Below are positions 1 through 64,000 of a stretch of 64,000 nucleotides of DNA, in pieces. The stretch is from a virus (Duplodnaviria; Caudoviricetes). Location of the stretch: positions 1-64,000 of the IMG/VR virus record IMGVR_UViG_3300043748_000050; one strand, given 5' to 3'. Under the pieces are notes generated by a model. It ran no database searches. It had not been told where the DNA came from and saw nothing but the letters and a program-made list of their open reading frames with translations. The stretch's first letter is position 1. Each line of letters opens with the position of its first letter. Made by a program: the position numbers and the translations under genes.

Positions 1-2
1 AG

Positions 3-782
3 GAGTGGTGCGGTGGCGGCGCCACGCTGATGGACGAGTGCATCGCCGTCACGGGCACCGGCGGTTCGCCCGCTGCGCAGACGGCGATGTCCAGCAACGT
101 GGTCCAGCAGAACCGGGGCGCGACCGCGTTCACTGTCTACGCCGAGTTCGACTGTTCGCCCGTCGGTCAGGACGGCGAGCGGGACCAGGCCGAGGAGGCG
201 CTGTTGCGCACCGAGGCCTATCAGGTGTCTCGAGCTTTCTGGACAGGGCAGGCGGGCGCCACGGCCGGCGGAGCGGCGACCACGGTCTGGCCTCACCTGG
301 CCGCCAACACGGTGCTGGACGATCCGCAGGGCATCCGGCTTCAGACGGCGGCCGGGCCGATGATCACAGGTGGCGACGACGTGGCTATCGTCCTCGGCGC
401 ACTGGAGGCGCAGCTGGCCGCTTGTTACGGCGGTCTCGGCGTCATCCACGTCCCGTACACGGCGCTGCCGACCCTCGCCTCCCGGATGCTGGTCAAGGCG
501 GACGACTCCGGTCAGCTGCGCACCCTGGCGGGCAACGCGGTCATCTCCGGCCAGGGCTACATCGGTTCCGGGCCGGACGGCTCGACGCCTGCGGCCGGGA
601 CGACCTGGATCTACGCGACCGGCGCCCTGTTCGCCTACCGGTCCGACGTGTTCGTGCGGGACTTCCCCGGAACGCTCGACAGGGCCAAGAACACCATCCG
701 CAAGATCGCCAGTCGCAACTACTTGTTCGGTTTTGGGTGCTGCCATCTGGCGGCACTGCTCGACCTCGGCGTACCCGTCTAA
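3..782 (+). CDS. Virion head protein, 5'-truncated by the window edge; possibly an actinophage capsid pentamer-type protein
   Basis: Frame open from the window edge (EWCGGGATLMDEC...FTVYAEFDCSPVG); lies directly upstream of the major tail gene. Confidence 0.5.
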   Translation, partial: EWCGGGATLMDECIAVTGTGGSPAAQTAMSSNVVQQNRGATAFTVYAEFDCSPVGQDGERDQAEEALLRTEAYQVSRAFWTGQAGATAGGAATTVWPHLAANTVLDDPQGIRLQTAAGPMITGGDDVAIVLGALEAQLAACYGGLGVIHVPYTALPTLASRMLVKADDSGQLRTLAGNAVISGQGYIGSGPDGSTPAAGTTWIYATGALFAYRSDVFVRDFPGTLDRAKNTIRKIASRNYLFGFGCCHLAALLDLGVPV

Positions 783-793
783 GGGGTGAACCA

Positions 794-1492
794 GTGACAT
801 CTACCGTCGCCAGTGCGGCAACCCCGATCAAGGGGACGCACTACAGGATCGTGAAGCTCGACGCCTGCGGCAACCCGGTGACAGGGACCGGCTCCATGGT
901 CATCGTGTCCAAGGGCTTCGTGCAGGTACAGATGGACCCTCAGTACGAGGACGGTACGGAGTTCTTCGAGCGCACCGCCGACGGCTCGATCTGCGTGAAC
1001 CAGAAGGACGACCCGGTCCTCAAGCGCATGCAGCTCCAGATCGACTTCTGTGAGATCAACACCACCGGGGCCTCCTACATCGCCTCCGCGCGAGAACTGA
1101 CCGCCAACGCGGCAGGCGTCACCGGTATGGGCTTCGCTTTCAGCGAGGGCACGCCTTCCAACAGGTACAGCCTCGAGGTCTGGCAGAAGGTCGCCGGGTC
1201 CGGGAGCTGCGACCCGTCGGGCCTCCAGCGCTACATCTACAACGCGTGGCCGAACGTCGGTAGCACCAAGGTCGGCCAGTACCTGATCCAGAACGGCCGC
1301 ACGACATTCCAGATCACGTCGGAGACCATGCAGGCGTCTACCGCGCCTCTCATCGGCTGGGGTGACGGACCAGGGTCCGGGGCGAGCTACCTGCCGACGA
1401 ACGAGGTCGCGCAGGTGGGGGACCACTGGCTGTGGGCGATCACGACCGTGGCCCCGCCGAACCCTGGGATCAACCCGACCACACTGACGTGA
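794..1492 (+). CDS. Major tail tube protein
   Basis: GTG after AAGGGGTGA; RIVKLDACGNP...GFVQV...EDGTEF...ADGSIC pattern typical of actinophage major tail proteins. Confidence 0.7.
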   Translation: MTSTVASAATPIKGTHYRIVKLDACGNPVTGTGSMVIVSKGFVQVQMDPQYEDGTEFFERTADGSICVNQKDDPVLKRMQLQIDFCEINTTGASYIASARELTANAAGVTGMGFAFSEGTPSNRYSLEVWQKVAGSGSCDPSGLQRYIYNAWPNVGSTKVGQYLIQNGRTTFQITSETMQASTAPLIGWGDGPGSGASYLPTNEVAQVGDHWLWAITTVAPPNPGINPTTLT

Positions 1493-1788
1493 CCGTAGCC
1501 CTGGACAGCGAGCAGAGGTGGACGTGCCCGAACTGCACGACCACCTCTGTCACGCACGGGGCGGAGAACCGCTTCCACCCCTGCCCGGGTCTCGCCGGCT
1601 TCCTCGCCCCGATGGTCCTGGACGGGGTACGGGCCCGCGTGCGGGCCGTAGTCCGCGAGGACTACGTAGGCGCCGAGGACGTTCGCTACGACGACGCCGG
1701 ACGGCCGGTGATGTCCGTGGTGACCGACCGGGACGACGGCCGGGACTGCGTGGTCTACGCCCCGGCCGCGCACGTGAGGAGACGCTGA
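1489..1788 (+). CDS. Hypothetical Cys/His protein
   Basis: GTGA overlap with the upstream stop; CPNC...H..C. Confidence 0.6.
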   Translation: MTVALDSEQRWTCPNCTTTSVTHGAENRFHPCPGLAGFLAPMVLDGVRARVRAVVREDYVGAEDVRYDDAGRPVMSVVTDRDDGRDCVVYAPAAHVRRR

Positions 1789-2270
1789 TGGCCTGGACGG
1801 ACAGCCACGTTTTCCGTGAGTGGGTCCTCGGCCCGATGTTGCAGGCCGACGCCACCGGATACACCGGGCTCGACAGCGACAGCGTCAAGGTCGCCCTGTT
1901 CGACAACACGGTCACGCCGGACAAGGACGCGGCGGTCACCTCCACCGGCTACAACAGCGGCACCTGGACCGCAGCGCGCGAGGTGTCCGGCGGCGCCAAC
2001 TGGCCCTCTACCGGCCTGGCCCTGTCCGGCAAGACGGTCAGCTCGCCAGGCTCCGGCTTGGCCATGTTCGACGCGAACGACTTGCCCGCGTCAGGCACGG
2101 TCACCCTGTCCAACGCCTACGGCTGCCTCGTCTACGACGACACGATCAGCGGCGGCACCGTGGCTGACCAAGGCATCTGCTTCCTGTACTTCGGCGGGGC
2201 ACAGTCCGTCGTGTCAGGCAGCTTCACGTGCGTCTGGTCGAGTAACGGCATCGTGCGGTTTTCGGCGTAG
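1788..2270 (+). CDS. Virion structural protein
   Basis: TGATG coupling; MAWTDSH...DSVKVALFD; beta-rich; within structural operon. Confidence 0.6.
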   Translation: MAWTDSHVFREWVLGPMLQADATGYTGLDSDSVKVALFDNTVTPDKDAAVTSTGYNSGTWTAAREVSGGANWPSTGLALSGKTVSSPGSGLAMFDANDLPASGTVTLSNAYGCLVYDDTISGGTVADQGICFLYFGGAQSVVSGSFTCVWSSNGIVRFSA

Positions 2271-2283
2271 GGGTGATTTCGCT

Positions 2284-3384
2284 GTGGGCATTCCCGCAGG
2301 GGTCGAGTCGGTCGTCATCTCCGACGGCGGCGTGGCGATCACGGGTCCCGACGGCACCCCGCTGGAGGGGTCCTTCACCGTGACCGGCCCGGTCCTTGCC
2401 ACGGTGGCGGAGGACGACTTCCTGTTCAGCGGCCTCGCGCGCAGGTGGGTGACCGGCGGCCGCTTCAACGACCTCCCTCTGGTGGCCACCGACGCTCACG
2501 GCATCGACCCGGCCGGCTTCACGTACACGGTCGTCTTCACCCCGAAGTACGGCACACCCTGGACACGGTACTTCCAGCTCCCGAAGGCCTCGCCCGCCGT
2601 CGTCCTGGCGGACATCCTGATCCCCGATCCGGTGGCTGGCTCGTACAGCGTGCTCGCCGACCCGTCCACGCTGCTGGCCAAGGCCGCGAACCTGTCCGAC
2701 GTCGCCGACCCGACAGCCGCGCGCGGGCATCTCGGGCTCGGCAGCGCCGCCACGGAGAACATCGGCACCGGCGCCGGAACCGTGGCGGCCGGGGACGACA
2801 GCCGGCTGTCCAACGCGCGGCCGCCGACCGCTCACGCGGGCACGCACGGCTTTGGCGGCACGGACCCGGTGACCGTGGCGCAGTCACAGGTGACCGGCCT
2901 CGTCGCCGCTCTGGCGGCTCTGCTGGCCAAGGCCGGCGGCACGGTGACCGGAGACCTCACGGTGAACGGCGCCAACCTCACCGTCGCGCGTCAGGACGGC
3001 ACGGGGGCGTTCAGGTTCCGCGTCACAGGCGGCGGCCTGGATCTGGAGATCGCCGGACTGGACGTCGTGGTCTCCTCGTGGTCGAATCCTGACTTCACCG
3101 GGACTCAGCACAACATCGCCCGCTGGGAGTCGGCCGGTCCGCACATGGTCGGGAAGACTCAGTTCGGGACGAGTCCGTTCGATGCCGTCCACACCATCGA
3201 CGCCGGAACCGGGGTGGCCAGCCTCGGCGCGAAGAACGGGTTGGTCAACCTCGGGTTCGCAGGGTTCAAAGGCACGTCCGGGGCGCCGTCGACAGGCACC
3301 TGGGCGACAGGCGACGTGGTCCTGGACTCCGCAGGGGCGTGGCACCGGTGCACGGCCGGCGGAACGCCCGGGACATGGACGTAA
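2284..3384 (+). CDS. Fibre-like structural protein
   Basis: GTG after GGGGTGA; NLSDVA..AAR..LGLG and GTVAAGDDSRLSNAR fibre motifs. Confidence 0.6.
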   Translation: MGIPAGVESVVISDGGVAITGPDGTPLEGSFTVTGPVLATVAEDDFLFSGLARRWVTGGRFNDLPLVATDAHGIDPAGFTYTVVFTPKYGTPWTRYFQLPKASPAVVLADILIPDPVAGSYSVLADPSTLLAKAANLSDVADPTAARGHLGLGSAATENIGTGAGTVAAGDDSRLSNARPPTAHAGTHGFGGTDPVTVAQSQVTGLVAALAALLAKAGGTVTGDLTVNGANLTVARQDGTGAFRFRVTGGGLDLEIAGLDVVVSSWSNPDFTGTQHNIARWESAGPHMVGKTQFGTSPFDAVHTIDAGTGVASLGAKNGLVNLGFAGFKGTSGAPSTGTWATGDVVLDSAGAWHRCTAGGTPGTWT

Positions 3385-3393
3385 GGGGACGCA

Positions 3394-4182
3394 GTGGCTG
3401 ACTTCGGACCGATCGACCCGTGGCCCCTTTACTGGACCTGCGACGTCTCCTCGTACAGCCCCGAACTGACCGGGTACGCAGTGACCGCCGCCACGAGGAT
3501 CCTGTGGGCCCTGTCCGGCCGGCGCTTCGGCCTCACCACGGTGACGCTGCGCCCGTGCGCCGAGGACTGCCGCACCGGGGGCGGCTTCCCGTACTACGAG
3601 TCGTGGGAGTGGAGAACCGGGTACGCGATGCCGCCGTGGGACTTCTACCGGCTGCCGTACTGCTCCGGCGACTGCTCGGGGACATGCTCGTGCAAGCACG
3701 TCTCGCAAGTGCGCCTCCCGTCCCCGGTGGACTCCGTCACGGCCGTGAAAGTCGACGGGGTGACGCTGGGTCCGTCCGCCTACCGGCTGGACAACAACCG
3801 CCTCCTGGTGCGCACCGACGGGACCCGCTGGCCGCGCTGTAACGACCTGAACTTGGCGGACACCGAGGTCGGCACGTGGTCGGTGACGGCCAAGTACGGC
3901 GAGGACGTCCCCGACTCCGGGCGCCTGGCCATGGGTGAACTCGCCTGCGAAGTGGCCAAGGCGGCATCCGGCGTGGACTGCCGGCTGCCGCCGGCAGTGA
4001 CCCAGATCGTGCGCCAGGGCGTGACCATCTCCGTGCCGGACTTCGGGCAGTACCTGCTCCACGGGAAGACGGGCCTGTACCTGGTCGACATGTTCCTGGC
4101 CTCGGAGAACCCGAAGGCCTTGCGCCAGCGCGCCCGCGTGTACGACGTGGACCACATGATGCCGAGGCGGGCCGGATCGTGA
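3394..4182 (+). CDS. Head-to-tail adaptor
   Basis: ILWALSGRRFG..TLRPC and ELACE...CRLP...RQGV motifs; synteny. Confidence 0.6.
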   Translation: MADFGPIDPWPLYWTCDVSSYSPELTGYAVTAATRILWALSGRRFGLTTVTLRPCAEDCRTGGGFPYYESWEWRTGYAMPPWDFYRLPYCSGDCSGTCSCKHVSQVRLPSPVDSVTAVKVDGVTLGPSAYRLDNNRLLVRTDGTRWPRCNDLNLADTEVGTWSVTAKYGEDVPDSGRLAMGELACEVAKAASGVDCRLPPAVTQIVRQGVTISVPDFGQYLLHGKTGLYLVDMFLASENPKALRQRARVYDVDHMMPRRAGS

Positions 4183-4688
4183 GCACCTACGCCGGACCGC
4201 TGAAGTGGTTCTCCCTGGCCAAGGACATTCTGACCTACGTCAACGCGAACACGACGGCGCAGTACGGTCGGGTGGCCGTGGTCCCCGGGCTGATCGCGTG
4301 GGACGGCTGCGACTGCGGCGCGCTGTACATGATGGTGAACCAGACGTACGCGAGTGAATTGTGGCCGATGCAGAAGACCGAGGCCGACCTGTCCGACGGC
4401 TGCACCGCCCTGTACGAGGGGGCCGAGCTGGTACTTCAGGTGATGCAGTGTGCGCCGAGCCCGCAGGGACAGTCGGCCGCGCCGACCGTGGACGCGCAGG
4501 AGGCCTGCGCCATGCTGGTGCGCCGGGACGCGTACGAGACATACCGGGCCGTCAACTCATTCCTGTGCGTGGCTAGGGCGGACCGGGACGTGGAGGAGTT
4601 CATCATGGACGCACAGATGGTGCAGGGGCCGTCGGGCGGCTGCGTGGGCAGCGAGCTGCGGTTCCGCGTCGCCCTGACCTGGGAGTGA
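4179..4688 (+). CDS. Head-tail joining / tail terminator-like protein
   Basis: GTGA coupling; WDGCDCG...GPSGGCVG; position in operon. Confidence 0.5.
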   Translation: MSTYAGPLKWFSLAKDILTYVNANTTAQYGRVAVVPGLIAWDGCDCGALYMMVNQTYASELWPMQKTEADLSDGCTALYEGAELVLQVMQCAPSPQGQSAAPTVDAQEACAMLVRRDAYETYRAVNSFLCVARADRDVEEFIMDAQMVQGPSGGCVGSELRFRVALTWE

Positions 4689-4692
4689 CCCT

Positions 4693-5076
4693 ATGCCCGC
4701 AGACTTCCTGACGATCGACCGGTCCAAGCTGGACAACCTCGCCCGCAAGGGGTCGGCGGCCATCGTCCAGCGGATCACCCTGCGGGCTGCGGCCATCGCG
4801 GCGGCCACGGCCCCGGGCCACATGGGGCAGACCGTGAGGCCCATCTTCAAGGGCTCCAAGGCGAATCCGCTCGGCATCGTGATGGTGGATCACCCGGCCG
4901 CGACGTACGTCATGAACGGCACGTCCCCGCACCCTATCCTCCCGCGCAAGCCGAACGGGGTGTTGCGCTTCACCATGGGCGGGAAGGTCGTGTACGCCCG
5001 GTCCGTTCAGCACCCCGGGACGAAGCCGAACCCCTTCCTATGGCGGGCCCTGCTCGCCGCGAAGTTCAACGGCTGA
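4693..5076 (+). CDS. HK97 gp10-like neck / tail completion protein
   Basis: GTSPHPI.P...LRF....V..HPGTKPNPFL motif. Confidence 0.6.
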   Translation: MPADFLTIDRSKLDNLARKGSAAIVQRITLRAAAIAAATAPGHMGQTVRPIFKGSKANPLGIVMVDHPAATYVMNGTSPHPILPRKPNGVLRFTMGGKVVYARSVQHPGTKPNPFLWRALLAAKFNG

Positions 5077-5091
5077 CCGGCACCGGAGCCG

Positions 5092-5730
5092 CTAGGGCCC
5101 GGAGGATGCGGCTTTGTTTTCCCGGTACCACTCGCGGGACGTGGTCTTCCGGCACGCCCGGCAATTCTTCTTTCCGCTCGGGCTCACGTAAGTGTTCTCG
5201 TCGTTGTACGGGTGCCCCTGCGGGCAGTGCGTCTTGGTCGGACGCCCTCGGGCAGGCCCGCGCGTCTTTTCGATGTGCCTTCGAGACCGAGCCCTGTTGC
5301 AAGTCGGGCAGCGCCTCCAGCCGTTCTTATCACCTCGAGCGTCGTCGCCGTAGGGGTGGCCGTTCGGGCAGTGGGTCGCCTTGGCTGCGGCCAACCGGAG
5401 GGCCTCCCCGGCTTGCCCCCGCTGCACGTTGATCGCGTGGGTGACGATGTCCAGGTGCCACGGGTTCCAGCACGCGCGGTTCCGACACAGGTGATCGGGC
5501 TCCAGACCCTCAGGTACCGGTCCGATCAGTTCTAGATACGCGGCCCGGTGGGATGAGGTGGTCTTCCCGTTCCCGACCCAGACCCGGGAGTAGCCCTCAG
5601 GGTCCAGTGCCCCCGTGTAAACCCAGCACGGAAGAAACAGGCCACGAGTGAAGCAGACGGCCTCACGTGATCGGGCGGCTAGCCGTTCAACGGGGCTTTT
5701 CCGCACGGTGTCTTCCTCCGGATTCCTCAT
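5092..5730 (-). CDS. HNH homing-type endonuclease
   Basis: CW.YTG....GY...HRAAY...DHLCRNRACWNP.HL...N; two THCPxGHPY Zn repeats; antisense to the operon. Confidence 0.85.
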   Translation of the reverse strand: MRNPEEDTVRKSPVERLAARSREAVCFTRGLFLPCWVYTGALDPEGYSRVWVGNGKTTSSHRAAYLELIGPVPEGLEPDHLCRNRACWNPWHLDIVTHAINVQRGQAGEALRLAAAKATHCPNGHPYGDDARGDKNGWRRCPTCNRARSRRHIEKTRGPARGRPTKTHCPQGHPYNDENTYVSPSGKKNCRACRKTTSREWYRENKAASSGP

Positions 5731-5836
5731 TCCTCGGTCATTGAATACGTACCCGGGGGATCATTTAATTAAACCGACCTCAACCCCGACACGCGCTCCG
5801 GACTGATCTTGAAAGAACTGGTCTTACCTTGCCAAG

Positions 5837-6259
5837 GTGCGAGATTTTACGAGGCAACCCAAGGTCATCGAGTTCCGGATCGATGACGACGTGTTCCGGT
5901 GCCACCCGCGCCTGCCCGCGCAGGTACTGATCGATTTCGCCGTCGAGGCCGACGCGATGGGTGACAGTCCGACCGGTGAGCAGGGTATCCGGGCGATGCT
6001 CGGCGTGCTCGAGGCCACGCTGTCGGCCGAGCAGTACCGCCGGTTCCGGGATCGCATGAAGGACCCGGTCAACCCTATCGATTTCGAGCAGGTCAACGAA
6101 GTCGTGCCGTACATCATGGAGTCCTACGGGCTGCGCCCTACCACGCCATCCGAGGAATCCTCGGATGGGCCCTCCAGCCCGGGACCTGGCACCAGCTCGA
6201 CGGAGAGCACACGTCCCGTGGAGTTGATCTCTGCCAGCTCCCCCTCGATCGCTTCCTGA
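5837..6259 (+). CDS. Tail assembly chaperone (G-like)
   Basis: Upstream of the tape measure gene; YGLRPT motif. Confidence 0.75.
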   Translation: MRDFTRQPKVIEFRIDDDVFRCHPRLPAQVLIDFAVEADAMGDSPTGEQGIRAMLGVLEATLSAEQYRRFRDRMKDPVNPIDFEQVNEVVPYIMESYGLRPTTPSEESSDGPSSPGPGTSSTESTRPVELISASSPSIAS

Positions 6260-6492
6260 ACTGCCTGTACGCGGCCATGTGCGAGCGCCTTGAGCCCAAG
6301 AACGAGAACGAGAACCCCGAGGTCACTCGCAAGAGGTTCGACGCCAGCCTGAGCGTCAAACGGTGGCGCATCACGCCTGACGACACGGACCGGTACGCCG
6401 AAGCGGTCGTGGACGAGGGCGCGCCCTGGTGGTGGGAAGGCGACGCCGAAGCGTCCGACAGCTTCCTGGAGGCGATGGGGGTGAGCCTCTGA
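6136..6492 (+). CDS. Tail assembly chaperone -1 frame extension (GT-like)
   Basis: The -1 frame is open through CCC-TAC at 6136 (PYHAIRGILGW...LDG...LPLDRFLN) to the stop overlapping the tape measure ATG. Confidence 0.65.
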   Translation, partial: PYHAIRGILGWALQPGTWHQLDGEHTSRGVDLCQLPLDRFLNCLYAAMCERLEPKNENENPEVTRKRFDASLSVKRWRITPDDTDRYAEAVVDEGAPWWWEGDAEASDSFLEAMGVSL

Positions 6493-9400
6493 TGGAAACG
6501 GGCCTGACAGCGGTCGTCGGCCGGGGCGTAGTCGAGATCCTCCCGGACTTCAAGAAGTGGGGTGCGGAACTCAGCACCCAGATGAAGACCGCTCGCTCCC
6601 AGCTCGACGGCACGGCCGCAGGCTTGAAGAAGTCGGCCGCCACGGTCGGCGGTGCCATGGCTTCCGTCGGCAAGGGCACTACGGCTCTCGGTCTCGGCGT
6701 GGCCGCCGTGTCGGTCAAGATGGCCTCCGACTTCCAGGCGCACACGGCCGTCCTCCAGACCGCTGCGGGCGAGACGTCCAAGGGCCTCGCGGTGGTGCGC
6801 CAAGGCATCAAGGACATCGCGGTCGGAACGGGCACAGGCATACAGAACCTGACCGACGGCATGTACACGATCGAGAAGGCCGGCTATCGGGGCAGCGCGG
6901 GCCTGATGGTGCTCAAGGCGGCGGCCCAGGGCGCTCGCGAGGAGAACGCCAAGCTGTCCGACGTCACCAACGCCATGACGTCGGTCATGGCGAGCTACCA
7001 CCTCAAGGCTACCGACAGCGTCCGCGTGATGAACGGCATGAAGACCGCTGCGGGCGAGGGCAAGATCACGATGGAGGAGTTCAGCGGCGCCCTGTCGACC
7101 GTGCTGCCGATCGCGTCCGCCAACCACATCGCCTTCGAGGACATCGCCGGCTCCATGGCGACGTTGACCCAGCACGGTACGACCGCCCGCGAGGCGACTC
7201 ACGAACTGGCCGCCACCATTCGGGCGCTGGCTTCGCCGAACAACGTCGCAAGCCGCGAGATGGCCCGCTTCGGGCTGTCCGCCGTCGACGTGTCGACTCA
7301 CCTGGGTCAGCGCGGCCTGTCCGGCACGGTGAATCTGCTGTCCGAGACCATCCTCAAGCAGATGGGTCCGGCGGGGACCCGCTTGCAGAAGGTTCTGGAG
7401 GGTACGAAGCAGTCTGGTCAGGACGTCCAGATCATGCTCAAGAACATGCCGGACGCGGTCCGGGGGCTGGCTCAGCAGTACCTCACGGGCTCGGTGTCGG
7501 CGCACGACTTCGCCAAGGCCGCGAAGGAAGTGAGCGTCGAGAACAAACCGCTGCTGCGGAACTTCGTCACGCTGGTCGACCGCAACCGAGGCTTCAGCCG
7601 GGAGCTGAAGAACGGCGGACCGGCCATGCAGACGTACACGGACGCCCTGAAGAAGATGTCCGGCGGCGCCATCGGCCTGAACACGATTCTCCAGCTCACC
7701 GGCGAGAACGCGAAGGGCAACGCGGAACGCATTTCGAAGGTGGGCAAGTCCTTCCACGATTCGTCCAAGAGCGTGGAGGGTTGGAAGCAGACTTCCAAGC
7801 TCTTGTCCGTGCAGCTGGACCGGATGAAGATGCAGTTCCAGGTGCTCGCCATCGACCTGGGCACCAAGCTGATCCCGGTCATCTCCGCCGTCGTCGGCTT
7901 CTTCGCCGAGCATCGCTCCATCCTGATGGCCGTGGCCGTGGCGATGGGTGTGTTCCTCGCAGCCACGTCGGCCGCGTACATCGGGCTGAAGCTGTACGCC
8001 GCGTACACGAAGATCGCCACCGCCGCGACGCTCCTGTGGAACCTGGCCACCCAGGAGGGTGGGGCAGGCATCCTGCTGCTGCGAGGGCAACTGGCGGCCC
8101 TGTTCGTGTGGGAGAAACTCCAGGCGACGTGGACAGGCATCGTCACGGCCGCGCAGTGGGCGTGGAACGCCGCGATGACCGCCAGCCCCATCGGACTGAT
8201 CATCGTCGGCATCGGTCTGCTAGTCGGCGCCATCGTCCTGATCGCCACCAAAACGCGCTGGTTCCAGGAACTGTGGTCGGCCATCTGGGGGTTCATCAAG
8301 GCGCCGGTGATGGCGTTCGTCGGTTGGCTCAAGAACAACTGGCAGCTGGTGATCTGGGGCATCCTCACCGGCGGCATCGGCATTGCCGTCGCGGAGATCG
8401 TCCGACACTGGGCCGGGATCAAGCACGCCTTCAGCGCGACGATCGACTGGATCAAGAAAGCCGTACCCGAGGCGTATCACGCGGTGATCGACTGGTTCCA
8501 GCGGATGGGTTCGGACATCGGCGGGTTCTTCTCCAAATTGCCGGGGCAACTGGGGCGGTTCTTCTCCGCGCTGCCCGGCGAAATAGGCGGGTTCTTCTCG
8601 GGCCTGTGGAAGTCGGTCTCCTCGTTCTTCTCGAAGCTGCCCCATGAGATAGCCTCGACCACCGCCAACTGGGGGCACGCGCTCGAGAGCGGCGGCGAGG
8701 ATCTGATCTCGGGCCTGTTCCACGGCGCCACCACGTTCTTCACCAAGACCCTCCCGGGGTTCTTCAAGACGATCTGGCACGGGATTGTCGACTTTTTCAA
8801 GGCCGTGTTCGGTATCCACAGCCCCAGCACAGTCATGGCCGATCTCGGCGTGAACCTGATGATGGGTCTGTTCAACGGCATGCTGAAGATCGCGTCCACG
8901 CTCGTGAGCTTCCTGAACACCCACGTGGTCCAGCCCATGGTGGGCTTCTTCACCAAGACCATCCCGGCCGCAGCGTCGTGGATGGCTCGCCAGGTGGTCG
9001 CCTTCTGGCAGAACGAGCTGACCGGACTGCACGGCATCTGGAACTTCATCCAGAAGTACGTGGTCAACCCGCTGATATGGGTGTTCACCAAAGCCATCCC
9101 GACCGCCGCGTCGTGGATGGCCGACCAGATCGTCGGCACCTGGATGTACGAGTACCGGGGCATCCTCGTCATCTGGGGATGGCTCCAGAAGTACGTGATC
9201 AACCCCCTGGGCACGTTCTTCACCAAGACGATCCCCGACTGGGCGTCGTGGATGCGGAACGAGGTCGTCTCGCTCTGGCAGTCCACATACACCGGACTGT
9301 CCACCATCTGGGGCTGGATCAGAAAATACGTGCTCGACCCGATCGGAAACTTCTTCACCAAGACGATTCCCGACTGGGCCGGAAGCCTGCGCAACCTGGT

Positions 9401-10910
9401 GGTCAGCCACTGGAACTCGCTTTACAACGGCCTGGCAGGCGCCTACGGGTCCCTGCGCTCCCACGTGTTCAACCCGATCGGGAGCTTCTTCACCTCCACG
9501 ATCCCGGGCTGGGCGGGCAGCCTGCGCAACTCGGTGATGAGCCGCTGGAACTCGTTGTACTCCGGCCTGCTCAGCATCTACGGCTACATCCGGGACCGTG
9601 TGTTCTCCCCGATCGGGCGTTTCTTCACCTCCACGATCCCCGGCTGGGCCAGCACGCTGTCGAGCAAGGTCAAGGGATTCTTCAGCTCGATGCGCGACGG
9701 CATCGGCTCCATCTGGCAGGGGATCGAGAACAAGACGAAGACGCCCATCAACTGGGTGCTGTCGCACGTCTGGAACAACGGGATCGTCTCCATCTGGAAG
9801 AAGATCACCGGGTGGATCGGCATCGGCAACGCGCTGGGACCGGTACGGCTGCTTGAGGCCGGGGGCACCGTCGGCGGGCCGTCCGGAATCTTCAACCGGC
9901 CGACCGCCATCGTCGGTGAAGGCAATCCCTCCCACCCCGAGTACGTCATCCCCACCGACCCCAAGTACCGGGCCCGCGCGCTCGCACTGTGGAAGCAGGC
10001 GGGGGCGCACTTCTACGCGGGCGGCGGCATCCTCGGCGACATCGGCAACGCACTGTCCTCGGCCGCCGGCTCGGTCATCAATTTCGGAAAGTCCGCGCTG
10101 GACTTCCTCACCGATCCGATGACCGTGGCAAAGAAACTGATGAGCGGCCCGCTGGACTCCCTGTCACACCTCGGCAGCTCGCCCTGGGCGCAGATGATCG
10201 AGAAGCTGCCGCACATCGCCGTGGACGGCCTCATGCAGGCGGTCAAGAAGATCGGCGACAGCGTCCTCGGAGCGGCCGGTGTCGGGTCGGCCGGCGGGGG
10301 CGGAGTGCAGCAGTGGGCCCCGGTCACGCGGATGATCCTGCGCGCCGTCGGCCAGCCTGAGTCTTTGCTCGGTATCACGCTCAAGCGGATGAACCAGGAA
10401 TCGGGCGGCAACCCGACCATCGTCAACAAGACGGACTCCAACTGGCTGGCCGGAACGCCGTCCGTGGGCCTGATGCAGGTCATCGGCCCGACGTTTCGGT
10501 CCTTCGCCGGGCCGTACAGCGGCGTCGGCCCCTTCGAGTACGGGGTGTCCGTCAACCCAGCCGCCAACATTTACGCCTCCATGCGCTACGCCCTGGCGGC
10601 GTACGGCGGCCTGGCCTCCGCCTACGGCCGGGCAGGCGGCTACAGCCTCGGCACCGACGGCGCGACGGCCGGCTGGCACTGGACCGGCGAGAACGGGCCC
10701 GAGTTGATGAAGCTTCCGGCAGGGACCCGGATCCGCTCCGCCCGTGACTCGAGTCGTCTGGCTGCGGCCGCTGTGGAGTCCGTCCACCTGACCGTGGAAA
10801 ACCACGGGGTACTCGGCTCGCGACGCGACGTAGAGGACTGGCTCGTGGCGACCCTGGACACGCTCAGCCGGCAGCGACGCCTCCCCCGGGCGCTGGGAGG
10901 GACGACCTAG
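6492..10910 (+). CDS. Tape measure protein with C-terminal lytic transglycosylase domain
   Basis: About 1470 aa; TP901-like core; W/F periodic repeats (FFTKTIP); QESGGNP...SVGLMQ...NIYASMRY SLT motif. Confidence 0.93.
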   Translation: METGLTAVVGRGVVEILPDFKKWGAELSTQMKTARSQLDGTAAGLKKSAATVGGAMASVGKGTTALGLGVAAVSVKMASDFQAHTAVLQTAAGETSKGLAVVRQGIKDIAVGTGTGIQNLTDGMYTIEKAGYRGSAGLMVLKAAAQGAREENAKLSDVTNAMTSVMASYHLKATDSVRVMNGMKTAAGEGKITMEEFSGALSTVLPIASANHIAFEDIAGSMATLTQHGTTAREATHELAATIRALASPNNVASREMARFGLSAVDVSTHLGQRGLSGTVNLLSETILKQMGPAGTRLQKVLEGTKQSGQDVQIMLKNMPDAVRGLAQQYLTGSVSAHDFAKAAKEVSVENKPLLRNFVTLVDRNRGFSRELKNGGPAMQTYTDALKKMSGGAIGLNTILQLTGENAKGNAERISKVGKSFHDSSKSVEGWKQTSKLLSVQLDRMKMQFQVLAIDLGTKLIPVISAVVGFFAEHRSILMAVAVAMGVFLAATSAAYIGLKLYAAYTKIATAATLLWNLATQEGGAGILLLRGQLAALFVWEKLQATWTGIVTAAQWAWNAAMTASPIGLIIVGIGLLVGAIVLIATKTRWFQELWSAIWGFIKAPVMAFVGWLKNNWQLVIWGILTGGIGIAVAEIVRHWAGIKHAFSATIDWIKKAVPEAYHAVIDWFQRMGSDIGGFFSKLPGQLGRFFSALPGEIGGFFSGLWKSVSSFFSKLPHEIASTTANWGHALESGGEDLISGLFHGATTFFTKTLPGFFKTIWHGIVDFFKAVFGIHSPSTVMADLGVNLMMGLFNGMLKIASTLVSFLNTHVVQPMVGFFTKTIPAAASWMARQVVAFWQNELTGLHGIWNFIQKYVVNPLIWVFTKAIPTAASWMADQIVGTWMYEYRGILVIWGWLQKYVINPLGTFFTKTIPDWASWMRNEVVSLWQSTYTGLSTIWGWIRKYVLDPIGNFFTKTIPDWAGSLRNLVVSHWNSLYNGLAGAYGSLRSHVFNPIGSFFTSTIPGWAGSLRNSVMSRWNSLYSGLLSIYGYIRDRVFSPIGRFFTSTIPGWASTLSSKVKGFFSSMRDGIGSIWQGIENKTKTPINWVLSHVWNNGIVSIWKKITGWIGIGNALGPVRLLEAGGTVGGPSGIFNRPTAIVGEGNPSHPEYVIPTDPKYRARALALWKQAGAHFYAGGGILGDIGNALSSAAGSVINFGKSALDFLTDPMTVAKKLMSGPLDSLSHLGSSPWAQMIEKLPHIAVDGLMQAVKKIGDSVLGAAGVGSAGGGGVQQWAPVTRMILRAVGQPESLLGITLKRMNQESGGNPTIVNKTDSNWLAGTPSVGLMQVIGPTFRSFAGPYSGVGPFEYGVSVNPAANIYASMRYALAAYGGLASAYGRAGGYSLGTDGATAGWHWTGENGPELMKLPAGTRIRSARDSSRLAAAAVESVHLTVENHGVLGSRRDVEDWLVATLDTLSRQRRLPRALGGTT

Positions 10911-13757
10911 ATGGCTATCGCCTTCCGCTCCGTCTCCGCCCGTCTGAAGGCCGACGTCGGGATCTCCGGGGCCAGCCAGAACGTCGCCCTGCCGGCGGGT
11001 CACGTCAGCGGCGACTACCTGCTGCTGTTCATCCTCACCGACGACAAGGCCAACACGACCGTGGCCCCGGCGGGCTGGAGCCAGCTAGCCCGGCTGGCAC
11101 CGGGGACGTCCACCCAGGTGCCGTACTACGCCTCGCCCCGGCTGGTGGTGTACAGCCGCGTCGACAACGGCGCGCTGGGCTCCACCGTGCCGCTCACCTT
11201 CAGCTCGGCGCTGTGGCCGGCCGGCAGTCCGTGGGTCATCGCGTTCACCGCCGCCTACAGCGGCGTGGACACGGCCGCGCCGATCGAGCGGTGGCGGTGG
11301 GAGACCACGCAGCTGTCCCTCGCCGCGCTGGACGCCCCGATCATCACCACGACGACGCCGAACGACTGGCTGCTGACCTTCCGCGCCTCGTCCGCCTACG
11401 CGGCGGCCACGTTCACCGACTCGGTCGCCGCCGACGCCGAACGTGTCGATGACACCGACGGCTTCAACGAACTCAGCCTGGCCCTGTACGACTCGAACGC
11501 CGCGTTGACGTCCGGCACCCAGACGACGCGCACCATCACGTCCAGCCGGGCCAGCGACTACGGCACGGTGGAGCTGAGCATCGCGCTGAAGGCTCCCACG
11601 GCGTCCGGGAACACGGTCGCAGCGCCGCCCGAGGCCGACGTGGCCACGACCGCCTACGCCCCCACGGTCGTCACCGAGGACGGGCCCTGGGCGCTGTGCG
11701 ACGACAGCGGGCTTCCTACCTACCAGTTCGCCATCGACTGGGACGGCCTGCCGGGTCCGCTCAACAGCAATCCGGACTTCGAGCAGGACGGCGGCTGGAC
11801 GGCCTACAACGGCGCCGTGTACGCCAGGGACCAGACCCGCGCGCACCGGGGCGTGTGGTCGGGTCTGTTGACCACCGGAGCCGGCGGCGGCCCGCACATC
11901 GAGTCGGACAAGGCGCAGGTGACCGGGGGCCGGCTGTACCGGGCGTCGGGCTGGGTGTGGGCCCAGTCGGCGTTCCCCGCAGGCGTCGGCTTCTCCGTGA
12001 ACTTCTACGACGCGGGCGGCGGGTACCTCACCACGTTCTCGAACTTCTTCGTGCCGCCGGTGGGCGCCTGGCAGTACGCGGACGGCTTCTTCCCCGCCCC
12101 TGCGAACGCGGCCCTCGCGGGCATCCTGCTGGACACCAGCGGCACGCCGGGCGCCGGCCTGCGTATCTGGGGTGACGAGATACGGCTGGACGACTGGTCG
12201 GCGCTGAGCGATCCGGCGCAGGTCGTCGGCGCCGGCGAGGACGTCACCGGGGACATCATCTCGGACATCACGATCACGTACGGCCGGGATCAGGAACGCC
12301 AGCTCGCGCCGGCGGCCGTCGGCAACTCGGCCTTCAGCCTGATCAACACGGACCGCCGGTACTCCCCGGAGAACCTGGACAGCCCGCTGTACGGGGACAT
12401 CGACCCGGCGCGGACGATGCGGGCCACCGTCGTGTGGAACGGCGAGACGTACCCGCTGTTCCGGGGACGCATCGACGACTACACCGTAAAGACCGACTTT
12501 TCCGACCGCACGGTGGACCTGTCCTTCCTGGACGGCATGAACGATCTGTCCGGGGAACAGCTGTCGACCGGGGTCTACACGTCGCTGCGCACCGGCGACC
12601 TGATCAATGCTGTGCTGGACGCGGCGGGGTGGACCGGCGGCCGCGACATCGACCTGGGTGCCACGGTGGTCAGGTTCTGGTGGCTGGACGGCACCGACGC
12701 CCTCACCGCCGTTCAGGACCTGGTCAAGAGCGAAGGCCCGCCGGCCGTCGCCTACGTGGCCCCGGACGGCACGTTCGTCTTCCGGGACAGGCACCACCGG
12801 TTGCAGCGCCAGGACTCCCTCACGGCGCAGGCCGTCTTCCACGCGGGCGCCCTGGGCGAGTGCACCGACGAGGGCGTGCCGCAGGGAGCGTTGAATCTCG
12901 CCCGGCCGTTCTCGTACGCCCACGGCTGGAAGGACATCGTCAACTCGATCATGTTCGACACGTCGGTGCGGACCGTCTCGGCGGGCCTGACGCAGGTGTG
13001 GCAGGACACCACGACGTACGCGTTGGCCCTCGGGCAGTCGGTGGACCTGAACGTGTCCAGCTCGGACCCGTTCGTCAACGCCGTCACCCCGGTGGTGGGT
13101 ACGGACATCGCCGCGTCCGGCCCGGGAGTGCTGGGCGTGCTGCTCAGTCGGACGTCGGGGGCGTCGGCGAAGGTGACGTTGCAGGCCGTGGGCGGGGCCG
13201 TGACGGTCACCTCGGTGCAGGTGCGTGCGCAGCTGGTGCCGGTGACGCAGACGGTCCGGGTCAGCATGCAGGACGCGGGGTCGATCACGCGGCACGGGAC
13301 GCGCACGTACCCCAACGACGCCCCGTGGGCGGGGCCGGAGGACGCACGAGCCATCGCCGACAAGGTGCTGCTGCACTACGCGCAGCGTCGGCCCACGGTG
13401 CAGATCCGCCTCATGTCGTCGGACCCGGCGCACCTCGTGCAGGTGCTCCAGCGCACGATCAGCGACCGGGTGCACATCACCAACGGCGAGATGGGCCTGG
13501 ACGCGGATTTCTTCGTGGAGCGGGTGCAGCACACGATCCAGCGCACCGGGAGGGCCGGGCGGGCGCCTGTGCACGCGGTGGTCCTGTCCTGCGAGAAGGA
13601 CCTGGACACAGCCGTGAACCCCTTCCAGTTCGACGTGCGCGGCGCGGGGTTCGACCAGGGCGTGTTCGACCCGTTGCAGGCGGATGACGTGAACTCAGTG
13701 TTCGTCTTCGACGATCCGGTCCAGGGCCAGTTCGACCTCGGGGAGTACGGGACGTGA
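10911..13757 (+). CDS. Large minor tail protein with carbohydrate-binding-like domain
   Basis: Follows the tape measure; NPDFE...W CBM-like segment; YPLFRGRIDD tail motif. Confidence 0.75.
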   Translation: MAIAFRSVSARLKADVGISGASQNVALPAGHVSGDYLLLFILTDDKANTTVAPAGWSQLARLAPGTSTQVPYYASPRLVVYSRVDNGALGSTVPLTFSSALWPAGSPWVIAFTAAYSGVDTAAPIERWRWETTQLSLAALDAPIITTTTPNDWLLTFRASSAYAAATFTDSVAADAERVDDTDGFNELSLALYDSNAALTSGTQTTRTITSSRASDYGTVELSIALKAPTASGNTVAAPPEADVATTAYAPTVVTEDGPWALCDDSGLPTYQFAIDWDGLPGPLNSNPDFEQDGGWTAYNGAVYARDQTRAHRGVWSGLLTTGAGGGPHIESDKAQVTGGRLYRASGWVWAQSAFPAGVGFSVNFYDAGGGYLTTFSNFFVPPVGAWQYADGFFPAPANAALAGILLDTSGTPGAGLRIWGDEIRLDDWSALSDPAQVVGAGEDVTGDIISDITITYGRDQERQLAPAAVGNSAFSLINTDRRYSPENLDSPLYGDIDPARTMRATVVWNGETYPLFRGRIDDYTVKTDFSDRTVDLSFLDGMNDLSGEQLSTGVYTSLRTGDLINAVLDAAGWTGGRDIDLGATVVRFWWLDGTDALTAVQDLVKSEGPPAVAYVAPDGTFVFRDRHHRLQRQDSLTAQAVFHAGALGECTDEGVPQGALNLARPFSYAHGWKDIVNSIMFDTSVRTVSAGLTQVWQDTTTYALALGQSVDLNVSSSDPFVNAVTPVVGTDIAASGPGVLGVLLSRTSGASAKVTLQAVGGAVTVTSVQVRAQLVPVTQTVRVSMQDAGSITRHGTRTYPNDAPWAGPEDARAIADKVLLHYAQRRPTVQIRLMSSDPAHLVQVLQRTISDRVHITNGEMGLDADFFVERVQHTIQRTGRAGRAPVHAVVLSCEKDLDTAVNPFQFDVRGAGFDQGVFDPLQADDVNSVFVFDDPVQGQFDLGEYGT

Positions 13758-14107
13758 TGACGGTGGATGAGTCGGTGGCTCGCGCGTACGTGTACAGCGG
13801 CGACTGGGTGGCGGACTGCCCCCGGGAGGGCTGCGCCAACGTGGAGCACCTGTACAGGCCCTCGAGGCGGGGCGGTCCGAGGGACGCGCCGATCGGGTTC
13901 TACCTGTGCTCGTACTGCGGGGCCCAAGGGGACGTCGCATGGCCTGACAACCGGCTCGAGATCCTCGCGGTGCTCTCCCGCCGGCCGCTACCGGCTACGC
14001 GGAACTGGTACCCGACCGACCACCCGGTGGCGCTGCGTTTCGGACTGCCGCACGGCCAGTCGGTGCGGGATCTCGCCGACGAGAACGAGGCTCACGGTGT
14101 GCGCTGA
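13754..14107 (+). CDS. Hypothetical Zn-binding protein
   Basis: Coupled start; CPREGC...CSYC. Confidence 0.6.
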   Translation: MMTVDESVARAYVYSGDWVADCPREGCANVEHLYRPSRRGGPRDAPIGFYLCSYCGAQGDVAWPDNRLEILAVLSRRPLPATRNWYPTDHPVALRFGLPHGQSVRDLADENEAHGVR

Positions 14108-14200
14108 GACGAGGTCGACGCGACCGTGCGGGGGTCAGAAGATGTTAGCCGCACTAACTGTTAGACCCGAAAATCCGCAGGTGAACAACCCGAGAAAGAA

Positions 14201-14289
14201 TCTGTACCCGCTGTACCTTCTTCGTCGGTTAACCAAAATTCTGGCCTCGTATAAGGGTTATACGACACTGCGGGTACACCGGGTACAGA
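14201..14289. repeat. Inverted-repeat element (ori-like), copy 1
   Basis: TCTGTACCCGCTGTACC...GGTACACCGGGTACAGA 17-bp inverted repeat with 1 mismatch around an AT-rich core; homologous to 61375-61461. Confidence 0.7.
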
Positions 14290-14336
14290 AACTGAGTCGT
14301 TTCGATAAGGCCCTTCCGGAGGGTGGCTGAAAGCCG

Positions 14337-14879
14337 ATGGCCTGGACCGCACCCATGACCGCCGTCGCAGGCTCCACCTTCACGGCGGCCCAGTTCAACG
14401 CGAACGTCCGCGACAACCTCAACCAGACCGCGCCCGCACTGGCCACCACGGCGGGCCAGTACTTCGTCGCCACCGGCGCCAACGCGATAGCCGCCCGGTC
14501 CGTGGGCCACGCCACCGTCGCCACCTCCGAGACGTCCACCAGCACGTCCTACGCCGACGTCGCCACCGTCGGACCGACCGTGACCGTGACCACCGGCACC
14601 GCCGCCCTGGTCCTGCTCAAGTGCGCGTTCGACAACGCCACGGCCAACGTGGGTACCTTCATGGGCTTCGCCGTCTCCGGCGCCTCGTCCGTCGCGGCCG
14701 CCGACGCCAACGCAATCAACATCGCCGGCCTGGCCGCCGCGTCCCGCGCCCGTATCGGCGGCGCGTTCTGGGTCACCGGACTGACCGCCGGCTCCAACAT
14801 CTTCACCGCGAAGTACAAAGTCGCCTCGGCCTCCACGGGCACCTTCACGCAGCGCGACATGACCGTCATGGGGTTCTGA
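14337..14879 (+). CDS. Minor tail / fibre paralog 1
   Basis: MAWTAPMTAVAGS...VRDNL; Thr/Ser/Ala-rich. Confidence 0.75.
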   Translation: MAWTAPMTAVAGSTFTAAQFNANVRDNLNQTAPALATTAGQYFVATGANAIAARSVGHATVATSETSTSTSYADVATVGPTVTVTTGTAALVLLKCAFDNATANVGTFMGFAVSGASSVAAADANAINIAGLAAASRARIGGAFWVTGLTAGSNIFTAKYKVASASTGTFTQRDMTVMGF

Positions 14880-15187
14880 TGGCAGCCCAACCGCTCAAGA
14901 CCTACGCGCTCGCCCTGTGGGGCGCCCAGAAGACCGTCGCGCAGGCGATCGGCGGCGTGGACATCCGCGTCCTGCCGCTCCAGCTCCGCGTGGTGCTCGT
15001 CCTGACCGATCTCAGCGTGGCCCTGGTGATCCAGGCCCTCGTCAACGCGGGGATCGTCACCGACGCGCAGGTGCAGGCGAAGCTCACCGAGATCAGCACC
15101 AGCACCTACAAGCGGCTGCCCGACCGTCTGCGCGCGCCGGACCCCGAGCAGGGCTACGACCCACCCGACCCGGACCTGGGGGCGTGA
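14879..15187 (+). CDS. Hypothetical protein
   Basis: TGATG coupling; MAAQPLKTY... Confidence 0.65.
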   Translation: MAAQPLKTYALALWGAQKTVAQAIGGVDIRVLPLQLRVVLVLTDLSVALVIQALVNAGIVTDAQVQAKLTEISTSTYKRLPDRLRAPDPEQGYDPPDPDLGA

Positions 15188-15188
15188 G

Positions 15189-15737
15189 ATGGCCTGGACC
15201 GCACCCATGACCGCTGTGGCCGGCTCCGTGTGGACGGCCGCGCAGTTCAACACCCACGTCCGCGACAACCTGATGGAGACCTGCCCGGCCAAGGCGTCGA
15301 CGTCCGGCAGCTACTTCGTCACCACGGCGCCGAACCAGATCACCGAGCGCCAGGTGGTGCAGGCCGTCAACAACTCCACGGACACTACCTCGAGCACCTC
15401 GTTCGTGGACCTGGACAACACCCCCGGTCCGTCCCTGACCGTCACCACCGGGTCCACCGCACTGGTGGTCATCGGGGCTCGCATCGGCGGCAACACGGTC
15501 GGCGCCACCAACGCGACCAAGATGACGTGGCAGGTGGACGGGGCTACGACGATCGCCCCGGCCAACGAGTGGAGCGCGGGCCACACCAACATCAGCACGT
15601 CGGCCGTCGTCTACGTCTCCCGGGCGTACCTGGCGACCGGACTCACGCCGGGCTCCAACGTCTTCACGTGCAAGTACAGCGTCAGCGGCGGCACCGGCAC
15701 GTTCCAGTACCGGTCCATCCTCGTGATGCCGTTCTAG
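15189..15737 (+). CDS. Minor tail / fibre paralog 2
   Basis: First 26 nt identical to paralog 1. Confidence 0.75.
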   Translation: MAWTAPMTAVAGSVWTAAQFNTHVRDNLMETCPAKASTSGSYFVTTAPNQITERQVVQAVNNSTDTTSSTSFVDLDNTPGPSLTVTTGSTALVVIGARIGGNTVGATNATKMTWQVDGATTIAPANEWSAGHTNISTSAVVYVSRAYLATGLTPGSNVFTCKYSVSGGTGTFQYRSILVMPF

Positions 15738-15747
15738 GGGGCCGACG

Positions 15748-16293
15748 ATGGCATGGACCGCGCCGTACACGGCCGTCGCCGGCTCCGCAGTCAGGGCCGC
15801 CGACTTCAACCAGTTCGTCCGCGACAACCTCAACGCCACCGAGGCGGCACTGGCGCAGACGCCCGGCAGCATGATCATCGGGGCCGGTGCGAACACGGTC
15901 GCCGAACGCGTCCCGGCCGCGCAGTTCATCAGCACGTCCGAGTCGACCTCCAGCACGTCCTACGCGGACCTCACCACCGTCGGTCCCACGGTGACCGTCA
16001 CCACCAGCACGGCCGCGATCGTCTGCGTCGGCGGCCGCGTCGGCCCGAACACCTCCGGTGCCACGAACTCCACCAAGATGAGTTGGGCCGTCAGCGGCGC
16101 CTCGACCGTCGCGGCGAGCGACTCGTGGGCGGCCGGCCACGTCAGCATCAGCACCAGCGCGGTCGTCTACTCCTCGCGCTGGTACCTGCTCACCGGACTC
16201 ACGCCGGGCTCCAACACGTTCACGGCGAAATACGCGGTCAGCGGCGGCACCGGGACGTACCAGTACCGCTCACTCCACATCATCCCCCTCTGA
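15748..16293 (+). CDS. Minor tail / fibre paralog 3
   Basis: MAWTAPYTAVAGS; shares TGLTPGSN.FT.KY. Confidence 0.75.
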   Translation: MAWTAPYTAVAGSAVRAADFNQFVRDNLNATEAALAQTPGSMIIGAGANTVAERVPAAQFISTSESTSSTSYADLTTVGPTVTVTTSTAAIVCVGGRVGPNTSGATNSTKMSWAVSGASTVAASDSWAAGHVSISTSAVVYSSRWYLLTGLTPGSNTFTAKYAVSGGTGTYQYRSLHIIPL

Positions 16294-16304
16294 GGCAGGG
16301 AGCC

Positions 16305-16628
16305 ATGGACTGGACCAGATACCTCACCCCGGGTCTCGGCGCGACGGGGCTGCTGACCATCGTCGTGGTCATGGTCCTGACGGGGAAGCTCCTTCCCAAG
16401 GCCGGGGTGGACGACCGCCTGAAGGACAAGGACCGGCAGATAGAGACCTGGCGGGCCGCCTACGAGCGCAGCATGGAGATTCAGAGCGAGCAGCAACGGC
16501 AGGTGTCCGCACTGCTCGAGGCGTCCCGCACAGCCACCCGGGTGATCGCGGCCATCCCACAGGCCGCAGGGCTCAGTACAGGGGGCGAGGGGAGGGGTCG
16601 TGAACTGGCTGCGGAAACTGATCAGTGA
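16305..16628 (+). CDS. Membrane protein (holin / lysis-cassette type)
   Basis: GGGAG RBS; N-terminal TM segment then coiled coil. Confidence 0.6.
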   Translation: MDWTRYLTPGLGATGLLTIVVVMVLTGKLLPKAGVDDRLKDKDRQIETWRAAYERSMEIQSEQQRQVSALLEASRTATRVIAAIPQAAGLSTGGEGRGRELAAETDQ

Positions 16629-16833
16629 ACTTCGGTCGCGTCGTCGACCCTCGTCTCCCTCGCCCGAGCTGCGCGAGGCCGAGCGCATCCGGACGTGGAC
16701 GGACGACCGTCTCGGAACGATCAAGAGCAGGACTCCTGAGATCCTGGGGGTCGCCGATCAACTCAAGCGACTGGGTGAGCAGAACGATTTCGCGGCCCGG
16801 CTCCGATCCGCCCTCGGGGGTCCAGGTGAGTAA
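16600..16833 (+). CDS. Small lysis-cassette protein
   Basis: GGAGGGG RBS; EQNDFAARLRSAL; lies between two membrane genes. Confidence 0.55.
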   Translation: MNWLRKLISELRSRRRPSSPSPELREAERIRTWTDDRLGTIKSRTPEILGVADQLKRLGEQNDFAARLRSALGGPGE

Positions 16834-17194
16834 CAGCTTCCTCGCGATGTACGAGGGGTTCACCACGTTCGTCGTGGTCTCCGGACTCACAATGATCATC
16901 ACGTACAGCCTGTCCTACCCGTGGTGGAGGTCGGGCCTGGGCCGGATGATGATCACTTACGCTTCGGCGGAAATCGCGATGTCTGCCATCCTGTGCTCGT
17001 CCATCGTCTTCCGGTACGGCCCGGAGTGGTTCCGGGGGCTGTGGTTCGGTCTCCAGGCCATCGTGGGGCTGACGTTCTGCGCTCAGACGACGGCCATCAT
17101 CCGTCTGCGCCGGGCGCGCGGACGGGCGGAGAGAACCGCAGGGGAAGGGACCACGGATCATGTCCTCGGAAGCACGGATACGGCAGATCATTGA
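16826..17194 (+). CDS. Putative holin (3 TM)
   Basis: Three hydrophobic segments; PWWRSGLGR motif. Confidence 0.6.
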   Translation: MSNSFLAMYEGFTTFVVVSGLTMIITYSLSYPWWRSGLGRMMITYASAEIAMSAILCSSIVFRYGPEWFRGLWFGLQAIVGLTFCAQTTAIIRLRRARGRAERTAGEGTTDHVLGSTDTADH

Positions 17195-17414
17195 CGACGC
17201 GGTGCGTGAGGCCACCGAGCCGCTGAAGAGGCTCGTGGACGGACTGCACGAGCGCCTGGCGGCCGTTGAGGGCAAGGACGGGCAACCGGACGCGGCGCCC
17301 CAGAAGCGGGCCGCACGCGGCCGTACAGCCAAGGCAGCGGCGCAGCCCGCCGACGTGATCGCCACGGCCGACGACACCGACACGGTGCCGGAGCAGCGCG
17401 GGGCGTCCGAGTGA
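17160..17414 (+). CDS. Hypothetical protein
   Basis: GGGA RBS; coiled-coil-like. Confidence 0.55.
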   Translation: MSSEARIRQIIDDAVREATEPLKRLVDGLHERLAAVEGKDGQPDAAPQKRAARGRTAKAAAQPADVIATADDTDTVPEQRGASE

Positions 17415-17794
17415 CCCCGTCCGTCGGGCGCATCGTCCACTACGTCAGCCACGGCACCCCGGTCCGCGAGGACGGCACGCCGGCGTACACCGCGCAGTGC
17501 CGCGCCGCCATTATCACCGAGGTCGGGGGCTGGCCCGAGGGCGAGACGTCCGAGGCTGAGCGGCGCAACATCGCCGTGCCGGTAGGCCTGGCCGTGCTGA
17601 ACCCCACGGGGATGTTCTTCCACTCCATCGCCGACGGCGGGTGCATGCAGAGCGAACTCGGTCACGAGGGTGGGTCGTGGCACTGGCCCGAACGCGTGGA
17701 GGCGCCACTGTCCGCGCCCGAGTGCATGTGCACGCCCGCCGGTGAGTGCGGGAAGTGCTGGGAGAAGCGGCAGCAGCGCGGGGCGTCCGAGTGA
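17411..17794 (+). CDS. Hypothetical phage protein
   Basis: PSVGRIVHY...AAIITEV...LAVLNPTG...WHWPER. Confidence 0.7.
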   Translation: MTPSVGRIVHYVSHGTPVREDGTPAYTAQCRAAIITEVGGWPEGETSEAERRNIAVPVGLAVLNPTGMFFHSIADGGCMQSELGHEGGSWHWPERVEAPLSAPECMCTPAGECGKCWEKRQQRGASE

Positions 17795-18876
17795 GAGTTC
17801 AGGTGTTCCCGGCGGACACCGGGGGTTGTGGGTTTTTCAGACTGATCTGGCCCGCGCAGCTGCTCGCGGCGGCCGGCCACGACGTGGAGATCCGCCCGCC
17901 CGAGGACCGAGGGCTGAAGCTGCGCATCGGGCCCGGTGACGTCGTCGACGACGTCCTGGACGTGGACGGCGTGGACGTCATGGTCTTCCAGCGGCTCACC
18001 CACCAGTGGATGGCCGAGGCCGTGCCGCTGCTGCGGTCCAAGGGCGTGGCCGTCGTCGTGGACGTGGACGACGACCTGTCCACAGTCCACCCGCGCAACC
18101 CGGCGTACAGATCGATGCATCCCCGCTTCGCCGGCAAGCTCGACCGCTCCACGGGTCAGGTCCACCGGCACTCGTGGCAGCACCTCGCCGCCGCGTGCCG
18201 GGAGGCGACGCTGGTGACCGTCTCCACGCCGGCGCTGCTCGAGCGGTACGCCCGGCATGGCCGGGGCCACGTCATCTACAACCACCTGCCGGACCACTAC
18301 TACGGCGTGCCGCACGAGGATTCCACGGTGCTCGGCTGGCCGGCCGCGCTCGCATCCCACCCGGACGACCCGACGGCCGTCGGCGGGGCCGTGGCGCGCC
18401 TCGTGGGCGAGGGAGCGACGTTCCGCGTCGTCGGCGACCCGGCGGGCGTCGGCGCCGCGTTCGGGCTCACACAGGACCCTCAGGGCCGTACCGGCGTCGG
18501 TGTGGAGGCGTGGCCTGGGGCCGTGGCGCAGGACGTCGGCATCGGCATCGCGCCTTTGGCGGACACTCGGTTCAACGCCGCGAAATCCTGGTTGAAGATC
18601 TTGGAGATGAGCGCTCTCGGTATTCCGTGGGTGGCGTCGCCCCGGGCGGAGTACAGCAGGCTGCACGCGATGGGGGCCGGCGTGCTGGCGGACACGCCTC
18701 GCCGCTGGTACCGCGAGTTGCGCCGATTGGCCGACAACGAGTCTCTGCGCGTCGAACAGGCCGAGGCGGGTCGTTCGATCGCCGAGGGTCTGAGGTTGTC
18801 GATCAATTCCTGGAAGTGGGCCGAGGCCTGGGAGCGTGCGTGGAATGCGCAACGCGCCCCGTCGCATGCGGCGTAA
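17791..18876 (+). CDS. Glycosyltransferase (GT-B / GT4-like)
   Basis: GCGFFRL..P, VVDVDDD and IGIAPL....FN.AKS.LK.LE...LGIP.VAS motifs. Confidence 0.8.
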   Translation: MRVQVFPADTGGCGFFRLIWPAQLLAAAGHDVEIRPPEDRGLKLRIGPGDVVDDVLDVDGVDVMVFQRLTHQWMAEAVPLLRSKGVAVVVDVDDDLSTVHPRNPAYRSMHPRFAGKLDRSTGQVHRHSWQHLAAACREATLVTVSTPALLERYARHGRGHVIYNHLPDHYYGVPHEDSTVLGWPAALASHPDDPTAVGGAVARLVGEGATFRVVGDPAGVGAAFGLTQDPQGRTGVGVEAWPGAVAQDVGIGIAPLADTRFNAAKSWLKILEMSALGIPWVASPRAEYSRLHAMGAGVLADTPRRWYRELRRLADNESLRVEQAEAGRSIAEGLRLSINSWKWAEAWERAWNAQRAPSHAA

Positions 18877-18900
18877 AGAACTCTTAATGTATCTGAACCC

Positions 18901-18944
18901 AAAAAGGCCGGGCGCCCTCTCACTGAGTAGGACGCCCGGCCGTT
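18901..18944. terminator. Probable bidirectional terminator between convergent arms
   Basis: AAAAA-GGCCGGGCG...CGCCCGGCC-GTT hairpin. Confidence 0.65.
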
Positions 18945-18992
18945 ACGTTGGTCCGTACTGACGGCCCTCCCTGGTCGCAACAGGGAGGGCCG

Positions 18993-19400
18993 TCAGGCTG
19001 TGGGCAGGGTCTGCTGGCCCCGGGGGCGCGGCTGCGCGGCTGCGGCGGTGGGCCAGGACAAGCCGCAGGCCAGGCAGAGGGCGTCGTCGCTGTCCTCCAT
19101 GTCCACCACCCTCCGGCTCGTACACGACGGGCACTTGACCCGGTCCTTCTTCGCCTTCAGCCTTCGGCGCTCCGCTGTGTCAGTACCACCCCAGTACCCT
19201 CGTTGACCATACGTCAACGCGTAGCGCAGGCACGTGTCCCTCACCGGACACGGGTTGCAGTACTGCCGGGCTCCTTCCAGACCCTCGGGGTCCTCCTTGT
19301 CGGGGACGAACACCTCGAGCGGGACTCCCTTACAGGTCGCCTCGTCCTGCCACCTGGACTCCGACGCAGCCCAGCTGCTGCCCGTCAATCGCTGTATCAC
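18993..19400 (-). CDS. whiB: WhiB-family transcription factor with C-terminal Zn ribbon
   Basis: W...A.C...C..CPV...C...GYWGG...ERR; extra CPSC...CLAC. Confidence 0.88.
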   Translation of the reverse strand: MIQRLTGSSWAASESRWQDEATCKGVPLEVFVPDKEDPEGLEGARQYCNPCPVRDTCLRYALTYGQRGYWGGTDTAERRRLKAKKDRVKCPSCTSRRVVDMEDSDDALCLACGLSWPTAAAAQPRPRGQQTLPTA

Positions 19401-19708
19401 TCAGTGCTCCTCGGACGTAGTGACACGTTCAAGACAGAACTATTGCGCCCCGTGGTGCGTTGGGAGCCGTACACACACGCATAAATGCGGTAACCACCTA
19501 AAGTGATAGATGCATTTCCGATTGTGATGAGCATGGGCGAGAGGCATATACCAATAACAGTCGGAGCACGTGGCAGCGTTGTCGGCCCCAACTGACGTGT
19601 GAAGAACGGGAGTTGCGAAGGGCAAAAGAACCGGCCCCGCGCCCGGTTTACGGGGCGGGGCCGAGGTGGCCGGAAAACGACTACTCGCCGTGATCCTTTG
19701 GCCTTTGG

Positions 19709-20149
19709 CTATTTCGAATCTCTGGCCATCGCTTCGGCGTCCATTCGCCCGGTGATTCCCGCGTGGTAACCGATCGTCCACGTCCAGTCCAGGTCTCCGT
19801 CGCCCCGGCGCACGACGTCCAGACCCGCCCCGTCCAGGGCGTGAGGGACGGTCAAGGAGCGGGTGTTGACCCGCAGCACCTCGTACCAGCGGTTCCGGTA
19901 CCTGACGAAATCTCCCCGGGAGAAGTCCTCACGGGACCAGATCTTGAGGCCTTCGGCCTCGGCACGGGTGACGAAGGCCCGCCAGCGGGCTATCTGAGCG
20001 TCCAGCTCGTCTCTCTGCTGGGCCAGCTCCCGGGCCAGCTCCGATCCGGGTGTGCAGCGGTCGAGCGACCTCGAGACCCGGCGGCGGCCGGCTTCCAACT
20101 TGTCGATGCGACGCAGTGCCGTCGCGAAGGCTGTCGTGGTGGTGCCCAT
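19709..20149 (-). CDS. Hypothetical protein
   Basis: GACCAAGGAA plus GGAGG upstream; WSREDF..GDFV...WYEVLRVN..SLTVP. Confidence 0.7.
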   Translation of the reverse strand: MGTTTTAFATALRRIDKLEAGRRRVSRSLDRCTPGSELARELAQQRDELDAQIARWRAFVTRAEAEGLKIWSREDFSRGDFVRYRNRWYEVLRVNTRSLTVPHALDGAGLDVVRRGDGDLDWTWTIGYHAGITGRMDAEAMARDSK

Positions 20150-20292
20150 GGTCGGGCCTCCCCTTCGTTCCTTGGTCCGGTAGTACGAGTGCCCCCGCCC
20201 GGGGGAGGTGGGCGAGGGCACTGCACGCCGTGGCAGGACGGGGGTTGTTCGCCACGGCGGGGTGGCACGGAGTGTGCCAGTGGTTCGCCGAA

Positions 20293-20748
20293 TCACCGAA
20301 CGGCCGGGAGCGCCCAGCGTTCGGCATCCGTGCGGCGCAGGTGGGCCGCTGTCGCGGCGCGGGCGCCCGGTGAGAGACGCACCGCGAGGTTGGTGGAGGC
20401 CATGCGGCCGCGCAGGCCGATGACGACTGCCGCCTCCCCGTACGGCTCGGCGCAGCGCAGCCACGCCTCGGTGTGCGTGGACCACACCAGCGCGAGTTCG
20501 TCCGGATAGACGGCCAGGCGGTACCCGGACCGGTCCAGCGGGTTGCCTCCCATGCTGGCCGGCTCGGCCTCGCCCGCGAACCACGCGGCCAGCGGGCGCA
20601 GCCACCCGGTCCGAAGGACGACGCTCATGCGGCCGCCGAACCCGGACCGGTCCAGGTCCCACACGGTCATGGACGTCGTGCCGTCGGTGGACTGAGTGAG
20701 CCGCAGTGCGGTGCCGGGTGCGCTCCCGGTGATCTCGAACGGTTCCAC
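20293..20748 (-). CDS. Hypothetical protein
   Basis: GACCAAGGAAGG upstream of GTG. Confidence 0.65.
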   Translation of the reverse strand: MEPFEITGSAPGTALRLTQSTDGTTSMTVWDLDRSGFGGRMSVVLRTGWLRPLAAWFAGEAEPASMGGNPLDRSGYRLAVYPDELALVWSTHTEAWLRCAEPYGEAAVVIGLRGRMASTNLAVRLSPGARAATAAHLRRTDAERWALPAVR

Positions 20749-20889
20749 GGTGGTGCCTTCCTTGGTCTGTTGCCGTGAGGGGCGGCGTGCTCCCGGCCGG
20801 TCACGATCCGGCATCTCCGCCTTGAGAGGGCGGAAGGCATCCATTACCCCACGGGAGCGGGTCGGGGCCTAACGGCCCCTGTTGAGCGG

Positions 20890-21096
20890 TCAGTTCTCAC
20901 CGTCCTCGCGGACCGGGCGGCGCCCGGACCACCCGACGAAGGCCGACGTGACACCCAGGGCGGTGCACGCGCCGGCGAGCATCGCGCCCGCCGTGGCAAG
21001 GGTCTTCGCCCCGTGCTCGGCCGCGTCGCCGGCCGCCACGGCGGAGCCGACGCCGACGGTCAGTAAGCCGGCTGCCAGCTTCAGGGACTTGTTCAT
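20890..21096 (-). CDS. Small 2-TM membrane protein
   Basis: Leader motif plus GAGGA; hydrophobic segments. Confidence 0.65.
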   Translation of the reverse strand: MNKSLKLAAGLLTVGVGSAVAAGDAAEHGAKTLATAGAMLAGACTALGVTSAFVGWSGRRPVREDGEN

Positions 21097-21141
21097 GATC
21101 GATTCCTCGTTCCTTGGTCGGTGGTGCTCGGGGTGGCGCGG

Positions 21142-21393
21142 TCAGTCCTCCGCGATGCTGACGGATCCCGGGGTGAGGACGTTCTGGGGCAGAGTGCCGT
21201 CGGGGACTTCCAGCGTCAGCTCCACGGAGGACCTGTCCTCGGAGACCAGCGCTCCGACGATCTTGCAACCCCCTTCGACCGGATGCCCGTGGACATTCAT
21301 CGGCACGGTCTTGCCCACTTGGCCGTCAAACGCGGTCGGCGTGAACTGAGTCCCCGGGTCGGCGGGAAGGGTGTGCTTCATTCGCTGCGTCAT
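21142..21393 (-). CDS. Hypothetical protein
   Basis: Clean ORF in the minus-strand operon. Confidence 0.55.
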   Translation of the reverse strand: MTQRMKHTLPADPGTQFTPTAFDGQVGKTVPMNVHGHPVEGGCKIVGALVSEDRSSVELTLEVPDGTLPQNVLTPGSVSIAED

Positions 21394-21426
21394 GGGTCCA
21401 AGCCTTTCACTTGTCGGCGGTGGCCG

Positions 21427-21696
21427 TCAGTTGTTCAGGGCGATACGGGCCTGCTCCTCCAGGCCCACGCGGGCGATCCTTCGCAGTTCCGCGCCCTCGG
21501 GGCAGTCGTCCTGGGTGTCGCGGCAGACGGTGCAGCCGACGACGTGGTCCCGGTACTCGGCGAACGCGTCGTAGTACGGCAGCGTCGCGATCAGGTCCCT
21601 CTCCGGCACCGCGAGAGCGTCCAGCTCCACGTGACCGTGTGCCTCGGCCGCGTCCTGCATGTCGTCCAGGTTCCAGTTCGTCCACGTCGTCCGCAT
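21427..21696 (-). CDS. Hypothetical protein (H..C..C...C)
   Basis: First gene after the promoter at 21730-21758; leader motif. Confidence 0.7.
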   Translation of the reverse strand: MRTTWTNWNLDDMQDAAEAHGHVELDALAVPERDLIATLPYYDAFAEYRDHVVGCTVCRDTQDDCPEGAELRRIARVGLEEQARIALNN

Positions 21697-21722
21697 GGCC
21701 GGTTCCTCATTCCTTGGTCTGA

Positions 21723-21758
21723 TGAATTAATTAAACCATAGCCCCGGAAGAGGGGCAA
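21723..21758 (-). promoter_or_regulatory. Sigma70-type promoter with palindromic operator-like -10
   Basis: TTGCCC-17bp-TTTAAT; -10 lies within TGGTTTAATTAATTCA. Confidence 0.8.
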
Positions 21759-21826
21759 TACCCTCGGCGCGTCCGGCCGCCGGATAGGCTCCCGTTCACC
21801 ACCACACCGACCAAGGACAAGCGACC

Positions 21827-22498
21827 ATGACACACCTGCCTCAAGAGGGCCGGCGCATCGGCATCGTCGGAAAGGGCGGTAGCGGCAAGTCCACCACGTG
21901 GGCTCACGTGCTCGCCTACTACGGATCCATCGGCGTACCGGCCATCGGCCAGGACGCGGACGAGCCCGGGGAGAACGAGAAGGGAAGCCTTCTCGCCTGG
22001 AGCGATAAGGTCAACATCGGGGCGCCGGTCTACCGTGCGCCGGCCGCGTCGGGGATCGGTGCCGAAGCCCGGCGTCTGACACCGCCGCACGGGGTCTGCC
22101 TCATCGACACCGGTGCGTGGGAACGCCGTAGCGGGAACACGCACTTCTCCGTCCTGGCGAACGTGGACCTGTGCGTGTTCGCCCTACCGCCCACGCCGAT
22201 GGAGATGGAGCGCGCGGGGTCCGTCATGAAGGCGTTCAAGCAGATGCGCGACTTCGGCCTCACCCCGCCGCGCACGGTGTTCTTGCTGACCCTGGTCAAC
22301 CCGAACGCCAACACCGCCTCCATTGGGGAGACCCGGGACGATCTGACGGACGCCGGGTTCCACGTGCTGACGACCACCATCCCCCGCAAGGACGGCCGGG
22401 GAAGCTACGCGCAGAGCTTCGGCACGATCCCCGACGTCCGGCCCGGCAGCCCCATGGCCCGGCTCGGGGACGAACTGCTGCGGGAGGTGGCTCTGTGA
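21827..22498 (+). CDS. parA: ParA-family partition ATPase
   Basis: KGGSGKSTT deviant Walker A, DAD, LIDTG. Confidence 0.88.
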   Translation: MTHLPQEGRRIGIVGKGGSGKSTTWAHVLAYYGSIGVPAIGQDADEPGENEKGSLLAWSDKVNIGAPVYRAPAASGIGAEARRLTPPHGVCLIDTGAWERRSGNTHFSVLANVDLCVFALPPTPMEMERAGSVMKAFKQMRDFGLTPPRTVFLLTLVNPNANTASIGETRDDLTDAGFHVLTTTIPRKDGRGSYAQSFGTIPDVRPGSPMARLGDELLREVAL

Positions 22499-23316
22499 GC
22501 CCTACGGGTACGCGCGCCAGCCGCGCTGATCTGCTGCGGGGGGACCGGTCGAACGCCGAGAGCGAGACGGTGAACCCCCTGCTGCCCGCCGAAGCCGCCA
22601 AACCGGCGAGCCCGTTCATTCCGCAGCCCGTCGACCCGGCAGCCGTCACTGGGTCCGCCGAGCAGCGCCTGGCCGCGTTCGAGGCCGCCATCGACCGCGC
22701 GAAGGAGACCGCTGGGACCACACTCAAGGCCGCCCGCGCCCGGTTCGTCGTGGAAGCCGGTACGGCCTTGAAAGCGATCCGAGACGAGGACGGCGGTCTC
22801 TACAAGGTCAGCCACGCCACGTTCGAGGAGTACATCGCCGGCCGGTGGGAGATGGACCGCTCCCGGGCGTACCAGCTCATCGACGCGGCGCCGGTCATGC
22901 TGGTCATGTCGAAAATTTTCGATGCCGCCCCGGTCGAGTCGCACGCCCGCATCTTGGCCCCGGTGTACGAGGGGCACGGCGAGCCGGCCGTCCGCGAGGT
23001 CGTCGCGGCTGTGAGCACCACCGGCGAGAAGATCACAGCAGCGGCCATCCGTGAGGCCGCCGGCCGGCTCAACTACCTGCCCGACCCGATCCCGCCGGCC
23101 GACGGCAAGCCCGAAGAACTGCCGACGGACCACAGCCGCACCGAGGCCCGCGCGCTGGTGCGCCTCGAACAAGGTCTGGCCGCGCTGAAGGTGGCGCACC
23201 GGGCGCTGCGCGGGCGGGTCATCCCCGACGCCGTGGCGGCCGACCACGAGCACGGCAGCGAGCTGGTGGGGGAGGTCGCCGACCTCGCGAGGAGGGTCCT
23301 CCTGCTGACGAAGTGA
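22495..23316 (+). CDS. ParA partner / centromere-binding-like protein
   Basis: Coupled to parA; G.AL.AIRD..LY....TFEEY...RW...RSRAYQLI HTH-like segment. Confidence 0.65.
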   Translation: MSPTGTRASRADLLRGDRSNAESETVNPLLPAEAAKPASPFIPQPVDPAAVTGSAEQRLAAFEAAIDRAKETAGTTLKAARARFVVEAGTALKAIRDEDGGLYKVSHATFEEYIAGRWEMDRSRAYQLIDAAPVMLVMSKIFDAAPVESHARILAPVYEGHGEPAVREVVAAVSTTGEKITAAAIREAAGRLNYLPDPIPPADGKPEELPTDHSRTEARALVRLEQGLAALKVAHRALRGRVIPDAVAADHEHGSELVGEVADLARRVLLLTK

Positions 23317-23326
23317 CGGCGCGCAG

Positions 23327-23358
23327 AAGCCCCGGTTCCCTCGCGGGGCCGGGGCTTC
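23327..23358. terminator. AAGCCCC-type terminator hairpin
   Basis: AAGCCCCGG...CCGGGGCTT between convergent genes. Confidence 0.7.
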
Positions 23359-23372
23359 TCGGTTGAGACGGG

Positions 23373-23492
23373 TCAGTCGGATCGGAACTTGGAGAAACAG
23401 CCGTAGCAGCGCCACCATGGCTCACGGCGCCAGGGCCACCGGCGCAGCCGCACGATGATGTGCTGGGCGCCGCAGTTCGGGCAGGCAGGCAT
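23373..23492 (-). CDS. Small Zn-ribbon protein
   Basis: CPNC...CYGC. Confidence 0.45.
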   Translation of the reverse strand: MPACPNCGAQHIIVRLRRWPWRREPWWRCYGCFSKFRSD

Positions 23493-23494
23493 GA

Positions 23495-23716
23495 TCACAG
23501 CCCCGCAATGACGCGGGCCGCGTTGCTGTCGGTGGCGTGGCCGTTCTCGCCCGCCCAGTCGGCGACGTCCAATGGCCACCGCTTGTCGAAGTAGCCGATG
23601 ACGACGGTGGCGCCCTCCTGGCGGACCGTGTGGACGGTGTCGCCGGGCCGGGAGGCCCCCTCGATGACGGCCGCCGCGTGCTGCTCGTCCAAGCAGATGA
23701 GCCGTGCCTCGGGCAT
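23495..23716 (-). CDS. Hypothetical protein
   Basis: Leader motif at 23731-23740 plus GAGGA. Confidence 0.65.
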   Translation of the reverse strand: MPEARLICLDEQHAAAVIEGASRPGDTVHTVRQEGATVVIGYFDKRWPLDVADWAGENGHATDSNAARVIAGL

Positions 23717-23843
23717 GGTCAGTTCCTCTCTTCCTTGGTCCGGGCGTACCGGTTGATCAGGGCGTGTGCCGCCCAGCCGAGGCCGAGCAGCAGCGCGGAT
23801 GCGAACGGCGCGCACACGATGGCGACGCCGATGGTTCGGGCGG

Positions 23844-24290
23844 TCACGGTTCCCCGTCCCCGGCGAGCCGCTTGAGCGAGTCGAAAGCGGCGCGGTCGGC
23901 GGCGGTGAATTCGTCGCTGCGCGATTCCATCCGTTCCTCAGCCTGGCCCAGGGCGAAGCGCAGCATCGTGCGCTCGGCGGAGTTCAGGGTCTGTGCAGCC
24001 ACGTACTCGTCCAGGGCTGCGGCGAACGAGGGAAGGTCTTCCTCTTCTGCCCCGGCCTGGACGTAGCCGAACAGACGGTCGCGCAGCTCGGCTGCGTCAC
24101 CTGATCCCCTTTCCGGCTCGGGCGGGCGCCGGTTGTCAGACGGCGCGTGCTCGGGTTCCGCGTTCTTGGCCGCGTCCATCGCAGCCTCCAAGCCGTCATC
24201 CCAGCCGGACCGGTAGCGCTGTGAGCCCGACGGGGGCTGTGCCTTAAGTCCGAAGATCGCGCGCACAACGCGCCGCGTGCGGTCGTCCAT
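23844..24290 (-). CDS. Hypothetical protein
   Basis: GACCACGGAA plus GAGGAG upstream. Confidence 0.65.
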   Translation of the reverse strand: MDDRTRRVVRAIFGLKAQPPSGSQRYRSGWDDGLEAAMDAAKNAEPEHAPSDNRRPPEPERGSGDAAELRDRLFGYVQAGAEEEDLPSFAAALDEYVAAQTLNSAERTMLRFALGQAEERMESRSDEFTAADRAAFDSLKRLAGDGEP

Positions 24291-24331
24291 CTCTCCTCGT
24301 TTCCGTGGTCGTCGGTCGCTTCGGTCGCTGT

Positions 24332-24430
24332 TGGTGGGTCCGTCCGGAGTTGAACCGGAGTCTTCCCGGAGCGCGGGAACCGACCAAGGAACGCGCTCGA
24401 CGGGTGCACTGCCTTCTGTGCTACGGACCC
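24332..24430 (-). ncRNA. tRNA-like RNA with anticodon loop replaced by a hairpin displaying UUCCUUGGUCGGUUCC
   Basis: GGGUCCG/CGGACCC acceptor plus ACCA; U8A9; D arm GCAC/GUGC with GG in the loop; T arm UCCGG-UUCAACU-CCGGA; anticodon arm CCCG+GAGCGCG / CGCGCUC+CGGG closing a 16-nt loop. Confidence 0.88.
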
Positions 24431-24468
24431 GCGTTGCCGGGATCACGGCTCCCGGCCGGCCGTCGTGC

Positions 24469-25002
24469 TCAGTCGGCCGGTGCGGCCTCGTGTTCATCGA
24501 TCCACTGCTGGGCGATGAGCCCGTTGAGGGCCCGGTACGCCGTACGACCGGAGTCCCGGTCGACCACGCTGTGCGTCAGCGGCGGCGCAGGCATGAAATC
24601 TCGGGCGGAGAAGTACCGGCCCTTGTCGCCGTCCAGGGCGACCAGGCGCAGCCGGTCGGCGACGATGTACTTCTCGCCCCGGAAGTCGGTGCGCCGGTAC
24701 CAGCCCTTGATGCCGTGCTCGGCAGCGTAGGCGTCGACCCGCTCGGCATGCCACGGCCGGGTGTCGTCCGGGGCGGCCGATTCGGCATTGGCGAGCGCCT
24801 TGAATACCTGGGTCACGGCGGCGCCGTCGGCCTGGAGCTGCGCGGCCCGCGCCGCGTACTCGTACGCCTTCACGCGGGCAGGGTGCTCATCAAGCAGCCG
24901 GAACGCCGTGACGATGTCGACGTGCGCCTGGCCGGTGAGCAGCGGGCGCAGGGTCTCTCCGGTCGGCTTCACGGGCGAGGCGGGGAGCAGGGACAGGTCC
25001 AC
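24469..25002 (-). CDS. Hypothetical protein
   Basis: Leader motif at 25016-25025. Confidence 0.7.
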   Translation of the reverse strand: MDLSLLPASPVKPTGETLRPLLTGQAHVDIVTAFRLLDEHPARVKAYEYAARAAQLQADGAAVTQVFKALANAESAAPDDTRPWHAERVDAYAAEHGIKGWYRRTDFRGEKYIVADRLRLVALDGDKGRYFSARDFMPAPPLTHSVVDRDSGRTAYRALNGLIAQQWIDEHEAAPAD

Positions 25003-25023
25003 GGTCGGTTCCTCGTTCCTTGG

Positions 25024-25254
25024 TCAGTTGACGGGGACGGTGCGCAGGCCGAGGTACAGGCCGCGTTCCCGGCCGACGTCGTAGACGCGGTTGACGATGG
25101 TCATCGCCTGGCCGTACGGCACACCGAGGGCGCGTAGCTCGTCTATGGCCGCCTGCGTCTGGTCCATGGCGGCGGTGAATCCGGGATCGGCGATGCGGTC
25201 CTCAGTGGTCACGGCGGGGTCCCCTCCCTGGGCGCCTTCGGCGGCTCGGATCAT
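25024..25254 (-). CDS. Hypothetical protein (start may be 25212)
   Basis: Downstream of the promoter at 25329-25357. Confidence 0.55.
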   Translation of the reverse strand: MIRAAEGAQGGDPAVTTEDRIADPGFTAAMDQTQAAIDELRALGVPYGQAMTIVNRVYDVGRERGLYLGLRTVPVN

Positions 25255-25321
25255 ACGGCCGAGGGCGGATTTTCGGTTCCTTGATTCCTTGGTCCGTCGG
25301 GCCGTCCTGTGGACCGCCCGA

Positions 25322-25357
25322 TGAATTAATTAAACCATAGAGGCCTGGCCGGTGCAA
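25322..25357 (-). promoter_or_regulatory. Promoter/operator cassette; likely drives the tRNA-like RNA operon
   Basis: TTGCAC-17bp-TTTAAT within the palindrome; terminator-like hairpin at 25371-25401. Confidence 0.8.
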
Positions 25358-25414
25358 CTCCGGACGGCAAAGAGCCCCGGAACCGCAGGGGCTCCGGGGC
25401 TCACGAACCGCTGG

Positions 25415-25891
25415 TCAGACGTAGCTGCGCGCGAAGGCTGCCGCGTCGGCGACCAGCTCGAGCACCTCGCCGGCGGTGCGGCCGGCTTCGTCGTTCCACG
25501 GCATCCCGGCGCCGAGCCGTCCGGTGCGCACCTGCACCATCAGGTCCAGGAACCGGTTCGCGACGTTGTACGTGGTGGACGCGTACGCCTCGAGCGGCAC
25601 GTCGGCCGAGTCGCCGTAGCCGAGCTCCGCCGCCACCGACAGGGCGCGCAGCAGGCAGACGGCGCCGGTCTCGTCCCAGAACTGGTCCTGGGTCCAGCCG
25701 CGCTCGATGAGGACGTTCAGCACGCCGTCGAGGTGGCGGGCCACGGCCTCGCGGGGCGCACGGAGCAGTCCGGCGCGCTGCCAGCTCCACACCGGGTTCT
25801 CGAGCAGCCGGGCCGCCGCGTCCAGGCGGGCGATGCGCTCCGCCTCGGCCACCGGGGAGAAGTCGGTGGCAGCGGTCGTCATGACGGTCAT
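25415..25891 (-). CDS. Hypothetical phage protein (DUF6197-like)
   Basis: GWTQ...G.VCL..AL...WND....R...EV...; own promoter TTGCCG-17bp-TTTAGT at 25931-25959. Confidence 0.65.
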   Translation of the reverse strand: MTVMTTAATDFSPVAEAERIARLDAAARLLENPVWSWQRAGLLRAPREAVARHLDGVLNVLIERGWTQDQFWDETGAVCLLRALSVAAELGYGDSADVPLEAYASTTYNVANRFLDLMVQVRTGRLGAGMPWNDEAGRTAGEVLELVADAAAFARSYV

Positions 25892-25982
25892 GAGGGTCCC
25901 TCTTTCCTTGGTCGCTGTTCCTATGGATTAACTAAACCAAGGATCCCGGGGTTCGGCAACCCCGGGATCCGGCCATTCGATG

Positions 25983-26222
25983 TCAGCTCGACAACCGGGA
26001 CAGCGCGCCCTCGCGGTCCATGAGAACCGGGTGCGAGTGCTTCCACCCCTCCATCGGGCCGACGATTCCGGCGGCTTCGAGCCGGCCGAGGATGGTCTGC
26101 GCCCCGGTGAACGTCACGTCGATGCCATGGTCCTGACGCAGCCGGCGCTTGAGCCCCGACGGCGAGCCGTGACGGGCGCCGGTGGTGACGATGCCGGCCG
26201 CGATGCGCAGTACGTTGTCCAT
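25983..26222 (-). CDS. Stand-alone FtsK gamma-like winged-helix protein
   Basis: GSPSGLKRRL...A..IL.RLEAAGIVGP.EG.K...VL matches the FtsK gamma consensus. Confidence 0.65.
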   Translation of the reverse strand: MDNVLRIAAGIVTTGARHGSPSGLKRRLRQDHGIDVTFTGAQTILGRLEAAGIVGPMEGWKHSHPVLMDREGALSRLSS

Positions 26223-26225
26223 GGG

Positions 26226-26681
26226 TCAGCCCTCCCGCTTGACCGAGTGCAGCGTGAACGTCCAGTTGGAGCGCGGCCCGTGCTCGGACCGGACCTGCAC
26301 CAGGGCCCGGTAGCGGGCCTCCAGCTCGGTGCGTGCGTGGACGAAGATCGGGTACAGCTCGTTCCCGTCGCCGTCCGGCTGCACGGCCCTGTGCTTCAGC
26401 GTCACGGTCCACCGGCGGAACTCCACGCGGCGCGGGAAGACCTGGGACGGCCGGTACCGTCGCGCGGTGTCCTCGCCCTCCTGGGAGCAGCGCAGGTGCA
26501 GGCCGTTCCGGTCCATCCGGACGTACACGGCCGGGAACTCCACCTCGTTGCCGTGCTCGTCGTAGGTGCGGATTGTAACGGGTTGCCCCGTAGTCGCCTG
26601 GCCGGGGCGCAGGTGGGCCAGTCCGGGACGGGTGGCCCGAAGGGACACCGTCGGCCTCTCCACCGAATAGCTGGTCATCAC
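26226..26681 (-). CDS. Hypothetical protein
   Basis: Leader motif at 26699; promoter/operator at 26724-26765. Confidence 0.65.
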   Translation of the reverse strand: MMTSYSVERPTVSLRATRPGLAHLRPGQATTGQPVTIRTYDEHGNEVEFPAVYVRMDRNGLHLRCSQEGEDTARRYRPSQVFPRRVEFRRWTVTLKHRAVQPDGDGNELYPIFVHARTELEARYRALVQVRSEHGPRSNWTFTLHSVKREG

Positions 26682-26794
26682 GGGCCCTACTTTCCTGGTT
26701 CCTTGGTCCCCGACCTAACGTGCCGGTTTAGTTAAATCATAGGCGGGCCCCGGGGGCGTGGACAACCCCGGGGCCCGGACTTTCTGCGATCGGG

Positions 26795-26986
26795 TCAGCG
26801 GATGGGCTTCCCGCACTGTTCGCAGTGGTACGTGTAGACCCGCATCAGATCCCGGCGCCGGGCCGGGTCCAGACGACGCCCTCGAAGACCCCGCGCGCAC
26901 CCTGGGCAGAACCAGAGACTCCCGTCGTCGGTGAACCCCACGATCTCGCTGCCGTGGTTGTCCGGCGGGGTGCGCTGCTCAGCCAT
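26795..26986 (-). CDS. Small Zn-finger protein
   Basis: CPGC...CEQC; AGGAG RBS. Confidence 0.55.
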   Translation of the reverse strand: MAEQRTPPDNHGSEIVGFTDDGSLWFCPGCARGLRGRRLDPARRRDLMRVYTYHCEQCGKPIR

Positions 26987-26989
26987 GCG

Positions 26990-27157
26990 TCACTTCTCCT
27001 TCGTTCGGCGGCCGGTGACGACGCGGAACGTGTCGGATGCCAAGTCCATCACGACCTCGGCGTCCGGGTGGCCGGAGCTGCGTTCCTGCTGCGCGCGTTC
27101 GTCGGCGGGGCGTTGCCCTCGCGGGTGCCCTGCGGGGGAGCTGAACAGAATCTTCAT
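26990..27157 (-). CDS. Small hypothetical protein
   Basis: Leader motif at 27171-27180. Confidence 0.55.
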   Translation of the reverse strand: MKILFSSPAGHPRGQRPADERAQQERSSGHPDAEVVMDLASDTFRVVTGRRTKEK

Positions 27158-27249
27158 GGTCGGTTCCTCGTTCCTTGGTCGGGGAGGCTGAGCGGCCTCG
27201 TGAGGAGCATCGGCGTACGGGGTCCGTCGTCGATGCTCCCGGGTGGGGC

Positions 27250-27423
27250 TCAGGCTTCGTTCGTGCGGCGTTCGTCCAGCTCCGTCAGAACCTGGTCGAT
27301 CTCGTTGTGCATCTGGTCCTGACCGACCTGCCAGCGGGTCTCGCCGTAGCCCTTGGCGATTTCCGCCATGGCTGTAACGGCCGTCTCCAGTTGTTCGGTG
27401 CTCAGCTTGTCGTAACGCGACAT
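27250..27423 (-). CDS. Small hypothetical protein (57 aa, absent from the ORF track)
   Basis: GAGGAGAGGAA RBS; MSRYDKLSTEQLE... Confidence 0.6.
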   Translation of the reverse strand: MSRYDKLSTEQLETAVTAMAEIAKGYGETRWQVGQDQMHNEIDQVLTELDERRTNEA

Positions 27424-27471
27424 GATCGGTTCCTCTCCTCGGGTAAGTGAGGCTGAGCGGCCTCGTGGGGT

Positions 27472-27786
27472 TCAGCCTCCGGATGCGTACGTGTACAAGT
27501 GGCCGGTGGCCTGGGTGTGCTCGTCCATGGTGAGGCCGCAGCCCTCCACGCAGGGCAGTTCGACCGGCTCGGGCGTGGCCACCTTCTGCTCGTCCGGCAG
27601 CCGGGTCCACTCCAGGTCCGCGATGCCGTTGATGATCTCGTCCTTCCGCCACGACTCCAGCGGGTTGGCGCTCCAGACGTGTCCCAGCCGGCGGTACAGC
27701 GCGCACAGCTCGGCCTTGCGCATCTTGTTCAGCTCGCCTCCCCGGCGGAGCCAGTGCTGCTGCTTGGTCTCGGGCTCGATGGTCAT
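27472..27786 (-). CDS. Hypothetical protein
   Basis: GAGGAACC RBS; ATGA overlap. Confidence 0.6.
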   Translation of the reverse strand: MTIEPETKQQHWLRRGGELNKMRKAELCALYRRLGHVWSANPLESWRKDEIINGIADLEWTRLPDEQKVATPEPVELPCVEGCGLTMDEHTQATGHLYTYASGG

Positions 27787-28181
27787 CCGGTCGGTTCCTC
27801 TCGGTTCAGTGTGCGGATGGTGATGCCGTGCCGCTCGGCCATGGCGAGGCAGCGTGGACACGAGACGTTCCGGTCCGGGCTCTCGTACAGGCCCCAGAAC
27901 TTCGCCTGCGGCTTGCACAGAGCGTCCCCGGTCTTCCGGACCAGCCGGCCGACGTTCAGCGGCTGGTCGAGCACGGCGTGTTCGCCGTTCGTCATGTTCG
28001 GGCCCTGCCGGAGGTGGAACGCGGTCCGCACGTGCGCCGACGCCACAGCCGGGTCGACGGGCGGGAGCTGCCGCGCTTCGGTGTACGGCGTGGAGGCCTG
28101 AGGCACCGGGCCCTTCTCTCCGGGGTGGTCCCGCTCATACGCTGCGGACATCGCGTCGAACATGTCCTGGAAGCTGCCCAC
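27783..28181 (-). CDS. Hypothetical protein (H..H..C..CPRC)
   Basis: AAAGGAG RBS. Confidence 0.6.
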   Translation of the reverse strand: MGSFQDMFDAMSAAYERDHPGEKGPVPQASTPYTEARQLPPVDPAVASAHVRTAFHLRQGPNMTNGEHAVLDQPLNVGRLVRKTGDALCKPQAKFWGLYESPDRNVSCPRCLAMAERHGITIRTLNREEPTG

Positions 28182-28242
28182 GGCCGCTCCTTTCTGCTCG
28201 GATCGAGTGGGGCCGCCGGTCGACGGCCCCGGATCGCATCGG

Positions 28243-28656
28243 TCAGGCGTTGACGAGCTCGCGGGACGGCTGACGCACGGTCTGGCGGACGGTCACCGGG
28301 GCGCCGTTGGCCAGGATCATGAGCACCACGGCCGCCTTGATGTCCGCGCGCCTCGGCTTGTAGTTCCGCAGCAGGACGCCGACCTGGACGGTGGTGAAGT
28401 GGTACGTCACCTTGGTCCGCTTCGTCTTGCCCCGCACCGTGCGGTGCCGGCGGACGACCTTGACGGGCTTCATCCCGATCCGCTTGGCGACCGAGGTCAG
28501 GCCGTTGCGCACGCCTTCCAGCGTCTCCGTCCTCTCCACGCCGGCTGCGATCGCGTGGGTGGCGATGGCACGGCCCCGGTGCAGGGAGCGGGCGAAGCGG
28601 GTGGCGGCGGCGCGCTCGGCGACGATCCGGCGGCGGAGTCGGGAGGTCTTCGTCAT
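28243..28656 (-). CDS. Highly basic hypothetical protein
   Basis: Promoter TTGTGC-17bp-TTTAAT (28711-28739) plus leader motif. Confidence 0.7.
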   Translation of the reverse strand: MTKTSRLRRRIVAERAAATRFARSLHRGRAIATHAIAAGVERTETLEGVRNGLTSVAKRIGMKPVKVVRRHRTVRGKTKRTKVTYHFTTVQVGVLLRNYKPRRADIKAAVVLMILANGAPVTVRQTVRQPSRELVNA

Positions 28657-28797
28657 GGTCGGTTCCTGCTTTCCTTGGTCTGTCGGCCGGTGTTCCCTGC
28701 CGATGAATTAATTAAATCAGAACCGGGGTGTAGGCACAACCCCCAAACGCGATGAAGCCCCGACCCGGTGAGGGGTCGGGGCTTCGAGGACGGGTGC

Positions 28798-28983
28798 TCA
28801 GCGAACGGTGAACTGGTCGCCCATCCGCCGGATCTCCGCGCCGGGAGCGCTGATCCGGCCGGGACCGATGCCGACCAGGCCGCCGGCGACCCGGTCCATC
28901 TCGTTCAGCAGCTCGGCCACCTGCGCGGCCAGGGCTCGGATGCGCTCTTCCATGTCGTGGATCTCGCTCATGCTCTGCTTCAC
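28798..28983 (-). CDS. Small hypothetical protein
   Basis: GAGGAGG RBS. Confidence 0.55.
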   Translation of the reverse strand: MKQSMSEIHDMEERIRALAAQVAELLNEMDRVAGGLVGIGPGRISAPGAEIRRMGDQFTVR

Positions 28984-28992
28984 GATGCCTCC

Positions 28993-29403
28993 TCAGTACC
29001 AGTGACCGTCGGCGTTGCGGGTCTTCACGTACGTCCGAACCCACGGTTCCTTGGACCCCTTGGGCGCCGGGTAGCGGACGGACGCGTGGTGCCGGTACGT
29101 CGCCGTCACCGTGGCCGGGTAGTGATCTCCCTGGAAGCTGTGCATGCTGATCGTGTCGCCGACGCGCAGTCCCAGGAAGTCGGGCGTCTCGACCATGGCC
29201 GAGTGCTCCCACCACCGCCGGTACGCCACGGGGTTCCCGCGCGGCGCCTCGGGCATCGGCTCGAACAGGTCGCCGGGCCGGTAGTCGTAGGCGTACCGCT
29301 CGTCCAGCGCGTACCTGGTGAGTGACTGGGTCGGGCTGTAAAGGAATCCCCGGTCGAACGCCGCCGGGACGCTGGAGGCGGGGAGGGTCAGCAAGTCAGT
29401 CAT
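28993..29403 (-). CDS. Hypothetical protein
   Basis: Leader motif at 29422. Confidence 0.65.
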   Translation of the reverse strand: MTDLLTLPASSVPAAFDRGFLYSPTQSLTRYALDERYAYDYRPGDLFEPMPEAPRGNPVAYRRWWEHSAMVETPDFLGLRVGDTISMHSFQGDHYPATVTATYRHHASVRYPAPKGSKEPWVRTYVKTRNADGHWY

Positions 29404-29477
29404 GTCGTCCTCGTTCCTCAGTTCCTTGGTCAGGGTGGTGCAGGACCCCGGAATCGCCAACCGGGGCCCGGGGTCCG

Positions 29478-29777
29478 TCAGCGCAGGTACGGGGTCGGGT
29501 CGACGGTGTCGCCGTCGGTCCACAGCCAGCGGTCGAACCGGCTCACGGTCTGTCCGAGCGAGTAGGGCGACACGGCGTCCCGGTTGTCGAGAACGTTCAT
29601 ACGGCCCTCCAGCTCGTCCATGAGCCAGCCGCGCGTCATCGCGAGTTCCTCGGTCACCGGCATGGTCTCGGTGATCAGCCACGTCGTCGTCAGCTTCTCG
29701 TCCGACAACTGGCTGATCGATTCCCGGGCGGCGGCTTCCAGTCGCCGGCCCTCCGGGGTCTTGGCTCGCAGGTGCAT
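29478..29777 (-). CDS. Hypothetical protein
   Basis: Promoter TTGTCC-17bp-TTTAAT (29817-29845). Confidence 0.7.
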   Translation of the reverse strand: MHLRAKTPEGRRLEAAARESISQLSDEKLTTTWLITETMPVTEELAMTRGWLMDELEGRMNVLDNRDAVSPYSLGQTVSRFDRWLWTDGDTVDPTPYLR

Positions 29778-29817
29778 GTCTTCCTCGTTCCCTGGCCGGT
29801 CCGTCCCGATGAATTAA

Positions 29818-30408
29818 TTAAACCATCGATGCGTCGCTGGGACAAGTCCAATCGCACACCTCGTTCAGCACGGACCAGAGCACGTCGTCGCGGCCCCACA
29901 CCGGGTCCACGACGGCCAGCAGGACGCCCTCGCGCCGCAGTTGACGGCGGGCCAGCCGGCCGACGCCGGACAGCTCAGGAATGCCCTGGAAGCGGCCACG
30001 ACGGCCCCCGAATCCGGTCTGCGGCACGCCGTTCCACCGGGTCGCCAACAGGCCGCCACGCGGGCCCACAGCCCTTCCGGCGCCGTACGCGGAGACGCGC
30101 AGGCCTTGCGCCCGCGCCGCCCGGACGATGCGCACCAGCAGGGGATCGCCGGTGCTGATCCAGCCCTGCACGGCCGCGCGCTGCTCCCACTTGTCCACGT
30201 ACCCGGAGGTCTCAAGCCCCGGCTGGCTGTCGGTGGTGACGTAGCCGCGACGGTTCAGCCGGGCCAGCACCGGGACCAAGTGGTCCGTCTCCCCGTCGGG
30301 GCGGTCGGCGGTGTAGCCGGGCCTGTCGGCCACGTGACCCTCCAGCCACCCAGCCATCGCTCCGCCGAGGTCACCGATGCTGCGCGCGTCGCGCCAGATG
30401 CGGTCCAT
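29818..30408 (-). CDS. DUF6919-like protein
   Basis: W..A....DL...MA.WLEG...ET..LVP.LA.LNR.G..T..SQPG...QRAAV.G. Confidence 0.6.
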   Translation of the reverse strand: MDRIWRDARSIGDLGGAMAGWLEGHVADRPGYTADRPDGETDHLVPVLARLNRRGYVTTDSQPGLETSGYVDKWEQRAAVQGWISTGDPLLVRIVRAARAQGLRVSAYGAGRAVGPRGGLLATRWNGVPQTGFGGRRGRFQGIPELSGVGRLARRQLRREGVLLAVVDPVWGRDDVLWSVLNEVCDWTCPSDASMV

Positions 30409-30593
30409 CAGCGGTGGCCCTTCCACTCGGAGAACAGCACGCTTGACCCGGCGGCGAGATACGCGCCGCCTGCCAAGCCGGCCAGGGTGTGGGTGGAGCC
30501 GGAGAACGTGCCCGCCCCGCCGAAGGCGATGACGAGCAGCGCGACCCCGGCCGCAGCCATGATCAGTCCGGTGGTTACCCAGTACGGCCTCAT
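30408..30593 (-). CDS. Small 2-TM membrane protein
   Basis: Leader motif at 30611; hydrophobic. Confidence 0.6.
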   Translation of the reverse strand: MRPYWVTTGLIMAAAGVALLVIAFGGAGTFSGSTHTLAGLAGGAYLAAGSSVLFSEWKGHR

Positions 30594-30666
30594 GTTTCCT
30601 CGCTCCTTGGTTCCTTGGTCAGGGTGGTGCAGGGCCCCAGAATCACCAACCGGGGCCCGGAGTCGG

Positions 30667-31272
30667 TCAGGCCGACGGGTTGGGGAGCCCGGAGACCCGG
30701 GCCACGGCTGCGGCGTCCAGCGAGCCTTTGGCCAGCAGTGCGTCGGCCACGGCACGCACGCGGTCCCAATGAGCGTCCAGGGTGGCGTCAGCCCCCGAGC
30801 AGACCTGCGTCCACCCGTCCCACGGGTGCGCCGGGATGTCGAGCGTCCGCCCCATCTCTGCGGCGGCTTCCACTGCCCTGTTCCGGTCGCTCCGTGCGCC
30901 GCGTTCGACGGACCACGCTCGCTCTGGGGTCCACTGCCCGGTCTCTCGTAGCCACCGGTCAGCGGCCCGCTCGCCGGCTGCGAGGTAGCAGGTGTACCCC
31001 GTCCAGCTCGCCGAACCGGACCAAACGGTGTGGAACATGAACTTCCCGTCGTTGCCGGGGGACAGGAACACGCCGTCGATCCCCATGCGGAAAACCAGTC
31101 CGACTACCGCGTGCCCGGCCTCGTGAAACACCCCGACCATCCGGGTCAGGTCGCCGAGTGGCTCGTAGAACCGCCGGACGCCCTCGGGCTGCGGGTGCCA
31201 CGTCCACATGCCGTCGCTGTTCTGCGTCCAGGCGGACTCGGCGGTGCGGATGCTCATCGCAGGCACGGTCAC
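30667..31272 (-). CDS. HEXXH zinc-metalloprotease-like protein, paralog A
   Basis: HEAGHAV...AGERA..RWL.E...SD...HWDRV.AVADAL (M41-like). Confidence 0.65.
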   Translation of the reverse strand: MTVPAMSIRTAESAWTQNSDGMWTWHPQPEGVRRFYEPLGDLTRMVGVFHEAGHAVVGLVFRMGIDGVFLSPGNDGKFMFHTVWSGSASWTGYTCYLAAGERAADRWLRETGQWTPERAWSVERGARSDRNRAVEAAAEMGRTLDIPAHPWDGWTQVCSGADATLDAHWDRVRAVADALLAKGSLDAAAVARVSGLPNPSA

Positions 31273-31310
31273 GGGTCTGTCCTTCCTTGGTCGCGGCGGG
31301 GCCGAGGTGG

Positions 31311-32027
31311 TCAGGCGGCCTGCGCCGCCGGGAGGGGTGCGCGGTCCAGCTTGAAGAACCAGCGGTGGAAGTCGTGCCGGTCCCACCGGCGCGGTCGGCT
31401 GTACCTGTCATCCAGGACGGTGACGCCGGACGTCTCGACGCTCACGACGGTGGCGGTGTACCAGATGCCGCTCGCGATCCCGTTGCGCATCAGCCGGTCG
31501 CCGACGCCGACGGGCGCCTGCACCGTGCCGCCGGTGAACCGGGTGTACTCCACCAGCACGGGCCGGGCGTCGCCCTCCGGGGCTTCCAGTGCCCGCTCGG
31601 TCATGAGGTCCGCGAGGTGTTCCTGGACCAGCGCGTACAGCGGCTCCGTGCGGTACGAGTTCTCCGGGTCGTACACACCGCGCGCCAGGCGCTCGAACAC
31701 CGGGTGCAGCTCGCCGCCGCTCGGGACGAGACGGACGAACGCCAACCGCAGGCCTTCGTTGTCCATCGCGGGCGGGTAGCCCCGGCCGTCGGCCTCGGCG
31801 AGCACGGCGACCGCGCAGGCGCGGGCCACGTCCGCCTTCGTGGACGACGGGCAGCCGGCGCAGGTGGTCGGGCTGTCGGTGACGCGGGCCAGGTCCAGCT
31901 TCTCGTAGTGGCGGACGACCGCGTACCGGCCGGCGTCGCACGCGACGTCGATGAAGTCGCCGGTGTACCCGTTGAACAGACCCTGGTGGACAGTGCCGTC
32001 GTGGCCGGTGACGTTTCGGTGCTCCAT
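31311..32027 (-). CDS. Hypothetical protein
   Basis: Promoter cassette at 32051-32097. Confidence 0.7.
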   Translation of the reverse strand: MEHRNVTGHDGTVHQGLFNGYTGDFIDVACDAGRYAVVRHYEKLDLARVTDSPTTCAGCPSSTKADVARACAVAVLAEADGRGYPPAMDNEGLRLAFVRLVPSGGELHPVFERLARGVYDPENSYRTEPLYALVQEHLADLMTERALEAPEGDARPVLVEYTRFTGGTVQAPVGVGDRLMRNGIASGIWYTATVVSVETSGVTVLDDRYSRPRRWDRHDFHRWFFKLDRAPLPAAQAA

Positions 32028-32050
32028 GACTTCCTCGTTCCCTGGTCGGT

Positions 32051-32914
32051 GTCCCGATGAATTAATTAAACCATCGATACGTCGTCGGCACAAGCCCTCG
32101 GACGTGACGAAGCCCCGGGCCGCGAGGGCACCGGGGCCGGGGCGGTCAGACCGGGCGGTGGCCGTCGGCGTAGACGGTGTGGATCACGGCGTACGTCGCG
32201 TCCTTGACGCCCCGGGCGATGACCGCGCGAGCGCCCCGCACGATCTCCAGCGCGCGGGCGTAGTTGGTGGCGCCGTCCACGTGCTCGACGTCCTCGAACG
32301 TCGTCTTGCCGGTGGCCGGGTCAAAGTGGGTGAAGGTCACGACGTAGCCGGTGGTGTCCGCGTGGCCGTGCTCGCAGCGCGTGTGCCCGTGCCAGTCGGT
32401 CGGCTGCGGGATCGCAGGCTTCGGCGCGATGTACCCGTGCCGGGCCGGCGCCAGGGCCTCGCGCGCCGCCTCCAGGGACGGGAAGTCGCGGGGCGTGGTG
32501 CTGTTCGGGTAGACGTGCTCAGCGGCGAGCTTGCGCGCGGTCTCCACGTCCCAGTCAGCGGCAGGGAGCAGCCAGTGTCGCCCCGTGGCGTGCAGCATCC
32601 CGTCCAGCTTCTGCGCGTAGCTACCGTCGTAGCGCGCGTAGCTACCGTCGTAGCGCGCGTCCCGGACCATCTTGATCCGCCCGTCCCGGTACAGGTTCGT
32701 GACGACCATGAGCCGGTACGCCAGCGACTCTTCACGAGCGTACGAAGACGCGGTGTACGACGGGCGCAGCTCCACCATCACGAGGTCGCCGCGACGGGCC
32801 TTGATCTGCGGGGCTGTGGTCTCGGTCATGGCTGCTGCCTTCCTTGGTCCGTCGGTTCGGCGGCTCCGTCCCGATGAATTAATTAAACCATCGATACGTC
32901 GTCGGCACAAGCCC
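32051..32914. repeat. 47-bp identical direct repeats (promoter/operator unit) at 32051-32097 and 32868-32914
   Basis: GTCCCGATGAATTAATTAAACCATCGATACGTCGTCGGCACAAGCCC; 28-bp partial copy at 29803-29830. Confidence 0.9.
32146..32829 (-). CDS. Hypothetical protein with a 21-bp tandem duplication (ARYDGSY x2)
   Basis: Leader motif at 32840; repeat at 32613-32660. Confidence 0.7.
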   Translation of the reverse strand: MTETTAPQIKARRGDLVMVELRPSYTASSYAREESLAYRLMVVTNLYRDGRIKMVRDARYDGSYARYDGSYAQKLDGMLHATGRHWLLPAADWDVETARKLAAEHVYPNSTTPRDFPSLEAAREALAPARHGYIAPKPAIPQPTDWHGHTRCEHGHADTTGYVVTFTHFDPATGKTTFEDVEHVDGATNYARALEIVRGARAVIARGVKDATYAVIHTVYADGHRPV

Positions 32915-32976
32915 CCCAGGCACGACGAAGCCCCGGGCCGTGAGGGCTCCGGGGCTGTCGAAAATTTTAGACCCGG

Positions 32977-33342
32977 TCAGGCGCGGTCCACGCGGAACGC
33001 GTAGCCGCTGCCCGCGTGCGCCACCGTCGTACCGAGCGGCTGGCCGGTCAGGCCGTGGGCGAACCGGCGGGCCTCGCCGCGCGGCACGCGGGAGGTGTCC
33101 ATCAAGCAGTAGGCGGCGGCGAACTCCACCTCGCGCAGCGTCCCCAGCGGCCGGTGCGACTTCTCCTCACCGCTCGGCAGGGTCCGGGTGAGCAGGTACT
33201 GCATGGGTTCCTCGTTTCCTTGGTCGGCGGCTCGCGCTTCGCTGCGGAGGGCCAGATACTCCATGAACTCCTCCACGACCGCCCGGTCCCCGGGGCTCAT
33301 GCGGAAGTTCGGGTTGTTGCCGCAGGGCGGCCCGTCGCTCAT
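32977..33342 (-). CDS. Hypothetical protein (probable second start at 33204)
   Basis: Leader motif at 33216 precedes an in-frame ATG. Confidence 0.6.
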   Translation of the reverse strand: MSDGPPCGNNPNFRMSPGDRAVVEEFMEYLALRSEARAADQGNEEPMQYLLTRTLPSGEEKSHRPLGTLREVEFAAAYCLMDTSRVPRGEARRFAHGLTGQPLGTTVAHAGSGYAFRVDRA

Positions 33343-33674
33343 CGCAGGTAATCCGTTTGCGGACGGGGCTCGAGCGGCCAGCCGCCCATGCCGGTGCGGC
33401 GGTTCGCGTCAGGACGATCGACGTCGGCCGGCCGGTGCCGGTCCACGATCTCCCGCATCCACCCGGGCATCTCCACGACGGGCGGGAAGTGCTCCGCCGC
33501 CGTGGCGTACTCCACGACGATGTCCACGCGGGTGATACCCCGGGTGATGCTGTAGTCCAGGCGGAGGCCCACGGGCTTGCGGCGCCCACCGGCCATCGTC
33601 TTCATCGGCTTCATGTCGTCCGGCAGGCTCACGCGGACCTCGTACCGGATCTCGCGTACGGTCTCGGTGCTCAT
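33339..33674 (-). CDS. Hypothetical protein
   Basis: GAGGAAG RBS. Confidence 0.6.
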   Translation of the reverse strand: MSTETVREIRYEVRVSLPDDMKPMKTMAGGRRKPVGLRLDYSITRGITRVDIVVEYATAAEHFPPVVEMPGWMREIVDRHRPADVDRPDANRRTGMGGWPLEPRPQTDYLR

Positions 33675-33683
33675 CGCTTCCTC

Positions 33684-34004
33684 TCAGCTCTCCGCACCGA
33701 GCCACTCGGCGAGGTCGCGCTGCATGCCGTCCCACACGGCCAGCGTGAACTCGGCGGAGTTGACGCACCGCTGGTTCCCGGCCGCCCGGCCTGCGGCCAG
33801 CTGACCCTCGTACAGCGCGGTGACGCAAGCAGGGTGCAGACCGCTCTTGCGCAGCTCGGACAGGTTCTTCGTCGCGACCCTGAAGCCGTCGGTCCGCATC
33901 GCGGCTGCGGTGCGGGGCGTCATGACGCCGTCGGTCACCAGTCGGGACAGCAGGTCGTCGGCGGCCTGGCGCGCGTGGGGCAGCACCGGGCGGAGTTCGT
34001 CCAT
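33684..34004 (-). CDS. Hypothetical protein
   Basis: Promoter TTGTGG-17bp-TTTAAT (34042-34070) plus leader motif. Confidence 0.7.
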   Translation of the reverse strand: MDELRPVLPHARQAADDLLSRLVTDGVMTPRTAAAMRTDGFRVATKNLSELRKSGLHPACVTALYEGQLAAGRAAGNQRCVNSAEFTLAVWDGMQRDLAEWLGAES

Positions 34005-34050
34005 GAGGTTCCTCGTTTCCTTGGTCTGTCAAGCTGAATTAATTAAACCA

Positions 34051-34953
34051 TCACGACGACGGCTCCACAACCCCCAACGCGCGACGGATTCCGTCCTCCA
34101 ACGACACCTTCGGCTCGTAGTACAGGAGCATCCGGGTCGGGTCGCCGACCCGGTACGCGACGCCGGCCGGCTTGTCCTCGAGCGGCTGGACCCACGGTCG
34201 GTAGCCGGCGACCGTCGCCATCGTCCCGGCCAGCTCCAGGAACGACGTCGCCCGGCCGGTGCAGAGGTTCACCGGGTCCGTCGTCCCCGACTCCGCCACG
34301 GCCAGCGCCCCGGCCACGACGTCGTCCACGTGGATCCAGTCGCGCACCTGCTCGCCGCTGCCCCATACCGTCAGCGGGTCCTCGCGCCGGCGGACCCGCT
34401 CGAGGATCGCCCGGAACGGGTACGTGTCGTCCTGGTCCCCGCCGTAGCCGCTGAACGGCCGAACGACGGTCACCGGTCCCCCTGCCTCGCGCAGCCGGCC
34501 GGCCAGCAGCTCACCGGTCACCTTGGACCAGCCGTACACCTGGTCCGGGTCTATCAGCCCGTCGTCGCCCCATACGTCGGCCTCATGCAGCCTGATCCCG
34601 CGTACCCGTTGGAGATGCACCGGGTATGCCGCGCTGGAGCTGAAGTACAACACGCGTCCGGGCCGTACGACGGCGGCCCACCGGAACATCTCCGCGTCGA
34701 TGGACAGGGACTCCGCCGTGGCCAGCGGGTCGCCGTCGATGGTGGCCCGGCCGCCGACCACGGCGGCACAGTGCACCACCAGGTCCCAGTGCGGCATCGT
34801 GCGCAGCCGGACGTCCTCGGCGAACAGTCGCCGGCAGTCCTGGGACCGCGTCACCTTCACATCGCAGCCGACGACGTCGTACCCGCGCGCTCGCAGCTCC
34901 GCCGTGAAGTGCTTGCCGAGGAACCCCCGGTCGCCTGTGATCAAAGCCCGCAT
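34051..34953 (-). CDS. NAD-dependent sugar epimerase/dehydratase
   Basis: ITGDRGFLG, SSSAAY, YGWSK, RDWIHVDD. Confidence 0.9.
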   Translation of the reverse strand: MRALITGDRGFLGKHFTAELRARGYDVVGCDVKVTRSQDCRRLFAEDVRLRTMPHWDLVVHCAAVVGGRATIDGDPLATAESLSIDAEMFRWAAVVRPGRVLYFSSSAAYPVHLQRVRGIRLHEADVWGDDGLIDPDQVYGWSKVTGELLAGRLREAGGPVTVVRPFSGYGGDQDDTYPFRAILERVRRREDPLTVWGSGEQVRDWIHVDDVVAGALAVAESGTTDPVNLCTGRATSFLELAGTMATVAGYRPWVQPLEDKPAGVAYRVGDPTRMLLYYEPKVSLEDGIRRALGVVEPSS

Positions 34954-35044
34954 GACTCGCTCCTCAGGAACAGGAAGACGCAGAAGACGACCGCCAGTCC
35001 CGGCAGCCAGATGACCGCCGATTCCTTGACGGCCCGCCAGACCC

Positions 35045-35629
35045 TCACCACCGGTCCCGCCTTCCGCTCGTGTTCGCGCCGTGCCAATGCCAGAGCCACG
35101 TACGCTGATTGCGGTGCTCGAAACGGGCGCCAGCGTCCAGCAGCCGCTCCCAGGTCCCCCAGTCGTCGCAGGGGTTGTCCGCAGGACCCTTGGCGTGGAA
35201 CCCGCCGACGTCCAGCAGCAACTCGGTCCGCACCAGCACGGTGATCGGGACGTAGTTGACGGACCGTAGCAACTCACGGTCGAACGGCTCGCCCTCGCGC
35301 TCCGGCCACGGGTCGCCCCCGGGGTGCTCGGGAATGGTGAACCACGGGTAGACGAGGTCGGCGCCGGTCATCTCGGCGTATTCGAGCAGCAGCGCGACGT
35401 GGTCCGGCAGCCACTCGTCATCGTCGTCGAGCAGCGCCGACCACTCGGTGCGCACCGCCTCGAGCGCCCGGGTCCGGTTCGCGGCCGCGCCGAGCCGTTC
35501 GTGGTCCAGACTCACACTGATCGCGTCGACCGGCCGGCTCTGCGCCAAGACCGAACCGAGCGCGCGACGCAAGTAGGTGTCGGCCCGGGGCGGGATCGAC
35601 GGGATGACCGCCGTGACGCCGGGCCTCAC
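35045..35629 (-). CDS. Glycosyltransferase family 2
   Basis: AVIPSIP.R, LLDDDDEW, DDW. Confidence 0.85.
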   Translation of the reverse strand: MRPGVTAVIPSIPPRADTYLRRALGSVLAQSRPVDAISVSLDHERLGAAANRTRALEAVRTEWSALLDDDDEWLPDHVALLLEYAEMTGADLVYPWFTIPEHPGGDPWPEREGEPFDRELLRSVNYVPITVLVRTELLLDVGGFHAKGPADNPCDDWGTWERLLDAGARFEHRNQRTWLWHWHGANTSGRRDRW

Positions 35630-36219
35630 CGGGCGAGCACCACCTGGAACAGCTCCGTCTGCTCGTGCCGGACGATATCCCAGCCGGCCTCCTCGATCAT
35701 CGCCGCGTACCCCTCCCGGTCCCAGGCCCACGCGTGGCAGGCGTCGTGGACCCGGTCGGTCTCGTTGACCGGGCTGGAGCACACCAGGCGCCACGACTTC
35801 TGCCGGACCCACCGCAGCACGCCGTGCGGGTCGGCCAGGTGCTCGAGCACTTCGGTCATCACCCCGACGTCTCCGACCCGGACGCGGGACCGGTCCGCGC
35901 CGAACACGTCGGCCAGCTCCGCCGTAACGCCACGCTCGGCCCAACCGGCCGCGTTGCTGGGCTGGAAGTCGTAGCCCCAGCAGGTCGCGTCCGTGTACGC
36001 CTGCACGAGGCTGAGCAGGCCGCCGTCTCCGCACCCGAGGTCGGACACGGTCGTCGGCGGGTCGAGGTCGCAGACTGCGTCGGTGACGAACTGCGCGGCC
36101 AGGCGGAGCCGGCCTTGATGCCACTCCTGCTCGAGGTGCGGCGCGCGTTCGCGGTCGGCGTGGAACGCTGCCGTGGAGACGTGCGGAACCGATCCTTCGA
36201 ACAGCTTCCACTCGCTCAC
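35626..36219 (-). CDS. Class I SAM-dependent methyltransferase
   Basis: DLGCGDG, EVLEHL. Confidence 0.85.
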   Translation of the reverse strand: MSEWKLFEGSVPHVSTAAFHADRERAPHLEQEWHQGRLRLAAQFVTDAVCDLDPPTTVSDLGCGDGGLLSLVQAYTDATCWGYDFQPSNAAGWAERGVTAELADVFGADRSRVRVGDVGVMTEVLEHLADPHGVLRWVRQKSWRLVCSSPVNETDRVHDACHAWAWDREGYAAMIEEAGWDIVRHEQTELFQVVLAR

Positions 36220-36914
36220 CGGTGATCCGATCCGTACTCGGCCCGCACCCGGCGCAGGGCTGTGGCGAATCCCTCGCCGCTTCGGAAGTCCCGCCACACG
36301 CGGCAGTCGGTCAGGGTCGCCTCAGCCGCGTTGACCACCGAATACCGCTCGTCCATCGGCGTCTTGCCCGCCGCCGGGTGGATGTGCTCGATGACGACGT
36401 CCGGCAGGTACCGGAGCCCTCCCAGGGCTTGGCCCAGCTCTAGCCAGAAGTTGTCGACGTACAGATGCCGGAGGCACGGCGGGGCCATGTAGCCCAGCGC
36501 CCGTACGAGCCGGGACGGCAGGAAGGCGGCAGTCGGCAACGCGGCGCCTTGCAGCAGGTCGTTGCCGTAGACCACGCGGGGCTCGAGGGTGTCGAGGGCA
36601 CCGAGCACGTGGGCGTCCCAGCCAGCGGTGCGCGGCAGGTGGTCGTCACCCATGAACCCGAGGTGATCGTAGATGTCCGTGTACAGGCCGGCCGCCCAGT
36701 TGAGCGCCGACACCATTCCTTGCCCGCCCTGGCCCCGGTGGATCAGTAGCCGGGGTGCCGCCGTGTGGTAGGCGGGCAGTTCGGGATCGTCCTGGTCGGC
36801 GACGAAGACCAGTTCTGCGTTGAGCGAGTCGGTCTCCTTGAACGCGTTCACCAGCCGGGCCGCGTTCTGCGGCCGGCCACGCGTCGGGACGATGACCAGC
36901 AGTGGTGCGGTCAT
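36216..36914 (-). CDS. Glycosyltransferase family 2 / GT-A
   Basis: IVPTRGRP, MGDDH, YVDN, IEHIHP. Confidence 0.8.
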   Translation of the reverse strand: MTAPLLVIVPTRGRPQNAARLVNAFKETDSLNAELVFVADQDDPELPAYHTAAPRLLIHRGQGGQGMVSALNWAAGLYTDIYDHLGFMGDDHLPRTAGWDAHVLGALDTLEPRVVYGNDLLQGAALPTAAFLPSRLVRALGYMAPPCLRHLYVDNFWLELGQALGGLRYLPDVVIEHIHPAAGKTPMDERYSVVNAAEATLTDCRVWRDFRSGEGFATALRRVRAEYGSDHR

Positions 36915-36993
36915 GATTCCTCCGTTCCGTGGTCCGGTGGAGCGCCGGAAAGGTACCGGGAAATCCCCGAATCACCGCATGGCCGCACGACGA

Positions 36994-37412
36994 AGCCCCG
37001 GGCCGTTGCGGCGCCGGGGCTTTGGGTGTTGGTCAGCCCATCGGCTCCCGTTGACCGGTGAACCGGTTGAGCCGGACCCAAGAGCCGTCCGCGCGGCGGT
37101 CGGCCACGGAGTCGCGGTTGCCGTTCCGGCTCCTCTCGTTCCAGACGGCCACGTGACCGGGGACGTCCAGGCGGTCCAGGAAGTCCTTCGCCTCTCGGAA
37201 CGTGGTGGACTCCTGCTCCCGGCCAGCGAAGCGGCGTCCGTCGCGGACCACGGTCTCGGTCGCCATGTAGGTCCGCTTGGCGTTGCGGGGAATTCGTGTG
37301 GTCATGGTCCGTGCTCCTTGGTCGGCGTCCTGGTGAATTAATTAAACCATCGACGTGGACGGAACGCAATCCAGGGCACGACAAAGCCCCGGCGCCGCAA
37401 CGGCCCGGGGCT
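36994..37412. repeat. 31-bp exact inverted repeats (terminator hairpins) flanking a one-gene cassette
   Basis: 36994-37024 is the reverse complement of 37382-37412. Confidence 0.85.
37033..37305 (-). CDS. Hypothetical protein
   Basis: Promoter TTGCGT-17bp-TTTAAT (37341-37369). Confidence 0.7.
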   Translation of the reverse strand: MTTRIPRNAKRTYMATETVVRDGRRFAGREQESTTFREAKDFLDRLDVPGHVAVWNERSRNGNRDSVADRRADGSWVRLNRFTGQREPMG

Positions 37413-37424
37413 CGACGGTCGAGG

Positions 37425-37604
37425 TCAGTCCTCCAATTCGGCGTAGTGGTAGTCGTGAAGCTCTGCGGCCTCGGCCATGTCCTCGTGGTCGCGTGCGGCG
37501 GCCCGGCACTGGCTGGCGCCCGAGGTGTCGGGGTCCTCGGCGGCGGTCCGGCGGAGGGCGGCGGCCTCTCCCCGGTGGTACCTGATGGCGTCGCTGCGCT
37601 TCAT
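37425..37604 (-). CDS. Small hypothetical protein
   Basis: GAGGAAGG RBS. Confidence 0.55.
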   Translation of the reverse strand: MKRSDAIRYHRGEAAALRRTAAEDPDTSGASQCRAAARDHEDMAEAAELHDYHYAELED

Positions 37605-37657
37605 CGCGCGGTCCTTCCTCGGTGGGGTCGGATAAGAAGGCTCGTGTGTCGGACGGG

Positions 37658-37957
37658 TCAGCAGGTCTCCAGTTCGCCGACGACCTCCCACAGCGTGCTG
37701 TCGACGGTCCGGAGAACGTTCGTCACGCGGGGGCTGTCGTCGAGCAGGGCGACGGCGTCCAGGTAGCTCGCGGCCTCGTCCAGCGCGTTCAGGTTCGGGT
37801 CGAGCGGGCTGAGCCGCGTAGTCGCGTCCCGCAGGAGTCCGGCGAGGCCTTCGACGGTGGGTGCGTACTTGGTGACGGTGAGCCCGACGGCGTCGGCGAT
37901 CCGTGCGGCGTAGTCGGCGTGCAGAGTTGCGACGGTGCGGGCGTTCTTGACCTTCAT
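37658..37957 (-). CDS. Hypothetical protein
   Basis: Leader motif at 37968, just downstream of a hammerhead. Confidence 0.7.
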   Translation of the reverse strand: MKVKNARTVATLHADYAARIADAVGLTVTKYAPTVEGLAGLLRDATTRLSPLDPNLNALDEAASYLDAVALLDDSPRVTNVLRTVDSTLWEVVGELETC

Positions 37958-37978
37958 GATTCCTCGATTCCTTGGTCT

Positions 37979-38033
37979 GCCTCGTCAGTACCGGGGGACC
38001 GTTCCCGGCAGACGCCCCGCAGGGCGTTTCGGC
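37979..38033 (-). ncRNA. Type II hammerhead ribozyme, copy 1
   Basis: GCC-GAAA-CGCCC(UGCG)GGGCG-UC^-UGCCGGG(AACGGUCC)CCCGGUA-CUGACGA-GGC; cleavage predicted between 38011 and 38010. Confidence 0.85.
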
Positions 38034-38049
38034 TATCCATGGTGGCGGA

Positions 38050-38253
38050 CTACCAGTCGCCGAAGGTGCAGACGATGGAGCAGCCGGACGCCCGACAGTC
38101 GTGGGCGCGGATCTCGGCGGCGCGCTCTTCGTCCTGCTGCGCGCGGGACTTCGCCCACCTCACCGGCTCGGCGCCGGCCTTCAGTTCCTCGCAGCGCGGG
38201 CAGCCGTCGAACTTCTGGCCGAAGCGCGGGGCGTGGTTGTGCTTCGTCGTCAT
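38050..38253 (-). CDS. Small Cys/His-rich protein
   Basis: Leader motif at 38265; CPRC...H.C...C...CTFGDW. Confidence 0.7.
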   Translation of the reverse strand: MTTKHNHAPRFGQKFDGCPRCEELKAGAEPVRWAKSRAQQDEERAAEIRAHDCRASGCSIVCTFGDW

Positions 38254-38296
38254 GGCTTCCTCGGTTCCTTGGTCAGGTGGTGCGTGGACAGGCGGG

Positions 38297-38392
38297 TCAG
38301 TTGTCGGTGCCGCGCTTCAACGGGACGAACACGACCCACAGGGTGATGACGATCAGCGGGGCAAAGGCGGCGACGGTGATCAGGGCGTACAT
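38297..38392 (-). CDS. 31-aa single-TM peptide
   Basis: Leader motif at 38403 plus GAGGGAG. Confidence 0.5.
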   Translation of the reverse strand: MYALITVAAFAPLIVITLWVVFVPLKRGTDN

Positions 38393-38429
38393 GGCTCCCT
38401 CATTCCTTGGTCGGTCGTGCGTGAACAGG

Positions 38430-39113
38430 TCAGATGAAGGTGCAGGTAGCCGAGTGCGTGCCGTTCGGCAGTCCGGTCAGGTCGGCGATCTCGTCACCGG
38501 TCAGGCGCAGCCGTTGGGCGAGCACCGCTCCCACGGCGGTGATTCGGTCCCAGTGCTCGTTCACGAGTTCGTCGGCGAGCTGGTGCACGATCAGGAAGTC
38601 GTTGTAGCCGCCCTCGAAGCCGAGGCCGGGGTTCCAGCCGAGAATCGCGCGGCGATCGCTATACGCTCCGAACTCGACTCCGACGGCGAGTTCGGGGGTC
38701 CACAGCCCGGCTTCGTGCAGCCAGCGGTCCTCGGCCCGTTCGCCGGCGCCCAGGAGGACGACGAAGTCCCGTCCGTCCGAGACGCTGCACGCCGCGACGT
38801 TGCCGCCGACCCGGTGACCTTCGATGACCATCCCGGCCGTGGCCCGCAGGTCTGCGGTGCGCCGGATCCACGCGTGGTGGACGAACCCGCCGGCCGCGAG
38901 TGCGGCAACGGCGTGGGCGGCTTCGTGCACTGCGCGCATGCTGTCCCGCTGGTCGTCGGTCAAGTCGGCCAAGAGGACGTCACTGTCCACCACCCCGTCG
39001 GGAACCCGGTGCCGTGTCGGATACGGAGCACCGTTGATCACCGCGTCGTCACGCCAGACGGGGACGGCCGGAGGGGTCCATGTCACGGGCGTGCTCTGCG
39101 CGGTGCCGGTCAT
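38430..39113 (-). CDS. HEXXH zinc-metalloprotease-like protein, paralog B
   Basis: HEAAHAV...AGERAE.RWL.E..LWTPE...SD...HWDRI.AV..VL. Confidence 0.65.
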   Translation of the reverse strand: MTGTAQSTPVTWTPPAVPVWRDDAVINGAPYPTRHRVPDGVVDSDVLLADLTDDQRDSMRAVHEAAHAVAALAAGGFVHHAWIRRTADLRATAGMVIEGHRVGGNVAACSVSDGRDFVVLLGAGERAEDRWLHEAGLWTPELAVGVEFGAYSDRRAILGWNPGLGFEGGYNDFLIVHQLADELVNEHWDRITAVGAVLAQRLRLTGDEIADLTGLPNGTHSATCTFI

Positions 39114-39138
39114 GGTCGGTTCCTCGTTTCCTTGGTCT

Positions 39139-39193
39139 GCCTCGTCAGTACCGGGAGACCGTCCCCGGCAGACGCCCCTCGGGGCGTTTCGGC
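39139..39193 (-). ncRNA. Type II hammerhead ribozyme, copy 2
   Basis: GCC-GAAA-CGCCC(CGAG)GGGCG-UC^-UGCCGGG(GACGGUCU)CCCGGUA-CUGACGA-GGC; differs from copy 1 only in loops; cleavage between 39171 and 39170. Confidence 0.85.
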
Positions 39194-39195
39194 TG

Positions 39196-39675
39196 TCAGG
39201 CGGAGAGTGCCTTCATGTACGAGTACAGGGCGTACACGACGTCGTCGGTGCGGCCGGCGTCCAGCGAGGCGTAGAGCTTCGTCAGGCGGGACGGCTGGCG
39301 GCTGGCGAGCTTGACGAAGCCGATGGCGACCAGGTCTGAGAACATCCTGGGCGCCACGCCCTGCGGCGGGGTGATCTCCAGCGCGCGGGCCTGGACGGTC
39401 TCGCGGGCTGCTTCGAACCTCTCGTCGGTCGTGTCGTCCTTGTCGTCCGCCGTGGTGTCGCTCACGAGCGTCCAGCCCCACTTGACCATGTCCCGGACGG
39501 CCGTGCGGAAGGTGTGGAGGTCACCGCGCACGGTGTTGCGGGCGGTGACTCGGCCGTCCACCTTGACGATCTTCTGGCAGCGGTCGCGCCGGGCGGAGTG
39601 CAGGACGGTCAGGGTCTCGTTGCCCTTGGTGAGAACGGCCTTGTCCAGCTTCTCCGAGGTGGCGTTGGCGGTCAT
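39196..39675 (-). CDS. Hypothetical protein
   Basis: Promoter TTGTGG-18bp-TTTAAT (39723-39752). Confidence 0.7.
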   Translation of the reverse strand: MTANATSEKLDKAVLTKGNETLTVLHSARRDRCQKIVKVDGRVTARNTVRGDLHTFRTAVRDMVKWGWTLVSDTTADDKDDTTDERFEAARETVQARALEITPPQGVAPRMFSDLVAIGFVKLASRQPSRLTKLYASLDAGRTDDVVYALYSYMKALSA

Positions 39676-39816
39676 GGTCCGCTCCCGTCTGGTCGTGGGT
39701 CGGGCTCTTCCCGACTGATTTAATTAAACCATCCGGGTGCGGGTCTCCACAAGACCCCGATTCCAAGAAGTTTCGGCCGACTCGCCGATCCGCTCACCTG
39801 CGGATACGGTGCCGAC

Positions 39817-40056
39817 ATGCCCGTACCCGACGCACCTCACCCCCGACTCGCACCGTCGCCACAACCCTGGTGCATCGCCGTTCCGGACGGCGCCTGCTTC
39901 GACGGCGGAGTGGACTTCGTCCTCGGCCCGTACGACAGCGAGGCCGAGGCATGGGACGTCCACGGTCGGCTCGGCCACGACACGTGCGACTGCATGGCCG
40001 TCCCCGCGTTCACGGAGACGCCGAGAGGGGCCCCGGTCGCCCCGGAGCCCCTCTGA
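39817..40056 (+). CDS. Hypothetical protein
   Basis: Only sizeable plausible ORF in the gap; no clear RBS. Confidence 0.35.
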   Translation: MPVPDAPHPRLAPSPQPWCIAVPDGACFDGGVDFVLGPYDSEAEAWDVHGRLGHDTCDCMAVPAFTETPRGAPVAPEPL

Positions 40057-40073
40057 TCGGCCGTGCCATGACG

Positions 40074-40481
40074 TCACCGCCTCTTGTGCGCGCCCTTGTC
40101 CAGCATCGCCGTGGCCTTGGCCCGCGCCTCGGCCGCGCCGGCCTGCGAGTTGATGATGTACGCGATCACCAGCCCGAGCAGGGCCAGAGCCGCGAGGACC
40201 GCCACGACCACGACCAGTACGGCGGCCAGCACGGTGGCGCACAGCGTGAGGACGACGCACGCGAACAGCGCGACCCACAGCCACGGCAGGATCTTCTCCG
40301 CCACCGACTTCTCGGGGCCCTGACGGACGATGTGTCCGGCCGGGATCGGTTCTGATGCCGCGTAGTGGTGGTGCACGTGGAACTCCACCTTGCCCTCGGC
40401 ACCCGGCGGCGGCGTCGGGTTGGCGCGCAGGTAGTGCTCAAGCTCCGCCGGGACGGTGGCGTACCTCCGCTCAATCTCCAT
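40074..40481 (-). CDS. Membrane protein, Spd (plasmid spread)-like
   Basis: HVHHHY followed by a long hydrophobic segment; near traB. Confidence 0.55.
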   Translation of the reverse strand: MEIERRYATVPAELEHYLRANPTPPPGAEGKVEFHVHHHYAASEPIPAGHIVRQGPEKSVAEKILPWLWVALFACVVLTLCATVLAAVLVVVVAVLAALALLGLVIAYIINSQAGAAEARAKATAMLDKGAHKRR

Positions 40482-40569
40482 GGTCGGATTCCTTCGGTTC
40501 CTTGGTCAAAGGGCCGCTGATCAGCGGCCCTGAATTAGTTGTACCACGTCGGCGGCCGGGTCAATCGGC

Positions 40570-40959
40570 TCAGTACGCGAGGGTGTAGCTCGTCCCGTCC
40601 GCCGTCTTCTCCTTCACCAGGTCGCCGTCGCCCACTCGCTCGTCCAGCCACTTGTACACCCACTGCCGCGAGCGTTCCGTGACTCCCATCAGGTCCCGGA
40701 AGTCCTGGAACGTGACCCGCTTGGCCCCCTTCCGCCGCAGCGAGACCAGCCGTTGGTACATCACGTCGTTCGCGTCCTTCGGGCTCATCACGGACTTCGG
40801 GGCGGGAAGTTCGATCACTGTGGCGCCGTCGCGCAGCCCGCCGAAGACGAAGCCCAGCGCCTCCTCGGCGACCGCCAGGCCGCACCGCGCGCACAGCGAC
40901 ACGACCTTCGTCAGCGTTGCCGGGGCGCCGCAGGAGGAGCAGTTCATTTCCTTGGTCAT
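40570..40959 (-). CDS. Zn-finger plus winged-helix protein
   Basis: CSSC..CARC; TFQDF......RSRQWV...L......G.L. Confidence 0.6.
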   Translation of the reverse strand: MTKEMNCSSCGAPATLTKVVSLCARCGLAVAEEALGFVFGGLRDGATVIELPAPKSVMSPKDANDVMYQRLVSLRRKGAKRVTFQDFRDLMGVTERSRQWVYKWLDERVGDGDLVKEKTADGTSYTLAY

Positions 40960-40960
40960 C

Positions 40961-41195
40961 TGTCAGCCTTCCTTGTGTCACGAATCGTTGTCCGCACCGG
41001 CCGGGCCGAGCGGGAGAGAACCTGAGGCCGAAAGTTCCCGACTTTGTCAGAGCCTCTGTCAGGCCCTGGTCACCGCCCGCGCCACCAGACAGCCAAGCCG
41101 TGTCTGCGGACGCGTCAGAGGTGCCACCAGGCCTTGTCACAAACGTGTCAGGGCGGCCACCCCTGACAAGGGATGCCCGCCCTGAGGTCGCGTCA
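40961..41195. repeat. TGTCA short-repeat cluster downstream of traB (candidate clt)
   Basis: TGTCA at about 40961, 40976, 41045, 41057, 41135, 41146 plus variants; probably non-coding. Confidence 0.5.
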
Positions 41196-41206
41196 ACCTC
41201 CTGGAC

Positions 41207-43210
41207 TCACCCGGCGGCTGCCTCCGCGTACAGACTGCCGGCGATCGCGTAGACCGCCCGCTCCGTAGGCGGGGTGAGCCTCTTCAGCACACCGTCCTCG
41301 GCCAGTTGCTCCAGCTCGCCGTACACCCAGCCGCGAGGCTTGCCGGTCAGCTCCGGGATGTCCTCCAGCGCCTCGAACGTCACCTCGGTCTGGTTGCTGC
41401 CGGACAGGATGTTGATCCGGTTGAGCAGCTCCGCACGGGCGTCGTCGTCGGTCATTTGGTCCCGCACCGGAGCTGCGAAGGTGACGCCCCGGCCGCGCGG
41501 CGCGGCCAGCGGTTCGCTTACGTCGATTCCGTCCTCACCTGCCGTGCCCAGGTCGCTGACCTCGGCAAAGTCGTCGTCCACCGTTCCCTCCACGTCTTGC
41601 TCCACGGCCGCCGGAGCGGTCTCGTCCACGACCCCGGCCGCCAGGATGCGGTAGGACCCGGCGTCCATGTCGGCCCAGAACTCCCGGGTGACCTGCTTCA
41701 TCTGCTCGCGGTCGGCCGCCTTCACGCGCGGCGCCCGTCCGTCGATCGCCCAGTGGACCTTGTCCGTGCCCGTGACCTCGGCATACAGCGAACCGGGCGC
41801 GTTGTTGGCCCACTTGGTCGGGTCGGCACCCGCTTCGAGCGTCTCCGCCTCCAGCGAGTACCGCGCGTCCTGCATCTCCTTCTGCCCGTGGGCCAGGCTC
41901 TGAGCGAACTGACCTCGGGTTTTCCGGTCGATGTTGTTGTGCGGCATGGTCTGCATCGACGCGCAGAAGTGCACGCCGACCGACCTGAGTTTGCGCAGGG
42001 CCTCGTCGGCTTCCTCGTCCACCACCATCATCACGTCGGCGGCCTCTTCGATGTCCAGGAAGATGGCCGGGATGCCGTGCAGCGTGTACAGCTCAGGCAC
42101 CCACTGCTTGTACCCGACTTTGCCGTCCGACCTGGTCAGTTCACCGAACAGACCTGCCCGGTACTCGATGAGCGGGATGAGGTTGCGCACCAGTTGCTCG
42201 GTGGCCTCCCTGGTCTTCGCGGCCAGGCCCAGCACTTCCTCGATGTCACCGAACGACTGCCGGAACTTGGCCGGGTCGCCGACCACGGGCACCACGTCGA
42301 TGCGCTCGCGCATCTCGAGAATCGCCGTGCAGATGGTCTCCGTCTTGCCCGAGCCGGTCATGCCGGTGCACTTCGTGTGGGCCAGTGGCCTGGGGTTTTC
42401 GTCGTCCTCGGACCCGACGATCCACCAGTTGATGGACGATCCGTCGGTGCGGTCCCCGAGCCAGATCGGGAAGTCCGCGATGGACGCCCCGAGGTGACGC
42501 GGGCCGGTCCAGCCAACAGGCTTCGCCTTGCCCGCAGCGCGGGTGAACGCGATGTCCACCTGACCCTCGTGACCTGCGACTTTGAGCACCTTGACCTGGT
42601 CGGCGCCGACGCCAGCGACGGCCGCGATCTGCTCCCGGGCGTGCTGGGCGTCCGCCGCCGTGGTCGGGGCATCCAGGTGGACCCGGGCGCGCAGCTCGTC
42701 CGGCTTCTCCGTGACCGTGCCGACCCGGGCGTCCTTGAACGCCCGGACCTTGGCCAGCAGACCACCGTCTTTACCCTCGCTGACCTGAGACTTGTCGACG
42801 TCACGGACGCCGGACAGGGCCGCGTGACGCACGCACCAGGAGACGCAGAGGACTAGGCTGCCGATCGCCCAGGCCTCGAACACGTCCGCCTGCCACGGCC
42901 GGATGGCGATGGCGAAGATGGACCAGGTCAGCACGGCAACGGTGAACACCGTGACCATGGCCCGGGTCTCCTGTCGGCGTACCGCCCAGGACTTCCAGGT
43001 GACGTACCCCAGGTACATGAAGCCGGCGGTGAGGAACGCCATCCACAGGTTGCCGTGCGCGTTGCGGGCGACGACGACGTGGAGTATGGCGGACAGCAGC
43101 CAGACGGCCACGACGACGACCCACGGCAGCACGTACGAGGTGAGGCGTTCAGGCACCCTGAGCAGGGCTGTTGCCCGCAGGCGGGGCGCGTTGTTCGACA
43201 CTTCCTCCAC
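41207..43210 (-). CDS. traB: TraB-like FtsK/SpoIIIE-family conjugative DNA translocase
   Basis: N-terminal TMs; GMTGSGKT Walker A; IFLDIEEA Walker B; RSVG....S.Q; C-terminal wHTH. Confidence 0.8.
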   Translation of the reverse strand: MEEVSNNAPRLRATALLRVPERLTSYVLPWVVVVAVWLLSAILHVVVARNAHGNLWMAFLTAGFMYLGYVTWKSWAVRRQETRAMVTVFTVAVLTWSIFAIAIRPWQADVFEAWAIGSLVLCVSWCVRHAALSGVRDVDKSQVSEGKDGGLLAKVRAFKDARVGTVTEKPDELRARVHLDAPTTAADAQHAREQIAAVAGVGADQVKVLKVAGHEGQVDIAFTRAAGKAKPVGWTGPRHLGASIADFPIWLGDRTDGSSINWWIVGSEDDENPRPLAHTKCTGMTGSGKTETICTAILEMRERIDVVPVVGDPAKFRQSFGDIEEVLGLAAKTREATEQLVRNLIPLIEYRAGLFGELTRSDGKVGYKQWVPELYTLHGIPAIFLDIEEAADVMMVVDEEADEALRKLRSVGVHFCASMQTMPHNNIDRKTRGQFAQSLAHGQKEMQDARYSLEAETLEAGADPTKWANNAPGSLYAEVTGTDKVHWAIDGRAPRVKAADREQMKQVTREFWADMDAGSYRILAAGVVDETAPAAVEQDVEGTVDDDFAEVSDLGTAGEDGIDVSEPLAAPRGRGVTFAAPVRDQMTDDDARAELLNRINILSGSNQTEVTFEALEDIPELTGKPRGWVYGELEQLAEDGVLKRLTPPTERAVYAIAGSLYAEAAAG

Positions 43211-43215
43211 CCCTC

Positions 43216-43833
43216 TCAGACCGACTCAAGGCGGAATCCGCCACGACGCCCGGGACGGTTGACCTTGCTGCCCTTCTCGCTGTCCAGATTGGACAGGAAT
43301 GTGTCGAATCGGCGCCAGGCCTTGGTCGCGCTGACCGCACCGGCCACGCACGCCTTGGTCACCCCGTCCAGGTCACGGCTGAGGTCGTGCAGTGCCTTGA
43401 CCAGCGCGGCCTGCTGAGTCAGCGTCAGCCGCTCGTCGCTCGCCTGCCTTGCCTGCTGCCTCGCAGCCGCCTTGAGCTGGCCCTTTGCCAGCTCGGTGGA
43501 GACAGCGAAGTAGTGCAGCACCTTGCGGATGGCCTCGCAGTACGCGTGGATGTCGGTCTCGTTGCTCAGCTCCATGTCGCCGATGGACTGCGCGAGTTGA
43601 GAGATGCTCTGTCCTCGGGAGCCGCCGAGCCCGGACGACGCCCGACGCGGCCCGGCACCCTGGCTGACCTGCCCGTTTCCGTACTGCGCATTGCCTACGC
43701 TGGAGTTTTGGGACGGCATCGGGTGGCCGTTGCCCTGGAGCCCGAGGTTGCGCAGCTCCTCGGCGGACTTGCCGTGCGCCCGGCCTGCCGCCGTGAACGG
43801 GGACGGGGGCGCACCTGTGTTGTTACCGCTCAT
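43216..43833 (-). CDS. TraA-like plasmid transfer protein
   Basis: Directly upstream of traB; Gly/Ser-rich N-terminus; SNETDI..YCE..R. Confidence 0.55.
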   Translation of the reverse strand: MSGNNTGAPPSPFTAAGRAHGKSAEELRNLGLQGNGHPMPSQNSSVGNAQYGNGQVSQGAGPRRASSGLGGSRGQSISQLAQSIGDMELSNETDIHAYCEAIRKVLHYFAVSTELAKGQLKAAARQQARQASDERLTLTQQAALVKALHDLSRDLDGVTKACVAGAVSATKAWRRFDTFLSNLDSEKGSKVNRPGRRGGFRLESV

Positions 43834-43964
43834 TCCTGGTTCCTCTTCCTTGGTCGAAGGCGAAAGCCTCACCAGGGTCATCCCCAGTGAGGCTTTACCT
43901 AAATCAAGCGTCCCGCGATTGGCCGCGATGCGCAATCAGTTCTTCGGCCCGTCAGGACCGCACG

Positions 43965-44650
43965 CCGGACGAGAGTCATCCGCTTTCGCCCCGGACCGCC
44001 CGTAAGGCTTTCGCTGGCGACCCGCAAGCTCGGGCACCGAGAGCGCAAGGGCGAGAGCCTTGCGGCCGAGCCGAGCGAAAGCCCCGGGGGGCGCAAGACG
44101 CAAGCTCTCGGCCCGGGGCGAGAGCGAAAGCCGGCGAGCCGGGACGCAAGGCGCAAGCGAGAGCGGGACCGAGAGCTTTCGGCGCACGCGGTCCGCACGG
44201 CCTGGGCCGAGAGCATCCGTACCGCCGCAAGCCCCGTACAGCCGGGGTGAAAACGGCGAGAGCCGCAGCCGGCGCACGGTTGCTTGCGCCTGGTCTGCGG
44301 CTCCCTGAGAGCTGCGGTACGGCCCCGCTACGATCCGTTCGTCGCCAGCTTGCGCAGGGCGGCACGGTGCGCACGGATGCTGTCGCCGGTGACGCTCACA
44401 CCGACCAGGGACAGCACGTCCGAAAGCTCCCGTGCGGTCAGGCCCGGGTTCAGGCTGTCGGCTTTCGCCACGGCGTCTCGCTTCGAAAGCTCGGACCAGG
44501 CCGGGGGCTCGTGCGAAAGCAGCCCGGCCGCGTACGCCGTGACGTCGATTGCGGGCTTGCGGTCCAGGCTTTCGGTGCTCTCGCTCTCGGTCTTTCGGTC
44601 CTCTCGCGCGAGGCTTTCGGTCCTTGCGCTTTCGGCGAGAGCGAGAGACG
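43965..44650. repeat. Dense CG(A/C)(A/G)AG hexamer array in both orientations
   Basis: More than 25 CGAGAG/CGAAAG/CGCAAG copies in the intergenic gap and the 3' part of the adjacent gene. Confidence 0.6.
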
Positions 44651-45353
44651 AGGACCAGTCGTGGCGCACGTCGATGCCGGCGAGAGACACGACGGACTTC
44701 CTCCGGACGACGCGCGCGACGATGGCCGCCTCAGCCTGGTCCGCGTCGACGGGGGAGAGGCCATGACGCGCGGCGTCAATCTGTCCAGCGAGCCGCGCCC
44801 GCAGCCGGGCATGCCTGTTGCTGCCCGGCTTGGCGGAGGCGACCCGGTCGGCGAGAGCGACGGCCCGGTCGGCCGCACGGCTGCGTGCGATGGCGGCCGA
44901 GTCGATGCCGCGCCGGCCGATGCCGAGGTACGCGGTCAGCCGCTCACGCAGCTCCCGCAGGGCGGAGGCCACCAGGCCGTCCGACTTCCGGCCGGACATC
45001 TTCAGGTCGAGTCCGAGCAGCAAGTGGAGCATGACGGCCAGCAGAACCGGGCCGAAGATGACGCGGACCGGGCCGCCGACTCCGCCGGAGATCTTGAAGG
45101 CGGGGATGGCCTGGGCGAGGACGGCCACGTAGGCCAGGTACGCGGGCGCCTTGGTCTTGGTGGCCCACGAGTACACGGTGAGTGCGACGATGGCGGACTC
45201 GGCGGTGCCGCACAGCGCGAGACGTTCGCCGTGGCCCGTGATCTGGAGGGCCTTGCCGAGAAAGCGGTACGAAGTGTCGGCGCTCATGCCGATGCCGAGG
45301 GTGGTCGGGACGAGGAGTCCGAAGGCCGCAGCCTTCGTGCGGTTCAGTTCCAT
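44328..45353 (-). CDS. SpdB-like multi-TM plasmid spread protein
   Basis: SADTSYRF, about 4 TMs, GPVL..VMLHLLLGL, LRERL.A.LG; C-terminal HTH-like. Confidence 0.6.
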   Translation of the reverse strand: MELNRTKAAAFGLLVPTTLGIGMSADTSYRFLGKALQITGHGERLALCGTAESAIVALTVYSWATKTKAPAYLAYVAVLAQAIPAFKISGGVGGPVRVIFGPVLLAVMLHLLLGLDLKMSGRKSDGLVASALRELRERLTAYLGIGRRGIDSAAIARSRAADRAVALADRVASAKPGSNRHARLRARLAGQIDAARHGLSPVDADQAEAAIVARVVRRKSVVSLAGIDVRHDWSSSLALAESARTESLAREDRKTESESTESLDRKPAIDVTAYAAGLLSHEPPAWSELSKRDAVAKADSLNPGLTARELSDVLSLVGVSVTGDSIRAHRAALRKLATNGS

Positions 45354-45504
45354 GGTCGATTCCTAGATTCCGTGGTCGGGATGATTTCCTTAAATCATCC
45401 TACACGGACTCCCTGCCCCGGCAACAGTCAGATCATGCCGAGAAGCCCCTACGGGAATCCCGCAGGGGCTGACTGTGAGCTGTTTGTCCGGTTCTGTCGG
45501 TAGG

Positions 45505-45747
45505 TCAGATGCCGTCGCCGTTCAGGTCTCGCCACGCACGACGGTCACGCATCTCGTAGTCGGACTGCCCCTGCTCGCCGAGACGGTCCAGCTCCTTGGC
45601 CCACGCGATGAGCAACGCGCGGTCCCGGAAGGACATCGCGGCGATGACGCGCCGGGCGTCCTGCGGGCTGTCCGCGATGACAGCGGCGAACGCGTCCTTC
45701 GCGGCTGCCTCGGCGTTCGGAGCCTGTACTTCGGTCTGCTTCTCCAT
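45505..45747 (-). CDS. Hypothetical protein
   Basis: Leader motif at 45764; operator variant at 45774. Confidence 0.65.
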   Translation of the reverse strand: MEKQTEVQAPNAEAAAKDAFAAVIADSPQDARRVIAAMSFRDRALLIAWAKELDRLGEQGQSDYEMRDRRAWRDLNGDGI

Positions 45748-45817
45748 GGGTTTACCTTCCTCGTTCCTTGGTCTGATTTCCTTAAATCAGCGTACCCGGC
45801 GGTGAACCGACGCAACC

Positions 45818-46084
45818 TCAGCCTTGCGTCTTCAGCTGCGCCCCGATGGCGGCCAGGTCCTCGTCGGGCACCGTTCCGTCGCGCCAGGCAACCTCCCCGT
45901 CGACCGCCCCGCGAACAGGGTCTTCGGGAGCAACTGCGATCCAGACGTCCGGGTTGGCGGGCCCCCACCCGTGTTCGGCGGCCCACCTCTGGATGTCGTC
46001 CGGGATCGCGACACCCAGCGGGCCGGGGTCGGCGACGAGGGACGTACGGGCCTCACCGCGCATGACAGACCAGGTGACGTTCAC
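45818..46084 (-). CDS. Hypothetical protein
   Basis: AAGGAAGG RBS; operator variant at 46104. Confidence 0.6.
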   Translation of the reverse strand: MNVTWSVMRGEARTSLVADPGPLGVAIPDDIQRWAAEHGWGPANPDVWIAVAPEDPVRGAVDGEVAWRDGTVPDEDLAAIGAQLKTQG

Positions 46085-46196
46085 GATCGCCCTTCCTTTC
46101 CGTTGATTTGATTAAATCACCCTACACCCAGTCCCGGGTAGGGAAAAGCCCCTGCGGAAGACCGTAGGGGCTCATCGTGTCGTGTCTGCACGCCGC

Positions 46197-46505
46197 TCAG
46201 GCGTCCCCGGTGCACGGGTGTCCCGGGCTGAACGGGTCAGGGTGGTCGTCCGCGACACCGTGGGGCCGGAAGGGGTCGACGGTACCGGGGATGTTCGTGG
46301 CCATCTCGCTGTACCAGAAGTCGATGATCTCTATCTCGGCGAGCGGGACCCCTTCGGCCCGTGCGACGTCGTGTGCGGCCGCCGCGCGCAACTTCACCTC
46401 GTCACACCGCTCGTCACAGTTCGCGTCCCCGTGGATGTCCCGCACCCTGCCCCGGTACTCCACGGTGCCGCCGTAGACGTATCCGTACCTCCGACGCCCC
46501 GTCAC
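46197..46505 (-). CDS. Hypothetical protein
   Basis: GTGA coupling. Confidence 0.5.
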   Translation of the reverse strand: MTGRRRYGYVYGGTVEYRGRVRDIHGDANCDERCDEVKLRAAAAHDVARAEGVPLAEIEIIDFWYSEMATNIPGTVDPFRPHGVADDHPDPFSPGHPCTGDA

Positions 46506-46828
46506 CGCAGGTACTCCGAGCTGGCGCTGATGGTCCACACACGCTCACCGGAACGGCTCGCGCAGCGCAGGACGCCGACCCCCTCCAGGACGATCAGGTG
46601 ATCCCCGACCCAAGGCAGCGGCCGGCCGGCGCGCTTCGCGGTCTCCTCGAAGTCGGCCAGGGCGAACGTCCGCACGCCCCGGTCGTTCAGTTGGGCGATA
46701 CGCTCCCGGACGCAGGCGGCCAGGGACGGCCGAGGACCAGATAGGTGCTGTCGTACGGTCAGTTCCCCCGGCTCGGTGGCCGGAGGGAGTCCGGTCGTGG
46801 CGGTGGTGGGCGTCACGACTTCCTCCAT
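46502..46828 (-). CDS. Winged-helix protein similar to the TraB C-terminus
   Basis: TFALADF......GRPLPWV..HL..L...GVLR. Confidence 0.55.
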   Translation of the reverse strand: MEEVVTPTTATTGLPPATEPGELTVRQHLSGPRPSLAACVRERIAQLNDRGVRTFALADFEETAKRAGRPLPWVGDHLIVLEGVGVLRCASRSGERVWTISASSEYLR

Positions 46829-46834
46829 CCGTGT

Positions 46835-47515
46835 TCAGGTTGTCATTGGACTAATCAAGCCCTTGCCGCCAGTGTTCCCCGCGTGCACGTTCCACGTCCA
46901 TGTTTTCGCGTCAAGGTGCTCGAACCGGGCGCCGGCGTCGAGCAGGCGGACCAGATAGTCCTCGTCCTCCCCACGGTAGCGCCGACCGATACCCTCCGTG
47001 GTCACGTCCCGGCCAGGGCGGAAACCGCCGATCCGGCGGACCATCTCGGTTCTGACCAGGTGCGTCATCGGGATGAAGCTTCCGAACTTGCGCAAGTGGG
47101 CTTCCTGTTCAGGGCCGAAACGCACACCCCACGGCAGCACCCACTGGCCCTGCACGGACACGGCCGTCGGATCCTGGCCCCCACGCACCACGGGTGTCGG
47201 GTAGACCAGGTCGGGCTTTTCGGGGGACTGCTCCATCACGCGCATGCACGCTTTGATATGTCCGCTCAGAAATTGGTCATCGTCGTCTAGCCAGGCCACG
47301 ACATCCGAAGTGACTCGTTCCAGTGCTCGGTTACGCGCCTGGTCGGCCCCGGTGCGCAGGCTGTCGCGTTCCACGACGACCTGGTCTGGTCGGCGGGTCT
47401 GCGCTCGCACGGACGCCAGAGCACGCTCCAGCATGGCCTCACGGCCCGGAATTGTAGGTATCACCACGGCGACAGTCAGGCCGCGTCGGTCGTGGTTTCG
47501 TTTGTGCTCACCCAT
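46835..47515 (-). CDS. Glycosyltransferase family 2
   Basis: VVIPTIPGR, ARNRAL, WLDDDD, EDED; paralog of 35045-35629. Confidence 0.85.
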   Translation of the reverse strand: MGEHKRNHDRRGLTVAVVIPTIPGREAMLERALASVRAQTRRPDQVVVERDSLRTGADQARNRALERVTSDVVAWLDDDDQFLSGHIKACMRVMEQSPEKPDLVYPTPVVRGGQDPTAVSVQGQWVLPWGVRFGPEQEAHLRKFGSFIPMTHLVRTEMVRRIGGFRPGRDVTTEGIGRRYRGEDEDYLVRLLDAGARFEHLDAKTWTWNVHAGNTGGKGLISPMTT

Positions 47516-48117
47516 TTATCGTCCTTGTGCGGGCAAACCCCGCCGTTGTGGTATCGGCCGTTGTTGCAGTTCCAGCACATGGCTTGGAGAAGATCCGGGA
47601 AACCGTTCTCCTCGGCCCAGGCATAGACGCGAGACGACGCTTTTCCGTGACCAAGCGCCCGTCGGTGTTCCGCTCCGTCCCCGTTCTTGTGGTCAAGGGT
47701 CAGCAAACCGAGGTTCCGTTCCCCGCAGCACACGCAAACGCCGCCGTATGCGAGCAGGACCCGGATCTTCCGGGCCCTGTGTTTGGTCGAGCAATACTTG
47801 CGGATCCTCTCCCGGTTCTCCTCGTAGTACTCCTTCCTCCTGGAGGCGTAACGCTCCACGTTGTCCTGTAGGTGCTTTTTGCCGTAGTCGCGCTGACACG
47901 GCTTGCAGATGTACGAACGTCCGTCAGGAGAGTTGTTCTGCTTGTGGAACTGGTCGACGGACTTCACCTCGCGGCATCGCACACACTCCTTGGGCTCCCC
48001 GAGTTTCGATGAGCACTCTTCGCATATTCTCTTGTGCCGGTTCCCCTCCCCGCGCGGAAAGGACGAACTTGGCTTCCGTAAGCGGCACCTGACGCACAGA
48101 ATCGTGTCTCTTGTCAC
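47476..48117 (-). CDS. HNH-like endonuclease with N-terminal Zn fingers
   Basis: CxxC repeats; YGG.C.CCGE.....LTLDH...G...LQAMCWNCN; lower GC. Confidence 0.75.
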   Translation of the reverse strand: MTRDTILCVRCRLRKPSSSFPRGEGNRHKRICEECSSKLGEPKECVRCREVKSVDQFHKQNNSPDGRSYICKPCQRDYGKKHLQDNVERYASRRKEYYEENRERIRKYCSTKHRARKIRVLLAYGGVCVCCGERNLGLLTLDHKNGDGAEHRRALGHGKASSRVYAWAEENGFPDLLQAMCWNCNNGRYHNGGVCPHKDDKWVSTNETTTDAA

Positions 48118-48433
48118 GTGATTTAACTACCCATTTTGAATGGGCAAATCACTTAATGAGAGGTGGCGTCTCTTTCAAATTCCGTCCAAGATTCGCGTAG
48201 GCTCATTTCGTACGACCCGTACCCTGCTTCCCGGAACCGCTTCAAGTGCTCTGCGAACGACACGTTGCGGTAGAGCCCTGCACGCCGGTCTCTGGACCAT
48301 GCTTTGATGCTCCAGCGCTGGTGCGACTGGAGCCATTCGGCAAAGGTCACACAGTGGCCACCGGAAACCACGGAGCCCCCACAGGCGTCCCGTGGGGGCT
48401 CGTCGTCCCGGGCGGCGTCTCCGGGCTGCTGCA

Positions 48434-48700
48434 TCATGACTCCCCGGTGGCGACCCATAGGGTGTCCTTGTCGGCGTCGGAGCCCTCCGGGGAGGTCTTC
48501 TCGGCCAAGCCCTGCCGGCGCAGCCGGTCGAGGGACAGGTAGGTCTTGGACTTGTTCAGGTTCATCGCCTCGGCGATGGCGTTGCGCTCCAGGCCGTCCG
48601 GGTGGTCCCGCAGGAGCTGAAGGATCGTCTCGTCCCGACGGATGGTCTCGGCGGGCCTCGGGCGTCCGCGCTGCGGGCGCTGCTCGGTCATGGTGGTCAT
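48434..48700 (-). CDS. Small HTH DNA-binding protein
   Basis: RGRPRP; RNAIAEAMNL....YLSL.RL...GL. Confidence 0.65.
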   Translation of the reverse strand: MTTMTEQRPQRGRPRPAETIRRDETILQLLRDHPDGLERNAIAEAMNLNKSKTYLSLDRLRRQGLAEKTSPEGSDADKDTLWVATGES

Positions 48701-48769
48701 GGTTCCTTCCTCGGGGTCAGACAGGGGCCGATGATTTACCTTAATCGATATGCCCGCCCCTGTCACCGC

Positions 48770-49048
48770 TCAACCCCCGGCGGAAGTCAGCAATCCCGAC
48801 TCACGCACCAGCTCGCAGGCCCTTTCCACGTCCATCGCCTCTCGCGCCGCGCCCCAGGTCGTCTGCCTCTTCGGCCGCCACAGCTCCACTTCCGTCGACG
48901 GCTCGGCCGGTACCCGTCGCAGCAGCTCCCGGTGCTCCGCCTCGAGCCGTCGGTGATCCCGCAGCAGCCGGCCGTACGCGTGCAGCAGCCGGAGGTAGTG
49001 GCTGCGCAGGTCCCGGGCTCGCATCTTCTCCGCGCCGTGCCTGCCCAT
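48770..49048 (-). CDS. Hypothetical protein
   Basis: AAGGGA RBS; coiled coil. Confidence 0.55.
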   Translation of the reverse strand: MGRHGAEKMRARDLRSHYLRLLHAYGRLLRDHRRLEAEHRELLRRVPAEPSTEVELWRPKRQTTWGAAREAMDVERACELVRESGLLTSAGG

Positions 49049-49119
49049 CGGTCCGTCCCTTCGCCGGTCCCCGCCCGGCCGGGGACGGTATCAGCGAGAG
49101 ACTGTCGTACCGAACGGCC

Positions 49120-49590
49120 TCACTTCACGGCGCGGTGCTGCCAGGCGTCTCGCATGCCGGGGTCGAACGAGGCCGCCTGGGACGCCGCGCGCGAGGCCGG
49201 CGCGGTGAGGAACGCGTCCGTGCCTCGGCGGGTGGTCAACTTCTCGAGCACCTCGTCCCCGGTGACCAGGCCCTCCCATTCGATCAGGTCTTTCTCCCCG
49301 GGGATGACGGACGCGCCGCGCTTGACCACCAGGTACGGCAACGGGCGGTCGTTGCCCTTCTCGCTGTCCACGGCGAAGATACGGATCTCGGTCCAGCGGC
49401 AGGTCGAGCAGTGCGTGCGCGGCGGGGCGAACTCGGTGCCCGGGTGATTCTGGTGCCGGGGCCGGAACGAACTGCCGAGGCCCAGCAGCTCGCCGGTGAT
49501 GGTGATAACGCCCCCGTGCTGGTCGTTGATCGTCCAGGTGCCTTCGCGGCCGACCTCGCCGAGTCCGGGCAGGGGTGTGGGGCTCGTCAT
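49120..49590 (-). CDS. Hypothetical protein
   Basis: GAGGAG RBS; CSTCRW. Confidence 0.6.
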   Translation of the reverse strand: MTSPTPLPGLGEVGREGTWTINDQHGGVITITGELLGLGSSFRPRHQNHPGTEFAPPRTHCSTCRWTEIRIFAVDSEKGNDRPLPYLVVKRGASVIPGEKDLIEWEGLVTGDEVLEKLTTRRGTDAFLTAPASRAASQAASFDPGMRDAWQHRAVK

Positions 49591-49749
49591 TGGTCTCAGT
49601 CTCCTCAGTCCGTGGTCCTGCTCCGAGCGTACCCATCGGATAAACCCCGACATAGTCGGGTCCAGGACGCGTCAAGGAGCGTGACCAGCCAGCCTAGCGG
49701 GTACGTGTGATTTAACGAAATGACCTGGTATGGGGTGGAGGACCAAGGA

Positions 49750-50319
49750 ATGCGGATCATGGGACTAGACCTGTCGATGACGGCCACCGGCGTGGCCTTC
49801 CCGGACGGCAGTACGGCTGTCATCAAGCCCAGCGGCGAGGGCGACGCCCGGCTGCTCAGCATCGAGGCGTGGACGGACAAGGCCATCGCCGTGGCCCGGC
49901 CACAGCTCGCCGTGATCGAGCAGTTCGGGGCGTTCCAGGGCTCCGCCGCTCGGACGGTCCCGATGGTGCACGCCGTGGTCCGGATGCGCCTCATGCACGC
50001 GGGGATCCCGTACGTGCTGTTCACCCCACAGACGCTGAAGACCTTCGCCACCGGGCGGCACACCGCTGACAAGGCCGCCATGATGCTGGCCGCCTTCAAA
50101 CGAATGGGCCGCGAGTTCACCGACGACAACGAATGCGACGCCGCGTGGCTGCGCGCGGCCGGCCACTACGCCTACGGCGAGCCGGTCGTGGACCTGCCGA
50201 AGTCACACACGGAGGCCCTGCACAAGGTGATCTGGCCGCGCATAGCCGGCGCCGGCGAGCCGATCACCCACGTGGCGGCAAAGAAGCCGACCCGCCGACG
50301 GCGAGCCGTGGCGGCCTGA
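49750..50319 (+). CDS. RuvC-like Holliday junction resolvase
   Basis: IMGLDLS..ATG, VIE, P.TLK.FATG...ADK..M, DDNECDA. Confidence 0.8.
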   Translation: MRIMGLDLSMTATGVAFPDGSTAVIKPSGEGDARLLSIEAWTDKAIAVARPQLAVIEQFGAFQGSAARTVPMVHAVVRMRLMHAGIPYVLFTPQTLKTFATGRHTADKAAMMLAAFKRMGREFTDDNECDAAWLRAAGHYAYGEPVVDLPKSHTEALHKVIWPRIAGAGEPITHVAAKKPTRRRRAVAA

Positions 50320-50336
50320 CATGATGCCGGGCACGG

Positions 50337-50371
50337 GAAGACCCCCGGGAGCGCCCTTCCCGGGGGTCTTC
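50337..50371. terminator. Probable bidirectional terminator
   Basis: GAAGACCCCCGGGA...TCCCGGGGGTCTTC. Confidence 0.7.
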
Positions 50372-50397
50372 TCTGGGGCATTGTGCCCCGGATTCGA

Positions 50398-50979
50398 TCA
50401 GCCGCCGAACGGGTCCGGGACGTCCTCCGTGGCGTTCGCGAGGAAGTCGCCGGCCGCCTTGCTGTTCTGGTCGGCCTTCGTGTACTGCGCGGTGTAGCTG
50501 TAGCTGGGGTACTTCGCGCCCTCCCGCTTGACGCTCGGCCCCCGGGTGACCTTCAGGTACCCGCCGATCTCGGGCGCCTGGACGCCGGCCTCCCGCAGCG
50601 CCTTGCCGATGGCCGCCTGCATGCCGCCCTTGACGTACAGGGCGCGCACACCGTCGTCCTCCGGGAGCGCCTTTTCGATGTACTGGTTGGTCTCCCAGGT
50701 CTTGCCGGTCGGCTCGCCCTGGATCTCGATGACGAGCTGGTTGCACGGCTTGGCCGTGGCGGGGAACTTCAGCTCGGACTGCTTGACCTGCTTCTTCCCC
50801 TCGAAGAACAGCAGCTCGCCGGTGTCCATGTCGGTCTGCTGGTCCATCCGGTACGAGAGGATGGAGCCCTCCACGGTGAAGCCGACGGTCGGGAACTTCG
50901 CCGCGACGGTGCCTCCGCCGCCGAAGAACTGGGCCGCTGCTGCGGCTTCGGCGCTGAAGGGGTCGGTGGTGACAGTCAT
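50398..50979 (-). CDS. Probable phage ssDNA-binding protein
   Basis: OB-like; DDGVRALYVKG; acidic DPF tail; next to the exonuclease. Confidence 0.6.
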   Translation of the reverse strand: MTVTTDPFSAEAAAAAQFFGGGGTVAAKFPTVGFTVEGSILSYRMDQQTDMDTGELLFFEGKKQVKQSELKFPATAKPCNQLVIEIQGEPTGKTWETNQYIEKALPEDDGVRALYVKGGMQAAIGKALREAGVQAPEIGGYLKVTRGPSVKREGAKYPSYSYTAQYTKADQNSKAAGDFLANATEDVPDPFGG

Positions 50980-51053
50980 TCCTGTGTCCTGTCTCTTGTG
51001 CCCTGTGAACCTCTCGCCGGTGGCGATGAGGGGGAGCCGGTGGAGCGTGGCTC

Positions 51054-51151
51054 CGGTGCGCGGCCGGGATTCGAACCCGGGATCTTCCTGGACTTACCGG
51101 CACGGGGATGACCGGGGTCCTGGGTGCTCTGGCCTGTTGAGCTACCGCGCG
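51054..51151 (-). ncRNA. Second tRNA-like RNA with expanded anticodon arm
   Basis: CGCGCGG/CCGCGCA acceptor (C1:A72), UA, D arm GCUC/GAGC, T arm CCGGG-UUCGAAU-CCCGG; extended arm GGAC..CCGG(UCAUCCCCGUG)CCGG..GUCC; ends ACCG, not ACCA. Confidence 0.75.
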
Positions 51152-51411
51152 ACCAGCGTTTTACGGCCGCCGCCCGACCATCCACCGACTGCCGGTCTAG
51201 GCGCTTCGCCAAGGGCTACTTGCCATCACGGTGTGCGGTTTAGGTCGATTGCCCCGGAACCGTTGAGGGTCGGTCCCGGGAGTCTTGAGCCTCTGTGGAG
51301 GTGTGCTCCGGGCGAGTTGTGACGTTACGTCACATGAGCGAATCTCGCCCGGAGTTACTGCGTTCCGTCTGCTTTTATGATACCCGGTGTGGCGGTTTAA
51401 TTAAACCCAGA

Positions 51412-54213
51412 TCAGCCGGCCGGTTCGGTCAGTTCCGCGAGCCGGTTCTGCATGATCCGGACCAGCTCGGCCACCTCGTCCTTGGGCATGCCGGCGTCCG
51501 TCGCCTCCTTCCAGACGGCCGACGCCTCACCCTTGGACGTGATCCGGTTCGCCCGCTCCTTCAGCGTCGGCGGCCGGACCGTGGTCCGCGAGGTCACCGC
51601 CGGCTCGGAGGGCTGCGCCCGCCGGGGCTCGAACGTGTCCGCTGCCTGAGCCACCATCACCGGGGCGGCGAGCTTGCGGACGCTGCGCCAAGTCCGCACC
51701 CGCTCGCACAGCACGGCCGCGTTCCAGCCGGACTCCAGGTCCAGGCCGTAGACGGTCGGCGTCTTCTCGGATTCCTTGTCCACCGGAAGGTGGATGATGA
51801 CCCCGGCGTCCGTGCGGACCTTGGCGCCGTTCAGCGGGTCCGGGTGCCACTTCTCCTCGTGGCGGTCCCACACGCCGGACGTGTTGATGCCCTGCGCGTA
51901 CGTGCTGAGCTGGATCGCGTGCTCCTGCCAGCCGTAGTCCAGGTCCCGGCCGGTCTTCTTGTCGCCGATCACGTACTCGCCGGGCTGGAACTGGACCGCT
52001 CCCCGGCCGATGGTCAGCGTGAGCGGCTTGGTCGTCCGGTAGCAGTTGTCACTCGTGCCCGCGACGCCGTACTGCTTGACCACCGTCGTGAACTCGATGA
52101 GGTTCGACACGGGCTCCAGGCCGGTCTCCTCCAGCAGCCGGATGTACGTCTCCACCATCTCGCGGCAGTCCGACGGCACCTGGTTCATCACCGAGCGGGG
52201 ACCGCCGGGGGAGTGCCAGGCCCGGTCCACCATCTCCGTGAAGGAGTGCATCGCAGTGCCGTCGTTGGCGGCGACCTTGGCGCCGGCGGCGTCCTTCAGC
52301 TCCGCCGTCAGCTCGTCCAGCAGTTTCTTGTCCGCCCGGACGTGCTTGCCGTGCGCCCGCCGGACGATGTCCGGGCGCTGCGTCGCCCCGAGCAGGCACA
52401 TCCTCAGCCCCCACTGACCCAGGGCGTAGGTGTCGCTGATGGACTTGGCGAACGTCGTCGCCCGGGTCCACGACTGCTCCTTGCCTGTGTCCGGGTGCGG
52501 GATCAGGTACCGACCGAACCGGTCGCGCTTGGTCTCCTTCTCCCCGTGGGAGCCGCCCGCGCCGGCGAGGAACTGCGCGGCCGCGTCCGCCTGGTCAGTC
52601 GTGGAGCTTTCAGCCACCGCAGCACTCCTGACCTTCGTACCCGCCTTCGCCGTCGGCGCGGATGATGTCACCGACTGCGATTTCGGCGAAACAGCCGGAG
52701 CACTCGCCTTCGTAGGCGGCCTCGAACCAGGGGCCGGGGCCGTCGTCGGCGAGGTCGGAGAAGAAATCCTCGACTCGGTCACGCATTCCTTGATCTCCTG
52801 TTCCTTGGTCGGGTCGCAGTACTCGCAACGGTCCTGAACGCGGCCGTTCTCCTCGTCCACGTCCTCGTAGTAGCTGTGGCGGCAGTACGTGCGCTCGACT
52901 GTCTCGCCGAGGTTCATCAGCTCGCCGGTCCGGCCCTTGTGCGGGCCCTCCACGACGATCGCCTTCACCACGCCGTTGACCTCGCCGGTGACGCGCATGA
53001 GCACGCCGTGCCGGAAAAAGTGCTCATCCGACTCCAGGTGGCCGAGCAGCACGCGGGCGTCCGGCTTGCACTCGTGGCCTCCGTTGTCGCAGCTGAGAGT
53101 CCCGGCGTTCTGAGCCGGCTCGCAGCACCACAACACGGACTTGGCCTTGCCGTACAGGTCGAACGCTTCCACCAGCGGCGTCACCGGGTGGCCGCACGCG
53201 GCGCAGTTGAGCCGCAGCGCGTCCAGGCCCCTGACGTCCTCGGGCATCTTCTCCATGAGGTCCAGCGGGGTGCGCCAGCCGTCATCCTCGGGGCAGCCGC
53301 AGCCGGCCCGGTGCGTCTCACGGGCGCAGTCGGCGCACGCTACGGTGCCGTGCTTGACGTCCTCGCCGCAGCCGGGGCAGCGGTGGGTGTTGGTGTTGCA
53401 CTGCTCGCAGTTCGGGTCGAACCCTTCGGGCAGCGACCGCCGGTAGCGGGCTTCGGAGCACTCGGGTGTCCGGCACTTGTCCTCCAGGCCGGGGTGCACC
53501 CACTGCACACCCGTGGAGTCGGTGTACGCGTGCTCCACAGTGGTCGCCGGCTGCTCCGGGATCGCGGCGGCCATGAACCGCTCCGCCTCCGCGCGCATGT
53601 CTCCGGGCATCACGTCCAGCACGGTTCCGGTGCTGCGCACCTCTTTGGTCAGCAGATCGGTGAGCGGCGTCGCCTTGAGCTGGTCGGCCATCGTTTGCCG
53701 TGCTTCGGCCGCTCCGCCCCACGTGACGCCTTCGCAGGGCGTCGTCCTCACGGTCAGGTCTCCTGCCTCCAACGGCTCGCTCAGGGCGGCCTGGCAGGCG
53801 TGGCAGGCCCCGACCTCGCAATGGTCACAGTCGAACTCGAGCGTGGCCACCCGGCCGTCGGTGGTGCCGACGATCTCTGGGTACGTGCCGAGCGGGAAGT
53901 CCGAGCCGGCGGGGCACGGTCGGGGCGTGGCCTCGGGGGTGAGGTGGCTGCGGGCCCGGCCGTTGTCGGTGAGTTGCACCGGGTGCCTGCACAGGCGGCA
54001 CTGTGGGCCGTCAGCCTCCATGTCTTCAGCGAGGGCCAGGGGCGCCGCTCCGGCCGGGGGCTCGCCGGCCCCCTTGCACTTGCGGCTGTCCGGGCCGGCC
54101 TGGAGGTCGGGGTTCTCGGTCAGGTGGTGGCGGATCGTTCCGTTCGCCGTCACGGTGTACTCGTTGCCGCACGTCCCGCACGGCTCGCGTCGGACAGTCC
54201 TGTCCTCAGTCAT
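51412..54213 (-). CDS. PD-(D/E)xK exonuclease (C-terminal part, probable own start at 52617) in frame with a Cys-rich multi-Zn-finger N-terminus
   Basis: RDRFGRY, TRATTFAK, GTAMH, IE, AGTSD, IGDKKTG, IQL.TY. Confidence 0.75.
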   Translation of the reverse strand: MTEDRTVRREPCGTCGNEYTVTANGTIRHHLTENPDLQAGPDSRKCKGAGEPPAGAAPLALAEDMEADGPQCRLCRHPVQLTDNGRARSHLTPEATPRPCPAGSDFPLGTYPEIVGTTDGRVATLEFDCDHCEVGACHACQAALSEPLEAGDLTVRTTPCEGVTWGGAAEARQTMADQLKATPLTDLLTKEVRSTGTVLDVMPGDMRAEAERFMAAAIPEQPATTVEHAYTDSTGVQWVHPGLEDKCRTPECSEARYRRSLPEGFDPNCEQCNTNTHRCPGCGEDVKHGTVACADCARETHRAGCGCPEDDGWRTPLDLMEKMPEDVRGLDALRLNCAACGHPVTPLVEAFDLYGKAKSVLWCCEPAQNAGTLSCDNGGHECKPDARVLLGHLESDEHFFRHGVLMRVTGEVNGVVKAIVVEGPHKGRTGELMNLGETVERTYCRHSYYEDVDEENGRVQDRCEYCDPTKEQEIKECVTESRISSPTSPTTAPAPGSRPPTKASAPAVSPKSQSVTSSAPTAKAGTKVRSAAVAESSTTDQADAAAQFLAGAGGSHGEKETKRDRFGRYLIPHPDTGKEQSWTRATTFAKSISDTYALGQWGLRMCLLGATQRPDIVRRAHGKHVRADKKLLDELTAELKDAAGAKVAANDGTAMHSFTEMVDRAWHSPGGPRSVMNQVPSDCREMVETYIRLLEETGLEPVSNLIEFTTVVKQYGVAGTSDNCYRTTKPLTLTIGRGAVQFQPGEYVIGDKKTGRDLDYGWQEHAIQLSTYAQGINTSGVWDRHEEKWHPDPLNGAKVRTDAGVIIHLPVDKESEKTPTVYGLDLESGWNAAVLCERVRTWRSVRKLAAPVMVAQAADTFEPRRAQPSEPAVTSRTTVRPPTLKERANRITSKGEASAVWKEATDAGMPKDEVAELVRIMQNRLAELTEPAG
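52610..52786 (-). CDS. Nested 58-aa Zn-binding protein in an alternative frame
   Basis: Leader motif at 52801 plus AGGAG; A.YEG.C..C...I..GD.I...C. Confidence 0.55.
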   Translation of the reverse strand: MRDRVEDFFSDLADDGPGPWFEAAYEGECSGCFAEIAVGDIIRADGEGGYEGQECCGG

Positions 54214-54285
54214 GGGCGTACTTTCCTCGTTCCTTGGTCAATGGCCTAACGGCCAGGTGGGGAGGGGTGTTGGCCCCTCCCGGGG

Positions 54286-54504
54286 CTACGCGTGCGTCAT
54301 CACGTGTGGCCGGTACAGGTCGCTGCACACGACGCACCGTTGCTTGCGTCGGTCCGCCGGAACCTTGCCCACGGCGATGACGTGGCCGCACAGGGCCTTC
54401 GCGCCAGGACGGACGGGGCCTTGGCATTCCGTGCAGACAAGGTGCGTCACCAGGACGCCGCCGGACTGACTCGCCGGAACCGCCCGGCGGAGGGTCTCGT
54501 CCAT
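54286..54504 (-). CDS. Small Zn-finger protein
   Basis: HLVC..C...ALCG...CVVC; operator/promoter at 54527-54566. Confidence 0.6.
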   Translation of the reverse strand: MDETLRRAVPASQSGGVLVTHLVCTECQGPVRPGAKALCGHVIAVGKVPADRRKQRCVVCSDLYRPHVMTHA

Positions 54505-54562
54505 TCCGTGGTCTCCGTTCCTCAGTCGGTTTAGTTAAATCATACCCCTGCGAGCGTGACCG

Positions 54563-56233
54563 TCAACCCGACTTCGGCATGAACGGGTCCAGCTTCCGGC
54601 TTGCCGTGGCCACGTCGATCAGGTTGGACGCGAGGCCGGCCCGCAGACCGTCCGGAGCCGGGATCCCCAGGTACCGCAGCACCTTGACCTGCTTCTCCGA
54701 TGCGGGCTTCTTCCGCCACGCCGCGCTCTTGGTCATGTTCAGCCCCGAGCGGTCCGTGGCCTCCGTCTCCGCCCACGCCATCGCCATGCCCAGATCCAGC
54801 CCCGCGTGCAGTCGCTCCCAACTGGACCGGCCGGCCCGGATGTTCTGCACCGTGCCGTCCGGCGGCACGTACGCGACGTCCCACTTCTCCAGCTCCCGGG
54901 ACGGCCACAGCACGACCTCGCCCTTACCCCCGAGCGGGATGAACTGCACACCCGCCCGGGTCCGCAGCCACGAGTACGCCTCCGACCGCCCGAACAGGTC
55001 GTGGTCCCGGTGCGTCAGCTCGAACCGCAGCGAGCCGGAGGGAATCTTCGCGCTCTTCCTCGACTCCTCGCGCTCGTACGCGTCTGCCAGCGTCTCGCCG
55101 TCCTTCACCTCCTTGCCCTCGAGACCCGGCTCCAGGTCCACCAGCGTGCACAGCGATCCACCCTCGCCTGCGAGGATGAGCACCAGTGCGTCCCGCTTGC
55201 CTGTGGTAGGCGACGGCCGCAGGACGCGGCCGGCCATCTGGACGAACAGAGGCTGGGACTTCGTCGGCCGGGCTATCACCGCGCAGTCCGCCCACGGCGC
55301 ATCGAACCCGACCGTCAGAACCATGCAGTTCACGAGCGTGCGGACCTCACCGGTGCGGAACCTCCGGTAGATCTCCAGCCGTTCCGAGCGGGGTGTGCCG
55401 CCGTGCACGTAGGCGGCGGACGGCAGGGCCTCCGCCACGGCCCGCGCCATCTCCACCGTCGGGGTGAAAACGATCGGGCTGCGCCGGTCGGCCGCGTGCT
55501 CCTCCAGCACCTTGGCGATGATTTGCGGGCCGCCGGCCTCCATCATGGCGTCGCCCAGGTCGCTGGCCTGGTAGTCGCCCTTGGACGTCTTCACGCCGCC
55601 AAGATGCAGAGCGTCCACGTCCACGATCTTGGACTTCACGTCCGTCAGGTATCCGTGGGCCATACCCCACAGCGGGGAGCGCTCGAACACCGCGTCTTCC
55701 CACACATCTCCGAGGCCCTGGCCGTCACCCCGGGCGAGGGTCGCCGTGAAGCCGACGGCCCGCGTGCCCGGCATCCCGCTGTAGCAGCCGAGCGCGGCGA
55801 GGATGTTGCGATAGCTGACGGCCGCAGCGAAATGACATTCGTCCACGATCACCAGGCCGATGGGCCCGCAGACTTTTTGCGAGTCCACCAGCCGGTGCAG
55901 CCGGGTCTCCCGGGCCAGGGTCTGCACGGAGCAGACCATGACGTCGGCCGCGATGTTGTCGTCCTTGGCCTTCACCTTGCCCATGAACAAGGACGGCTCG
56001 GTCTGCTTCAGCTTGTCCAGCGTCTGGTCGGCCAGCTCGTCGCGGTGCACGAGGATGACGACGCGAGTCTTCTCGGTCGCGACGTGCTCGGCCGCCATCC
56101 GGGCAAAGATGCACGTCTTCCCGAGGCCCGTGGCCAGCACGGCGGCCGGCCGCTGTATGCCGTCGGCCCACGCCGTCTGCACGGCGTCGATGGCCTCGCG
56201 CTGGTACTCGCGAAGCTGAAGAGTCTGGCTCAC
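54563..56233 (-). CDS. SF2 DEAD/DEAH-box helicase
   Basis: LREYQ, ATGLGKT, DECH, TAT, LTVGFD, QMAGRVLR. Confidence 0.92.
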   Translation of the reverse strand: MSQTLQLREYQREAIDAVQTAWADGIQRPAAVLATGLGKTCIFARMAAEHVATEKTRVVILVHRDELADQTLDKLKQTEPSLFMGKVKAKDDNIAADVMVCSVQTLARETRLHRLVDSQKVCGPIGLVIVDECHFAAAVSYRNILAALGCYSGMPGTRAVGFTATLARGDGQGLGDVWEDAVFERSPLWGMAHGYLTDVKSKIVDVDALHLGGVKTSKGDYQASDLGDAMMEAGGPQIIAKVLEEHAADRRSPIVFTPTVEMARAVAEALPSAAYVHGGTPRSERLEIYRRFRTGEVRTLVNCMVLTVGFDAPWADCAVIARPTKSQPLFVQMAGRVLRPSPTTGKRDALVLILAGEGGSLCTLVDLEPGLEGKEVKDGETLADAYEREESRKSAKIPSGSLRFELTHRDHDLFGRSEAYSWLRTRAGVQFIPLGGKGEVVLWPSRELEKWDVAYVPPDGTVQNIRAGRSSWERLHAGLDLGMAMAWAETEATDRSGLNMTKSAAWRKKPASEKQVKVLRYLGIPAPDGLRAGLASNLIDVATASRKLDPFMPKSG

Positions 56234-56811
56234 GACGCGTCGCCCCCTTCGTCGTCCTCCGCTCGCGCCTTGGCCTCTTCGATGTGGCCGAGAACCCAGC
56301 CGTCCAGCGCACCGGGCGAACGCAGGAGTTCGCGGGTCATCTTCGGCGGCTTCAGTCCGGCGGCGCGGAACCGGCGGCGCAGCTCACGCATCTTGTTGTC
56401 CGCCTCGGTCTGGCCGAACGGACCGACGGCCGGGGACGTGTGGTCGGCGTCCCAGTGGACACGGACCACCCACTGGAAGTCCTTGTACGCCGGTGCGACC
56501 GGGTCGCGGTTCGGCTCCGGCGCGCTCCCGTCCAGCGCCGCGTCCACACCGCGCTTCCACGCCTCGAACACGCTGTGCGGGACGTCGTTGGCCCGCAAGT
56601 CCGACGGGATGTCCACGCCCCGGTAGGTCTCGCCGTACCGGTACTCCATGTACGACTTGGCCGCGTCCTCGGTCATGACGGAACCCACGGTGTAGCCCTG
56701 ACCGGTCAGGGTCCGCGCGGTGATCTGCGCCATGTTCCAGGGCTGCGGGCTCGTCAGAACCTCCGCGTCGTTCTCGACGTAAAGGACCCGGTACATCTTG
56801 ATGCTGCTCAC
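56230..56811 (-). CDS. Hypothetical protein
   Basis: GTGA coupling on both sides. Confidence 0.6.
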   Translation of the reverse strand: MSSIKMYRVLYVENDAEVLTSPQPWNMAQITARTLTGQGYTVGSVMTEDAAKSYMEYRYGETYRGVDIPSDLRANDVPHSVFEAWKRGVDAALDGSAPEPNRDPVAPAYKDFQWVVRVHWDADHTSPAVGPFGQTEADNKMRELRRRFRAAGLKPPKMTRELLRSPGALDGWVLGHIEEAKARAEDDEGGDAS

Positions 56812-57038
56812 TGGTCCACCCCCGGTGTTACGTCTTCCTCGCGTACGTAGCGCAGGGATTCGTCCCCGCCGCTGCACGTCTCCGTGTTCTCGTCGCTCTC
56901 CAGCGGGTCGCCGTGCTCCGGGCAGTCCGGGTGCGCGTAGGCCACGACCCCGGGCCCGTCGTATTCCGGGAGCCCGACGTCCCCGGGGGTAAGGCATATC
57001 CCGTTGCACTTAGCCGTCGATCGGCCGTCGTCACTCAT
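56808..57038 (-). CDS. Hypothetical protein
   Basis: Coupled ORF. Confidence 0.5.
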   Translation of the reverse strand: MSDDGRSTAKCNGICLTPGDVGLPEYDGPGVVAYAHPDCPEHGDPLESDENTETCSGGDESLRYVREEDVTPGVDQ

Positions 57039-57420
57039 CGGTGGCCGGCCTCGCTTCCTTGATGAACTTCCGGGCCTCGCCGTCGGGGCAGGGGATCGCT
57101 CCGGGCAGTCCGTGTTCCTGGCAGTAGCCGTGATGGTCCAGCGAGCACTCGCTGTCGTAGTGCAGGGAGCCCACCAGCGGCACGGCGACCCCCAGCGCGT
57201 CCTGGACGCCGAGCCTCCACCAGTGCGCTTCGGGCTGGTCCCAGTTGGGGCGCAGTCCAGCCTGCACAGGGATACCCCGGTACGTGTCCGGGCCGGTCGC
57301 CGGGTCCTTCGTCCCCGGGGCGGTCCTCGCGTCCACGAGGGCCTTGAGCCGTCGAAGCGTCGCAGGGTCCTGGCTGTTCACGAAGACGACCAGCGCGCGG
57401 TCGTTGTCGGCGGCGCTCAT
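57031..57420 (-). CDS. Hypothetical protein
   Basis: ATGA coupling; C.LDHHGYCQEH...CP. Confidence 0.6.
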   Translation of the reverse strand: MSAADNDRALVVFVNSQDPATLRRLKALVDARTAPGTKDPATGPDTYRGIPVQAGLRPNWDQPEAHWWRLGVQDALGVAVPLVGSLHYDSECSLDHHGYCQEHGLPGAIPCPDGEARKFIKEARPATDE

Positions 57421-57779
57421 GCGGCACGCCTCCCTTCGAGCACTTCGGCGGGCAGCGGCCCGCGTTCGAAACGGATCCGGCGGCCGGCGGGAGCCCAGAA
57501 CCAGCGGTACGGGAACGTCCGGATGCTCAGCTCGATGAGCGCGACCGCCCGGTGGTGCCCGTCGTTCAGGTACGTCACGAGGTCCCGGCGCCGGACGGCG
57601 ACCGTCAGCGGTTCCAGGACCCCCTCGTCCGGGATGGACTCCATCAGCTCGTCCAGGATCTCCCGCTCGTACCTATCGGTCTTGATCGTGTGACAGGCGG
57701 TCGCCCAGTCCGGGAAGTCGCCGCACCCGATCATCCCGTCGTCCAGCAGACTGACGGGGAGTGTGGGCCAGCGACTCAT
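57417..57779 (-). CDS. ParB/Srx-like N-terminal domain protein
   Basis: L.ESI...G.LEPL.V......DGHHRA.AL. Confidence 0.65.
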   Translation of the reverse strand: MSRWPTLPVSLLDDGMIGCGDFPDWATACHTIKTDRYEREILDELMESIPDEGVLEPLTVAVRRRDLVTYLNDGHHRAVALIELSIRTFPYRWFWAPAGRRIRFERGPLPAEVLEGRRAA

Positions 57780-58096
57780 GCGGCCACCGCTCCCTCGAGC
57801 ACCGGGCGGTTCCAGGCGCGCTGCGCCGGGTCCTCAGCGTTGCGGACGTCGTACTTGTGCACCGCGATCAGGTGCTCCCACAGGTCGGCGAAGTGCTCGT
57901 TGTCGTCCTGGCCGCCGTACGGCGTCGTCCAATAGCAATCCTTGCGGGGGCAGTCGACGCACGGGCCTGTGGAGTGGATGGCCCGTCGGCGCTCGCGACC
58001 GAGTGTGTCGGCCAGGTCGCAGTCCTCCACCGGGTCCAGCACGTCGGAGCCGAGCAGGTTCAGTGTTGCCGCGTACGCGGTCTCTTCCTTGGTCAT
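57776..58096 (-). CDS. Hypothetical protein
   Basis: GGAGG RBS; C...C...H...H. Confidence 0.5.
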   Translation of the reverse strand: MTKEETAYAATLNLLGSDVLDPVEDCDLADTLGRERRRAIHSTGPCVDCPRKDCYWTTPYGGQDDNEHFADLWEHLIAVHKYDVRNAEDPAQRAWNRPVLEGAVAA

Positions 58097-58324
58097 GGAT
58101 CCGTGATCCTCCCAGCGGGGTGCACAATCACCGAACCCGCACGTCACGAGGATCGCGGGACTCGCTGACTTCGCCCCATCTGTGCCCGGCGTCCCGGGTG
58201 TTCCTTGGTCTTTGGTCGGCGGGTCCCCGTCGGGCCCCTCTGTCCGTTATGGTACCCGTCGTGTAAGTGCGTGTAAACACGGGTATCATCGATACGCGTA
58301 CTTACACATCATCAAGGAGGAAGC

Positions 58325-58549
58325 GTGGAAGGCTATCTGACGGTCGCCCAGGTGGCGTCCCGGGCCGAGGTGCACACCGGGTCCGTCTACCGCTGGCTGG
58401 ACGACCCCGACGTCCCGCTGACCCGTCACAAGGACGGCAGCGGCCGGGTGTGGATCCCCGAGGCCGAGGCGGACGCCTGGATCGCCACGCGCAACACGCT
58501 CACCGTCGTCCCGGCCGCAGCGCCCGCCGCCACGGGTGTCACGTCGTGA
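58325..58549 (+). CDS. Excisionase/MerR-like HTH DNA-binding protein
   Basis: AAGGAGG RBS; YLTVAQVA...V...SVYRW. Confidence 0.75.
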   Translation: MEGYLTVAQVASRAEVHTGSVYRWLDDPDVPLTRHKDGSGRVWIPEAEADAWIATRNTLTVVPAAAPAATGVTS

Positions 58550-59043
58550 AGCCGGCCGAGGCGTACCAGCTCGTCACGCCGTTACCGACGACGTGGCGGG
58601 GAATCTCCTACCGGTCACGCACCGAGGCACGGTTCGCCGTCTTCATGACCGAGGCCCGGATCCCGTTCGAGCACGAGCCGCAGGCGTACCGCGTCGCCGG
58701 CCGGGGCTACCTGCCGGACTTCCGCATACGGCCCCATCACGGCGCTGACCAGGTGTGGATGGAGATTAAGCCGAGCGTGGATACCTTGGACGACCCACGC
58801 TGGCGGGCTCTTGTCCTTCAGACAAGGTCGATGCTGTTCGTCGTGCGCGGGCTGCACCGCCGGGGAGACACCTGCGGGCGTGATCACAGCGTCCGTGTCT
58901 GGCACCCCGACGGCGTGACGGCGGATGTGGACACGATGTGGACCGGGCCCGAGTACCGACACGCCTGGGACACCGCCCACGCCGCCCGATTCGATGGCGC
59001 GCGGTCCGGTCGCCCGGGACGCCGAAAGGGGAGGAGAACGTAA
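58546..59043 (+). CDS. PD-(D/E)xK nuclease-like protein
   Basis: YRSRTEARFA.F...EHEP...YLPDF...MEIKP. Confidence 0.7.
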   Translation: MKPAEAYQLVTPLPTTWRGISYRSRTEARFAVFMTEARIPFEHEPQAYRVAGRGYLPDFRIRPHHGADQVWMEIKPSVDTLDDPRWRALVLQTRSMLFVVRGLHRRGDTCGRDHSVRVWHPDGVTADVDTMWTGPEYRHAWDTAHAARFDGARSGRPGRRKGRRT

Positions 59044-59102
59044 GTGATCACCCAGCCCCACCAGACCAAGGAAGCACGGACCAAGGAAGCAGGAACAGAC
59101 CG

Positions 59103-62100
59103 ATGACCACATTCGTGGGCACTGACCAGGGGCGGGTGTCCGACCACACCCCGCAGGTATCCGACAGTCACGCGGGGGAGCTGGACGCCAGCGAGATCGC
59201 ACACGACGTGCGGGACGCCCGGGGCTACGAGACCCTCTACGGCACCGACGAGGACAAGGCGTTTCTGCGGCAGCAGAAGATTCCGTACTGGGCCTGGAAA
59301 GAGGACTCCGCCTTCCCGGGACTGCTCTTGCCGATGTACCGGGTGACCGGCGAGAAGATCGGCGTGATGTTCAAGCCCGGCGAACCGCAGGTGCTCAACA
59401 CGAAGAAGGTGAAGTACGCAACCCAAGTGGGCAAGGCCCGCTTGGACATCCCGCCGACCGTGGCGCACCTGGTCCGGCCGACCGAGCCCGAGATGCTCCG
59501 TGAGTTCCCCCTGTGGATCACGGAAGGGATCAAGAAAGCTGATGCCCTCGCGTCCAAGGGCATCGCCACAGTCACCTTGTCCGGGGTCTACAACTGGCGG
59601 GCGACCCTCGGCACACTCGGGGACTGGGAGGAAGTCCCCCTCAAGGGTCGCAGGGTCATCATCTGCTTTGACGCCGACGCCCGGCACAAGCCGGACGTCT
59701 TGCAGGCCATGCTCCGTCTGGGCCGGTGGCTGGAGACCCGGCGAGTGGAGAGCGTCTTCTACCTGATCGTTCCCGAGGAAGTGAACGGGGTCGAGGTCAA
59801 GGGCGTCGACGATTTCTTCCACGCAGGCGGCACGCTGGGCGACCTGCGGGACGCGGCCACACAGATCGCCCCGTCGGACAACACCAGGGACGCCGCGTTC
59901 AGCGACGCCGTCCTGGTCGAAACCCTGTGCATGGAAACCCTGGAAGGCCGATACCGGTGGGCATCCGGACTCGGGTGGCTGAACTGGAACGGCAACGTGT
60001 GGTCTGAATGCTCCGAGGCCCAGGTTCTGGAAGAGATCCGGCTATGGGCCCGCGCAGGGTGGGACCGGACCCTGGAGGAGATGCGCGGGGGCAAGGATCT
60101 GAGTTCCCAACTGGCCGGATGGAAGGGCGCGATGTCGGCCAGCAAGCTGGCTAGCCTACTCAAGCTCGCCCGGGGCGTGAGCGGGATCCTGGCCGACGCG
60201 ACTGATTTCGACTACGACCCGGACGTCATCAACTGTCAGAACGGCATCCTGGACCTGCGCACAGGGGTTCTGACGCCTCACGACCCCGACCGTCTCATGA
60301 CGAAGATCACCGGGTGTGACTACGTCCCGGGGGCGACGCACCCCGACTGGACCACGGCGCTGGAGGCCGTCCCGGGCGACTCCCGCGACTGGTTCCAGAC
60401 CCGCAGCGGCCAGGCCCTCACCGGACACACCCCGCCGGACGACTTGATCCTCATCCTCCAGGGCGGCGGATCCAACGGGAAGTCGTCGGTGATGGACACC
60501 ATCGCCAAGGCCGCCGGGAAGAAGGGCGGCTACCACACGGCCGTGTCCGACAAGGCGCTGCTCGGCAACGCCTCGGAGGGCCACTCCACGGAGATGATGC
60601 CGTTCATGGGCGCCCGCCTCGCCGTGCTGGAGGAGACGCCGGAGGCCAAGCGGCTGGACGTCACCCGGGTCAAGAAGCTCGCCGGCACCGAGCAGATCAC
60701 CGCGCGCAAGATCCGCCAGGACAACGTCACCTTCATCACGACGCACACCCTGATCATCAACACCAACTTCAAGCCGCTGGTGGACGAGACCGACCACGGT
60801 ACGTGGCGCCGGCTCGCGATGCTGTGCTTCCCGTTCACCTACCGCAAGCCCGGAGAGGCTTGCACGGGCCCGAACGACAAGCGAGGAGACCAGAACCTGC
60901 GCCAGCGTCTGCGGACGGACGACGGCCCCCGTACCGAGGCCGCGCTGGCGTGGATGGTGGAGGGCGCCCGCAAGTGGTACGGGGACGGCCAGGTCATGTC
61001 CGCACCGCCGGAGCGGGTGGAGAGGGACACCCTGGAGTGGCGCAAGGAATCGGACCTGATCCTGTCCTTCATCGGGGACGTGCTGGCGTTCGACTGGAAC
61101 AGCCACATCCTCTCCAAGGAGCTGCACGAGGTCTTCAACAGGTACCTGGCCGACAAGGGTCACCGGGAGTGGACGGACCGCACGTTCGTCAGCCGATTCG
61201 GAAGCCACGACGAGTGCGCACGGAACTCAGTCCAGCGGAAGAAGATCAGGGTTCGGGACGGCCGGTCGACGCTGGGCGGACCGCCGCCCAAGGGCGTCAA
61301 CTACCACGCGTGGATCGGGATCAAGTTCCAGAGCCCGGACGGAAAAGACGAGGTCAACGAGGGTGAGCCGGAAGGTGTACCCCCTGTACCTTCTTCTCCG
61401 GTTAACGCTGAAAATGCTTCTCCTATAGAGGTAACCGACGAAGGAGGTACAGCGGGTACACGCCCCGAACCACCTGCTGACGCGGACCCCTTCGGAGAAG
61501 ATCCTTTCGCGGAAGCGGAATCCGATCACACCCCTTCGGCCGCCATCCCGGCACCCGCAGCACCCCCGGCCGCCGAGACCGTCCAGCGCGCCGGCGGCGG
61601 GGCCATCGGGTTCGACATCGAGTCCCACTCCGTCCTACAGCTGTTCACCCACACCGACCTCGGCGGGGACCCGTACACCAAGCTGTCCGGCTACGTCATC
61701 GAGGACGGCACGGAGGTGGTCGTCAACTCCCCGGCGGAGCTCATCAAGCGCCTCGAGGACGCGGACGAGATCTACGGCCACAACCTGCTCGGGTTCGACC
61801 TGATGGCCCTCGCCCGCCACCACGGCGCCGACTACGACGCCCTGGCCGCCAAGACGGTGGACACCATGCGGTGGGCCATGACCGTCGACCCGCCCGGCGC
61901 CAAGGGCGAGAAGCCGTGGTCCACCAAGGGCTACTACAGCCTGGACGGCCTCGCCGGCCGGCTCGGCATGCCCGGCAAGACGGACAACCTGCGGGCCCTC
62001 GCCATCAAGCACGCGCCCGAGGAGATCGACGGCCGCAAGCTGACCGACGACGAGCGGGCCGAGATCGGGTACGGCCGGATCCCCGCCGATGACCCGGAGT

Positions 62101-63506
62101 ACCGCAGCTACTTCAGCGGCGACCTGAAGGCGACCCGGGGCGTGCGGCGCGCTCTCGGTGAGCCATCGGACTACGTCCGGCGCGAGATGCGCGTGGCCCA
62201 CCTCCAGCACCGCATGACGTTCAACGGCTGGCGCGTGGACGTCCCCGAGCTGACCCGGCTGGTGCAGGCCGAGGAGGACAAGCGGCAGGAATCCCTCCAG
62301 TGGCTGCACGAGAACTGCGGCGTGCCGCTCACCGAGACGGTCGGCACGGGCCGGGGCAAAAACCGCGTCTTCACCGAGGTGCCGAGGAAGGCCCCACTGT
62401 CTTCCAATGAGGGTCGAGACGCGCTCATCCGGGCGTTCGCCGACCGGGGTCTGCCTTACTACCTTCGGACGGCCTCCGGAACGCTCGCCACCAGCAAGGA
62501 CGCGCTGGGGGACACCGCGTACCTGGTGGGCAAGGGCAAAGAGACTCGCGAGCTGCCCGCCCTGCTCAACCCCAACCGGCGCGTGCTCCACCCGGACGCG
62601 GACTGGGCGGCCATCGAGGAGATGGCGAGTCACATCGGCCTCGTGACGTCCTCGGTGCAGAAGTACGCGGAAATCCAGAAGCACCTCGTAGGGGACCGGG
62701 TGCACCCGAAGGTCGGCGACCTCCAGGCGTCTGGCCGATGGGCGTACGTCAACCCGTCGGTGACCAACATGGGCAAGCGCGGCGGCAAGGTCCACCAGCG
62801 CCGTCCGATGATCGCGGACGACGGCATGCTGCTGATCGCGTTCGACCTGGATCAGGTCGACATGCGTGCCGTGGCCGGCCACAGCCAGGACCAGGCGTAC
62901 ATGGCGCTGTTCGAGCCCGGCATGGATGCGCACAGCATGGTCACCGACGCGGTGTTCGGCCGGGACAACTGCGAGTGCGCCGGGCCGAAGCACACCTGCG
63001 AGTGGCGGGACAAGTCCAAGGCGTCCGGCCACGGTTGGAACTACGGCATGGGTGTGAACAGCCTGGTGCTGCGCCAGGGTGTCGAGCGGACCGTGGCTCA
63101 GCAGTTCGATGATCAGATGAACAGCCAGTTCCCCGGGCTGTGCGCCTGGAGGACTGAGGTCCGCGACCGGGGCAAGGCCGGCGAGATGCTGGACAACGGG
63201 TTCGGACGGCTCATGCGCTGCAACCCCGACCGGGCGTGGACGCAGGCGCCCGCGCTGATGGGCCAGGGCGGCGCCCGGGACATCATGTGCGAAGCCCTGC
63301 TGCGGCTGGTCGAGCGGGCCCCGGAGGCCACGGAGTGGCTGCGCTGCGTCGTCCATGACGAGGTGGTCCTGTGCGTCCCCGGGGACCGCGTGGAGGAGAT
63401 CAGCGCGACGGTGCTGGACGCGTTCAGCTTCGAGTTCAAGGGCGTGCCGATCACGGCCGGGGCGAGCAAGGCGTCGGTCACGTGGAGCGGTTGCTACGCG
63501 AAGTGA
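59103..63506 (+). CDS. Primase (DUF3854/TOPRIM)-P4/D5 helicase-family A DNA polymerase fusion
   Basis: WITEG.KKAD, CFDAD, KGVDD; GGGSNGKS; FDIE and GHNLLGFD exonuclease; DLDQVDMR, RDKSKASGHGWNYG, VHDE. Confidence 0.9.
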   Translation: MTTFVGTDQGRVSDHTPQVSDSHAGELDASEIAHDVRDARGYETLYGTDEDKAFLRQQKIPYWAWKEDSAFPGLLLPMYRVTGEKIGVMFKPGEPQVLNTKKVKYATQVGKARLDIPPTVAHLVRPTEPEMLREFPLWITEGIKKADALASKGIATVTLSGVYNWRATLGTLGDWEEVPLKGRRVIICFDADARHKPDVLQAMLRLGRWLETRRVESVFYLIVPEEVNGVEVKGVDDFFHAGGTLGDLRDAATQIAPSDNTRDAAFSDAVLVETLCMETLEGRYRWASGLGWLNWNGNVWSECSEAQVLEEIRLWARAGWDRTLEEMRGGKDLSSQLAGWKGAMSASKLASLLKLARGVSGILADATDFDYDPDVINCQNGILDLRTGVLTPHDPDRLMTKITGCDYVPGATHPDWTTALEAVPGDSRDWFQTRSGQALTGHTPPDDLILILQGGGSNGKSSVMDTIAKAAGKKGGYHTAVSDKALLGNASEGHSTEMMPFMGARLAVLEETPEAKRLDVTRVKKLAGTEQITARKIRQDNVTFITTHTLIINTNFKPLVDETDHGTWRRLAMLCFPFTYRKPGEACTGPNDKRGDQNLRQRLRTDDGPRTEAALAWMVEGARKWYGDGQVMSAPPERVERDTLEWRKESDLILSFIGDVLAFDWNSHILSKELHEVFNRYLADKGHREWTDRTFVSRFGSHDECARNSVQRKKIRVRDGRSTLGGPPPKGVNYHAWIGIKFQSPDGKDEVNEGEPEGVPPVPSSPVNAENASPIEVTDEGGTAGTRPEPPADADPFGEDPFAEAESDHTPSAAIPAPAAPPAAETVQRAGGGAIGFDIESHSVLQLFTHTDLGGDPYTKLSGYVIEDGTEVVVNSPAELIKRLEDADEIYGHNLLGFDLMALARHHGADYDALAAKTVDTMRWAMTVDPPGAKGEKPWSTKGYYSLDGLAGRLGMPGKTDNLRALAIKHAPEEIDGRKLTDDERAEIGYGRIPADDPEYRSYFSGDLKATRGVRRALGEPSDYVRREMRVAHLQHRMTFNGWRVDVPELTRLVQAEEDKRQESLQWLHENCGVPLTETVGTGRGKNRVFTEVPRKAPLSSNEGRDALIRAFADRGLPYYLRTASGTLATSKDALGDTAYLVGKGKETRELPALLNPNRRVLHPDADWAAIEEMASHIGLVTSSVQKYAEIQKHLVGDRVHPKVGDLQASGRWAYVNPSVTNMGKRGGKVHQRRPMIADDGMLLIAFDLDQVDMRAVAGHSQDQAYMALFEPGMDAHSMVTDAVFGRDNCECAGPKHTCEWRDKSKASGHGWNYGMGVNSLVLRQGVERTVAQQFDDQMNSQFPGLCAWRTEVRDRGKAGEMLDNGFGRLMRCNPDRAWTQAPALMGQGGARDIMCEALLRLVERAPEATEWLRCVVHDEVVLCVPGDRVEEISATVLDAFSFEFKGVPITAGASKASVTWSGCYAK
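61375..61461. repeat. Inverted-repeat element (ori-like), copy 2, in the helicase-polymerase linker
   Basis: GTGTACCCCCTGTACC...GGTACAGCGGGTACAC around an AT-rich core. Confidence 0.7.
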
Positions 63507-63530
63507 GCTGGTCGGGACAGCTCGAGGGGG

Positions 63531-63566
63531 TTGTCCCGGCACCGTCCAGATGGTTTAATTAAATCG
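63531..63566 (+). promoter_or_regulatory. Promoter/operator cassette
   Basis: TTGTCC-17bp-TTTAAT in TGGTTTAATTAAATCG, followed by GACCAAGGAA at 63586. Confidence 0.8.
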
Positions 63567-63604
63567 AAGGGTTCGACCGAACCCCGACCAAGGAAGGCAG
63601 GACC

Positions 63605-64000
63605 ATGACGACCACGCTGGAACGTCTGGCCACCGAGCCGAAGCACGACCCGTCCATTCTCCTGCCGAACGTGTGGGACGAGACGTTCCGCTGCATCGAT
63701 GTGCAGTGCCCGTGCGGCAGCACGACGCGGGTCCGCGACGGCGTCCTGACCACGCACGAACCGAAGTCGACGTGGGGCCTGAACGGTCAGCGGCACCCCG
63801 TGATCCGGGACGCGTACGGCGTCGGAGTCACCTGCCGCTACACCGGCCGGACCGTCACCCTCGCCGCCGCCCTGAAGCGCGACAACGTCCTGACCCCGGC
63901 CGAGGCGTACATCCGGGACACCACGCGGGCCCGGCTCGAAGCAGGCATCGCGGATACGGCTCCCGAGGGCTACGCCCTGCCGAAGCCGGTCGCCGCCCTG
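63605..64000 (+). CDS. Hypothetical protein, 3'-truncated
   Basis: ATG after promoter and leader motif; frame open to the window end. Confidence 0.65.
   Translation, partial: MTTTLERLATEPKHDPSILLPNVWDETFRCIDVQCPCGSTTRVRDGVLTTHEPKSTWGLNGQRHPVIRDAYGVGVTCRYTGRTVTLAAALKRDNVLTPAEAYIRDTTRARLEAGIADTAPEGYALPKPVAAL

Follow-up and report, generated by a model that had tools for sequence, protein, structure and literature searches.

The 10-nt sequence GACCAAGGAA, hereafter the tag, recurs throughout a Streptomyces phage-plasmid of 98 kb, in which about 40 nonstructural genes begin behind it. The elements carrying the tag are Streptomyces phage-plasmids of roughly 76 to 99 kb. In the window (the whole stretch of 64,000 nucleotides analyzed here) we found 34 exact copies, against 0.08 expected from dinucleotide-preserving shuffles, so that the repetition noticed by eye in an initial annotation is a true excess over the shuffled background. 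The complete genome (98,039 bp) contains 40 exact copies (a second-order Markov model predicts 0.15) and 19 copies with one mismatch (5.7 expected). All 33 positions reported initially proved to be exact copies, and the five reported variants (21809, 24301, 36925, 45368, and 54504) were genuine. One exact copy, at 24382-24391 (+), was missing from that list and is the only one in reverse orientation. The other 39 of the 40 lie on the coding strand, in line with the claim that orientation tracks the gene strand, and the same orientation is seen at isolated opposite-strand genes, at 49741 (+) and, with variant tags, at 21809 (+) and 5730 (-). The first 18.9 kb, described as free of the tag, indeed has no exact copy; it does contain two one-mismatch copies, at 5730 (-) and 2166 (+). 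The features are listed in Table 1.

Table 1. Exact copies and one-base variants of the tag, with adjoining RNA elements; distances run from the tag to the start codon
Position	Strand	Feature	Start codon	Remarks
2166	+	One-mismatch copy		Within coding region
5730..5739	-	Variant GACCGAGGAA		Reverse-strand gene within tail operon; palindrome 5762-5775 upstream
20168..20177	-	Exact	18 nt to ATG 20149	Gene 19709-20149
20758..20767	-	Exact	9 nt to GTG 20748	Sole SD-like sequence
21110..21119	-	Exact	13 nt to ATG 21096	With GAGGAA
21710..21719	-	Exact	13 nt to ATG 21696	With GAGGAA; palindrome 21724-21737 directly upstream
21809..21818	+	Variant GACCAAGGAC	8 nt to ATG 21827	ParA-like + strand gene downstream
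23731..23740	-	Exact	14 nt to ATG 23716	
24301..24310	-	Variant GACCACGGAA	10 nt to ATG 24290	Gene directly 3' of tRNA-shaped RNA
24332..24430	-	tRNA-shaped RNA		ARAGORN; 7-bp acceptor stem, D and T arms, encoded ACCA
24382..24391	+	Antisense copy		- strand reads UUCCUUGGUC, nt 1-10 of the tRNA-like loop
25016..25025	-	Exact	13 nt to GTG 25002	With GAGGAACCGACC
25285..25294	-	Exact	30 nt to ATG 25254	
25904..25913	-	Exact	12 nt to ATG 25891	
26699..26708	-	Exact	17 nt to GTG 26681	
27171..27180	-	Exact	13 nt to ATG 27157	With GAGGAACCGACC
28671..28680	-	Exact	14 nt to ATG 28656	
29422..29431	-	Exact	18 nt to ATG 29403	
30611..30620	-	Exact	17 nt to ATG 30593	
31283..31292	-	Exact	10 nt to GTG 31272	Sole SD-like sequence
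32038..32047	-	Variant GACCAGGGAA	10 nt to ATG 32027	
32840..32849	-	Exact	10 nt to ATG 32829	Sole SD-like sequence
33216..33225	-	Exact	11 nt to ATG 33204	
34017..34026	-	Exact	12 nt to ATG 34004	
36925..36934	-	Variant GACCACGGAA	10 nt to ATG 36914	
37314..37323	-	Variant GACCAAGGAG	8 nt to ATG 37305	
37968..37977	-	Exact	10 nt to ATG 37957	Nt 1-7 double as the 3' tail of hammerhead 37971-38034
37971..38034	-	Type II hammerhead ribozyme		Rfam RF02276, 61.4 bits (gathering score 37); tail GCAGACCAAG extends into the tag
38265..38274	-	Exact	11 nt to ATG 38253	
38403..38412	-	Exact	10 nt to ATG 38392	31-codon ORF downstream
39128..39137	-	Exact	14 nt to ATG 39113	Nt 1-7 double as the 3' tail of hammerhead 39131-39194
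39131..39194	-	Type II hammerhead ribozyme, second copy		Rfam RF02276, 66.2 bits
40498..40507	-	Exact	16 nt to ATG 40481	
40948..40957	-	Exact, within ATGACCAAGGAAATG		Overlaps or abuts start of gene 40570-40959
43846..43855	-	Exact	12 nt to ATG 43833	
45368..45377	-	Variant GACCACGGAA	14 nt to ATG 45353	Variant also in pS1D4-14.2
45764..45773	-	Exact	16 nt to ATG 45747	
49608..49617	-	Variant GACCACGGAC	17 nt to ATG 49590	Kept in G002 and pS1D4-14.2
49741..49750	+	Exact	8 nt to ATG 49759	Isolated + strand gene in - block
52801..52810	-	Exact		Inside 933-codon ORF 51412-54213; in-frame GTG 18 nt downstream, possible internal start
54230..54239	-	Exact	16 nt to ATG 54213	
54504..54513	-	Variant GACCACGGAA	Abuts ATG 54504	
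58085..58094	-	Exact, within ATGACCAAGGAA		Overlaps start codon 58096 of gene 57776-58096
58201..58210	-	Exact		No ORF of at least 30 codons behind
59064..59073	+	Exact, tandem pair, copy 1	29 nt to ATG 59103	Primase-polymerase gene downstream
59079..59088	+	Exact, tandem pair, copy 2	14 nt to ATG 59103	
63586..63595	+	Exact	9 nt to ATG 63605	Sole SD-like sequence

The tag keeps a close distance to start codons. Thirty-five of the 40 exact copies have a called start 8 to 30 nt downstream, and for 33 of these the distance is 8 to 18 nt. In pS1D4-14.2, for which independent PGAP starts were available, 35 of 145 genes carry it 8 to 21 nt upstream (modes at 10 and 13 to 14 nt). With PGAP starts, ATG is used by 33 of 35 tagged genes and by 70 of 109 others (P = 4e-4). 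A position matrix of the leaders showed a separate GAGGAA, a weak SD 5 to 7 nt from the start, between the tag and the start in roughly 60 to 70% of them, as had been said of most copies. In the remaining third or so, AAGGAA is the sole SD-like sequence, 8 to 11 nt before the start, and the tag itself takes the place of the ribosome-binding site. The spacer before the start is conserved as AACCGAUC or ACCGACC, and some leaders have about 26 nt in common (GACCAAGGAAcGAGGAACCGACCATG). The information content of the matrix falls steeply on either side of the 10-mer, to background just outside, and there is no conservation of bases 5' of GACC.

When only genes preceded by a gap of 10 nt or more are counted, the motif stands before 40 of 78 nonvirion and 1 of 14 virion genes in this genome and before 33 of 77 and 1 of 16, respectively, in pS1D4-14.2. 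No exact copy stands ahead of a virion gene in either genome, and the rest of the virion module, which lies outside the window (about 89.7 to 98 kb), also lacks it. This upholds the view that the tag marks nonstructural genes and is absent from the virion operon. Of two host Streptomyces chromosomes, one (8.1 Mb) has 12 copies and the other (8.8 Mb) has 6, and their resident elements contain 31 and 36; the tag is thus infrequent both in late genes and in host leaders.

Eight other complete or near-complete relatives carry 24 to 36 copies each, and a 61-kb fragment carries 12. Of 49 orthologous leaders, 42 keep the tag or one of the listed one-base variants, although the flanks have diverged and the proteins are 41 to 88% identical; the tandem pair before the primase-polymerase gene is kept in G001, G002, and pS1D4-14.2. 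The 10-mer is the same in ten genomes, and its 8-mer GACCAAGG extends to a sister clade (G010 to G013, primase 50 to 57% identical), whose complete genomes have 10 to 20 copies of GACCAAGGA, mostly GACCAAGGAG, serving as the sole SD. The conserved spacer is found there too. Phage genomes are mosaic at gene boundaries, and the 26 nt common to some leaders could reflect a functionless leader cassette spread by duplication or by recombination at such boundaries. This reading is hardly credible in view of the retention of the tag among diverged flanks and across clades, the lack of relationship between the tagged genes, and the drop in conservation right outside the 10-mer.

The 16S rRNA ends in GGAUCACCUCCUUUCU, where UCCUU pairs with the AAGGA of the tag and GACC has no partner. 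This pairing covers only 5 of the 10 bases and does not fully explain the tag. No complement of 8 nt or more was found in the 16S rRNA or in the available part of the 23S rRNA. The duplex of the tag with the anti-SD was estimated at -5.2 kcal/mol, versus -10.7 kcal/mol for GGAGG.

Two other kinds of elements lie near the tag. An AT-rich palindrome resembling GATTTAATTAAATC occurs 20 times in the window (0.04 expected), and about 16 of the 20 have the tag or a variant within 40 nt downstream, as read from their coordinates. It is operator-like and marks the heads of transcription units. The tag could itself be a DNA site for an asymmetric DNA-binding protein that, like a stoperator, would block the transcription of lytic genes in the plasmid-prophage state. 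Such sites are also numerous, asymmetric, oriented with transcription, and placed in short intergenic gaps; the plasmid-prophage lifestyle and the several HTH proteins encoded by pS1D4-14.2 would suit this mechanism. Yet the palindrome already provides a separate operator-like mark, and a DNA site accounts poorly for the absence from the virion module, the tight spacing to starts, the ATG bias, and a 3' half that is the only SD of many genes. The reversed copy, moreover, falls exactly in an RNA hairpin loop of which 6 further nucleotides are also invariant, and we regard a DNA site as very unlikely.

The second kind of element is RNA punctuation: two copies lie directly behind self-cleaving hammerheads, and one set of copies adjoins a tRNA-like element. 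Along with the nonvirion restriction, the sharp 10-nt edges, and the SD core, this would be compatible with a site for an RNA-binding protein or endoribonuclease (RegA/RegB-like) or with a processing mark of polycistronic transcripts. Pope et al. left open whether the partner of the start-associated sequences (SAS) of Cluster K mycobacteriophages is protein or RNA (PMC3203893). This explanation seems unlikely to us, since no candidate protein was identified, the hammerheads were present in this genome only, among five compared, and the invariant antisense loop would be left unaccounted for.

That loop belongs to the tRNA-shaped RNA of Table 1 (fold z of -3.6), where the only antisense copy of the tag forms the apical loop. 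ARAGORN calls this RNA a tRNA with an oversized anticodon arm: the arm is lengthened by a 7-bp GAGCGCG/CGCGCUC stem and closed by a 16-nt loop at 24376-24391. The Rfam tRNA model (RF00005), on the strand of the RNA, gave no match reaching threshold, and the loop differs from the 7-nt anticodon loop of tRNAs; the C4 model (RF01695) gave none at E values up to 1 in the window or up to 10 around the RNA. The RNA sits between two same-strand genes in one predicted operon. At homologous loci in 14 contigs, the 14-nt loop core CCUUGGUCGGUUCC is invariant, while the acceptor, D, and T stems vary with compensatory changes; the loop measures 16 to 19 nt on an 11-bp arm. It is complementary to GACCAAGG(AA) (-16.8 kcal/mol for the tag/loop duplex) and also to GGAACCGACCA, which comprises the second SD and the spacer as far as the AUG (-20.1 kcal/mol). 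At every one of the 14 loci, the tag of the gene directly 3' of the RNA is nonconsensus, through at least five distinct changes, which fits an avoidance of pairing in cis.

We propose, with a probability of about 0.55, that GACCAAGGAA is a private ribosome-binding tag of nonvirion genes, acting at the RNA level and, in this clade, targeted by a phage-encoded, tRNA-scaffolded antisense RNA. This RNA would be made from the same operons as its targets and would presumably be released and stabilized by tRNA-processing enzymes. As it accumulated, it would mask the tagged ribosome-binding sites, and the translation of about 40 to 50 nonstructural genes would be turned down together, sparing the virion genes with their ordinary GGAGG sites. 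From sequence and predicted structure, we infer that the RNA is made, processed, and paired in vivo and that the effect of pairing would be repression rather than activation. The strand specificity of the tag had been taken to indicate an RNA-level element. On its own it is no proof, since the stoperators of Cluster A phages are orientation specific too; what supports the RNA reading is that a conserved RNA loop carries the antisense copy.

Several observations count against loop pairing or limit its reach. The commonest variant, GACCACGGAA, is conserved on several genes though it disrupts the loop duplex at its center, and whole-leader duplex energies did not separate tagged genes from others. 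The terminal AA of the tag is equally conserved where the loop can pair with it (UU) and where it cannot (AA, AG, AU), and the bases 5' of GACC are unconserved despite further pairing potential; the edges of the motif are thus not set by the loop. The match between spacer and loop may be inherited rather than selected. Neither the tRNA-like RNA nor an antisense copy was found in the sister clade (G010 to G013). The tag therefore predates the RNA, works without it, and must also have a role in initiation that is independent of this partner.

These results leave some room, which we consider possible if doubtful, for a tag that is only a tandem or standby SD, recognized by the 30S subunit or by some host factor. 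The RNA would then serve another purpose, for example as a decoy for tRNA-targeting defenses of the host or as a processing mark, and the loop would match through common descent from a leader fragment. The leaders with AAGGAA as their sole SD, the use of GACCAAGGAG as a normal SD in the sister clade, and the terminal AA kept whatever the loop all agree with this, as do the phages of subclusters K3, K5, and K6, which each have 16 to 17 SAS copies and no exact reverse copy. It does not explain GACC, which lacks a 16S partner, and the duplex with the anti-SD is weak. One would not expect a loop unconnected with the tag to keep the same 14 nt in 14 contigs as its stems change. The leader beside the RNA, too, is always off consensus. 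The antisense target remains our preferred reading of the tag.

Known systems offer partial parallels. The Cluster A stoperators (L5, Bxb1), contrasted with SAS by Pope et al. (PMC3203893), are likewise many short asymmetric sites in intergenic gaps with orientation tied to transcription. They are repressor DNA sites found in both arms, structural genes included, and have no fixed relation to SD or start, whereas the tag contains an SD, avoids the virion genes, and has an antisense copy in an RNA loop. Its absence from the virion module argues against counting it among stoperators.

In phage T4, RegA and RegB shut off early mRNAs posttranscriptionally and in coordination through a short sequence at the ribosome-binding site, sparing late mRNAs; RegA is a translational repressor, and RegB cuts in the SD of early mRNAs. 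Those effectors are proteins, whereas the effector proposed here is an RNA. Closer in this respect are c4 (P1/P7) and the CI RNA (P4), small phage-encoded RNAs cotranscribed with their targets and cut out by RNase P owing to their resemblance to tRNA precursors. Short sequences in their loops pair with mRNAs of the phage itself at complementary sites, which for c4 means the ribosome-binding site. The work on c4 and CI RNA is reportedly that of Citron and Schuster in 1990, Hartmann et al. in 1995, and Forti et al. in 1995. Our element shares with them the phage-plasmid setting, an RNA loop complementary to the ribosome-binding region of its own mRNA, and an RNA placed in a predicted operon. c4 and CI RNA control immunity, and their one or two targets are confined to a single operon; here the targets would be about 40 to 50 leaders genome-wide, and the RNA, unlike c4, is a nearly complete cloverleaf whose anticodon arm is lengthened.

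The SAS of Cluster K (GGGATAGGAGCCC; Pope et al. 2011, PMC3203893), with which the tag had been compared from the outset, agree with it in nearly every descriptive feature tested, except for the spacing. Both are short asymmetric repeats in sense orientation just ahead of start codons, restricted to nonstructural genes that strongly prefer ATG, near-absent from the host genome, and composed of an SD core with conserved flanks that have no 16S partner. In both, an inverted repeat (ESAS in Cluster K), which probably holds a promoter or operator, precedes a subset of the copies, although the palindrome described here is unrelated to ESAS in sequence. They differ in length (13 nt versus 10 nt here), copy number (11 to 19 versus 24 to 40), and distance to the start (3 to 9 nt versus 8 to 18 nt, usually with a second SD between), and the host and element here are Streptomyces and a phage-plasmid. 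The sequences are unrelated: the tag does not match GGGATAGGAGCCC with up to two mismatches and has only the AGGA core in common, which makes it an analogue rather than a member. The mechanism of SAS was still unexplained in papers of 2024 and 2025 (PMC11373665, PMC12699233). Both systems also have a single reverse-oriented copy per genome. In the K1 phage Adephagia, the reverse-oriented SAS of PMC3203893 forms the 10-nt apical loop CCUCCUAUCC of a hairpin that is conserved and lies in a noncoding gap, on the transcribed strand; the K1 hairpin is plain, whereas ours stands on a tRNA scaffold. The layout in Cluster K1 phages matches ours, Adephagia is an independent parallel to the arrangement of tag and antisense loop, and a conserved loop antisense to the tag suggests a testable way in which the start-associated sequences of actinophages could work.

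The 10-mer GACCAAGGAA (the tag), with an SD-like core, AAGGA(A), behind a 5' half, GACC, occurs 34 times in the window (0.08 expected) and 40 times in the whole genome (0.15 expected), and its one-mismatch forms number 19 against 5.7 expected. The coordinates of exact copies in the initial annotation were all correct, and a single exact copy, antisense to the others, was missing from that list. Genes were called by a self-trained codon model, and distances were taken from the motif end to the start codon. Of the 40 exact tags, 35 lie 8 to 30 nt ahead of a called gene start (33 of them within 8 to 18 nt) and two more overlap the start codon, as ATGACCAAGGAA. The remaining copies are one before a 31-codon ORF, one without an ORF, and the antisense one. 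The copy without an ORF (58201) is followed by no ORF of at least 30 codons and possibly marks the decayed start of a gene or an ORF of very few codons. Another tag falls within a 933-codon ORF, 18 nt upstream of an in-frame GTG, a possible internal start that could yield a 456-residue C-terminal product. Two tags 5 nt apart precede the gene of a 1,467-residue P4-family primase-polymerase, an arrangement kept in the relatives G001, G002, and pS1D4-14.2. To guard against circularity, spacing was remeasured in pS1D4-14.2 with the NCBI gene starts; there, 35 of 145 genes are tagged, 8 to 21 nt from the start, with modes at 10 and 13 to 14 nt. With PGAP starts, tagged genes favor ATG (33 of 35, vs 70 of 109 other genes; P = 4e-4), the same bias that Pope et al. 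described for the start-associated sequences (SAS) of Cluster K mycobacteriophages (PMC3203893).

The record measures 98,039 bp, has direct terminal repeats of 127 bp, and has a GC content of about 68%. Tail genes, including a major tail similarity, lie at 1 to 18.9 kb, and synteny with a PGAP-annotated relative places the portal, major capsid, and other head genes at ~89.7 to 98 kb, so that the virion module spans the record ends. The non-structural remainder consists of a leftward block (19 to 58 kb) and, from 58 kb on, a rightward one; the leftward block includes an ordinary tRNA-Glu(CUC) gene. Its close relatives make up entire contigs or plasmids in Streptomyces strains (NZ_JOCT01000029.1 of Streptomyces sp. 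NRRL S-455, a 92-kb contig of Streptomyces sp. NPDC017936, and plasmid pS1D4-14.2, NZ_CP041606.1, which encodes ParA, ParB, an integrase, and a P4-family primase). The element is therefore a Streptomyces phage-plasmid. Megablast of window positions 20 to 40 kb against a phage collection gave only a trivial match, and tblastn of the major-tail ORF against isolated phages reached only ~32% identity.

The tag separates the two gene classes. Among genes with an upstream gap of at least 10 nt, it precedes 40 of 78 non-virion genes vs 1 of 14 virion genes in this genome and 33 of 77 vs 1 of 16 in pS1D4-14.2; this restriction rules out tight gene packing as the cause of its absence from virion genes. 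The sole tagged "virion" case here (5730) is a gene that lies on the reverse strand within the tail operon, and none of the portal-to-tail genes of pS1D4-14.2 is tagged except for one chance-like variant. The claim that orientation follows the gene strand held for 39 of 40 copies, and the tag turns around at each gene that stands alone on the opposite strand (21809+, 49741+, 5730-). It is very unlikely that the tag is a stoperator-like DNA site.

All family members examined keep the tag: eight further genomes, complete or nearly so, have 31, 29, 32, 33, 25, 24, 36, and 35 copies, and a 61-kb fragment has 12; a reversed-pattern control gave 0 to 2 copies in family genomes. Of 49 orthologous leaders, whose proteins are only 41 to 88% identical and whose upstream flanks have diverged, 42 still have the tag or one of the listed one-base variants, and a cassette that merely spreads without a function is hardly credible. 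Across IMG/VR, the pattern GACCAAGGAANGAGGAA (tag plus second SD) is multicopy in this family alone; the single matches elsewhere, of different GC content, look like chance. In 8.1 and 8.8 Mb of chromosome, two hosts carry 12 and 6 tags, respectively; their resident 92- to 96-kb elements have 31 and 36. The tag is therefore not a host leader signal, one of the alternatives named beforehand in the initial annotation.

When 154 copies from five genomes were aligned, a sharply bounded 10-mer emerged, with information content near zero across the 15 nt upstream. We rejected a promoter reading of the tag because these 15 nt show no conservation. Downstream, one or two free bases are followed by R-G-G-A-A. 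In about one-third of the leaders, AAGGAA is the sole SD-like sequence, 8 to 11 nt from the start (e.g., GACCAAGGAAggcagcagccATG), and the others carry a second, weak SD, in line with the separate SD first noticed behind most copies; the fullest such leader reads GACCAAGGAA-c-GAGGAACCGACC-ATG. An AT-rich near-palindrome resembling GATTTAATTAAATC occurs 20 times in the window (0.04 expected; the genome is 68% GC), and about 16 of these copies lie 4 to 25 nt upstream of a tag or variant. Located at the heads of apparent transcription units, it is probably a promoter or operator site. It matches in position the extended SAS of Cluster K, now thought to contain promoters (PMC11373665). Two intergenic type II hammerhead ribozymes have a 3' tail, GCAGACCAAG, that continues into a tag, whose GACC is able to pair with GGUC of the adjoining ribozyme hairpin, at the site of the tail-loop match in the family consensus. 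A general link between hammerheads and tags was rejected, as a regular-expression search of five genomes found hammerheads in this one alone.

The 16S rRNA of both hosts ends in GGCUGGAUCACCUCCUUUCU. AAGGA pairs with its UCCUU, the bases to either side cannot, and GACC is left without a partner; no complement of the tag of at least 8 nt was found in the 16S rRNA or the available part of the 23S rRNA. Pairing with the 16S 3' end, which according to the initial annotation would refute its reading if it fully explained the effect, thus accounts for AAGGA only. The computed duplexes with the anti-SD amount to -5.2 kcal/mol for the tag and -5.9 kcal/mol for the second SD, vs -10.7 kcal/mol for a GGAGG site, the type used by virion genes.

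A candidate partner of the whole tag is encoded in the leftward block. ARAGORN reports a 99-nt tRNA on the minus strand, whose computed fold (z = -3.6) is a cloverleaf; the acceptor stem has 7 bp, a D and a T arm are both present, and ACCA is encoded. Its anticodon arm is lengthened by a 7-bp GAGCGCG/CGCGCUC helix capped by a 16-nt loop, UUCCUUGGUCGGUUCC, and loop bases 1 to 10 complement the tag without a mismatch. Over its full length, the loop complements GGAACCGACCAAGGAA and hence also GGAACCGACCA, which is the second SD plus the spacer to the A of AUG; the computed duplexes reach -16.8 kcal/mol for the tag and -20.1 kcal/mol for the second SD and spacer. In this GC-rich genome, motif genes and the remaining genes could not be told apart by the duplex energy of whole leaders with the loop or with shuffled versions of it, and pairing was judged instead by exact complementarity and short-duplex energies. 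Rfam has no family for this RNA, which scores below the threshold of the tRNA model; that threshold is reached by the tRNA-Glu and by a second tRNA-like RNA of the window. In the latter, a 35-nt insertion lengthens the anticodon arm (apical sequence GGUCAUCCCCGUGCC); a homologue is present in pS1D4-14.2, and no repeated target of its loop was found.

Searching IMG/VR with a stem-and-T-arm pattern that left the loop free returned 13 contigs, 14 with this genome. All of them share an unchanged core, CCUUGGUCGGUUCC. Differences, compensatory ones among them, occur in the loop flanks, the acceptor stem, the D arm, and the T stem. AACC/GGUU can pair in most of the 14 members, leaving UUGGUC as a 6-nt loop. 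As it sits between two same-strand genes, the RNA would be coproduced with its proposed targets. The gene directly 3' of it carries a non-consensus tag in all 14 loci (GACCACGGAA in six; GACCAGGGAA, GACCATGGAA, and GACCGAAGGAA in two each; GTCCACGGAA and GACCACGAAA in one each), which amounts to at least five distinct departures at one orthologous leader from a consensus otherwise strongly kept in the family. These departures fit selection against pairing in cis, a reading that is suggestive only, the lineages being related. The form GACCACGGAA is a recurrent subclass, kept in some orthologues, which disrupts the center of the loop duplex; its genes may escape the proposed control or have a different reader.

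Coordinates of the features discussed (positions in the record unless another sequence is named)
Feature	Position	Strand	Details
Tape-measure protein	6492-10910		PhageMin_Tail and SLT domains
AT-rich near-palindromes, 20 sites from 5762 to 63565	e.g., 21724-21737, 28705-28718, 39717-39730, 63552-63565		
tRNA-Glu(CUC)	20788-20858	-	Rfam tRNA, 49.6 bits
tRNA-like RNA with antisense loop	24332-24430	-	
Antisense exact tag	24382-24391	+	
GACCACGGAA subclass, window	24301, 36925, 45368, 54504	-	
GACCACGGAA subclass, rest of genome	75944	+	
Type II hammerhead ribozymes	37971-38034, 39131-39194	-	Rfam RF02276, 61 and 66 bits (gathering score, 37)
Second tRNA-like RNA	51056-51151	-	Rfam tRNA, 38.8 bits
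Homologue of second tRNA-like RNA	pS1D4-14.2, 17115-17210		
Tag within ORF	52801-52810	-	ORF 51412-54213
Tag without ORF	58201-58210	-	
Tandem tags	59064-59088	+	
Adephagia hairpin	L087:33659-33718, about 58,658-58,717 of Mycobacterium phage Adephagia	+	

A sister clade, whose primase-polymerase is 50 to 57% identical to that of this genome, uses GACCAAGGAG as a normal SD, 5 to 10 nt before ATG. Its complete or near-complete genomes (G010 to G012) have 10 to 20 copies of GACCAAGGA and its half-length fragment (G013) has 7, all outside a large tag-free stretch (~41 to 78 kb in G010) taken to be the virion module. In this clade, roughly half of the start-proximal AAGGAG sites have GACC in front, compared with 29 of 36 AAGGAA sites in the present genome. 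No tRNA-like RNA and no antisense copy were found in G010 to G013; GACC plus AAGGAR is therefore older than the RNA and functional without it. A purely ribosomal tag, to which the RNA is unrelated, is somewhat unlikely. Loop and tag are both invariant in all family members, and the sister clade, without the RNA, has altered the tag to GACCAAGGAG. Were the RNA irrelevant, the tag would still be a private class of ribosome-binding site whose GACC half needs a reader of its own. It is quite unlikely that the tag is a protein or nuclease site. Three further points weigh against the loop as sole reader, namely, that conservation of the tag's terminal AA does not depend on the dinucleotide present in the loop, that the bases 5' of GACC are free though the loop could pair with them, and that the conserved spacer is present in the sister clade too. 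Because of these points and of the tag without RNA in the sister clade, we treat the RNA as a regulatory layer added in this clade, like the hairpin of the K1 subcluster of mycobacteriophages, and not as what defines the tag.

Given the observed complementarity, loop invariance, co-location, and gene-class split, we infer the expression and processing of the RNA, its pairing in vivo, and the direction of its effect as follows, with a probability of about 0.55 for the mechanism as a whole. The tag would be read in RNA, within the translation-initiation region, and its SD half would have been weakened and duplicated in this clade. The tRNA-processing enzymes would free the tRNA-shaped RNA from the operon transcript, and its binding to the tag and to the second SD would be much tighter than that of the ribosomal anti-SD. 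Accumulation of the RNA would then lower translation of tagged non-virion genes, while virion genes would escape. The loop offers a concrete candidate partner for the tag, and the pairing can be tested by compensatory mutation. If true, the RNA would be a natural tRNA scaffold displaying an antisense loop and a compact gene-set switch for Streptomyces.

SAS were described in 2011 (PMC3203893), and their role was still called ill-defined in 2024 and 2025 (PMC11373665, PMC12699233). Adephagia has a single reverse-oriented SAS copy, which lies between gp92 and gp93 in a non-coding gap of 430 bp. On the transcribed strand, a long hairpin (z = -4.1) bears this copy as its 10-nt apical loop, CCUCCUAUCC, antisense to the SAS core. 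The hairpin region is conserved in 142 Cluster K records, mostly unannotated; the loop is identical in five aligned K1-type phages, and the stem shows compensatory changes. The K5 phage Ekdilam has a one-base deletion in the loop, and in the K3 and K6 representatives the SAS core has 17 forward copies each, an exact reverse copy being absent. We found no published description of the tag, the tRNA-like RNA, or the K1 anti-SAS loop, and a literature search with the 10-mer returned only unrelated primer matches; one on tRNA-like RNAs in Streptomyces phage-plasmids gave no relevant paper.

Tentatively, the leader tags of actinophages could be the target sets of phage antisense-loop RNAs (a retooled tRNA here and a plain hairpin in the gp92-gp93 gap of K1). 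In each system, one small RNA made with the early genes would act as a super-anti-Shine-Dalgarno decoy that shuts off the whole regulon of tagged mRNAs. This would constitute a general post-transcriptional timing device and answer the question of the purpose of SAS. The same layout in the genetically tractable Adephagia makes the idea testable in two systems.

The tag shares the descriptive properties of Cluster K SAS except sequence identity and, in part, spacing, and is an analogue of SAS, not a member. The family thus provides a second SAS-like system, of unrelated sequence, with more copies and with cultured hosts (Streptomyces sp. strains NRRL S-455, NPDC017936, and S1D4-14, the last carrying pS1D4-14.2). 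In its logic, the proposed effector resembles the c4 RNA of P1 and P7 and the CI RNA of P4. It differs from c4 in failing the Rfam C4 model and in that it would have tens of targets.

Follow-up and report, generated by a model that had tools for sequence, protein, structure and literature searches.

A tRNA-shaped RNA as the predicted antisense partner of a repeated leader tag in Streptomyces phage-plasmids

From sequence comparisons, we predict that a family of tailed phages encodes a processed antisense RNA with a tRNA body, together with a genome-wide regulon of genes that carry a common tag in their leaders. The loop of the RNA very probably pairs with this tag in trans. The RNA was analyzed in a 64-kb stretch of DNA (hereafter the window), which is the first part of a complete record of 98,039 bp with terminal repeats and 68% GC. 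The features described below are collected in Table 1.

The record carries genes for a ParA-like protein, WhiB, a primase-polymerase and a tyrosine recombinase, as well as a gene in the ParB position. Because the relatives appear as single ~92-kb contigs within Streptomyces assemblies, the members of the family are most likely plasmid prophages of Streptomyces; they are present in the cultured strains S. africanus NRRL B-24243 and Streptomyces sp. NPDC017936. About 15 promoters were observed at 21723-63566 in a cassette-like accessory region; they combine a TTG -35 element with a -10 box that overlaps TTAATTAA, and often follow a GC hairpin. A tRNA-Glu(CUC) with a degenerate T loop is located at 20787-20858 (minus strand), and weak matches of a similar kind occur in the relatives.

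Table 1. Positions of the RNA, the leader tags and the neighboring elements in the window
Feature	Position	Strand	Remark
Non-decoding tRNA-shaped RNA: acceptor, D arm, extended anticodon arm, T arm, encoded CCA	24332..24430	-	
Added 7-bp GC stem bearing the loop	24369..24398	-	Helix 4: 99% paired, one compensatory pair
14-nt loop core CCUUGGUCGGUUCC, complementary to both leader blocks	24376..24389	-	17/17 identical
Tag with a mismatch, GACCACGGAA, in the leader immediately 3' of the RNA	24301..24310	-	No perfect core, 15/15
Conserved 5' element: 7-bp hairpin or H-type pseudoknot	24436..24462	-	4-6 nt before the RNA in most members
62-aa helical-hairpin core gene	25024..25257	-	Always 0.8-3 kb upstream of the RNA
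Operator-bearing promoter (TTG..TATGGT + TTAATTAA)	25323..25333	-	Nearest upstream of the RNA
parA and parB-position gene	21827..23316	+	Convergent; marks the plasmid-prophage life style
Sense-strand exact tag copies (n = 33) on non-structural genes	20168..63595	.	
Canonical two-block leader (example): GACCAAGGAA followed by GAGGAACCGACC and the start codon	25003..25025	-	
Tag over the start codon (ATG ACC AAG GAA)	58085..58094	-	Letter-for-letter in 7 orthologs
Second start-overlapping tag	40948..40957	-	
Type II hammerhead ribozyme, 3' tail = tag	37971..38034	-	
Type II hammerhead ribozyme, 3' tail = tag	39131..39194	-	

The minus-strand tRNA-like fold proposed in the original prediction was borne out. 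The cloverleaf, composed of a 7-bp acceptor, ACCA, and the D, T and extended arms, has an energy of -47.1 kcal/mol (z = -3.6; 0 of 200 shuffles), and the locus is miscalled by ARAGORN as tRNA-Thr. Pattern scans and look-ups via the linked 62-aa gene yielded 17 different copies of the RNA from Streptomyces phage-plasmids of ~90-98 kb; these relatives share descent, so that counts across them are not independent. In an alignment of 15 copies, which was fitted to the model and with which an unfitted 8-row alignment agrees, 97% of the positions in helices are paired and two-sided changes are found at 7 pairs (0 of 500 shuffles, far above slid controls). The changes fall in the acceptor, D, anticodon-base, added and T stems, and this pattern supports the view that the tRNA scaffold is under structural selection.

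All members combine a tRNA cloverleaf with conserved D- and T-loop bases and an anticodon arm of 3-4 bp, a bulge, 7 bp and a loop of 15-18 nt, in place of the 5-bp stem and 7-nt loop of a decoding tRNA. The tRNA elbow is intact and CCA is encoded in 12 of 15 members; acceptor mismatches in several members argue against aminoacylation. Instead of the tmRNA alanine identity pair G3-U70, 13 of 15 members have G3-C70, and no tmRNA was found by ARAGORN at the locus. Within the early block, the RNA gene always occupies the final operon, at a distance of 0.3-2.5 kb to the convergent parAB genes, while the flanking genes are swapped between members. No homologs were found in GenBank phages, an Rfam search with the window copy gave no meaningful match, and neither a model search of 150 nor a protein search of 400 Streptomyces genomes revealed a further member. 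The RNA is apparently undescribed, as no description of such an RNA was found in a literature search that covered few subscription papers.

The tag GACCAAGGAA has 34 exact matches in the window, compared with 0.08 expected. The claim of about 33 copies near non-structural genes was confirmed by 33 copies on the local coding strands, and the copy within the loop, at 24382-24391 on the plus strand, is indeed the sole antisense one. The 98-kb genome contains 40 copies in total; according to our own gene calls, tagged leaders precede 42 of 112 non-structural genes versus 1 of 25 structural genes. The majority of tags end 8-18 nt ahead of an ATG, usually 5' of a second block, the Shine-Dalgarno (SD) sequence GAGGAA, and the tags at 25294, 58210 and 59064 have no start codon of their own. 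Tags overlapping the start were observed in 15-16 genes from about four ortholog groups, versus 0 of 369 control genes. All the M-T-K-E starts use the codons ATG ACC AAG GAA, though GAA is a minor Glu codon.

The tag appears to act at the level of RNA and not of promoters, since its spacing to the start is tight (sd 2.4 nt) and its spacing to the operator is loose (sd 10.3 nt), and since two thirds of the tagged leaders are promoter-less (only 95 of 274 have a promoter within 130 nt). The RNA and the tag co-occur in all 8 whole or near-whole tagged genomes, which contain 24-40 exact tags and one intergenic antisense copy each. Both the tag array and the RNA are lacking in G003, a related phage whose tail protein is 67% identical, and in the partial genome G002. 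The two-block tag has 0 copies in four Streptomyces genomes and 19 copies in a fifth, all on a phage contig. The imperfect tag directly 3' of the RNA is what would be expected if pairing in cis were avoided, although shared descent weakens this count. Within the gene for a 933-aa exonuclease, a tag, an SD and an in-frame GTG (52786-52810, minus strand) mark a probable internal start; this internal tag recurs in G004, G011, G012 and G013.

The 14 columns of the loop core are all invariant in the 15-copy alignment, compared with 45 of 91 columns elsewhere, and the two members that have diverged most keep the same core. Stems and flanks vary, yet the core is kept even in L345, in which the D arm is degenerate. 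The complementarity between loop and leaders is far above chance. The proposed 10-nt register, by contrast, had to be shortened: the loop UU opposite the final AA of the tag is kept in only 7 of 17 RNAs, and so the conserved register is GACCAAGG, that is, 8 nt plus extensions. This register is often lengthened by an upstream ACC (A in 43%, C in 61% and C in 40% of cases; -19 to -23 kcal/mol). The second leader block, GGAACC(GACC), at the SD and spacer, finds its complement in GGUUCC, the 3' half of the loop; since the rest of the loop matches GACCAAGG, the invariant core complements both canonical leader blocks. Tagged leaders carry GGAA(CC) where other genes carry GGAG(G). Among tagged leaders, 15% have GGAACC as the second block and 21% have the register GGAACCGACC-start; in control leaders, the shares are 1% (p 1e-11) and 1.7%, respectively. 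Net binding amounts to -13.9 versus -5.7 kcal/mol, and the loop opens for 2.7.

The original prediction had also listed three leader variants as A-to-G changes that keep G:U pairing. These variants exist, but the choice was selective and the general argument fails: substitutions over 389 leaders include 73 of the wobble type versus 137 that break a pair, 74 of the latter being A6 to C. The commonest variant, GACCACGGAA, which had been omitted, breaks a pair and occurs in four leaders of the window (54513, 45377, 36934 and 24310). Position 6, which is C in 19% of leaders (a U-C mismatch), tolerates change and lies opposite the base with which the UUGGUC tip loop begins. The closing AA of the tag is 94-99% conserved and, in the simple register, faces no conserved partner. 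A diverged lineage is represented by L352 and L353, two contigs from different samples that have the same marker protein and overlap. Its tags are GACCGAGG (six), GACCAGGG (two) and GACCAAGG (two), and its loop is unchanged; this is a one-sided, wobble-consistent A-to-G shift in 8 of 10 leaders. No relative in which loop and leader had changed jointly was found among those examined.

Several other elements surround the RNA and its targets. The conserved element on its 5' side is 97% paired without a two-sided change; its stems are constant and its linker bases vary, and in L353 a hairpin is inserted in its loop. The variable linker and the tolerated insertion favor an RNA fold, with covariation absent, and disfavor a promoter or a palindromic DNA site. 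The 62-aa gene has a promoter with its own invariant TATGAT box (CCGTATGATCC box) and without the operator, preceded in nearly all members by the start-less tag at 25294. Its product has no Pfam or Atlas match, and its fold matches only generic helical hairpins (Z up to 6); the gene is a candidate for a maintenance function or a cofactor. Both hammerheads match Rfam RF02276, and a GGUC in their loop I is able to pair with the tag's GACC, so that hammerhead folding could face competition from the RNA. Type II hammerheads were not found in the scanned parts of G001, G004, G005, G011, G012 and G015. A second anticodon-less tRNA-shaped RNA was observed at 51053-51151 (minus strand) upstream of an SSB-like gene; it has a homolog with a conserved C-rich tip in G001 and a short-armed version at the same place in G003, and no dispersed complement of it was found.

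We lean towards a mechanism in which an RNase P-processed antisense RNA represses the initiation of translation of early genes. Its starting point is visible in the sequence: the tRNA body is kept and the 7-nt anticodon loop is gone. As judged from tRNA biology, host RNase P and 3' trimming would excise the RNA from the last early operon, and the product would be stable. Such stability would matter in a host without Hfq; neither Hfq nor CsrA was found in three phages and two hosts, and a self-stabilizing scaffold fits this negative result. The UUGGUC tip would nucleate on the complementary GACCA of the tag and the helix would extend to 8-13 bp, while GGUUCC may pair with the GGAACC of the SD block, either as a second register or in a two-helix clamp. 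The duplex and the tRNA body would then block 30S loading on 25-40 early and accessory genes. Since the nearest promoters upstream of the RNA carry the TTAATTAA operator, a stable RNA could build up after its short-lived targets or from prophage leak. Sharing operator-controlled promoters with its targets and presumably outliving them, the RNA may switch off early synthesis with a delay during lytic growth, silence early transcripts that leak from the plasmid prophage, or do both.

Repression is the most economical reading because pairing at the start-overlapping tags can only block initiation. Tagged leaders also seem to need no help, since their SD energy is ordinary (p 0.15), their folding is much weaker than that of other leaders, and 90% of them use ATG as the start codon. 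Several observations argue against this reading: (i) the majority of tags are located between -18 and -30 and so reach no further than the margin of the ribosome footprint, (ii) an initiation block does not explain the conserved start-less tag before the promoter of the 62-aa gene, (iii) parA carries a perfect core in this genome, and (iv) position 6 of the tag is often mismatched and its conserved AA lacks a conserved partner in the simple register. The same pairing might have a positive outcome if the tRNA body docked at the ribosome (E site or L1 stalk) and tethered the tagged mRNAs, which would be privileged in early translation. The tight tag-to-start spacing, the intact elbow with its frequent CCA, and the avoidance of GGAGG by tagged leaders (4% vs 19-29%) point this way; however, the leaders are open with normal SD energy, pairing at start-overlapping tags and in the SD register would block initiation, and the lengthened arm would be unable to fit the decoding site normally, so we consider such tethering unlikely. 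We consider it decidedly unlikely that pairing targets the transcripts for cleavage, decay or premature termination: the spacing of most tags follows the start codon, and no family-specific nuclease was identified, even though start-less tags are conserved (the 25294 and 58210 classes), the tag forms the hammerhead tail in two leaders, and the comparable CI RNA of P4 works by termination (PMC4825925).

It is quite improbable that the tag is instead a protein site, or a DNA site like the stoperators of L5, with which the RNA competes or to which it is secondary. A bound protein would explain why position 6 is free, why GGAA is invariant and why GGA blocks stand in tandem at a distance of 5-6 nt. 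The tag also fits the CsrA/RsmE consensus CANGGA; this version is weakened because no CsrA was found in three phages and two host assemblies, in a search whose controls gave a signal in 3 of 14 cases, and the 62-aa core protein is all-helical, unlike CsrA. Moreover, the spacing follows start codons and not promoters, and a protein site would not account for a tRNA arm that displays an invariant antisense copy at its tip. Leaders are repetitive and recombining, and other Streptomyces prophages carry this scaffold with loops that are unrelated and lack dispersed targets, as one would expect of a decayed tRNA or generic decoy that gained an inverted leader fragment by chance. We nevertheless disfavor this origin as highly improbable, since the same 14 loop bases persist in every copy, L345 included, while the D arm, acceptor and flanks diverge.

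Generic scans of IMG/VR for long-armed tRNA-like genes gave at least ~200 loci among the matches listed, and among these loci only the loop of the present family matches repeated leaders. Loops of gut phages that resemble the anti-SD have 1-2 matches per record. In unrelated phages, tRNA-shaped RNAs with loops like the 16S anti-Shine-Dalgarno sequence were observed at L245:1755-1838, L272:878-963 and L238:2109-2198 and have few exact targets. The same D-loop/T-arm scaffold with other loops is found in temperate Streptomyces prophages (L121:3526-3623, L157, L186, L335, L336 and L337), for which no dispersed complement was found; in G006, the scaffold RNA sits between the integrase and repressor-position genes. 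In the region G003:65132-67083 (L139), four to five genes share a short repeated leader particular to that phage, and three unusual tRNA-like genes are present; no antisense loop matching this leader was found. It is conceivable, if rather unlikely, that the RNA belongs to a wider phage class of guide-adaptors with swappable guide loops and private tags, in which the tRNA body would bring a ribosome or nuclease via a two-helix clamp.

For the conserved start-associated repeats of actinophages, the question of an RNA or a protein partner was raised in 2011 (PMC3203893). Here, the tag and a candidate partner share one genome, CCUUGGUC being one half of the loop and GGUUCC the other, and the question is thus directly testable by a 14-nt swap. 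If the prediction is true, dozens of interchangeable accessory genes would be under the control of one RNA, and a gene placed behind a tagged leader would join the regulon. It would further offer a candidate function for one set of phage tRNA look-alikes without an anticodon, which annotation tools mislabel as tRNAs, and would suggest a compact, Hfq-free, reprogrammable translational switch for Streptomyces.

The RNA was initially thought to resemble no described system. This view does not stand, because the C4 and CI RNAs work alike (PMC5320573, PMC4825925) and the tag falls in the class of start-associated sequences, or SAS (PMC3203893). The C4 RNA of P1 and P7 is processed by RNase P, and its loops occlude a ribosome-binding site (PMC5320573). 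Like C4, the present RNA most likely belongs to a plasmid prophage, has a loop complementary to mRNA leaders of its own phage, and carries two predicted guide segments. Unlike C4, whose fold of ~77 nt comprises three stem-loops, including the loops a' and b', and whose target is the icd-ant leader, it has a full tRNA body of 99 nt, one long loop and 25-40 dispersed predicted targets. It does not resemble C4 in sequence; the RF01695 covariance model did not match it, and the control genomes were equally silent. The CI RNA of P4 is a processed antisense RNA that pairs with two sites of its own phage and silences lytic genes (PMC4825925); it causes termination at seqA and seqC, which flank it, whereas the targets described here are genome-wide and spaced to starts.

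The SAS of cluster K mycobacteriophages and cluster EF Microbacterium phages are private, asymmetric repeats in one orientation before non-structural starts, mostly ATG, and often behind operator-like repeats (PMC3203893, PMC7302621). The tag is likewise asymmetric, private, rare in the host and in one orientation at non-structural starts. Unlike the SAS, which contains the SD, it differs in sequence, mostly precedes a second SD, and does not occupy the SD position 3-7 nt from the start. A tRNA-shaped antisense partner was found neither in Angelica nor in 50 kb of AnnaSerena, and the latter 50 kb has no reverse copy of the repeat. The single reverse SAS of Angelica was rejected as a partner, as it lies inside coding sequence with two mismatches and no tRNA fold, and the repeat in 50 kb of Quhwah looks like a promoter.

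With tRNAs (RF00005), the RNA shares the acceptor, D and T arms, U8, A14, G18G19 and the T-loop, and two members pass RF00005 gathering; unlike tRNA and tmRNA, it has frequent acceptor mismatches and lacks the 7-nt anticodon loop, G3-U70 and a tag frame. GcvB and RyhB use one seed to repress many leaders near the ribosome-binding site, and both depend on Hfq and have loosely defined targets. In contrast to them, the RNA described here is apparently Hfq-free and combines a tRNA scaffold with a near-invariant, purpose-built tag.

Follow-up and report, generated by a model that had tools for sequence, protein, structure and literature searches.

Fast cleavage of type II hammerhead ribozymes that form a pseudoknot between loop I and a 3' tail depends on this pseudoknot, and its shortening in a ribozyme related to those described here lowers kobs 20- to >100-fold (PMC3088659). 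Several pseudoknotted type II hammerheads flank blocks of prophage genes, and their cleavage has been observed both in vitro and in vivo (PMC3088659); three type II hammerheads that adjoin phage genes in Desulfovibrio vulgaris cleave in vivo (PMC8782182). Their placement between a stop codon and the following SD and ATG, with multiple copies flanking gene blocks of phage operons, is also already known (Perreault et al., 2011). A different kind of element, the SAS of Cluster K mycobacteriophages, lies close to gene starts, and binding of an RNA or a protein has been postulated for it (PMC3203893).

Here, two type II hammerheads (HH1 and HH2) are described whose 3' tails overlap a leader motif, GACCAAGGAA, that precedes about 40 genes of the same phage. 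They lie in a window of 64,000 nucleotides, the whole stretch of DNA analysed, which is positions 1 to 64,000 of IMG/VR record IMGVR_UViG_3300043748_000050 (Caudoviricetes). The virus belongs to a Streptomyces-type phage or phage-plasmid lineage, with a genome of 98 kb and 68% GC. Coordinates are those of the window, and the features are on the (-) strand.

Two type II hammerheads in an accessory operon

The initial annotation had proposed two type II hammerheads with intact cores, differing only in their loops, and had named an Infernal search with the Rfam models as the check. That search (cmscan) bears the assignment out. It gave two full-length matches to Hammerhead_II (RF02276), each covering model positions 1-66 of 66 and including the 3' pseudoknot tail: HH1 at 39131-39194 (66.2 bits, E 1.6e-11) and HH2 at 37971-38034 (61.4 bits, E 2.9e-10). 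Both exceed the curated cut-off, a gathering score of 37, by 24-29 bits, and they are the only Hammerhead_II matches in the complete 98,039-bp virus record. By family membership, HH1 and HH2 are genuine type II hammerheads of an already known kind.

The catalytic core is indeed complete in both copies, with CUGACGA, GAAA and GUC where CUGANGA, GAAA and an NUH triplet are expected. [quoted passage not shown] Read from 5' to 3', the stem II 3' strand GCC, GAAA, the stem III hairpin and GUC are followed by a 22-nt stem I hairpin, CUGACGA and the stem II 5' strand GGC, beyond which the tail A-GACC leads through AAGGAA and GAGGAA to ATG. Cleavage is predicted at the GUC between stem III and stem I, after C39171 in HH1 (39170-39171), with U39170 as the predicted 5'-OH end, and, from the anatomy of the sequence, after C38011 in HH2 (38010-38011).

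HH1 and HH2 are direct repeats, 94% identical and 1,160 bp apart, with 71 of 77 aligned bases identical. Of the six differences, one precedes the ribozyme and one is in the leader spacer, and the remaining four are split evenly between the apical ends of stems III and I; the confinement of the differences to loops, as first described, holds as long as apical closing pairs count as loop. Weak points of HH2 are its pseudoknot of just 4 bp and, in the uppermost part of stem I, an A/C mismatch. With flanking sequence, the minimum free energy (MFE) fold of HH2 is the hammerhead and that of HH1 is not, which is weak evidence because MFE folding ignores pseudoknots and co-transcriptional folding.

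Both ribozymes are on the coding strand, between genes of one six-gene operon that runs from a promoter-like palindrome through g159, HH1, g227-g31-g67, HH2 and g99-g59 to a terminator-like hairpin. At the operon head is the AT-rich palindrome GGATGGTTTAATTAAATCAG (39715-39734), a putative promoter; palindromes of this type precede 18 of the 50 leaders. The first gene, g159 (39196-39675 in the ORF list and the sequence), has its stop 1 nt before HH1. It is followed, beyond HH1, by g227 (38430-39113), which carries an HEAAH motif and has 113 homologs, most of them from Streptomyces and many encoded by contigs of some 90-100 kb. The ORF list places g31 (38297-38392) and g67 (38050-38253) in the same block between the ribozymes, where both genes have a GACCAAGGAA leader of their own, and g99 (37658-37957) and g59 (37425-37604) in the segment after HH2. 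HH2 itself begins 15 nt after the g67 stop. The terminator-like end (37381-37413) is a GC-rich hairpin followed by CUUUGU, recognised by eye and unflagged by a simple scan, and the next palindrome begins past it at about 37350. The seven small proteins encoded in or adjoining the operon, g159 and g227 among them, gave no Pfam or PHROG match.

The SD and ATG come within 18-26 nt of stem II in both copies, and HH1 and HH2 thus occupy the typical type II context, on the genes' strand in the stop-to-RBS gap of a phage operon. Each of the 15 ribozymes from the inspected phage records is intergenic; where these records are annotated, the upstream CDS ends at or a few nucleotides from the ribozyme and the next CDS begins about 10-20 nt after it. 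In the IMG/VR samples, an SD-like element and a start codon are found within 40 nt of the ribozyme in 84 of 103 ribozymes with an ACGGUC loop and in 86 of 117 with a GUGGUG loop. The arrangement rule in the surveyed sequences is stop codon, ribozyme, then SD and start.

The loop I-tail pseudoknot and its subtype

Loop I had been noted as complementary to (A)GACC and equated with the known loop-tail pseudoknot of type II hammerheads, and both points stand. The HH1 loop I strand GGUCU (39156-39160) pairs over 5 bp with the tail strand AGACC (39134-39138; predicted duplex -7.2 kcal/mol), whose GACC forms the first four bases of the leader, and the HH2 strand GGUC (37997-38000) pairs over 4 bp with GACC (37974-37977; predicted -6.3 kcal/mol), the start of the g99 leader. 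Both copies therefore show the pairing that characterises the type, in which loop I and the bases just 3' of stem II form 4 bp or more. This pairing matches the published one (Perreault et al., 2011, PMC3088659) and covaries family-wide, with GGUCU:AGACC, GGGGU:ACCCC, GGGU:ACCC and UGGU:RCCR among phage hammerheads.

In the IMG/VR samples, the AGACC tail is present in 94 of 103 ACGGUC-loop ribozymes versus none of 117 GUGGUG-loop ribozymes, 100 of which have an AGCC tail; Fisher P values for these counts overstate independence, as the sequences are related. The counts show strong loop/tail covariation at the sequence level for two large hammerhead subtypes. Pair counting on a MAFFT alignment was dropped, as varying stem II lengths put the tails out of register and the loops were preset by the search patterns.

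As judged from these contigs, ribozymes of the ACGGUC-loop subtype carry AGACC as their regular tail, in over 90 unrelated phage contigs that are for the most part low in GC. Most ACGGUC/AGACC ribozymes come from low-GC gut phages without the GACCAAGGAA leader, and the suggestion that the tail is specially tied to the leader consequently loses its ground, the tail being the default of the subtype in phages that lack the leader. The other sampled ACGGUC/AGACC contigs have a GC content of at most 0.58 (median 0.39) and the present phage one of 0.68, so that the subtype may have arrived here by transfer or arisen by convergence.

The leader motif and relatives without ribozymes

The motif GACCAAGGAA occurs with at most one mismatch at 47 sites in the window versus 2.3 expected, a number reached in 0 of 100 shuffles, and 40 exact copies are found genome-wide versus 0-1 for the control pattern. 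Genome-wide, 50 leader sites precede ATG or GTG, mostly by 8-17 nt. The motif is therefore start-associated, being short, oriented and repeated just upstream of starts far over chance. The leader of g227 (39128-39137) is followed by the SD GAGGAA (39120-39125) and ATG (39111-39113), and that of g99 (37968-37977) by GAGGAA (37960-37965) and ATG (37955-37957). At both genes, the GACC that opens the leader doubles as the tail strand of the ribozyme pseudoknot.

The leader resembles the SAS of Cluster K mycobacteriophages (Pope et al., 2011, PMC3203893), which is likewise a short asymmetric motif upstream of many non-structural actinophage starts. However, the SAS sequence, GGGATAGGAGCCC, differs from the leader, and SAS lies 3-7 bp from the start (PMC3203893), whereas GACCAAGGAA lies 8-17 nt from it and upstream of a separate SD. 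The leader also overlaps ribozymes, and no such overlap is known for the Cluster K SAS. By sequence and spacing, GACCAAGGAA is an analogue of SAS and not a member of it.

Two relatives, G001 and G002 (76-79% Pol identity), carry 12 and 31 leader copies. No hammerhead was found in either of them, nor in the 122 kb of accessory sequence covered at nine further loci with g227 homologs. Five of these nine loci belong to the leader-bearing phage family, and there the g227 ortholog is preceded directly by GACCACGGAA-(A)CGAGGAA..ATG, without a ribozyme; in L267, the leader of the ortholog differs from that in the window only at A/C and the start codon. The genes at 36914-40074 are without homologs in G002, which marks the region as variable accessory DNA.

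A g227-based search of viral contigs for related loci found none, and neither did a search of IMG/VR for the exact ribozyme and leader string. A looser pattern (core, 2-4 nt, then AGACCANGGAA) was searched in genome, viral and metagenome contigs; among the matches listed, those that arose by chance and had no hammerhead upstream made up 157 of 158 in a first set and 5-6 of 7 in a second, and the one clear real ribozyme was low-GC L411 (the same as L429). The comparisons with relatives show that the leader is ancestral and the ribozyme insertion lineage-specific. The converse origin, with leaders as decayed ribozyme tails, was rejected, as the upstream contexts of the other leaders hold no CUGANGA or stem I remnants, and further by the relatives with leaders and without ribozymes.

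Probable operon splitting and grafting, and alternative explanations

Taken together, it is probable that HH1 and HH2 are paralogous, functional ACGGUC/AGACC hammerheads that split an accessory mRNA, and that the identity of tail and leader came about by grafting. Most likely, the two ribozymes serve to cut the six-gene accessory mRNA into three during transcription. Cleavage itself and its effects on stability and translation we infer by analogy; the splitting of the polycistron, already proposed in the initial annotation, is the expected effect, since type II relatives that adjoin phage genes do cleave (PMC3088659, PMC8782182).

The ribozymes would fold during transcription, aided by the 4-5 bp pseudoknot between loop I and tail, and cut after GUC, so that a six-gene transcript of about 2.3 kb would yield three mRNAs with predicted lengths of about 0.55, 1.16 and 0.6 kb. 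Upstream pieces would carry the stem III hairpin and a 2',3'-cyclic phosphate at their 3' ends, and downstream pieces would open with the stem I hairpin, bearing a 5'-OH, 33 nt ahead of the leader, SD and ATG. This could uncouple the three segments from one another in stability and translation, as a natural ribozyme insulator would.

With regard to origin, GACCA(A/C)GGAA would already have stood ahead of these genes in the phage lineage before the ribozyme arrived, and the incoming subtype would already have required AGACC. Tail and leader would then have merged at their common GACC(A), leaving four or five bases that now serve twice. The presence of the leader in relatives without a ribozyme, together with AGACC as the subtype default, suggests that the leader was there first and that the ribozymes were grafted onto it. 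As there was one acquisition followed by duplication (n=1), selection for the match between tail and leader is beyond statistical proof.

It could also be that the ribozymes are passengers at cassette boundaries, selfish or neutral elements that spread with small gene cassettes or shuffle them and whose cleavage has little selective value. Such a role would suit their position exactly at cassette junctions in a mosaic region where each relative has its own order and set of small genes, and their lack in 11 relatives; unrelated gut phages moreover have a near-identical stem I, loop and tail, a similarity that suggests horizontal spread; as direct repeats of such identity, they could also serve as recombination substrates. 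It is nevertheless unlikely. Every core base and the paired pseudoknot are kept in both copies, all six differences lie outside the core and helices, which argues for purifying selection on catalysis, and the strict order of stop, ribozyme, SD and start across hundreds of phages points to a role at the RNA level.

Regulated coupling of the ribozymes to the leader is another possibility. A tRNA-like RNA (24332-24430), recognised from ARAGORN, its sequence, its fold and homologs in relatives, holds UUCCUUGGUC, the leader antisense, in an enlarged loop of its anticodon arm. This RNA or a ribosome might compete with loop I for GACC, either as a trans RNA that gates cleavage or, after cleavage, through a pseudoknot of stem I and tail that persists in the 3' product and gates how the trans RNA or the ribosome reaches the g227 and g99 leaders. 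The exact antisense of the 10-nt leader in the tRNA-like loop is consistent with this, as are the presentation of GGUC by both loops, a predicted intermolecular duplex of -20 to -24 kcal/mol versus -6 to -7 for the pseudoknot, the retention of both pseudoknot strands on the 3' product after cleavage, and the loss of rate on pseudoknot shortening in the related ribozyme (PMC3088659).

Still, coupling of this kind is rather improbable. AGACC is the default tail of the subtype in phages without the leader; intramolecular folding and cleavage are fast and irreversible, and a trans RNA would need to bind within seconds of synthesis; and the expression and binding of the tRNA-like RNA are putative. 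The tRNA-like RNA is conserved, like the leader, in relatives without a hammerhead, which implies that the leader system works without ribozymes and that any gating would be a side effect. Gating of cleavage or translation through GACC, as first suggested, is supported only by complementarity. We are equally doubtful that loop I is a cis mimic of the anti-leader tRNA-like RNA, with both competing for the g227 and g99 leaders. If it were, the amount of tRNA-like RNA would determine either how fast self-cleavage proceeds or, once the RNA is cut, whether g227 and g99 obey or escape the phage-wide leader regulon, and HH1 and HH2 would be natural hammerheads gated by a trans RNA. Should the tRNA-like anti-leader RNA be functional, g227 and g99 would offer a natural test site for leader access against a competing cis structure.

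Very little probability attaches to a circular mRNA, in which the 1,160-nt RNA from 39170 to 38011 (g227-g31-g67) would be closed by a host RtcB-type ligase into an exonuclease-resistant circle with a chimeric hammerhead at the junction. The block is flanked by two same-sense hammerheads with identical stem II strands, and 5'-OH and 2',3'-cyclic phosphate ends are RtcB substrates, but no RtcB was found in the phage, the re-formed ribozyme would recut the circle, and we know of no reported precedent for such a circular mRNA in bacterial operons. Inactive relics or chance look-alikes, with the hairpins as structural spacers or terminator-like elements, would fit the non-native MFE fold of HH1 with its flanks but are highly unlikely given scores 24-29 bits over the curated cut-off, E-values of 1e-10 to 1e-11 in the window and all invariant core bases present twice.

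Comparison with known systems

HH1 and HH2 can be set beside several known systems. With RF02276, the type II hammerhead with pseudoknot (Perreault et al., 2011, PMC3088659), they share the core, the three-stem topology with an open stem II and the pseudoknot. Stem I, loop and tail are also those of the widespread ACGGUC/AGACC subtype, with identities of 95.5% over 44 nt to a gut phage scaffold and 87% over 62 nt to Dulem virus 39. Unlike that subtype elsewhere, the surroundings here have 68% GC (sampled median 39%) and the tail runs on as an exact 10-nt start motif.

Multiple hammerheads are found in prophages of Agrobacterium tumefaciens (the ardA triple hammerhead), Clostridium scindens and Azorhizobium caulinodans (PMC3088659). 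There, as proposed here, a polycistronic transcript is divided into gene-sized pieces by several ribozymes that have the same sense and lie within 1-2 kb; in the present operon, by contrast, two copies surround a three-gene block and cleavage is predicted. BLAST and Rfam also identify type II hammerheads in the cultured Streptomyces phages R4, phiELB20, Amethyst, Tefunt, Diane, Jevington and Marav, and the R4 hammerhead is annotated as a CDS. These phages share the host group and the intergenic placement from stop through ribozyme to SD and start, but their loops and tails are different (e.g., GGGGU:ACCCC) and none has an AGACC tail or a genome-wide leader that overlaps the tail.

Synthetic insulators of the RiboJ type, which combine a hammerhead and a hairpin, are placed just 5' of the RBS, where they remove upstream RNA and leave a 5'-OH and a hairpin. 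They are engineered from a type III satellite-RNA ribozyme, whereas HH1 and HH2 are natural and type II.

With the present locus, a large lineage of Streptomyces phages or phage-plasmids gains clear type II hammerheads, and the locus would provide an example of a ribozyme grafted on an existing translation leader, with a few bases used by catalysis and leader alike. The ribozyme pair alone leaves knowledge of hammerheads unchanged, and it is the overlap of tail and leader that gives the locus its twist.

Ribozymes and the operon that carries them

The initial annotation recognised two type II hammerhead ribozymes with intact cores, and a search with the Rfam Hammerhead_II model (RF02276, gathering score 37) bears this out. 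HH1 at 39131-39194 (-) scores 66.2 bits (E 1.6e-11) and HH2 at 37971-38034 (-) scores 61.4 bits (E 2.9e-10), both as full-length matches. These are the only RF02276 matches in the whole virus record, which spans 98,039 bp, is complete with direct terminal repeats, and contributes its first 64 kb as the window. In both copies the 3′ strand of stem II (GCC) is followed by GAAA, a 6-bp stem III hairpin and GUC, and then by a 22-nt stem I hairpin, CUGACGA and the 5′ strand of stem II (GGC); cleavage is predicted 3′ of C39171 in HH1 and 3′ of C38011 in HH2. The copies are alike at 71 of 77 positions and, as had been described, differ only in loops, with none of the six differences in the core or helices. 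The claim that each ribozyme leads straight into leader, SD and ATG is upheld by the exact anatomy, since A-GACC-AAGGAA, a spacer, GAGGAA and ATG follow stem II in both copies and both tails contain the exact 10-nt leader motif GACCAAGGAA. The proposed complementarity of loop I to the leader's (A)GACC amounts to a pseudoknot of 5 bp in HH1 (GGUCU:AGACC) and 4 bp in HH2 (GGUC:GACC).

Both ribozymes lie on the coding strand of a minus-strand operon. An AT-rich palindrome at its head (39715-39734 (-)), of the kind found ahead of many leaders in the phage genome, is followed by g159, HH1, g227, g31, g67, HH2, g99 and g59, with a GC-rich hairpin and CUUUGU 3′ of g59 (37381-37413 (-)) and the next palindrome at ~37350. 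The g159 stop lies 1 nt from HH1 and the g67 stop 15 nt from HH2; the upstream genes leave no promoter room before the ribozymes, which are therefore internal to a ~2.3-kb transcript. Pfam and PHROGs searches returned no match for any of the operon's small proteins. The g227 product (38430-39113 (-)) has an HEAAH motif but falls into no Pfam or PHROG family; it has 113 homologs (P0002-P0113 among them), mostly from Streptomyces, also from Kitasatospora, many on contigs of ~88-102 kb. These contigs seem to belong with the window to a single phage or phage-plasmid family, and this family likewise carries the FtsK/TraB-like gene at 41207-43210.

The leader motif

With at most one mismatch, GACCAAGGAA occurs 47 times in the window against 2.3 expected, and the genome holds 40 exact copies. 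Almost every copy lies on the coding strand, in most cases 8-17 nt upstream of ATG or GTG and usually with a separate GAGGA; 18 of 50 sit 2-38 nt 3′ of an AT-rich palindrome. This palindrome (GGTTTAATTAATTCATC-like; 39715-39734, 37331-37350, 21723, 25322, 28704, 32058, 32875, 34035, 63551 and others), also found in relatives, resembles a promoter or operator of the phage. Many leaders have the form GACCAAGGAA-N3-4-(A)GGAACCGACC-ATG, for example 39111-39137, 27171, 25016 and 28671 (-), and GACC immediately 5′ of ATG is common. Two tandem leaders (59064, 59079), kept in relatives, stand just 5′ of the annotated ATG of a 1,522-aa fusion protein with DUF3854, D5_N primase-helicase and family A DNA polymerase domains, and lie inside its longer, GTG-started ORF (58938-63506 (+)).

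A generic tail on an older leader

BLAST of HH1 against phage records matched the gut-derived phages MT835795 (95.5% over 44 nt) and Dulem virus 39 (87% over 62 nt). Further examples of this ribozyme type came from phages of Burkholderia, Ralstonia, Pseudomonas, Chromohalobacter and Alteromonadaceae and from the Streptomyces phages R4, phiELB20, Amethyst, Tefunt, Diane, Jevington and Marav. Rfam confirmed 15 ribozymes among these phage records. Compared side by side, loop I covaries with the tail: GGUCU:AGACC, GGGGU:ACCCC (Amethyst group), GGGU:ACCC (Jevington) and UGGU:RCCR (Rfam consensus type). Among IMG/VR ribozymes picked by loop sequence alone, the AGACC tail is present in 94 of 103 with an ACGGUC loop and 0 of 117 with GUGGUG, where AGCC is found in 100; the tiny Fisher P values for this association are descriptive only, because the sequences are related. 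These counts confirm the loop I-tail pseudoknot described for type II hammerheads by Perreault et al. (PMC3088659) and identify AGACC as the tail native to a very common subtype. The tail is not a special adaptation to the leader, AGACC being standard for ACGGUC-loop ribozymes. Across IMG/VR loci L032-L263, the two big subtypes part by genome GC (median 0.39 for ACGGUC/AGACC, 0.63 for GUGGUG/AGCC), and stem II mostly has 3-4 bp in the former and 2 bp in the latter.

In the ACGGUC subtype the tail usually continues as AGACCAGAAAGG...ATG, and the phages concerned are low in GC and have no GACCAAGGAA regulon. GC in this sample has a median of 0.39 and a maximum of 0.58 against 0.68 in the window's phage, so the ribozyme is out of the ordinary for a genome this rich in GC. 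Three related phages were identified through the polymerase-primase protein (76-84% identity). The two relatives searched hold 12 (G001) and 31 (G002) exact leader copies, and a hammerhead search of both found none (best scores 12-13 bits). The complete relative G002 has no homologs of the 36914-40074 genes, and the flanking genes are syntenic. Nine further g227-homolog loci (122 kb in total) yielded no hammerhead, and in the five of the same family GACCACGGAA-(A)CGAGGAA..ATG stands directly ahead of the g227 ortholog; at locus L267 the leader matches that of the window apart from the A/C position and the start codon. Since these leaders occur without a ribozyme, the ribozyme ends exactly where the ancestral leader begins. 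Judged by these comparisons, the leader is older than the ribozyme. Their overlap is real, and grafting onto the older leader is the best reading of it, the simplest history being insertion of a ribozyme, perhaps at GACC(A) microhomology between its tail and the leader, and then local duplication giving the second copy.

The tRNA-like RNA

The tRNA-like RNA at 24332-24430 (-), confirmed by ARAGORN, is predicted to fold into a cloverleaf whose anticodon arm is long; the 16-nt loop of this arm begins with the exact leader antisense. The complement of the full loop is GGAACC-GACCAAGGAA. Homologs in the relatives (G002:9203-9299, G001:587-683) have compensatory acceptor-stem changes (GGGUCCG to GGGCCC(C)) and an unchanged CCUUGGUCGGUUCC loop core. 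Two pairing registers are conceivable for the loop, one on the 10-mer and one on the GGAACCGACC abutting the start codon; for the g227 leader RNAduplex picked the second register (GGAACCGACC site), at -23.7 kcal/mol. The initial annotation proposed that this RNA would compete for the same GACC and could gate cleavage or translation. Such competition is physically conceivable, because the predicted leader duplex (-20 to -24 kcal/mol) is far stronger than the pseudoknot (-6 to -7 kcal/mol). However, the leader and tRNA-like RNA occur together in relatives without ribozymes, the ribozyme tail is generic, and folding and cleavage in cis are fast and irreversible, all of which argue against regulated gating and leave it improbable.

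Proposed processing of the operon RNA

In the most likely mechanism, co-transcriptional self-cleavage by the two ribozymes would cut the operon RNA into three pieces. Upstream fragments would retain a 3′ stem III hairpin and cyclic phosphate. Downstream fragments would open with the stem I hairpin and carry a 5′-OH end 33 nt ahead of the leader, a distance resembling the 2-38 nt between palindromes and promoter-proximal leaders. The stability and translation of the segments would in this way be uncoupled. It is rather unlikely that the ribozymes are passengers marking cassette boundaries. Circularisation of the 1,160-nt middle RNA is very doubtful, as no RtcB was found in the phage, and it is hardly credible that HH1 and HH2 are inactive relics.

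Relation to known phage hammerheads

Each of the 15 ribozymes confirmed in the examined phage records occupies an intergenic gap; in the annotated records the upstream CDS ends at the ribozyme or a few nt from it, and ~10-20 nt separate the ribozyme from the start of the next CDS. In 84/103 (ACGGUC) and 86/117 (GUGGUG) sampled IMG/VR ribozymes, an SD-like element and a start codon are found no more than 40 nt from the core. As such, the direct run into SD and ATG is a family trait, not peculiar to the window's phage. In Streptomyces phage R4 (L012, NC_019414), the annotated 84-nt CDS 'gp60.1' (600-683) coincides with a Hammerhead_II match of 51.6 bits and is therefore probably a ribozyme, not a gene; phage Jevington (L011) carries two hammerheads ~250 nt apart with an unannotated gap between them. 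A 2011 study described multiple hammerheads that flank prophage-operon genes and cleave both in vitro and in vivo (PMC3088659), and type II hammerheads beside phage genes cleave in vivo in D. vulgaris (PMC8782182). HH1 and HH2 are genuine and well formed; as type II hammerheads they fall into a known subtype, and their context is also of a known kind.
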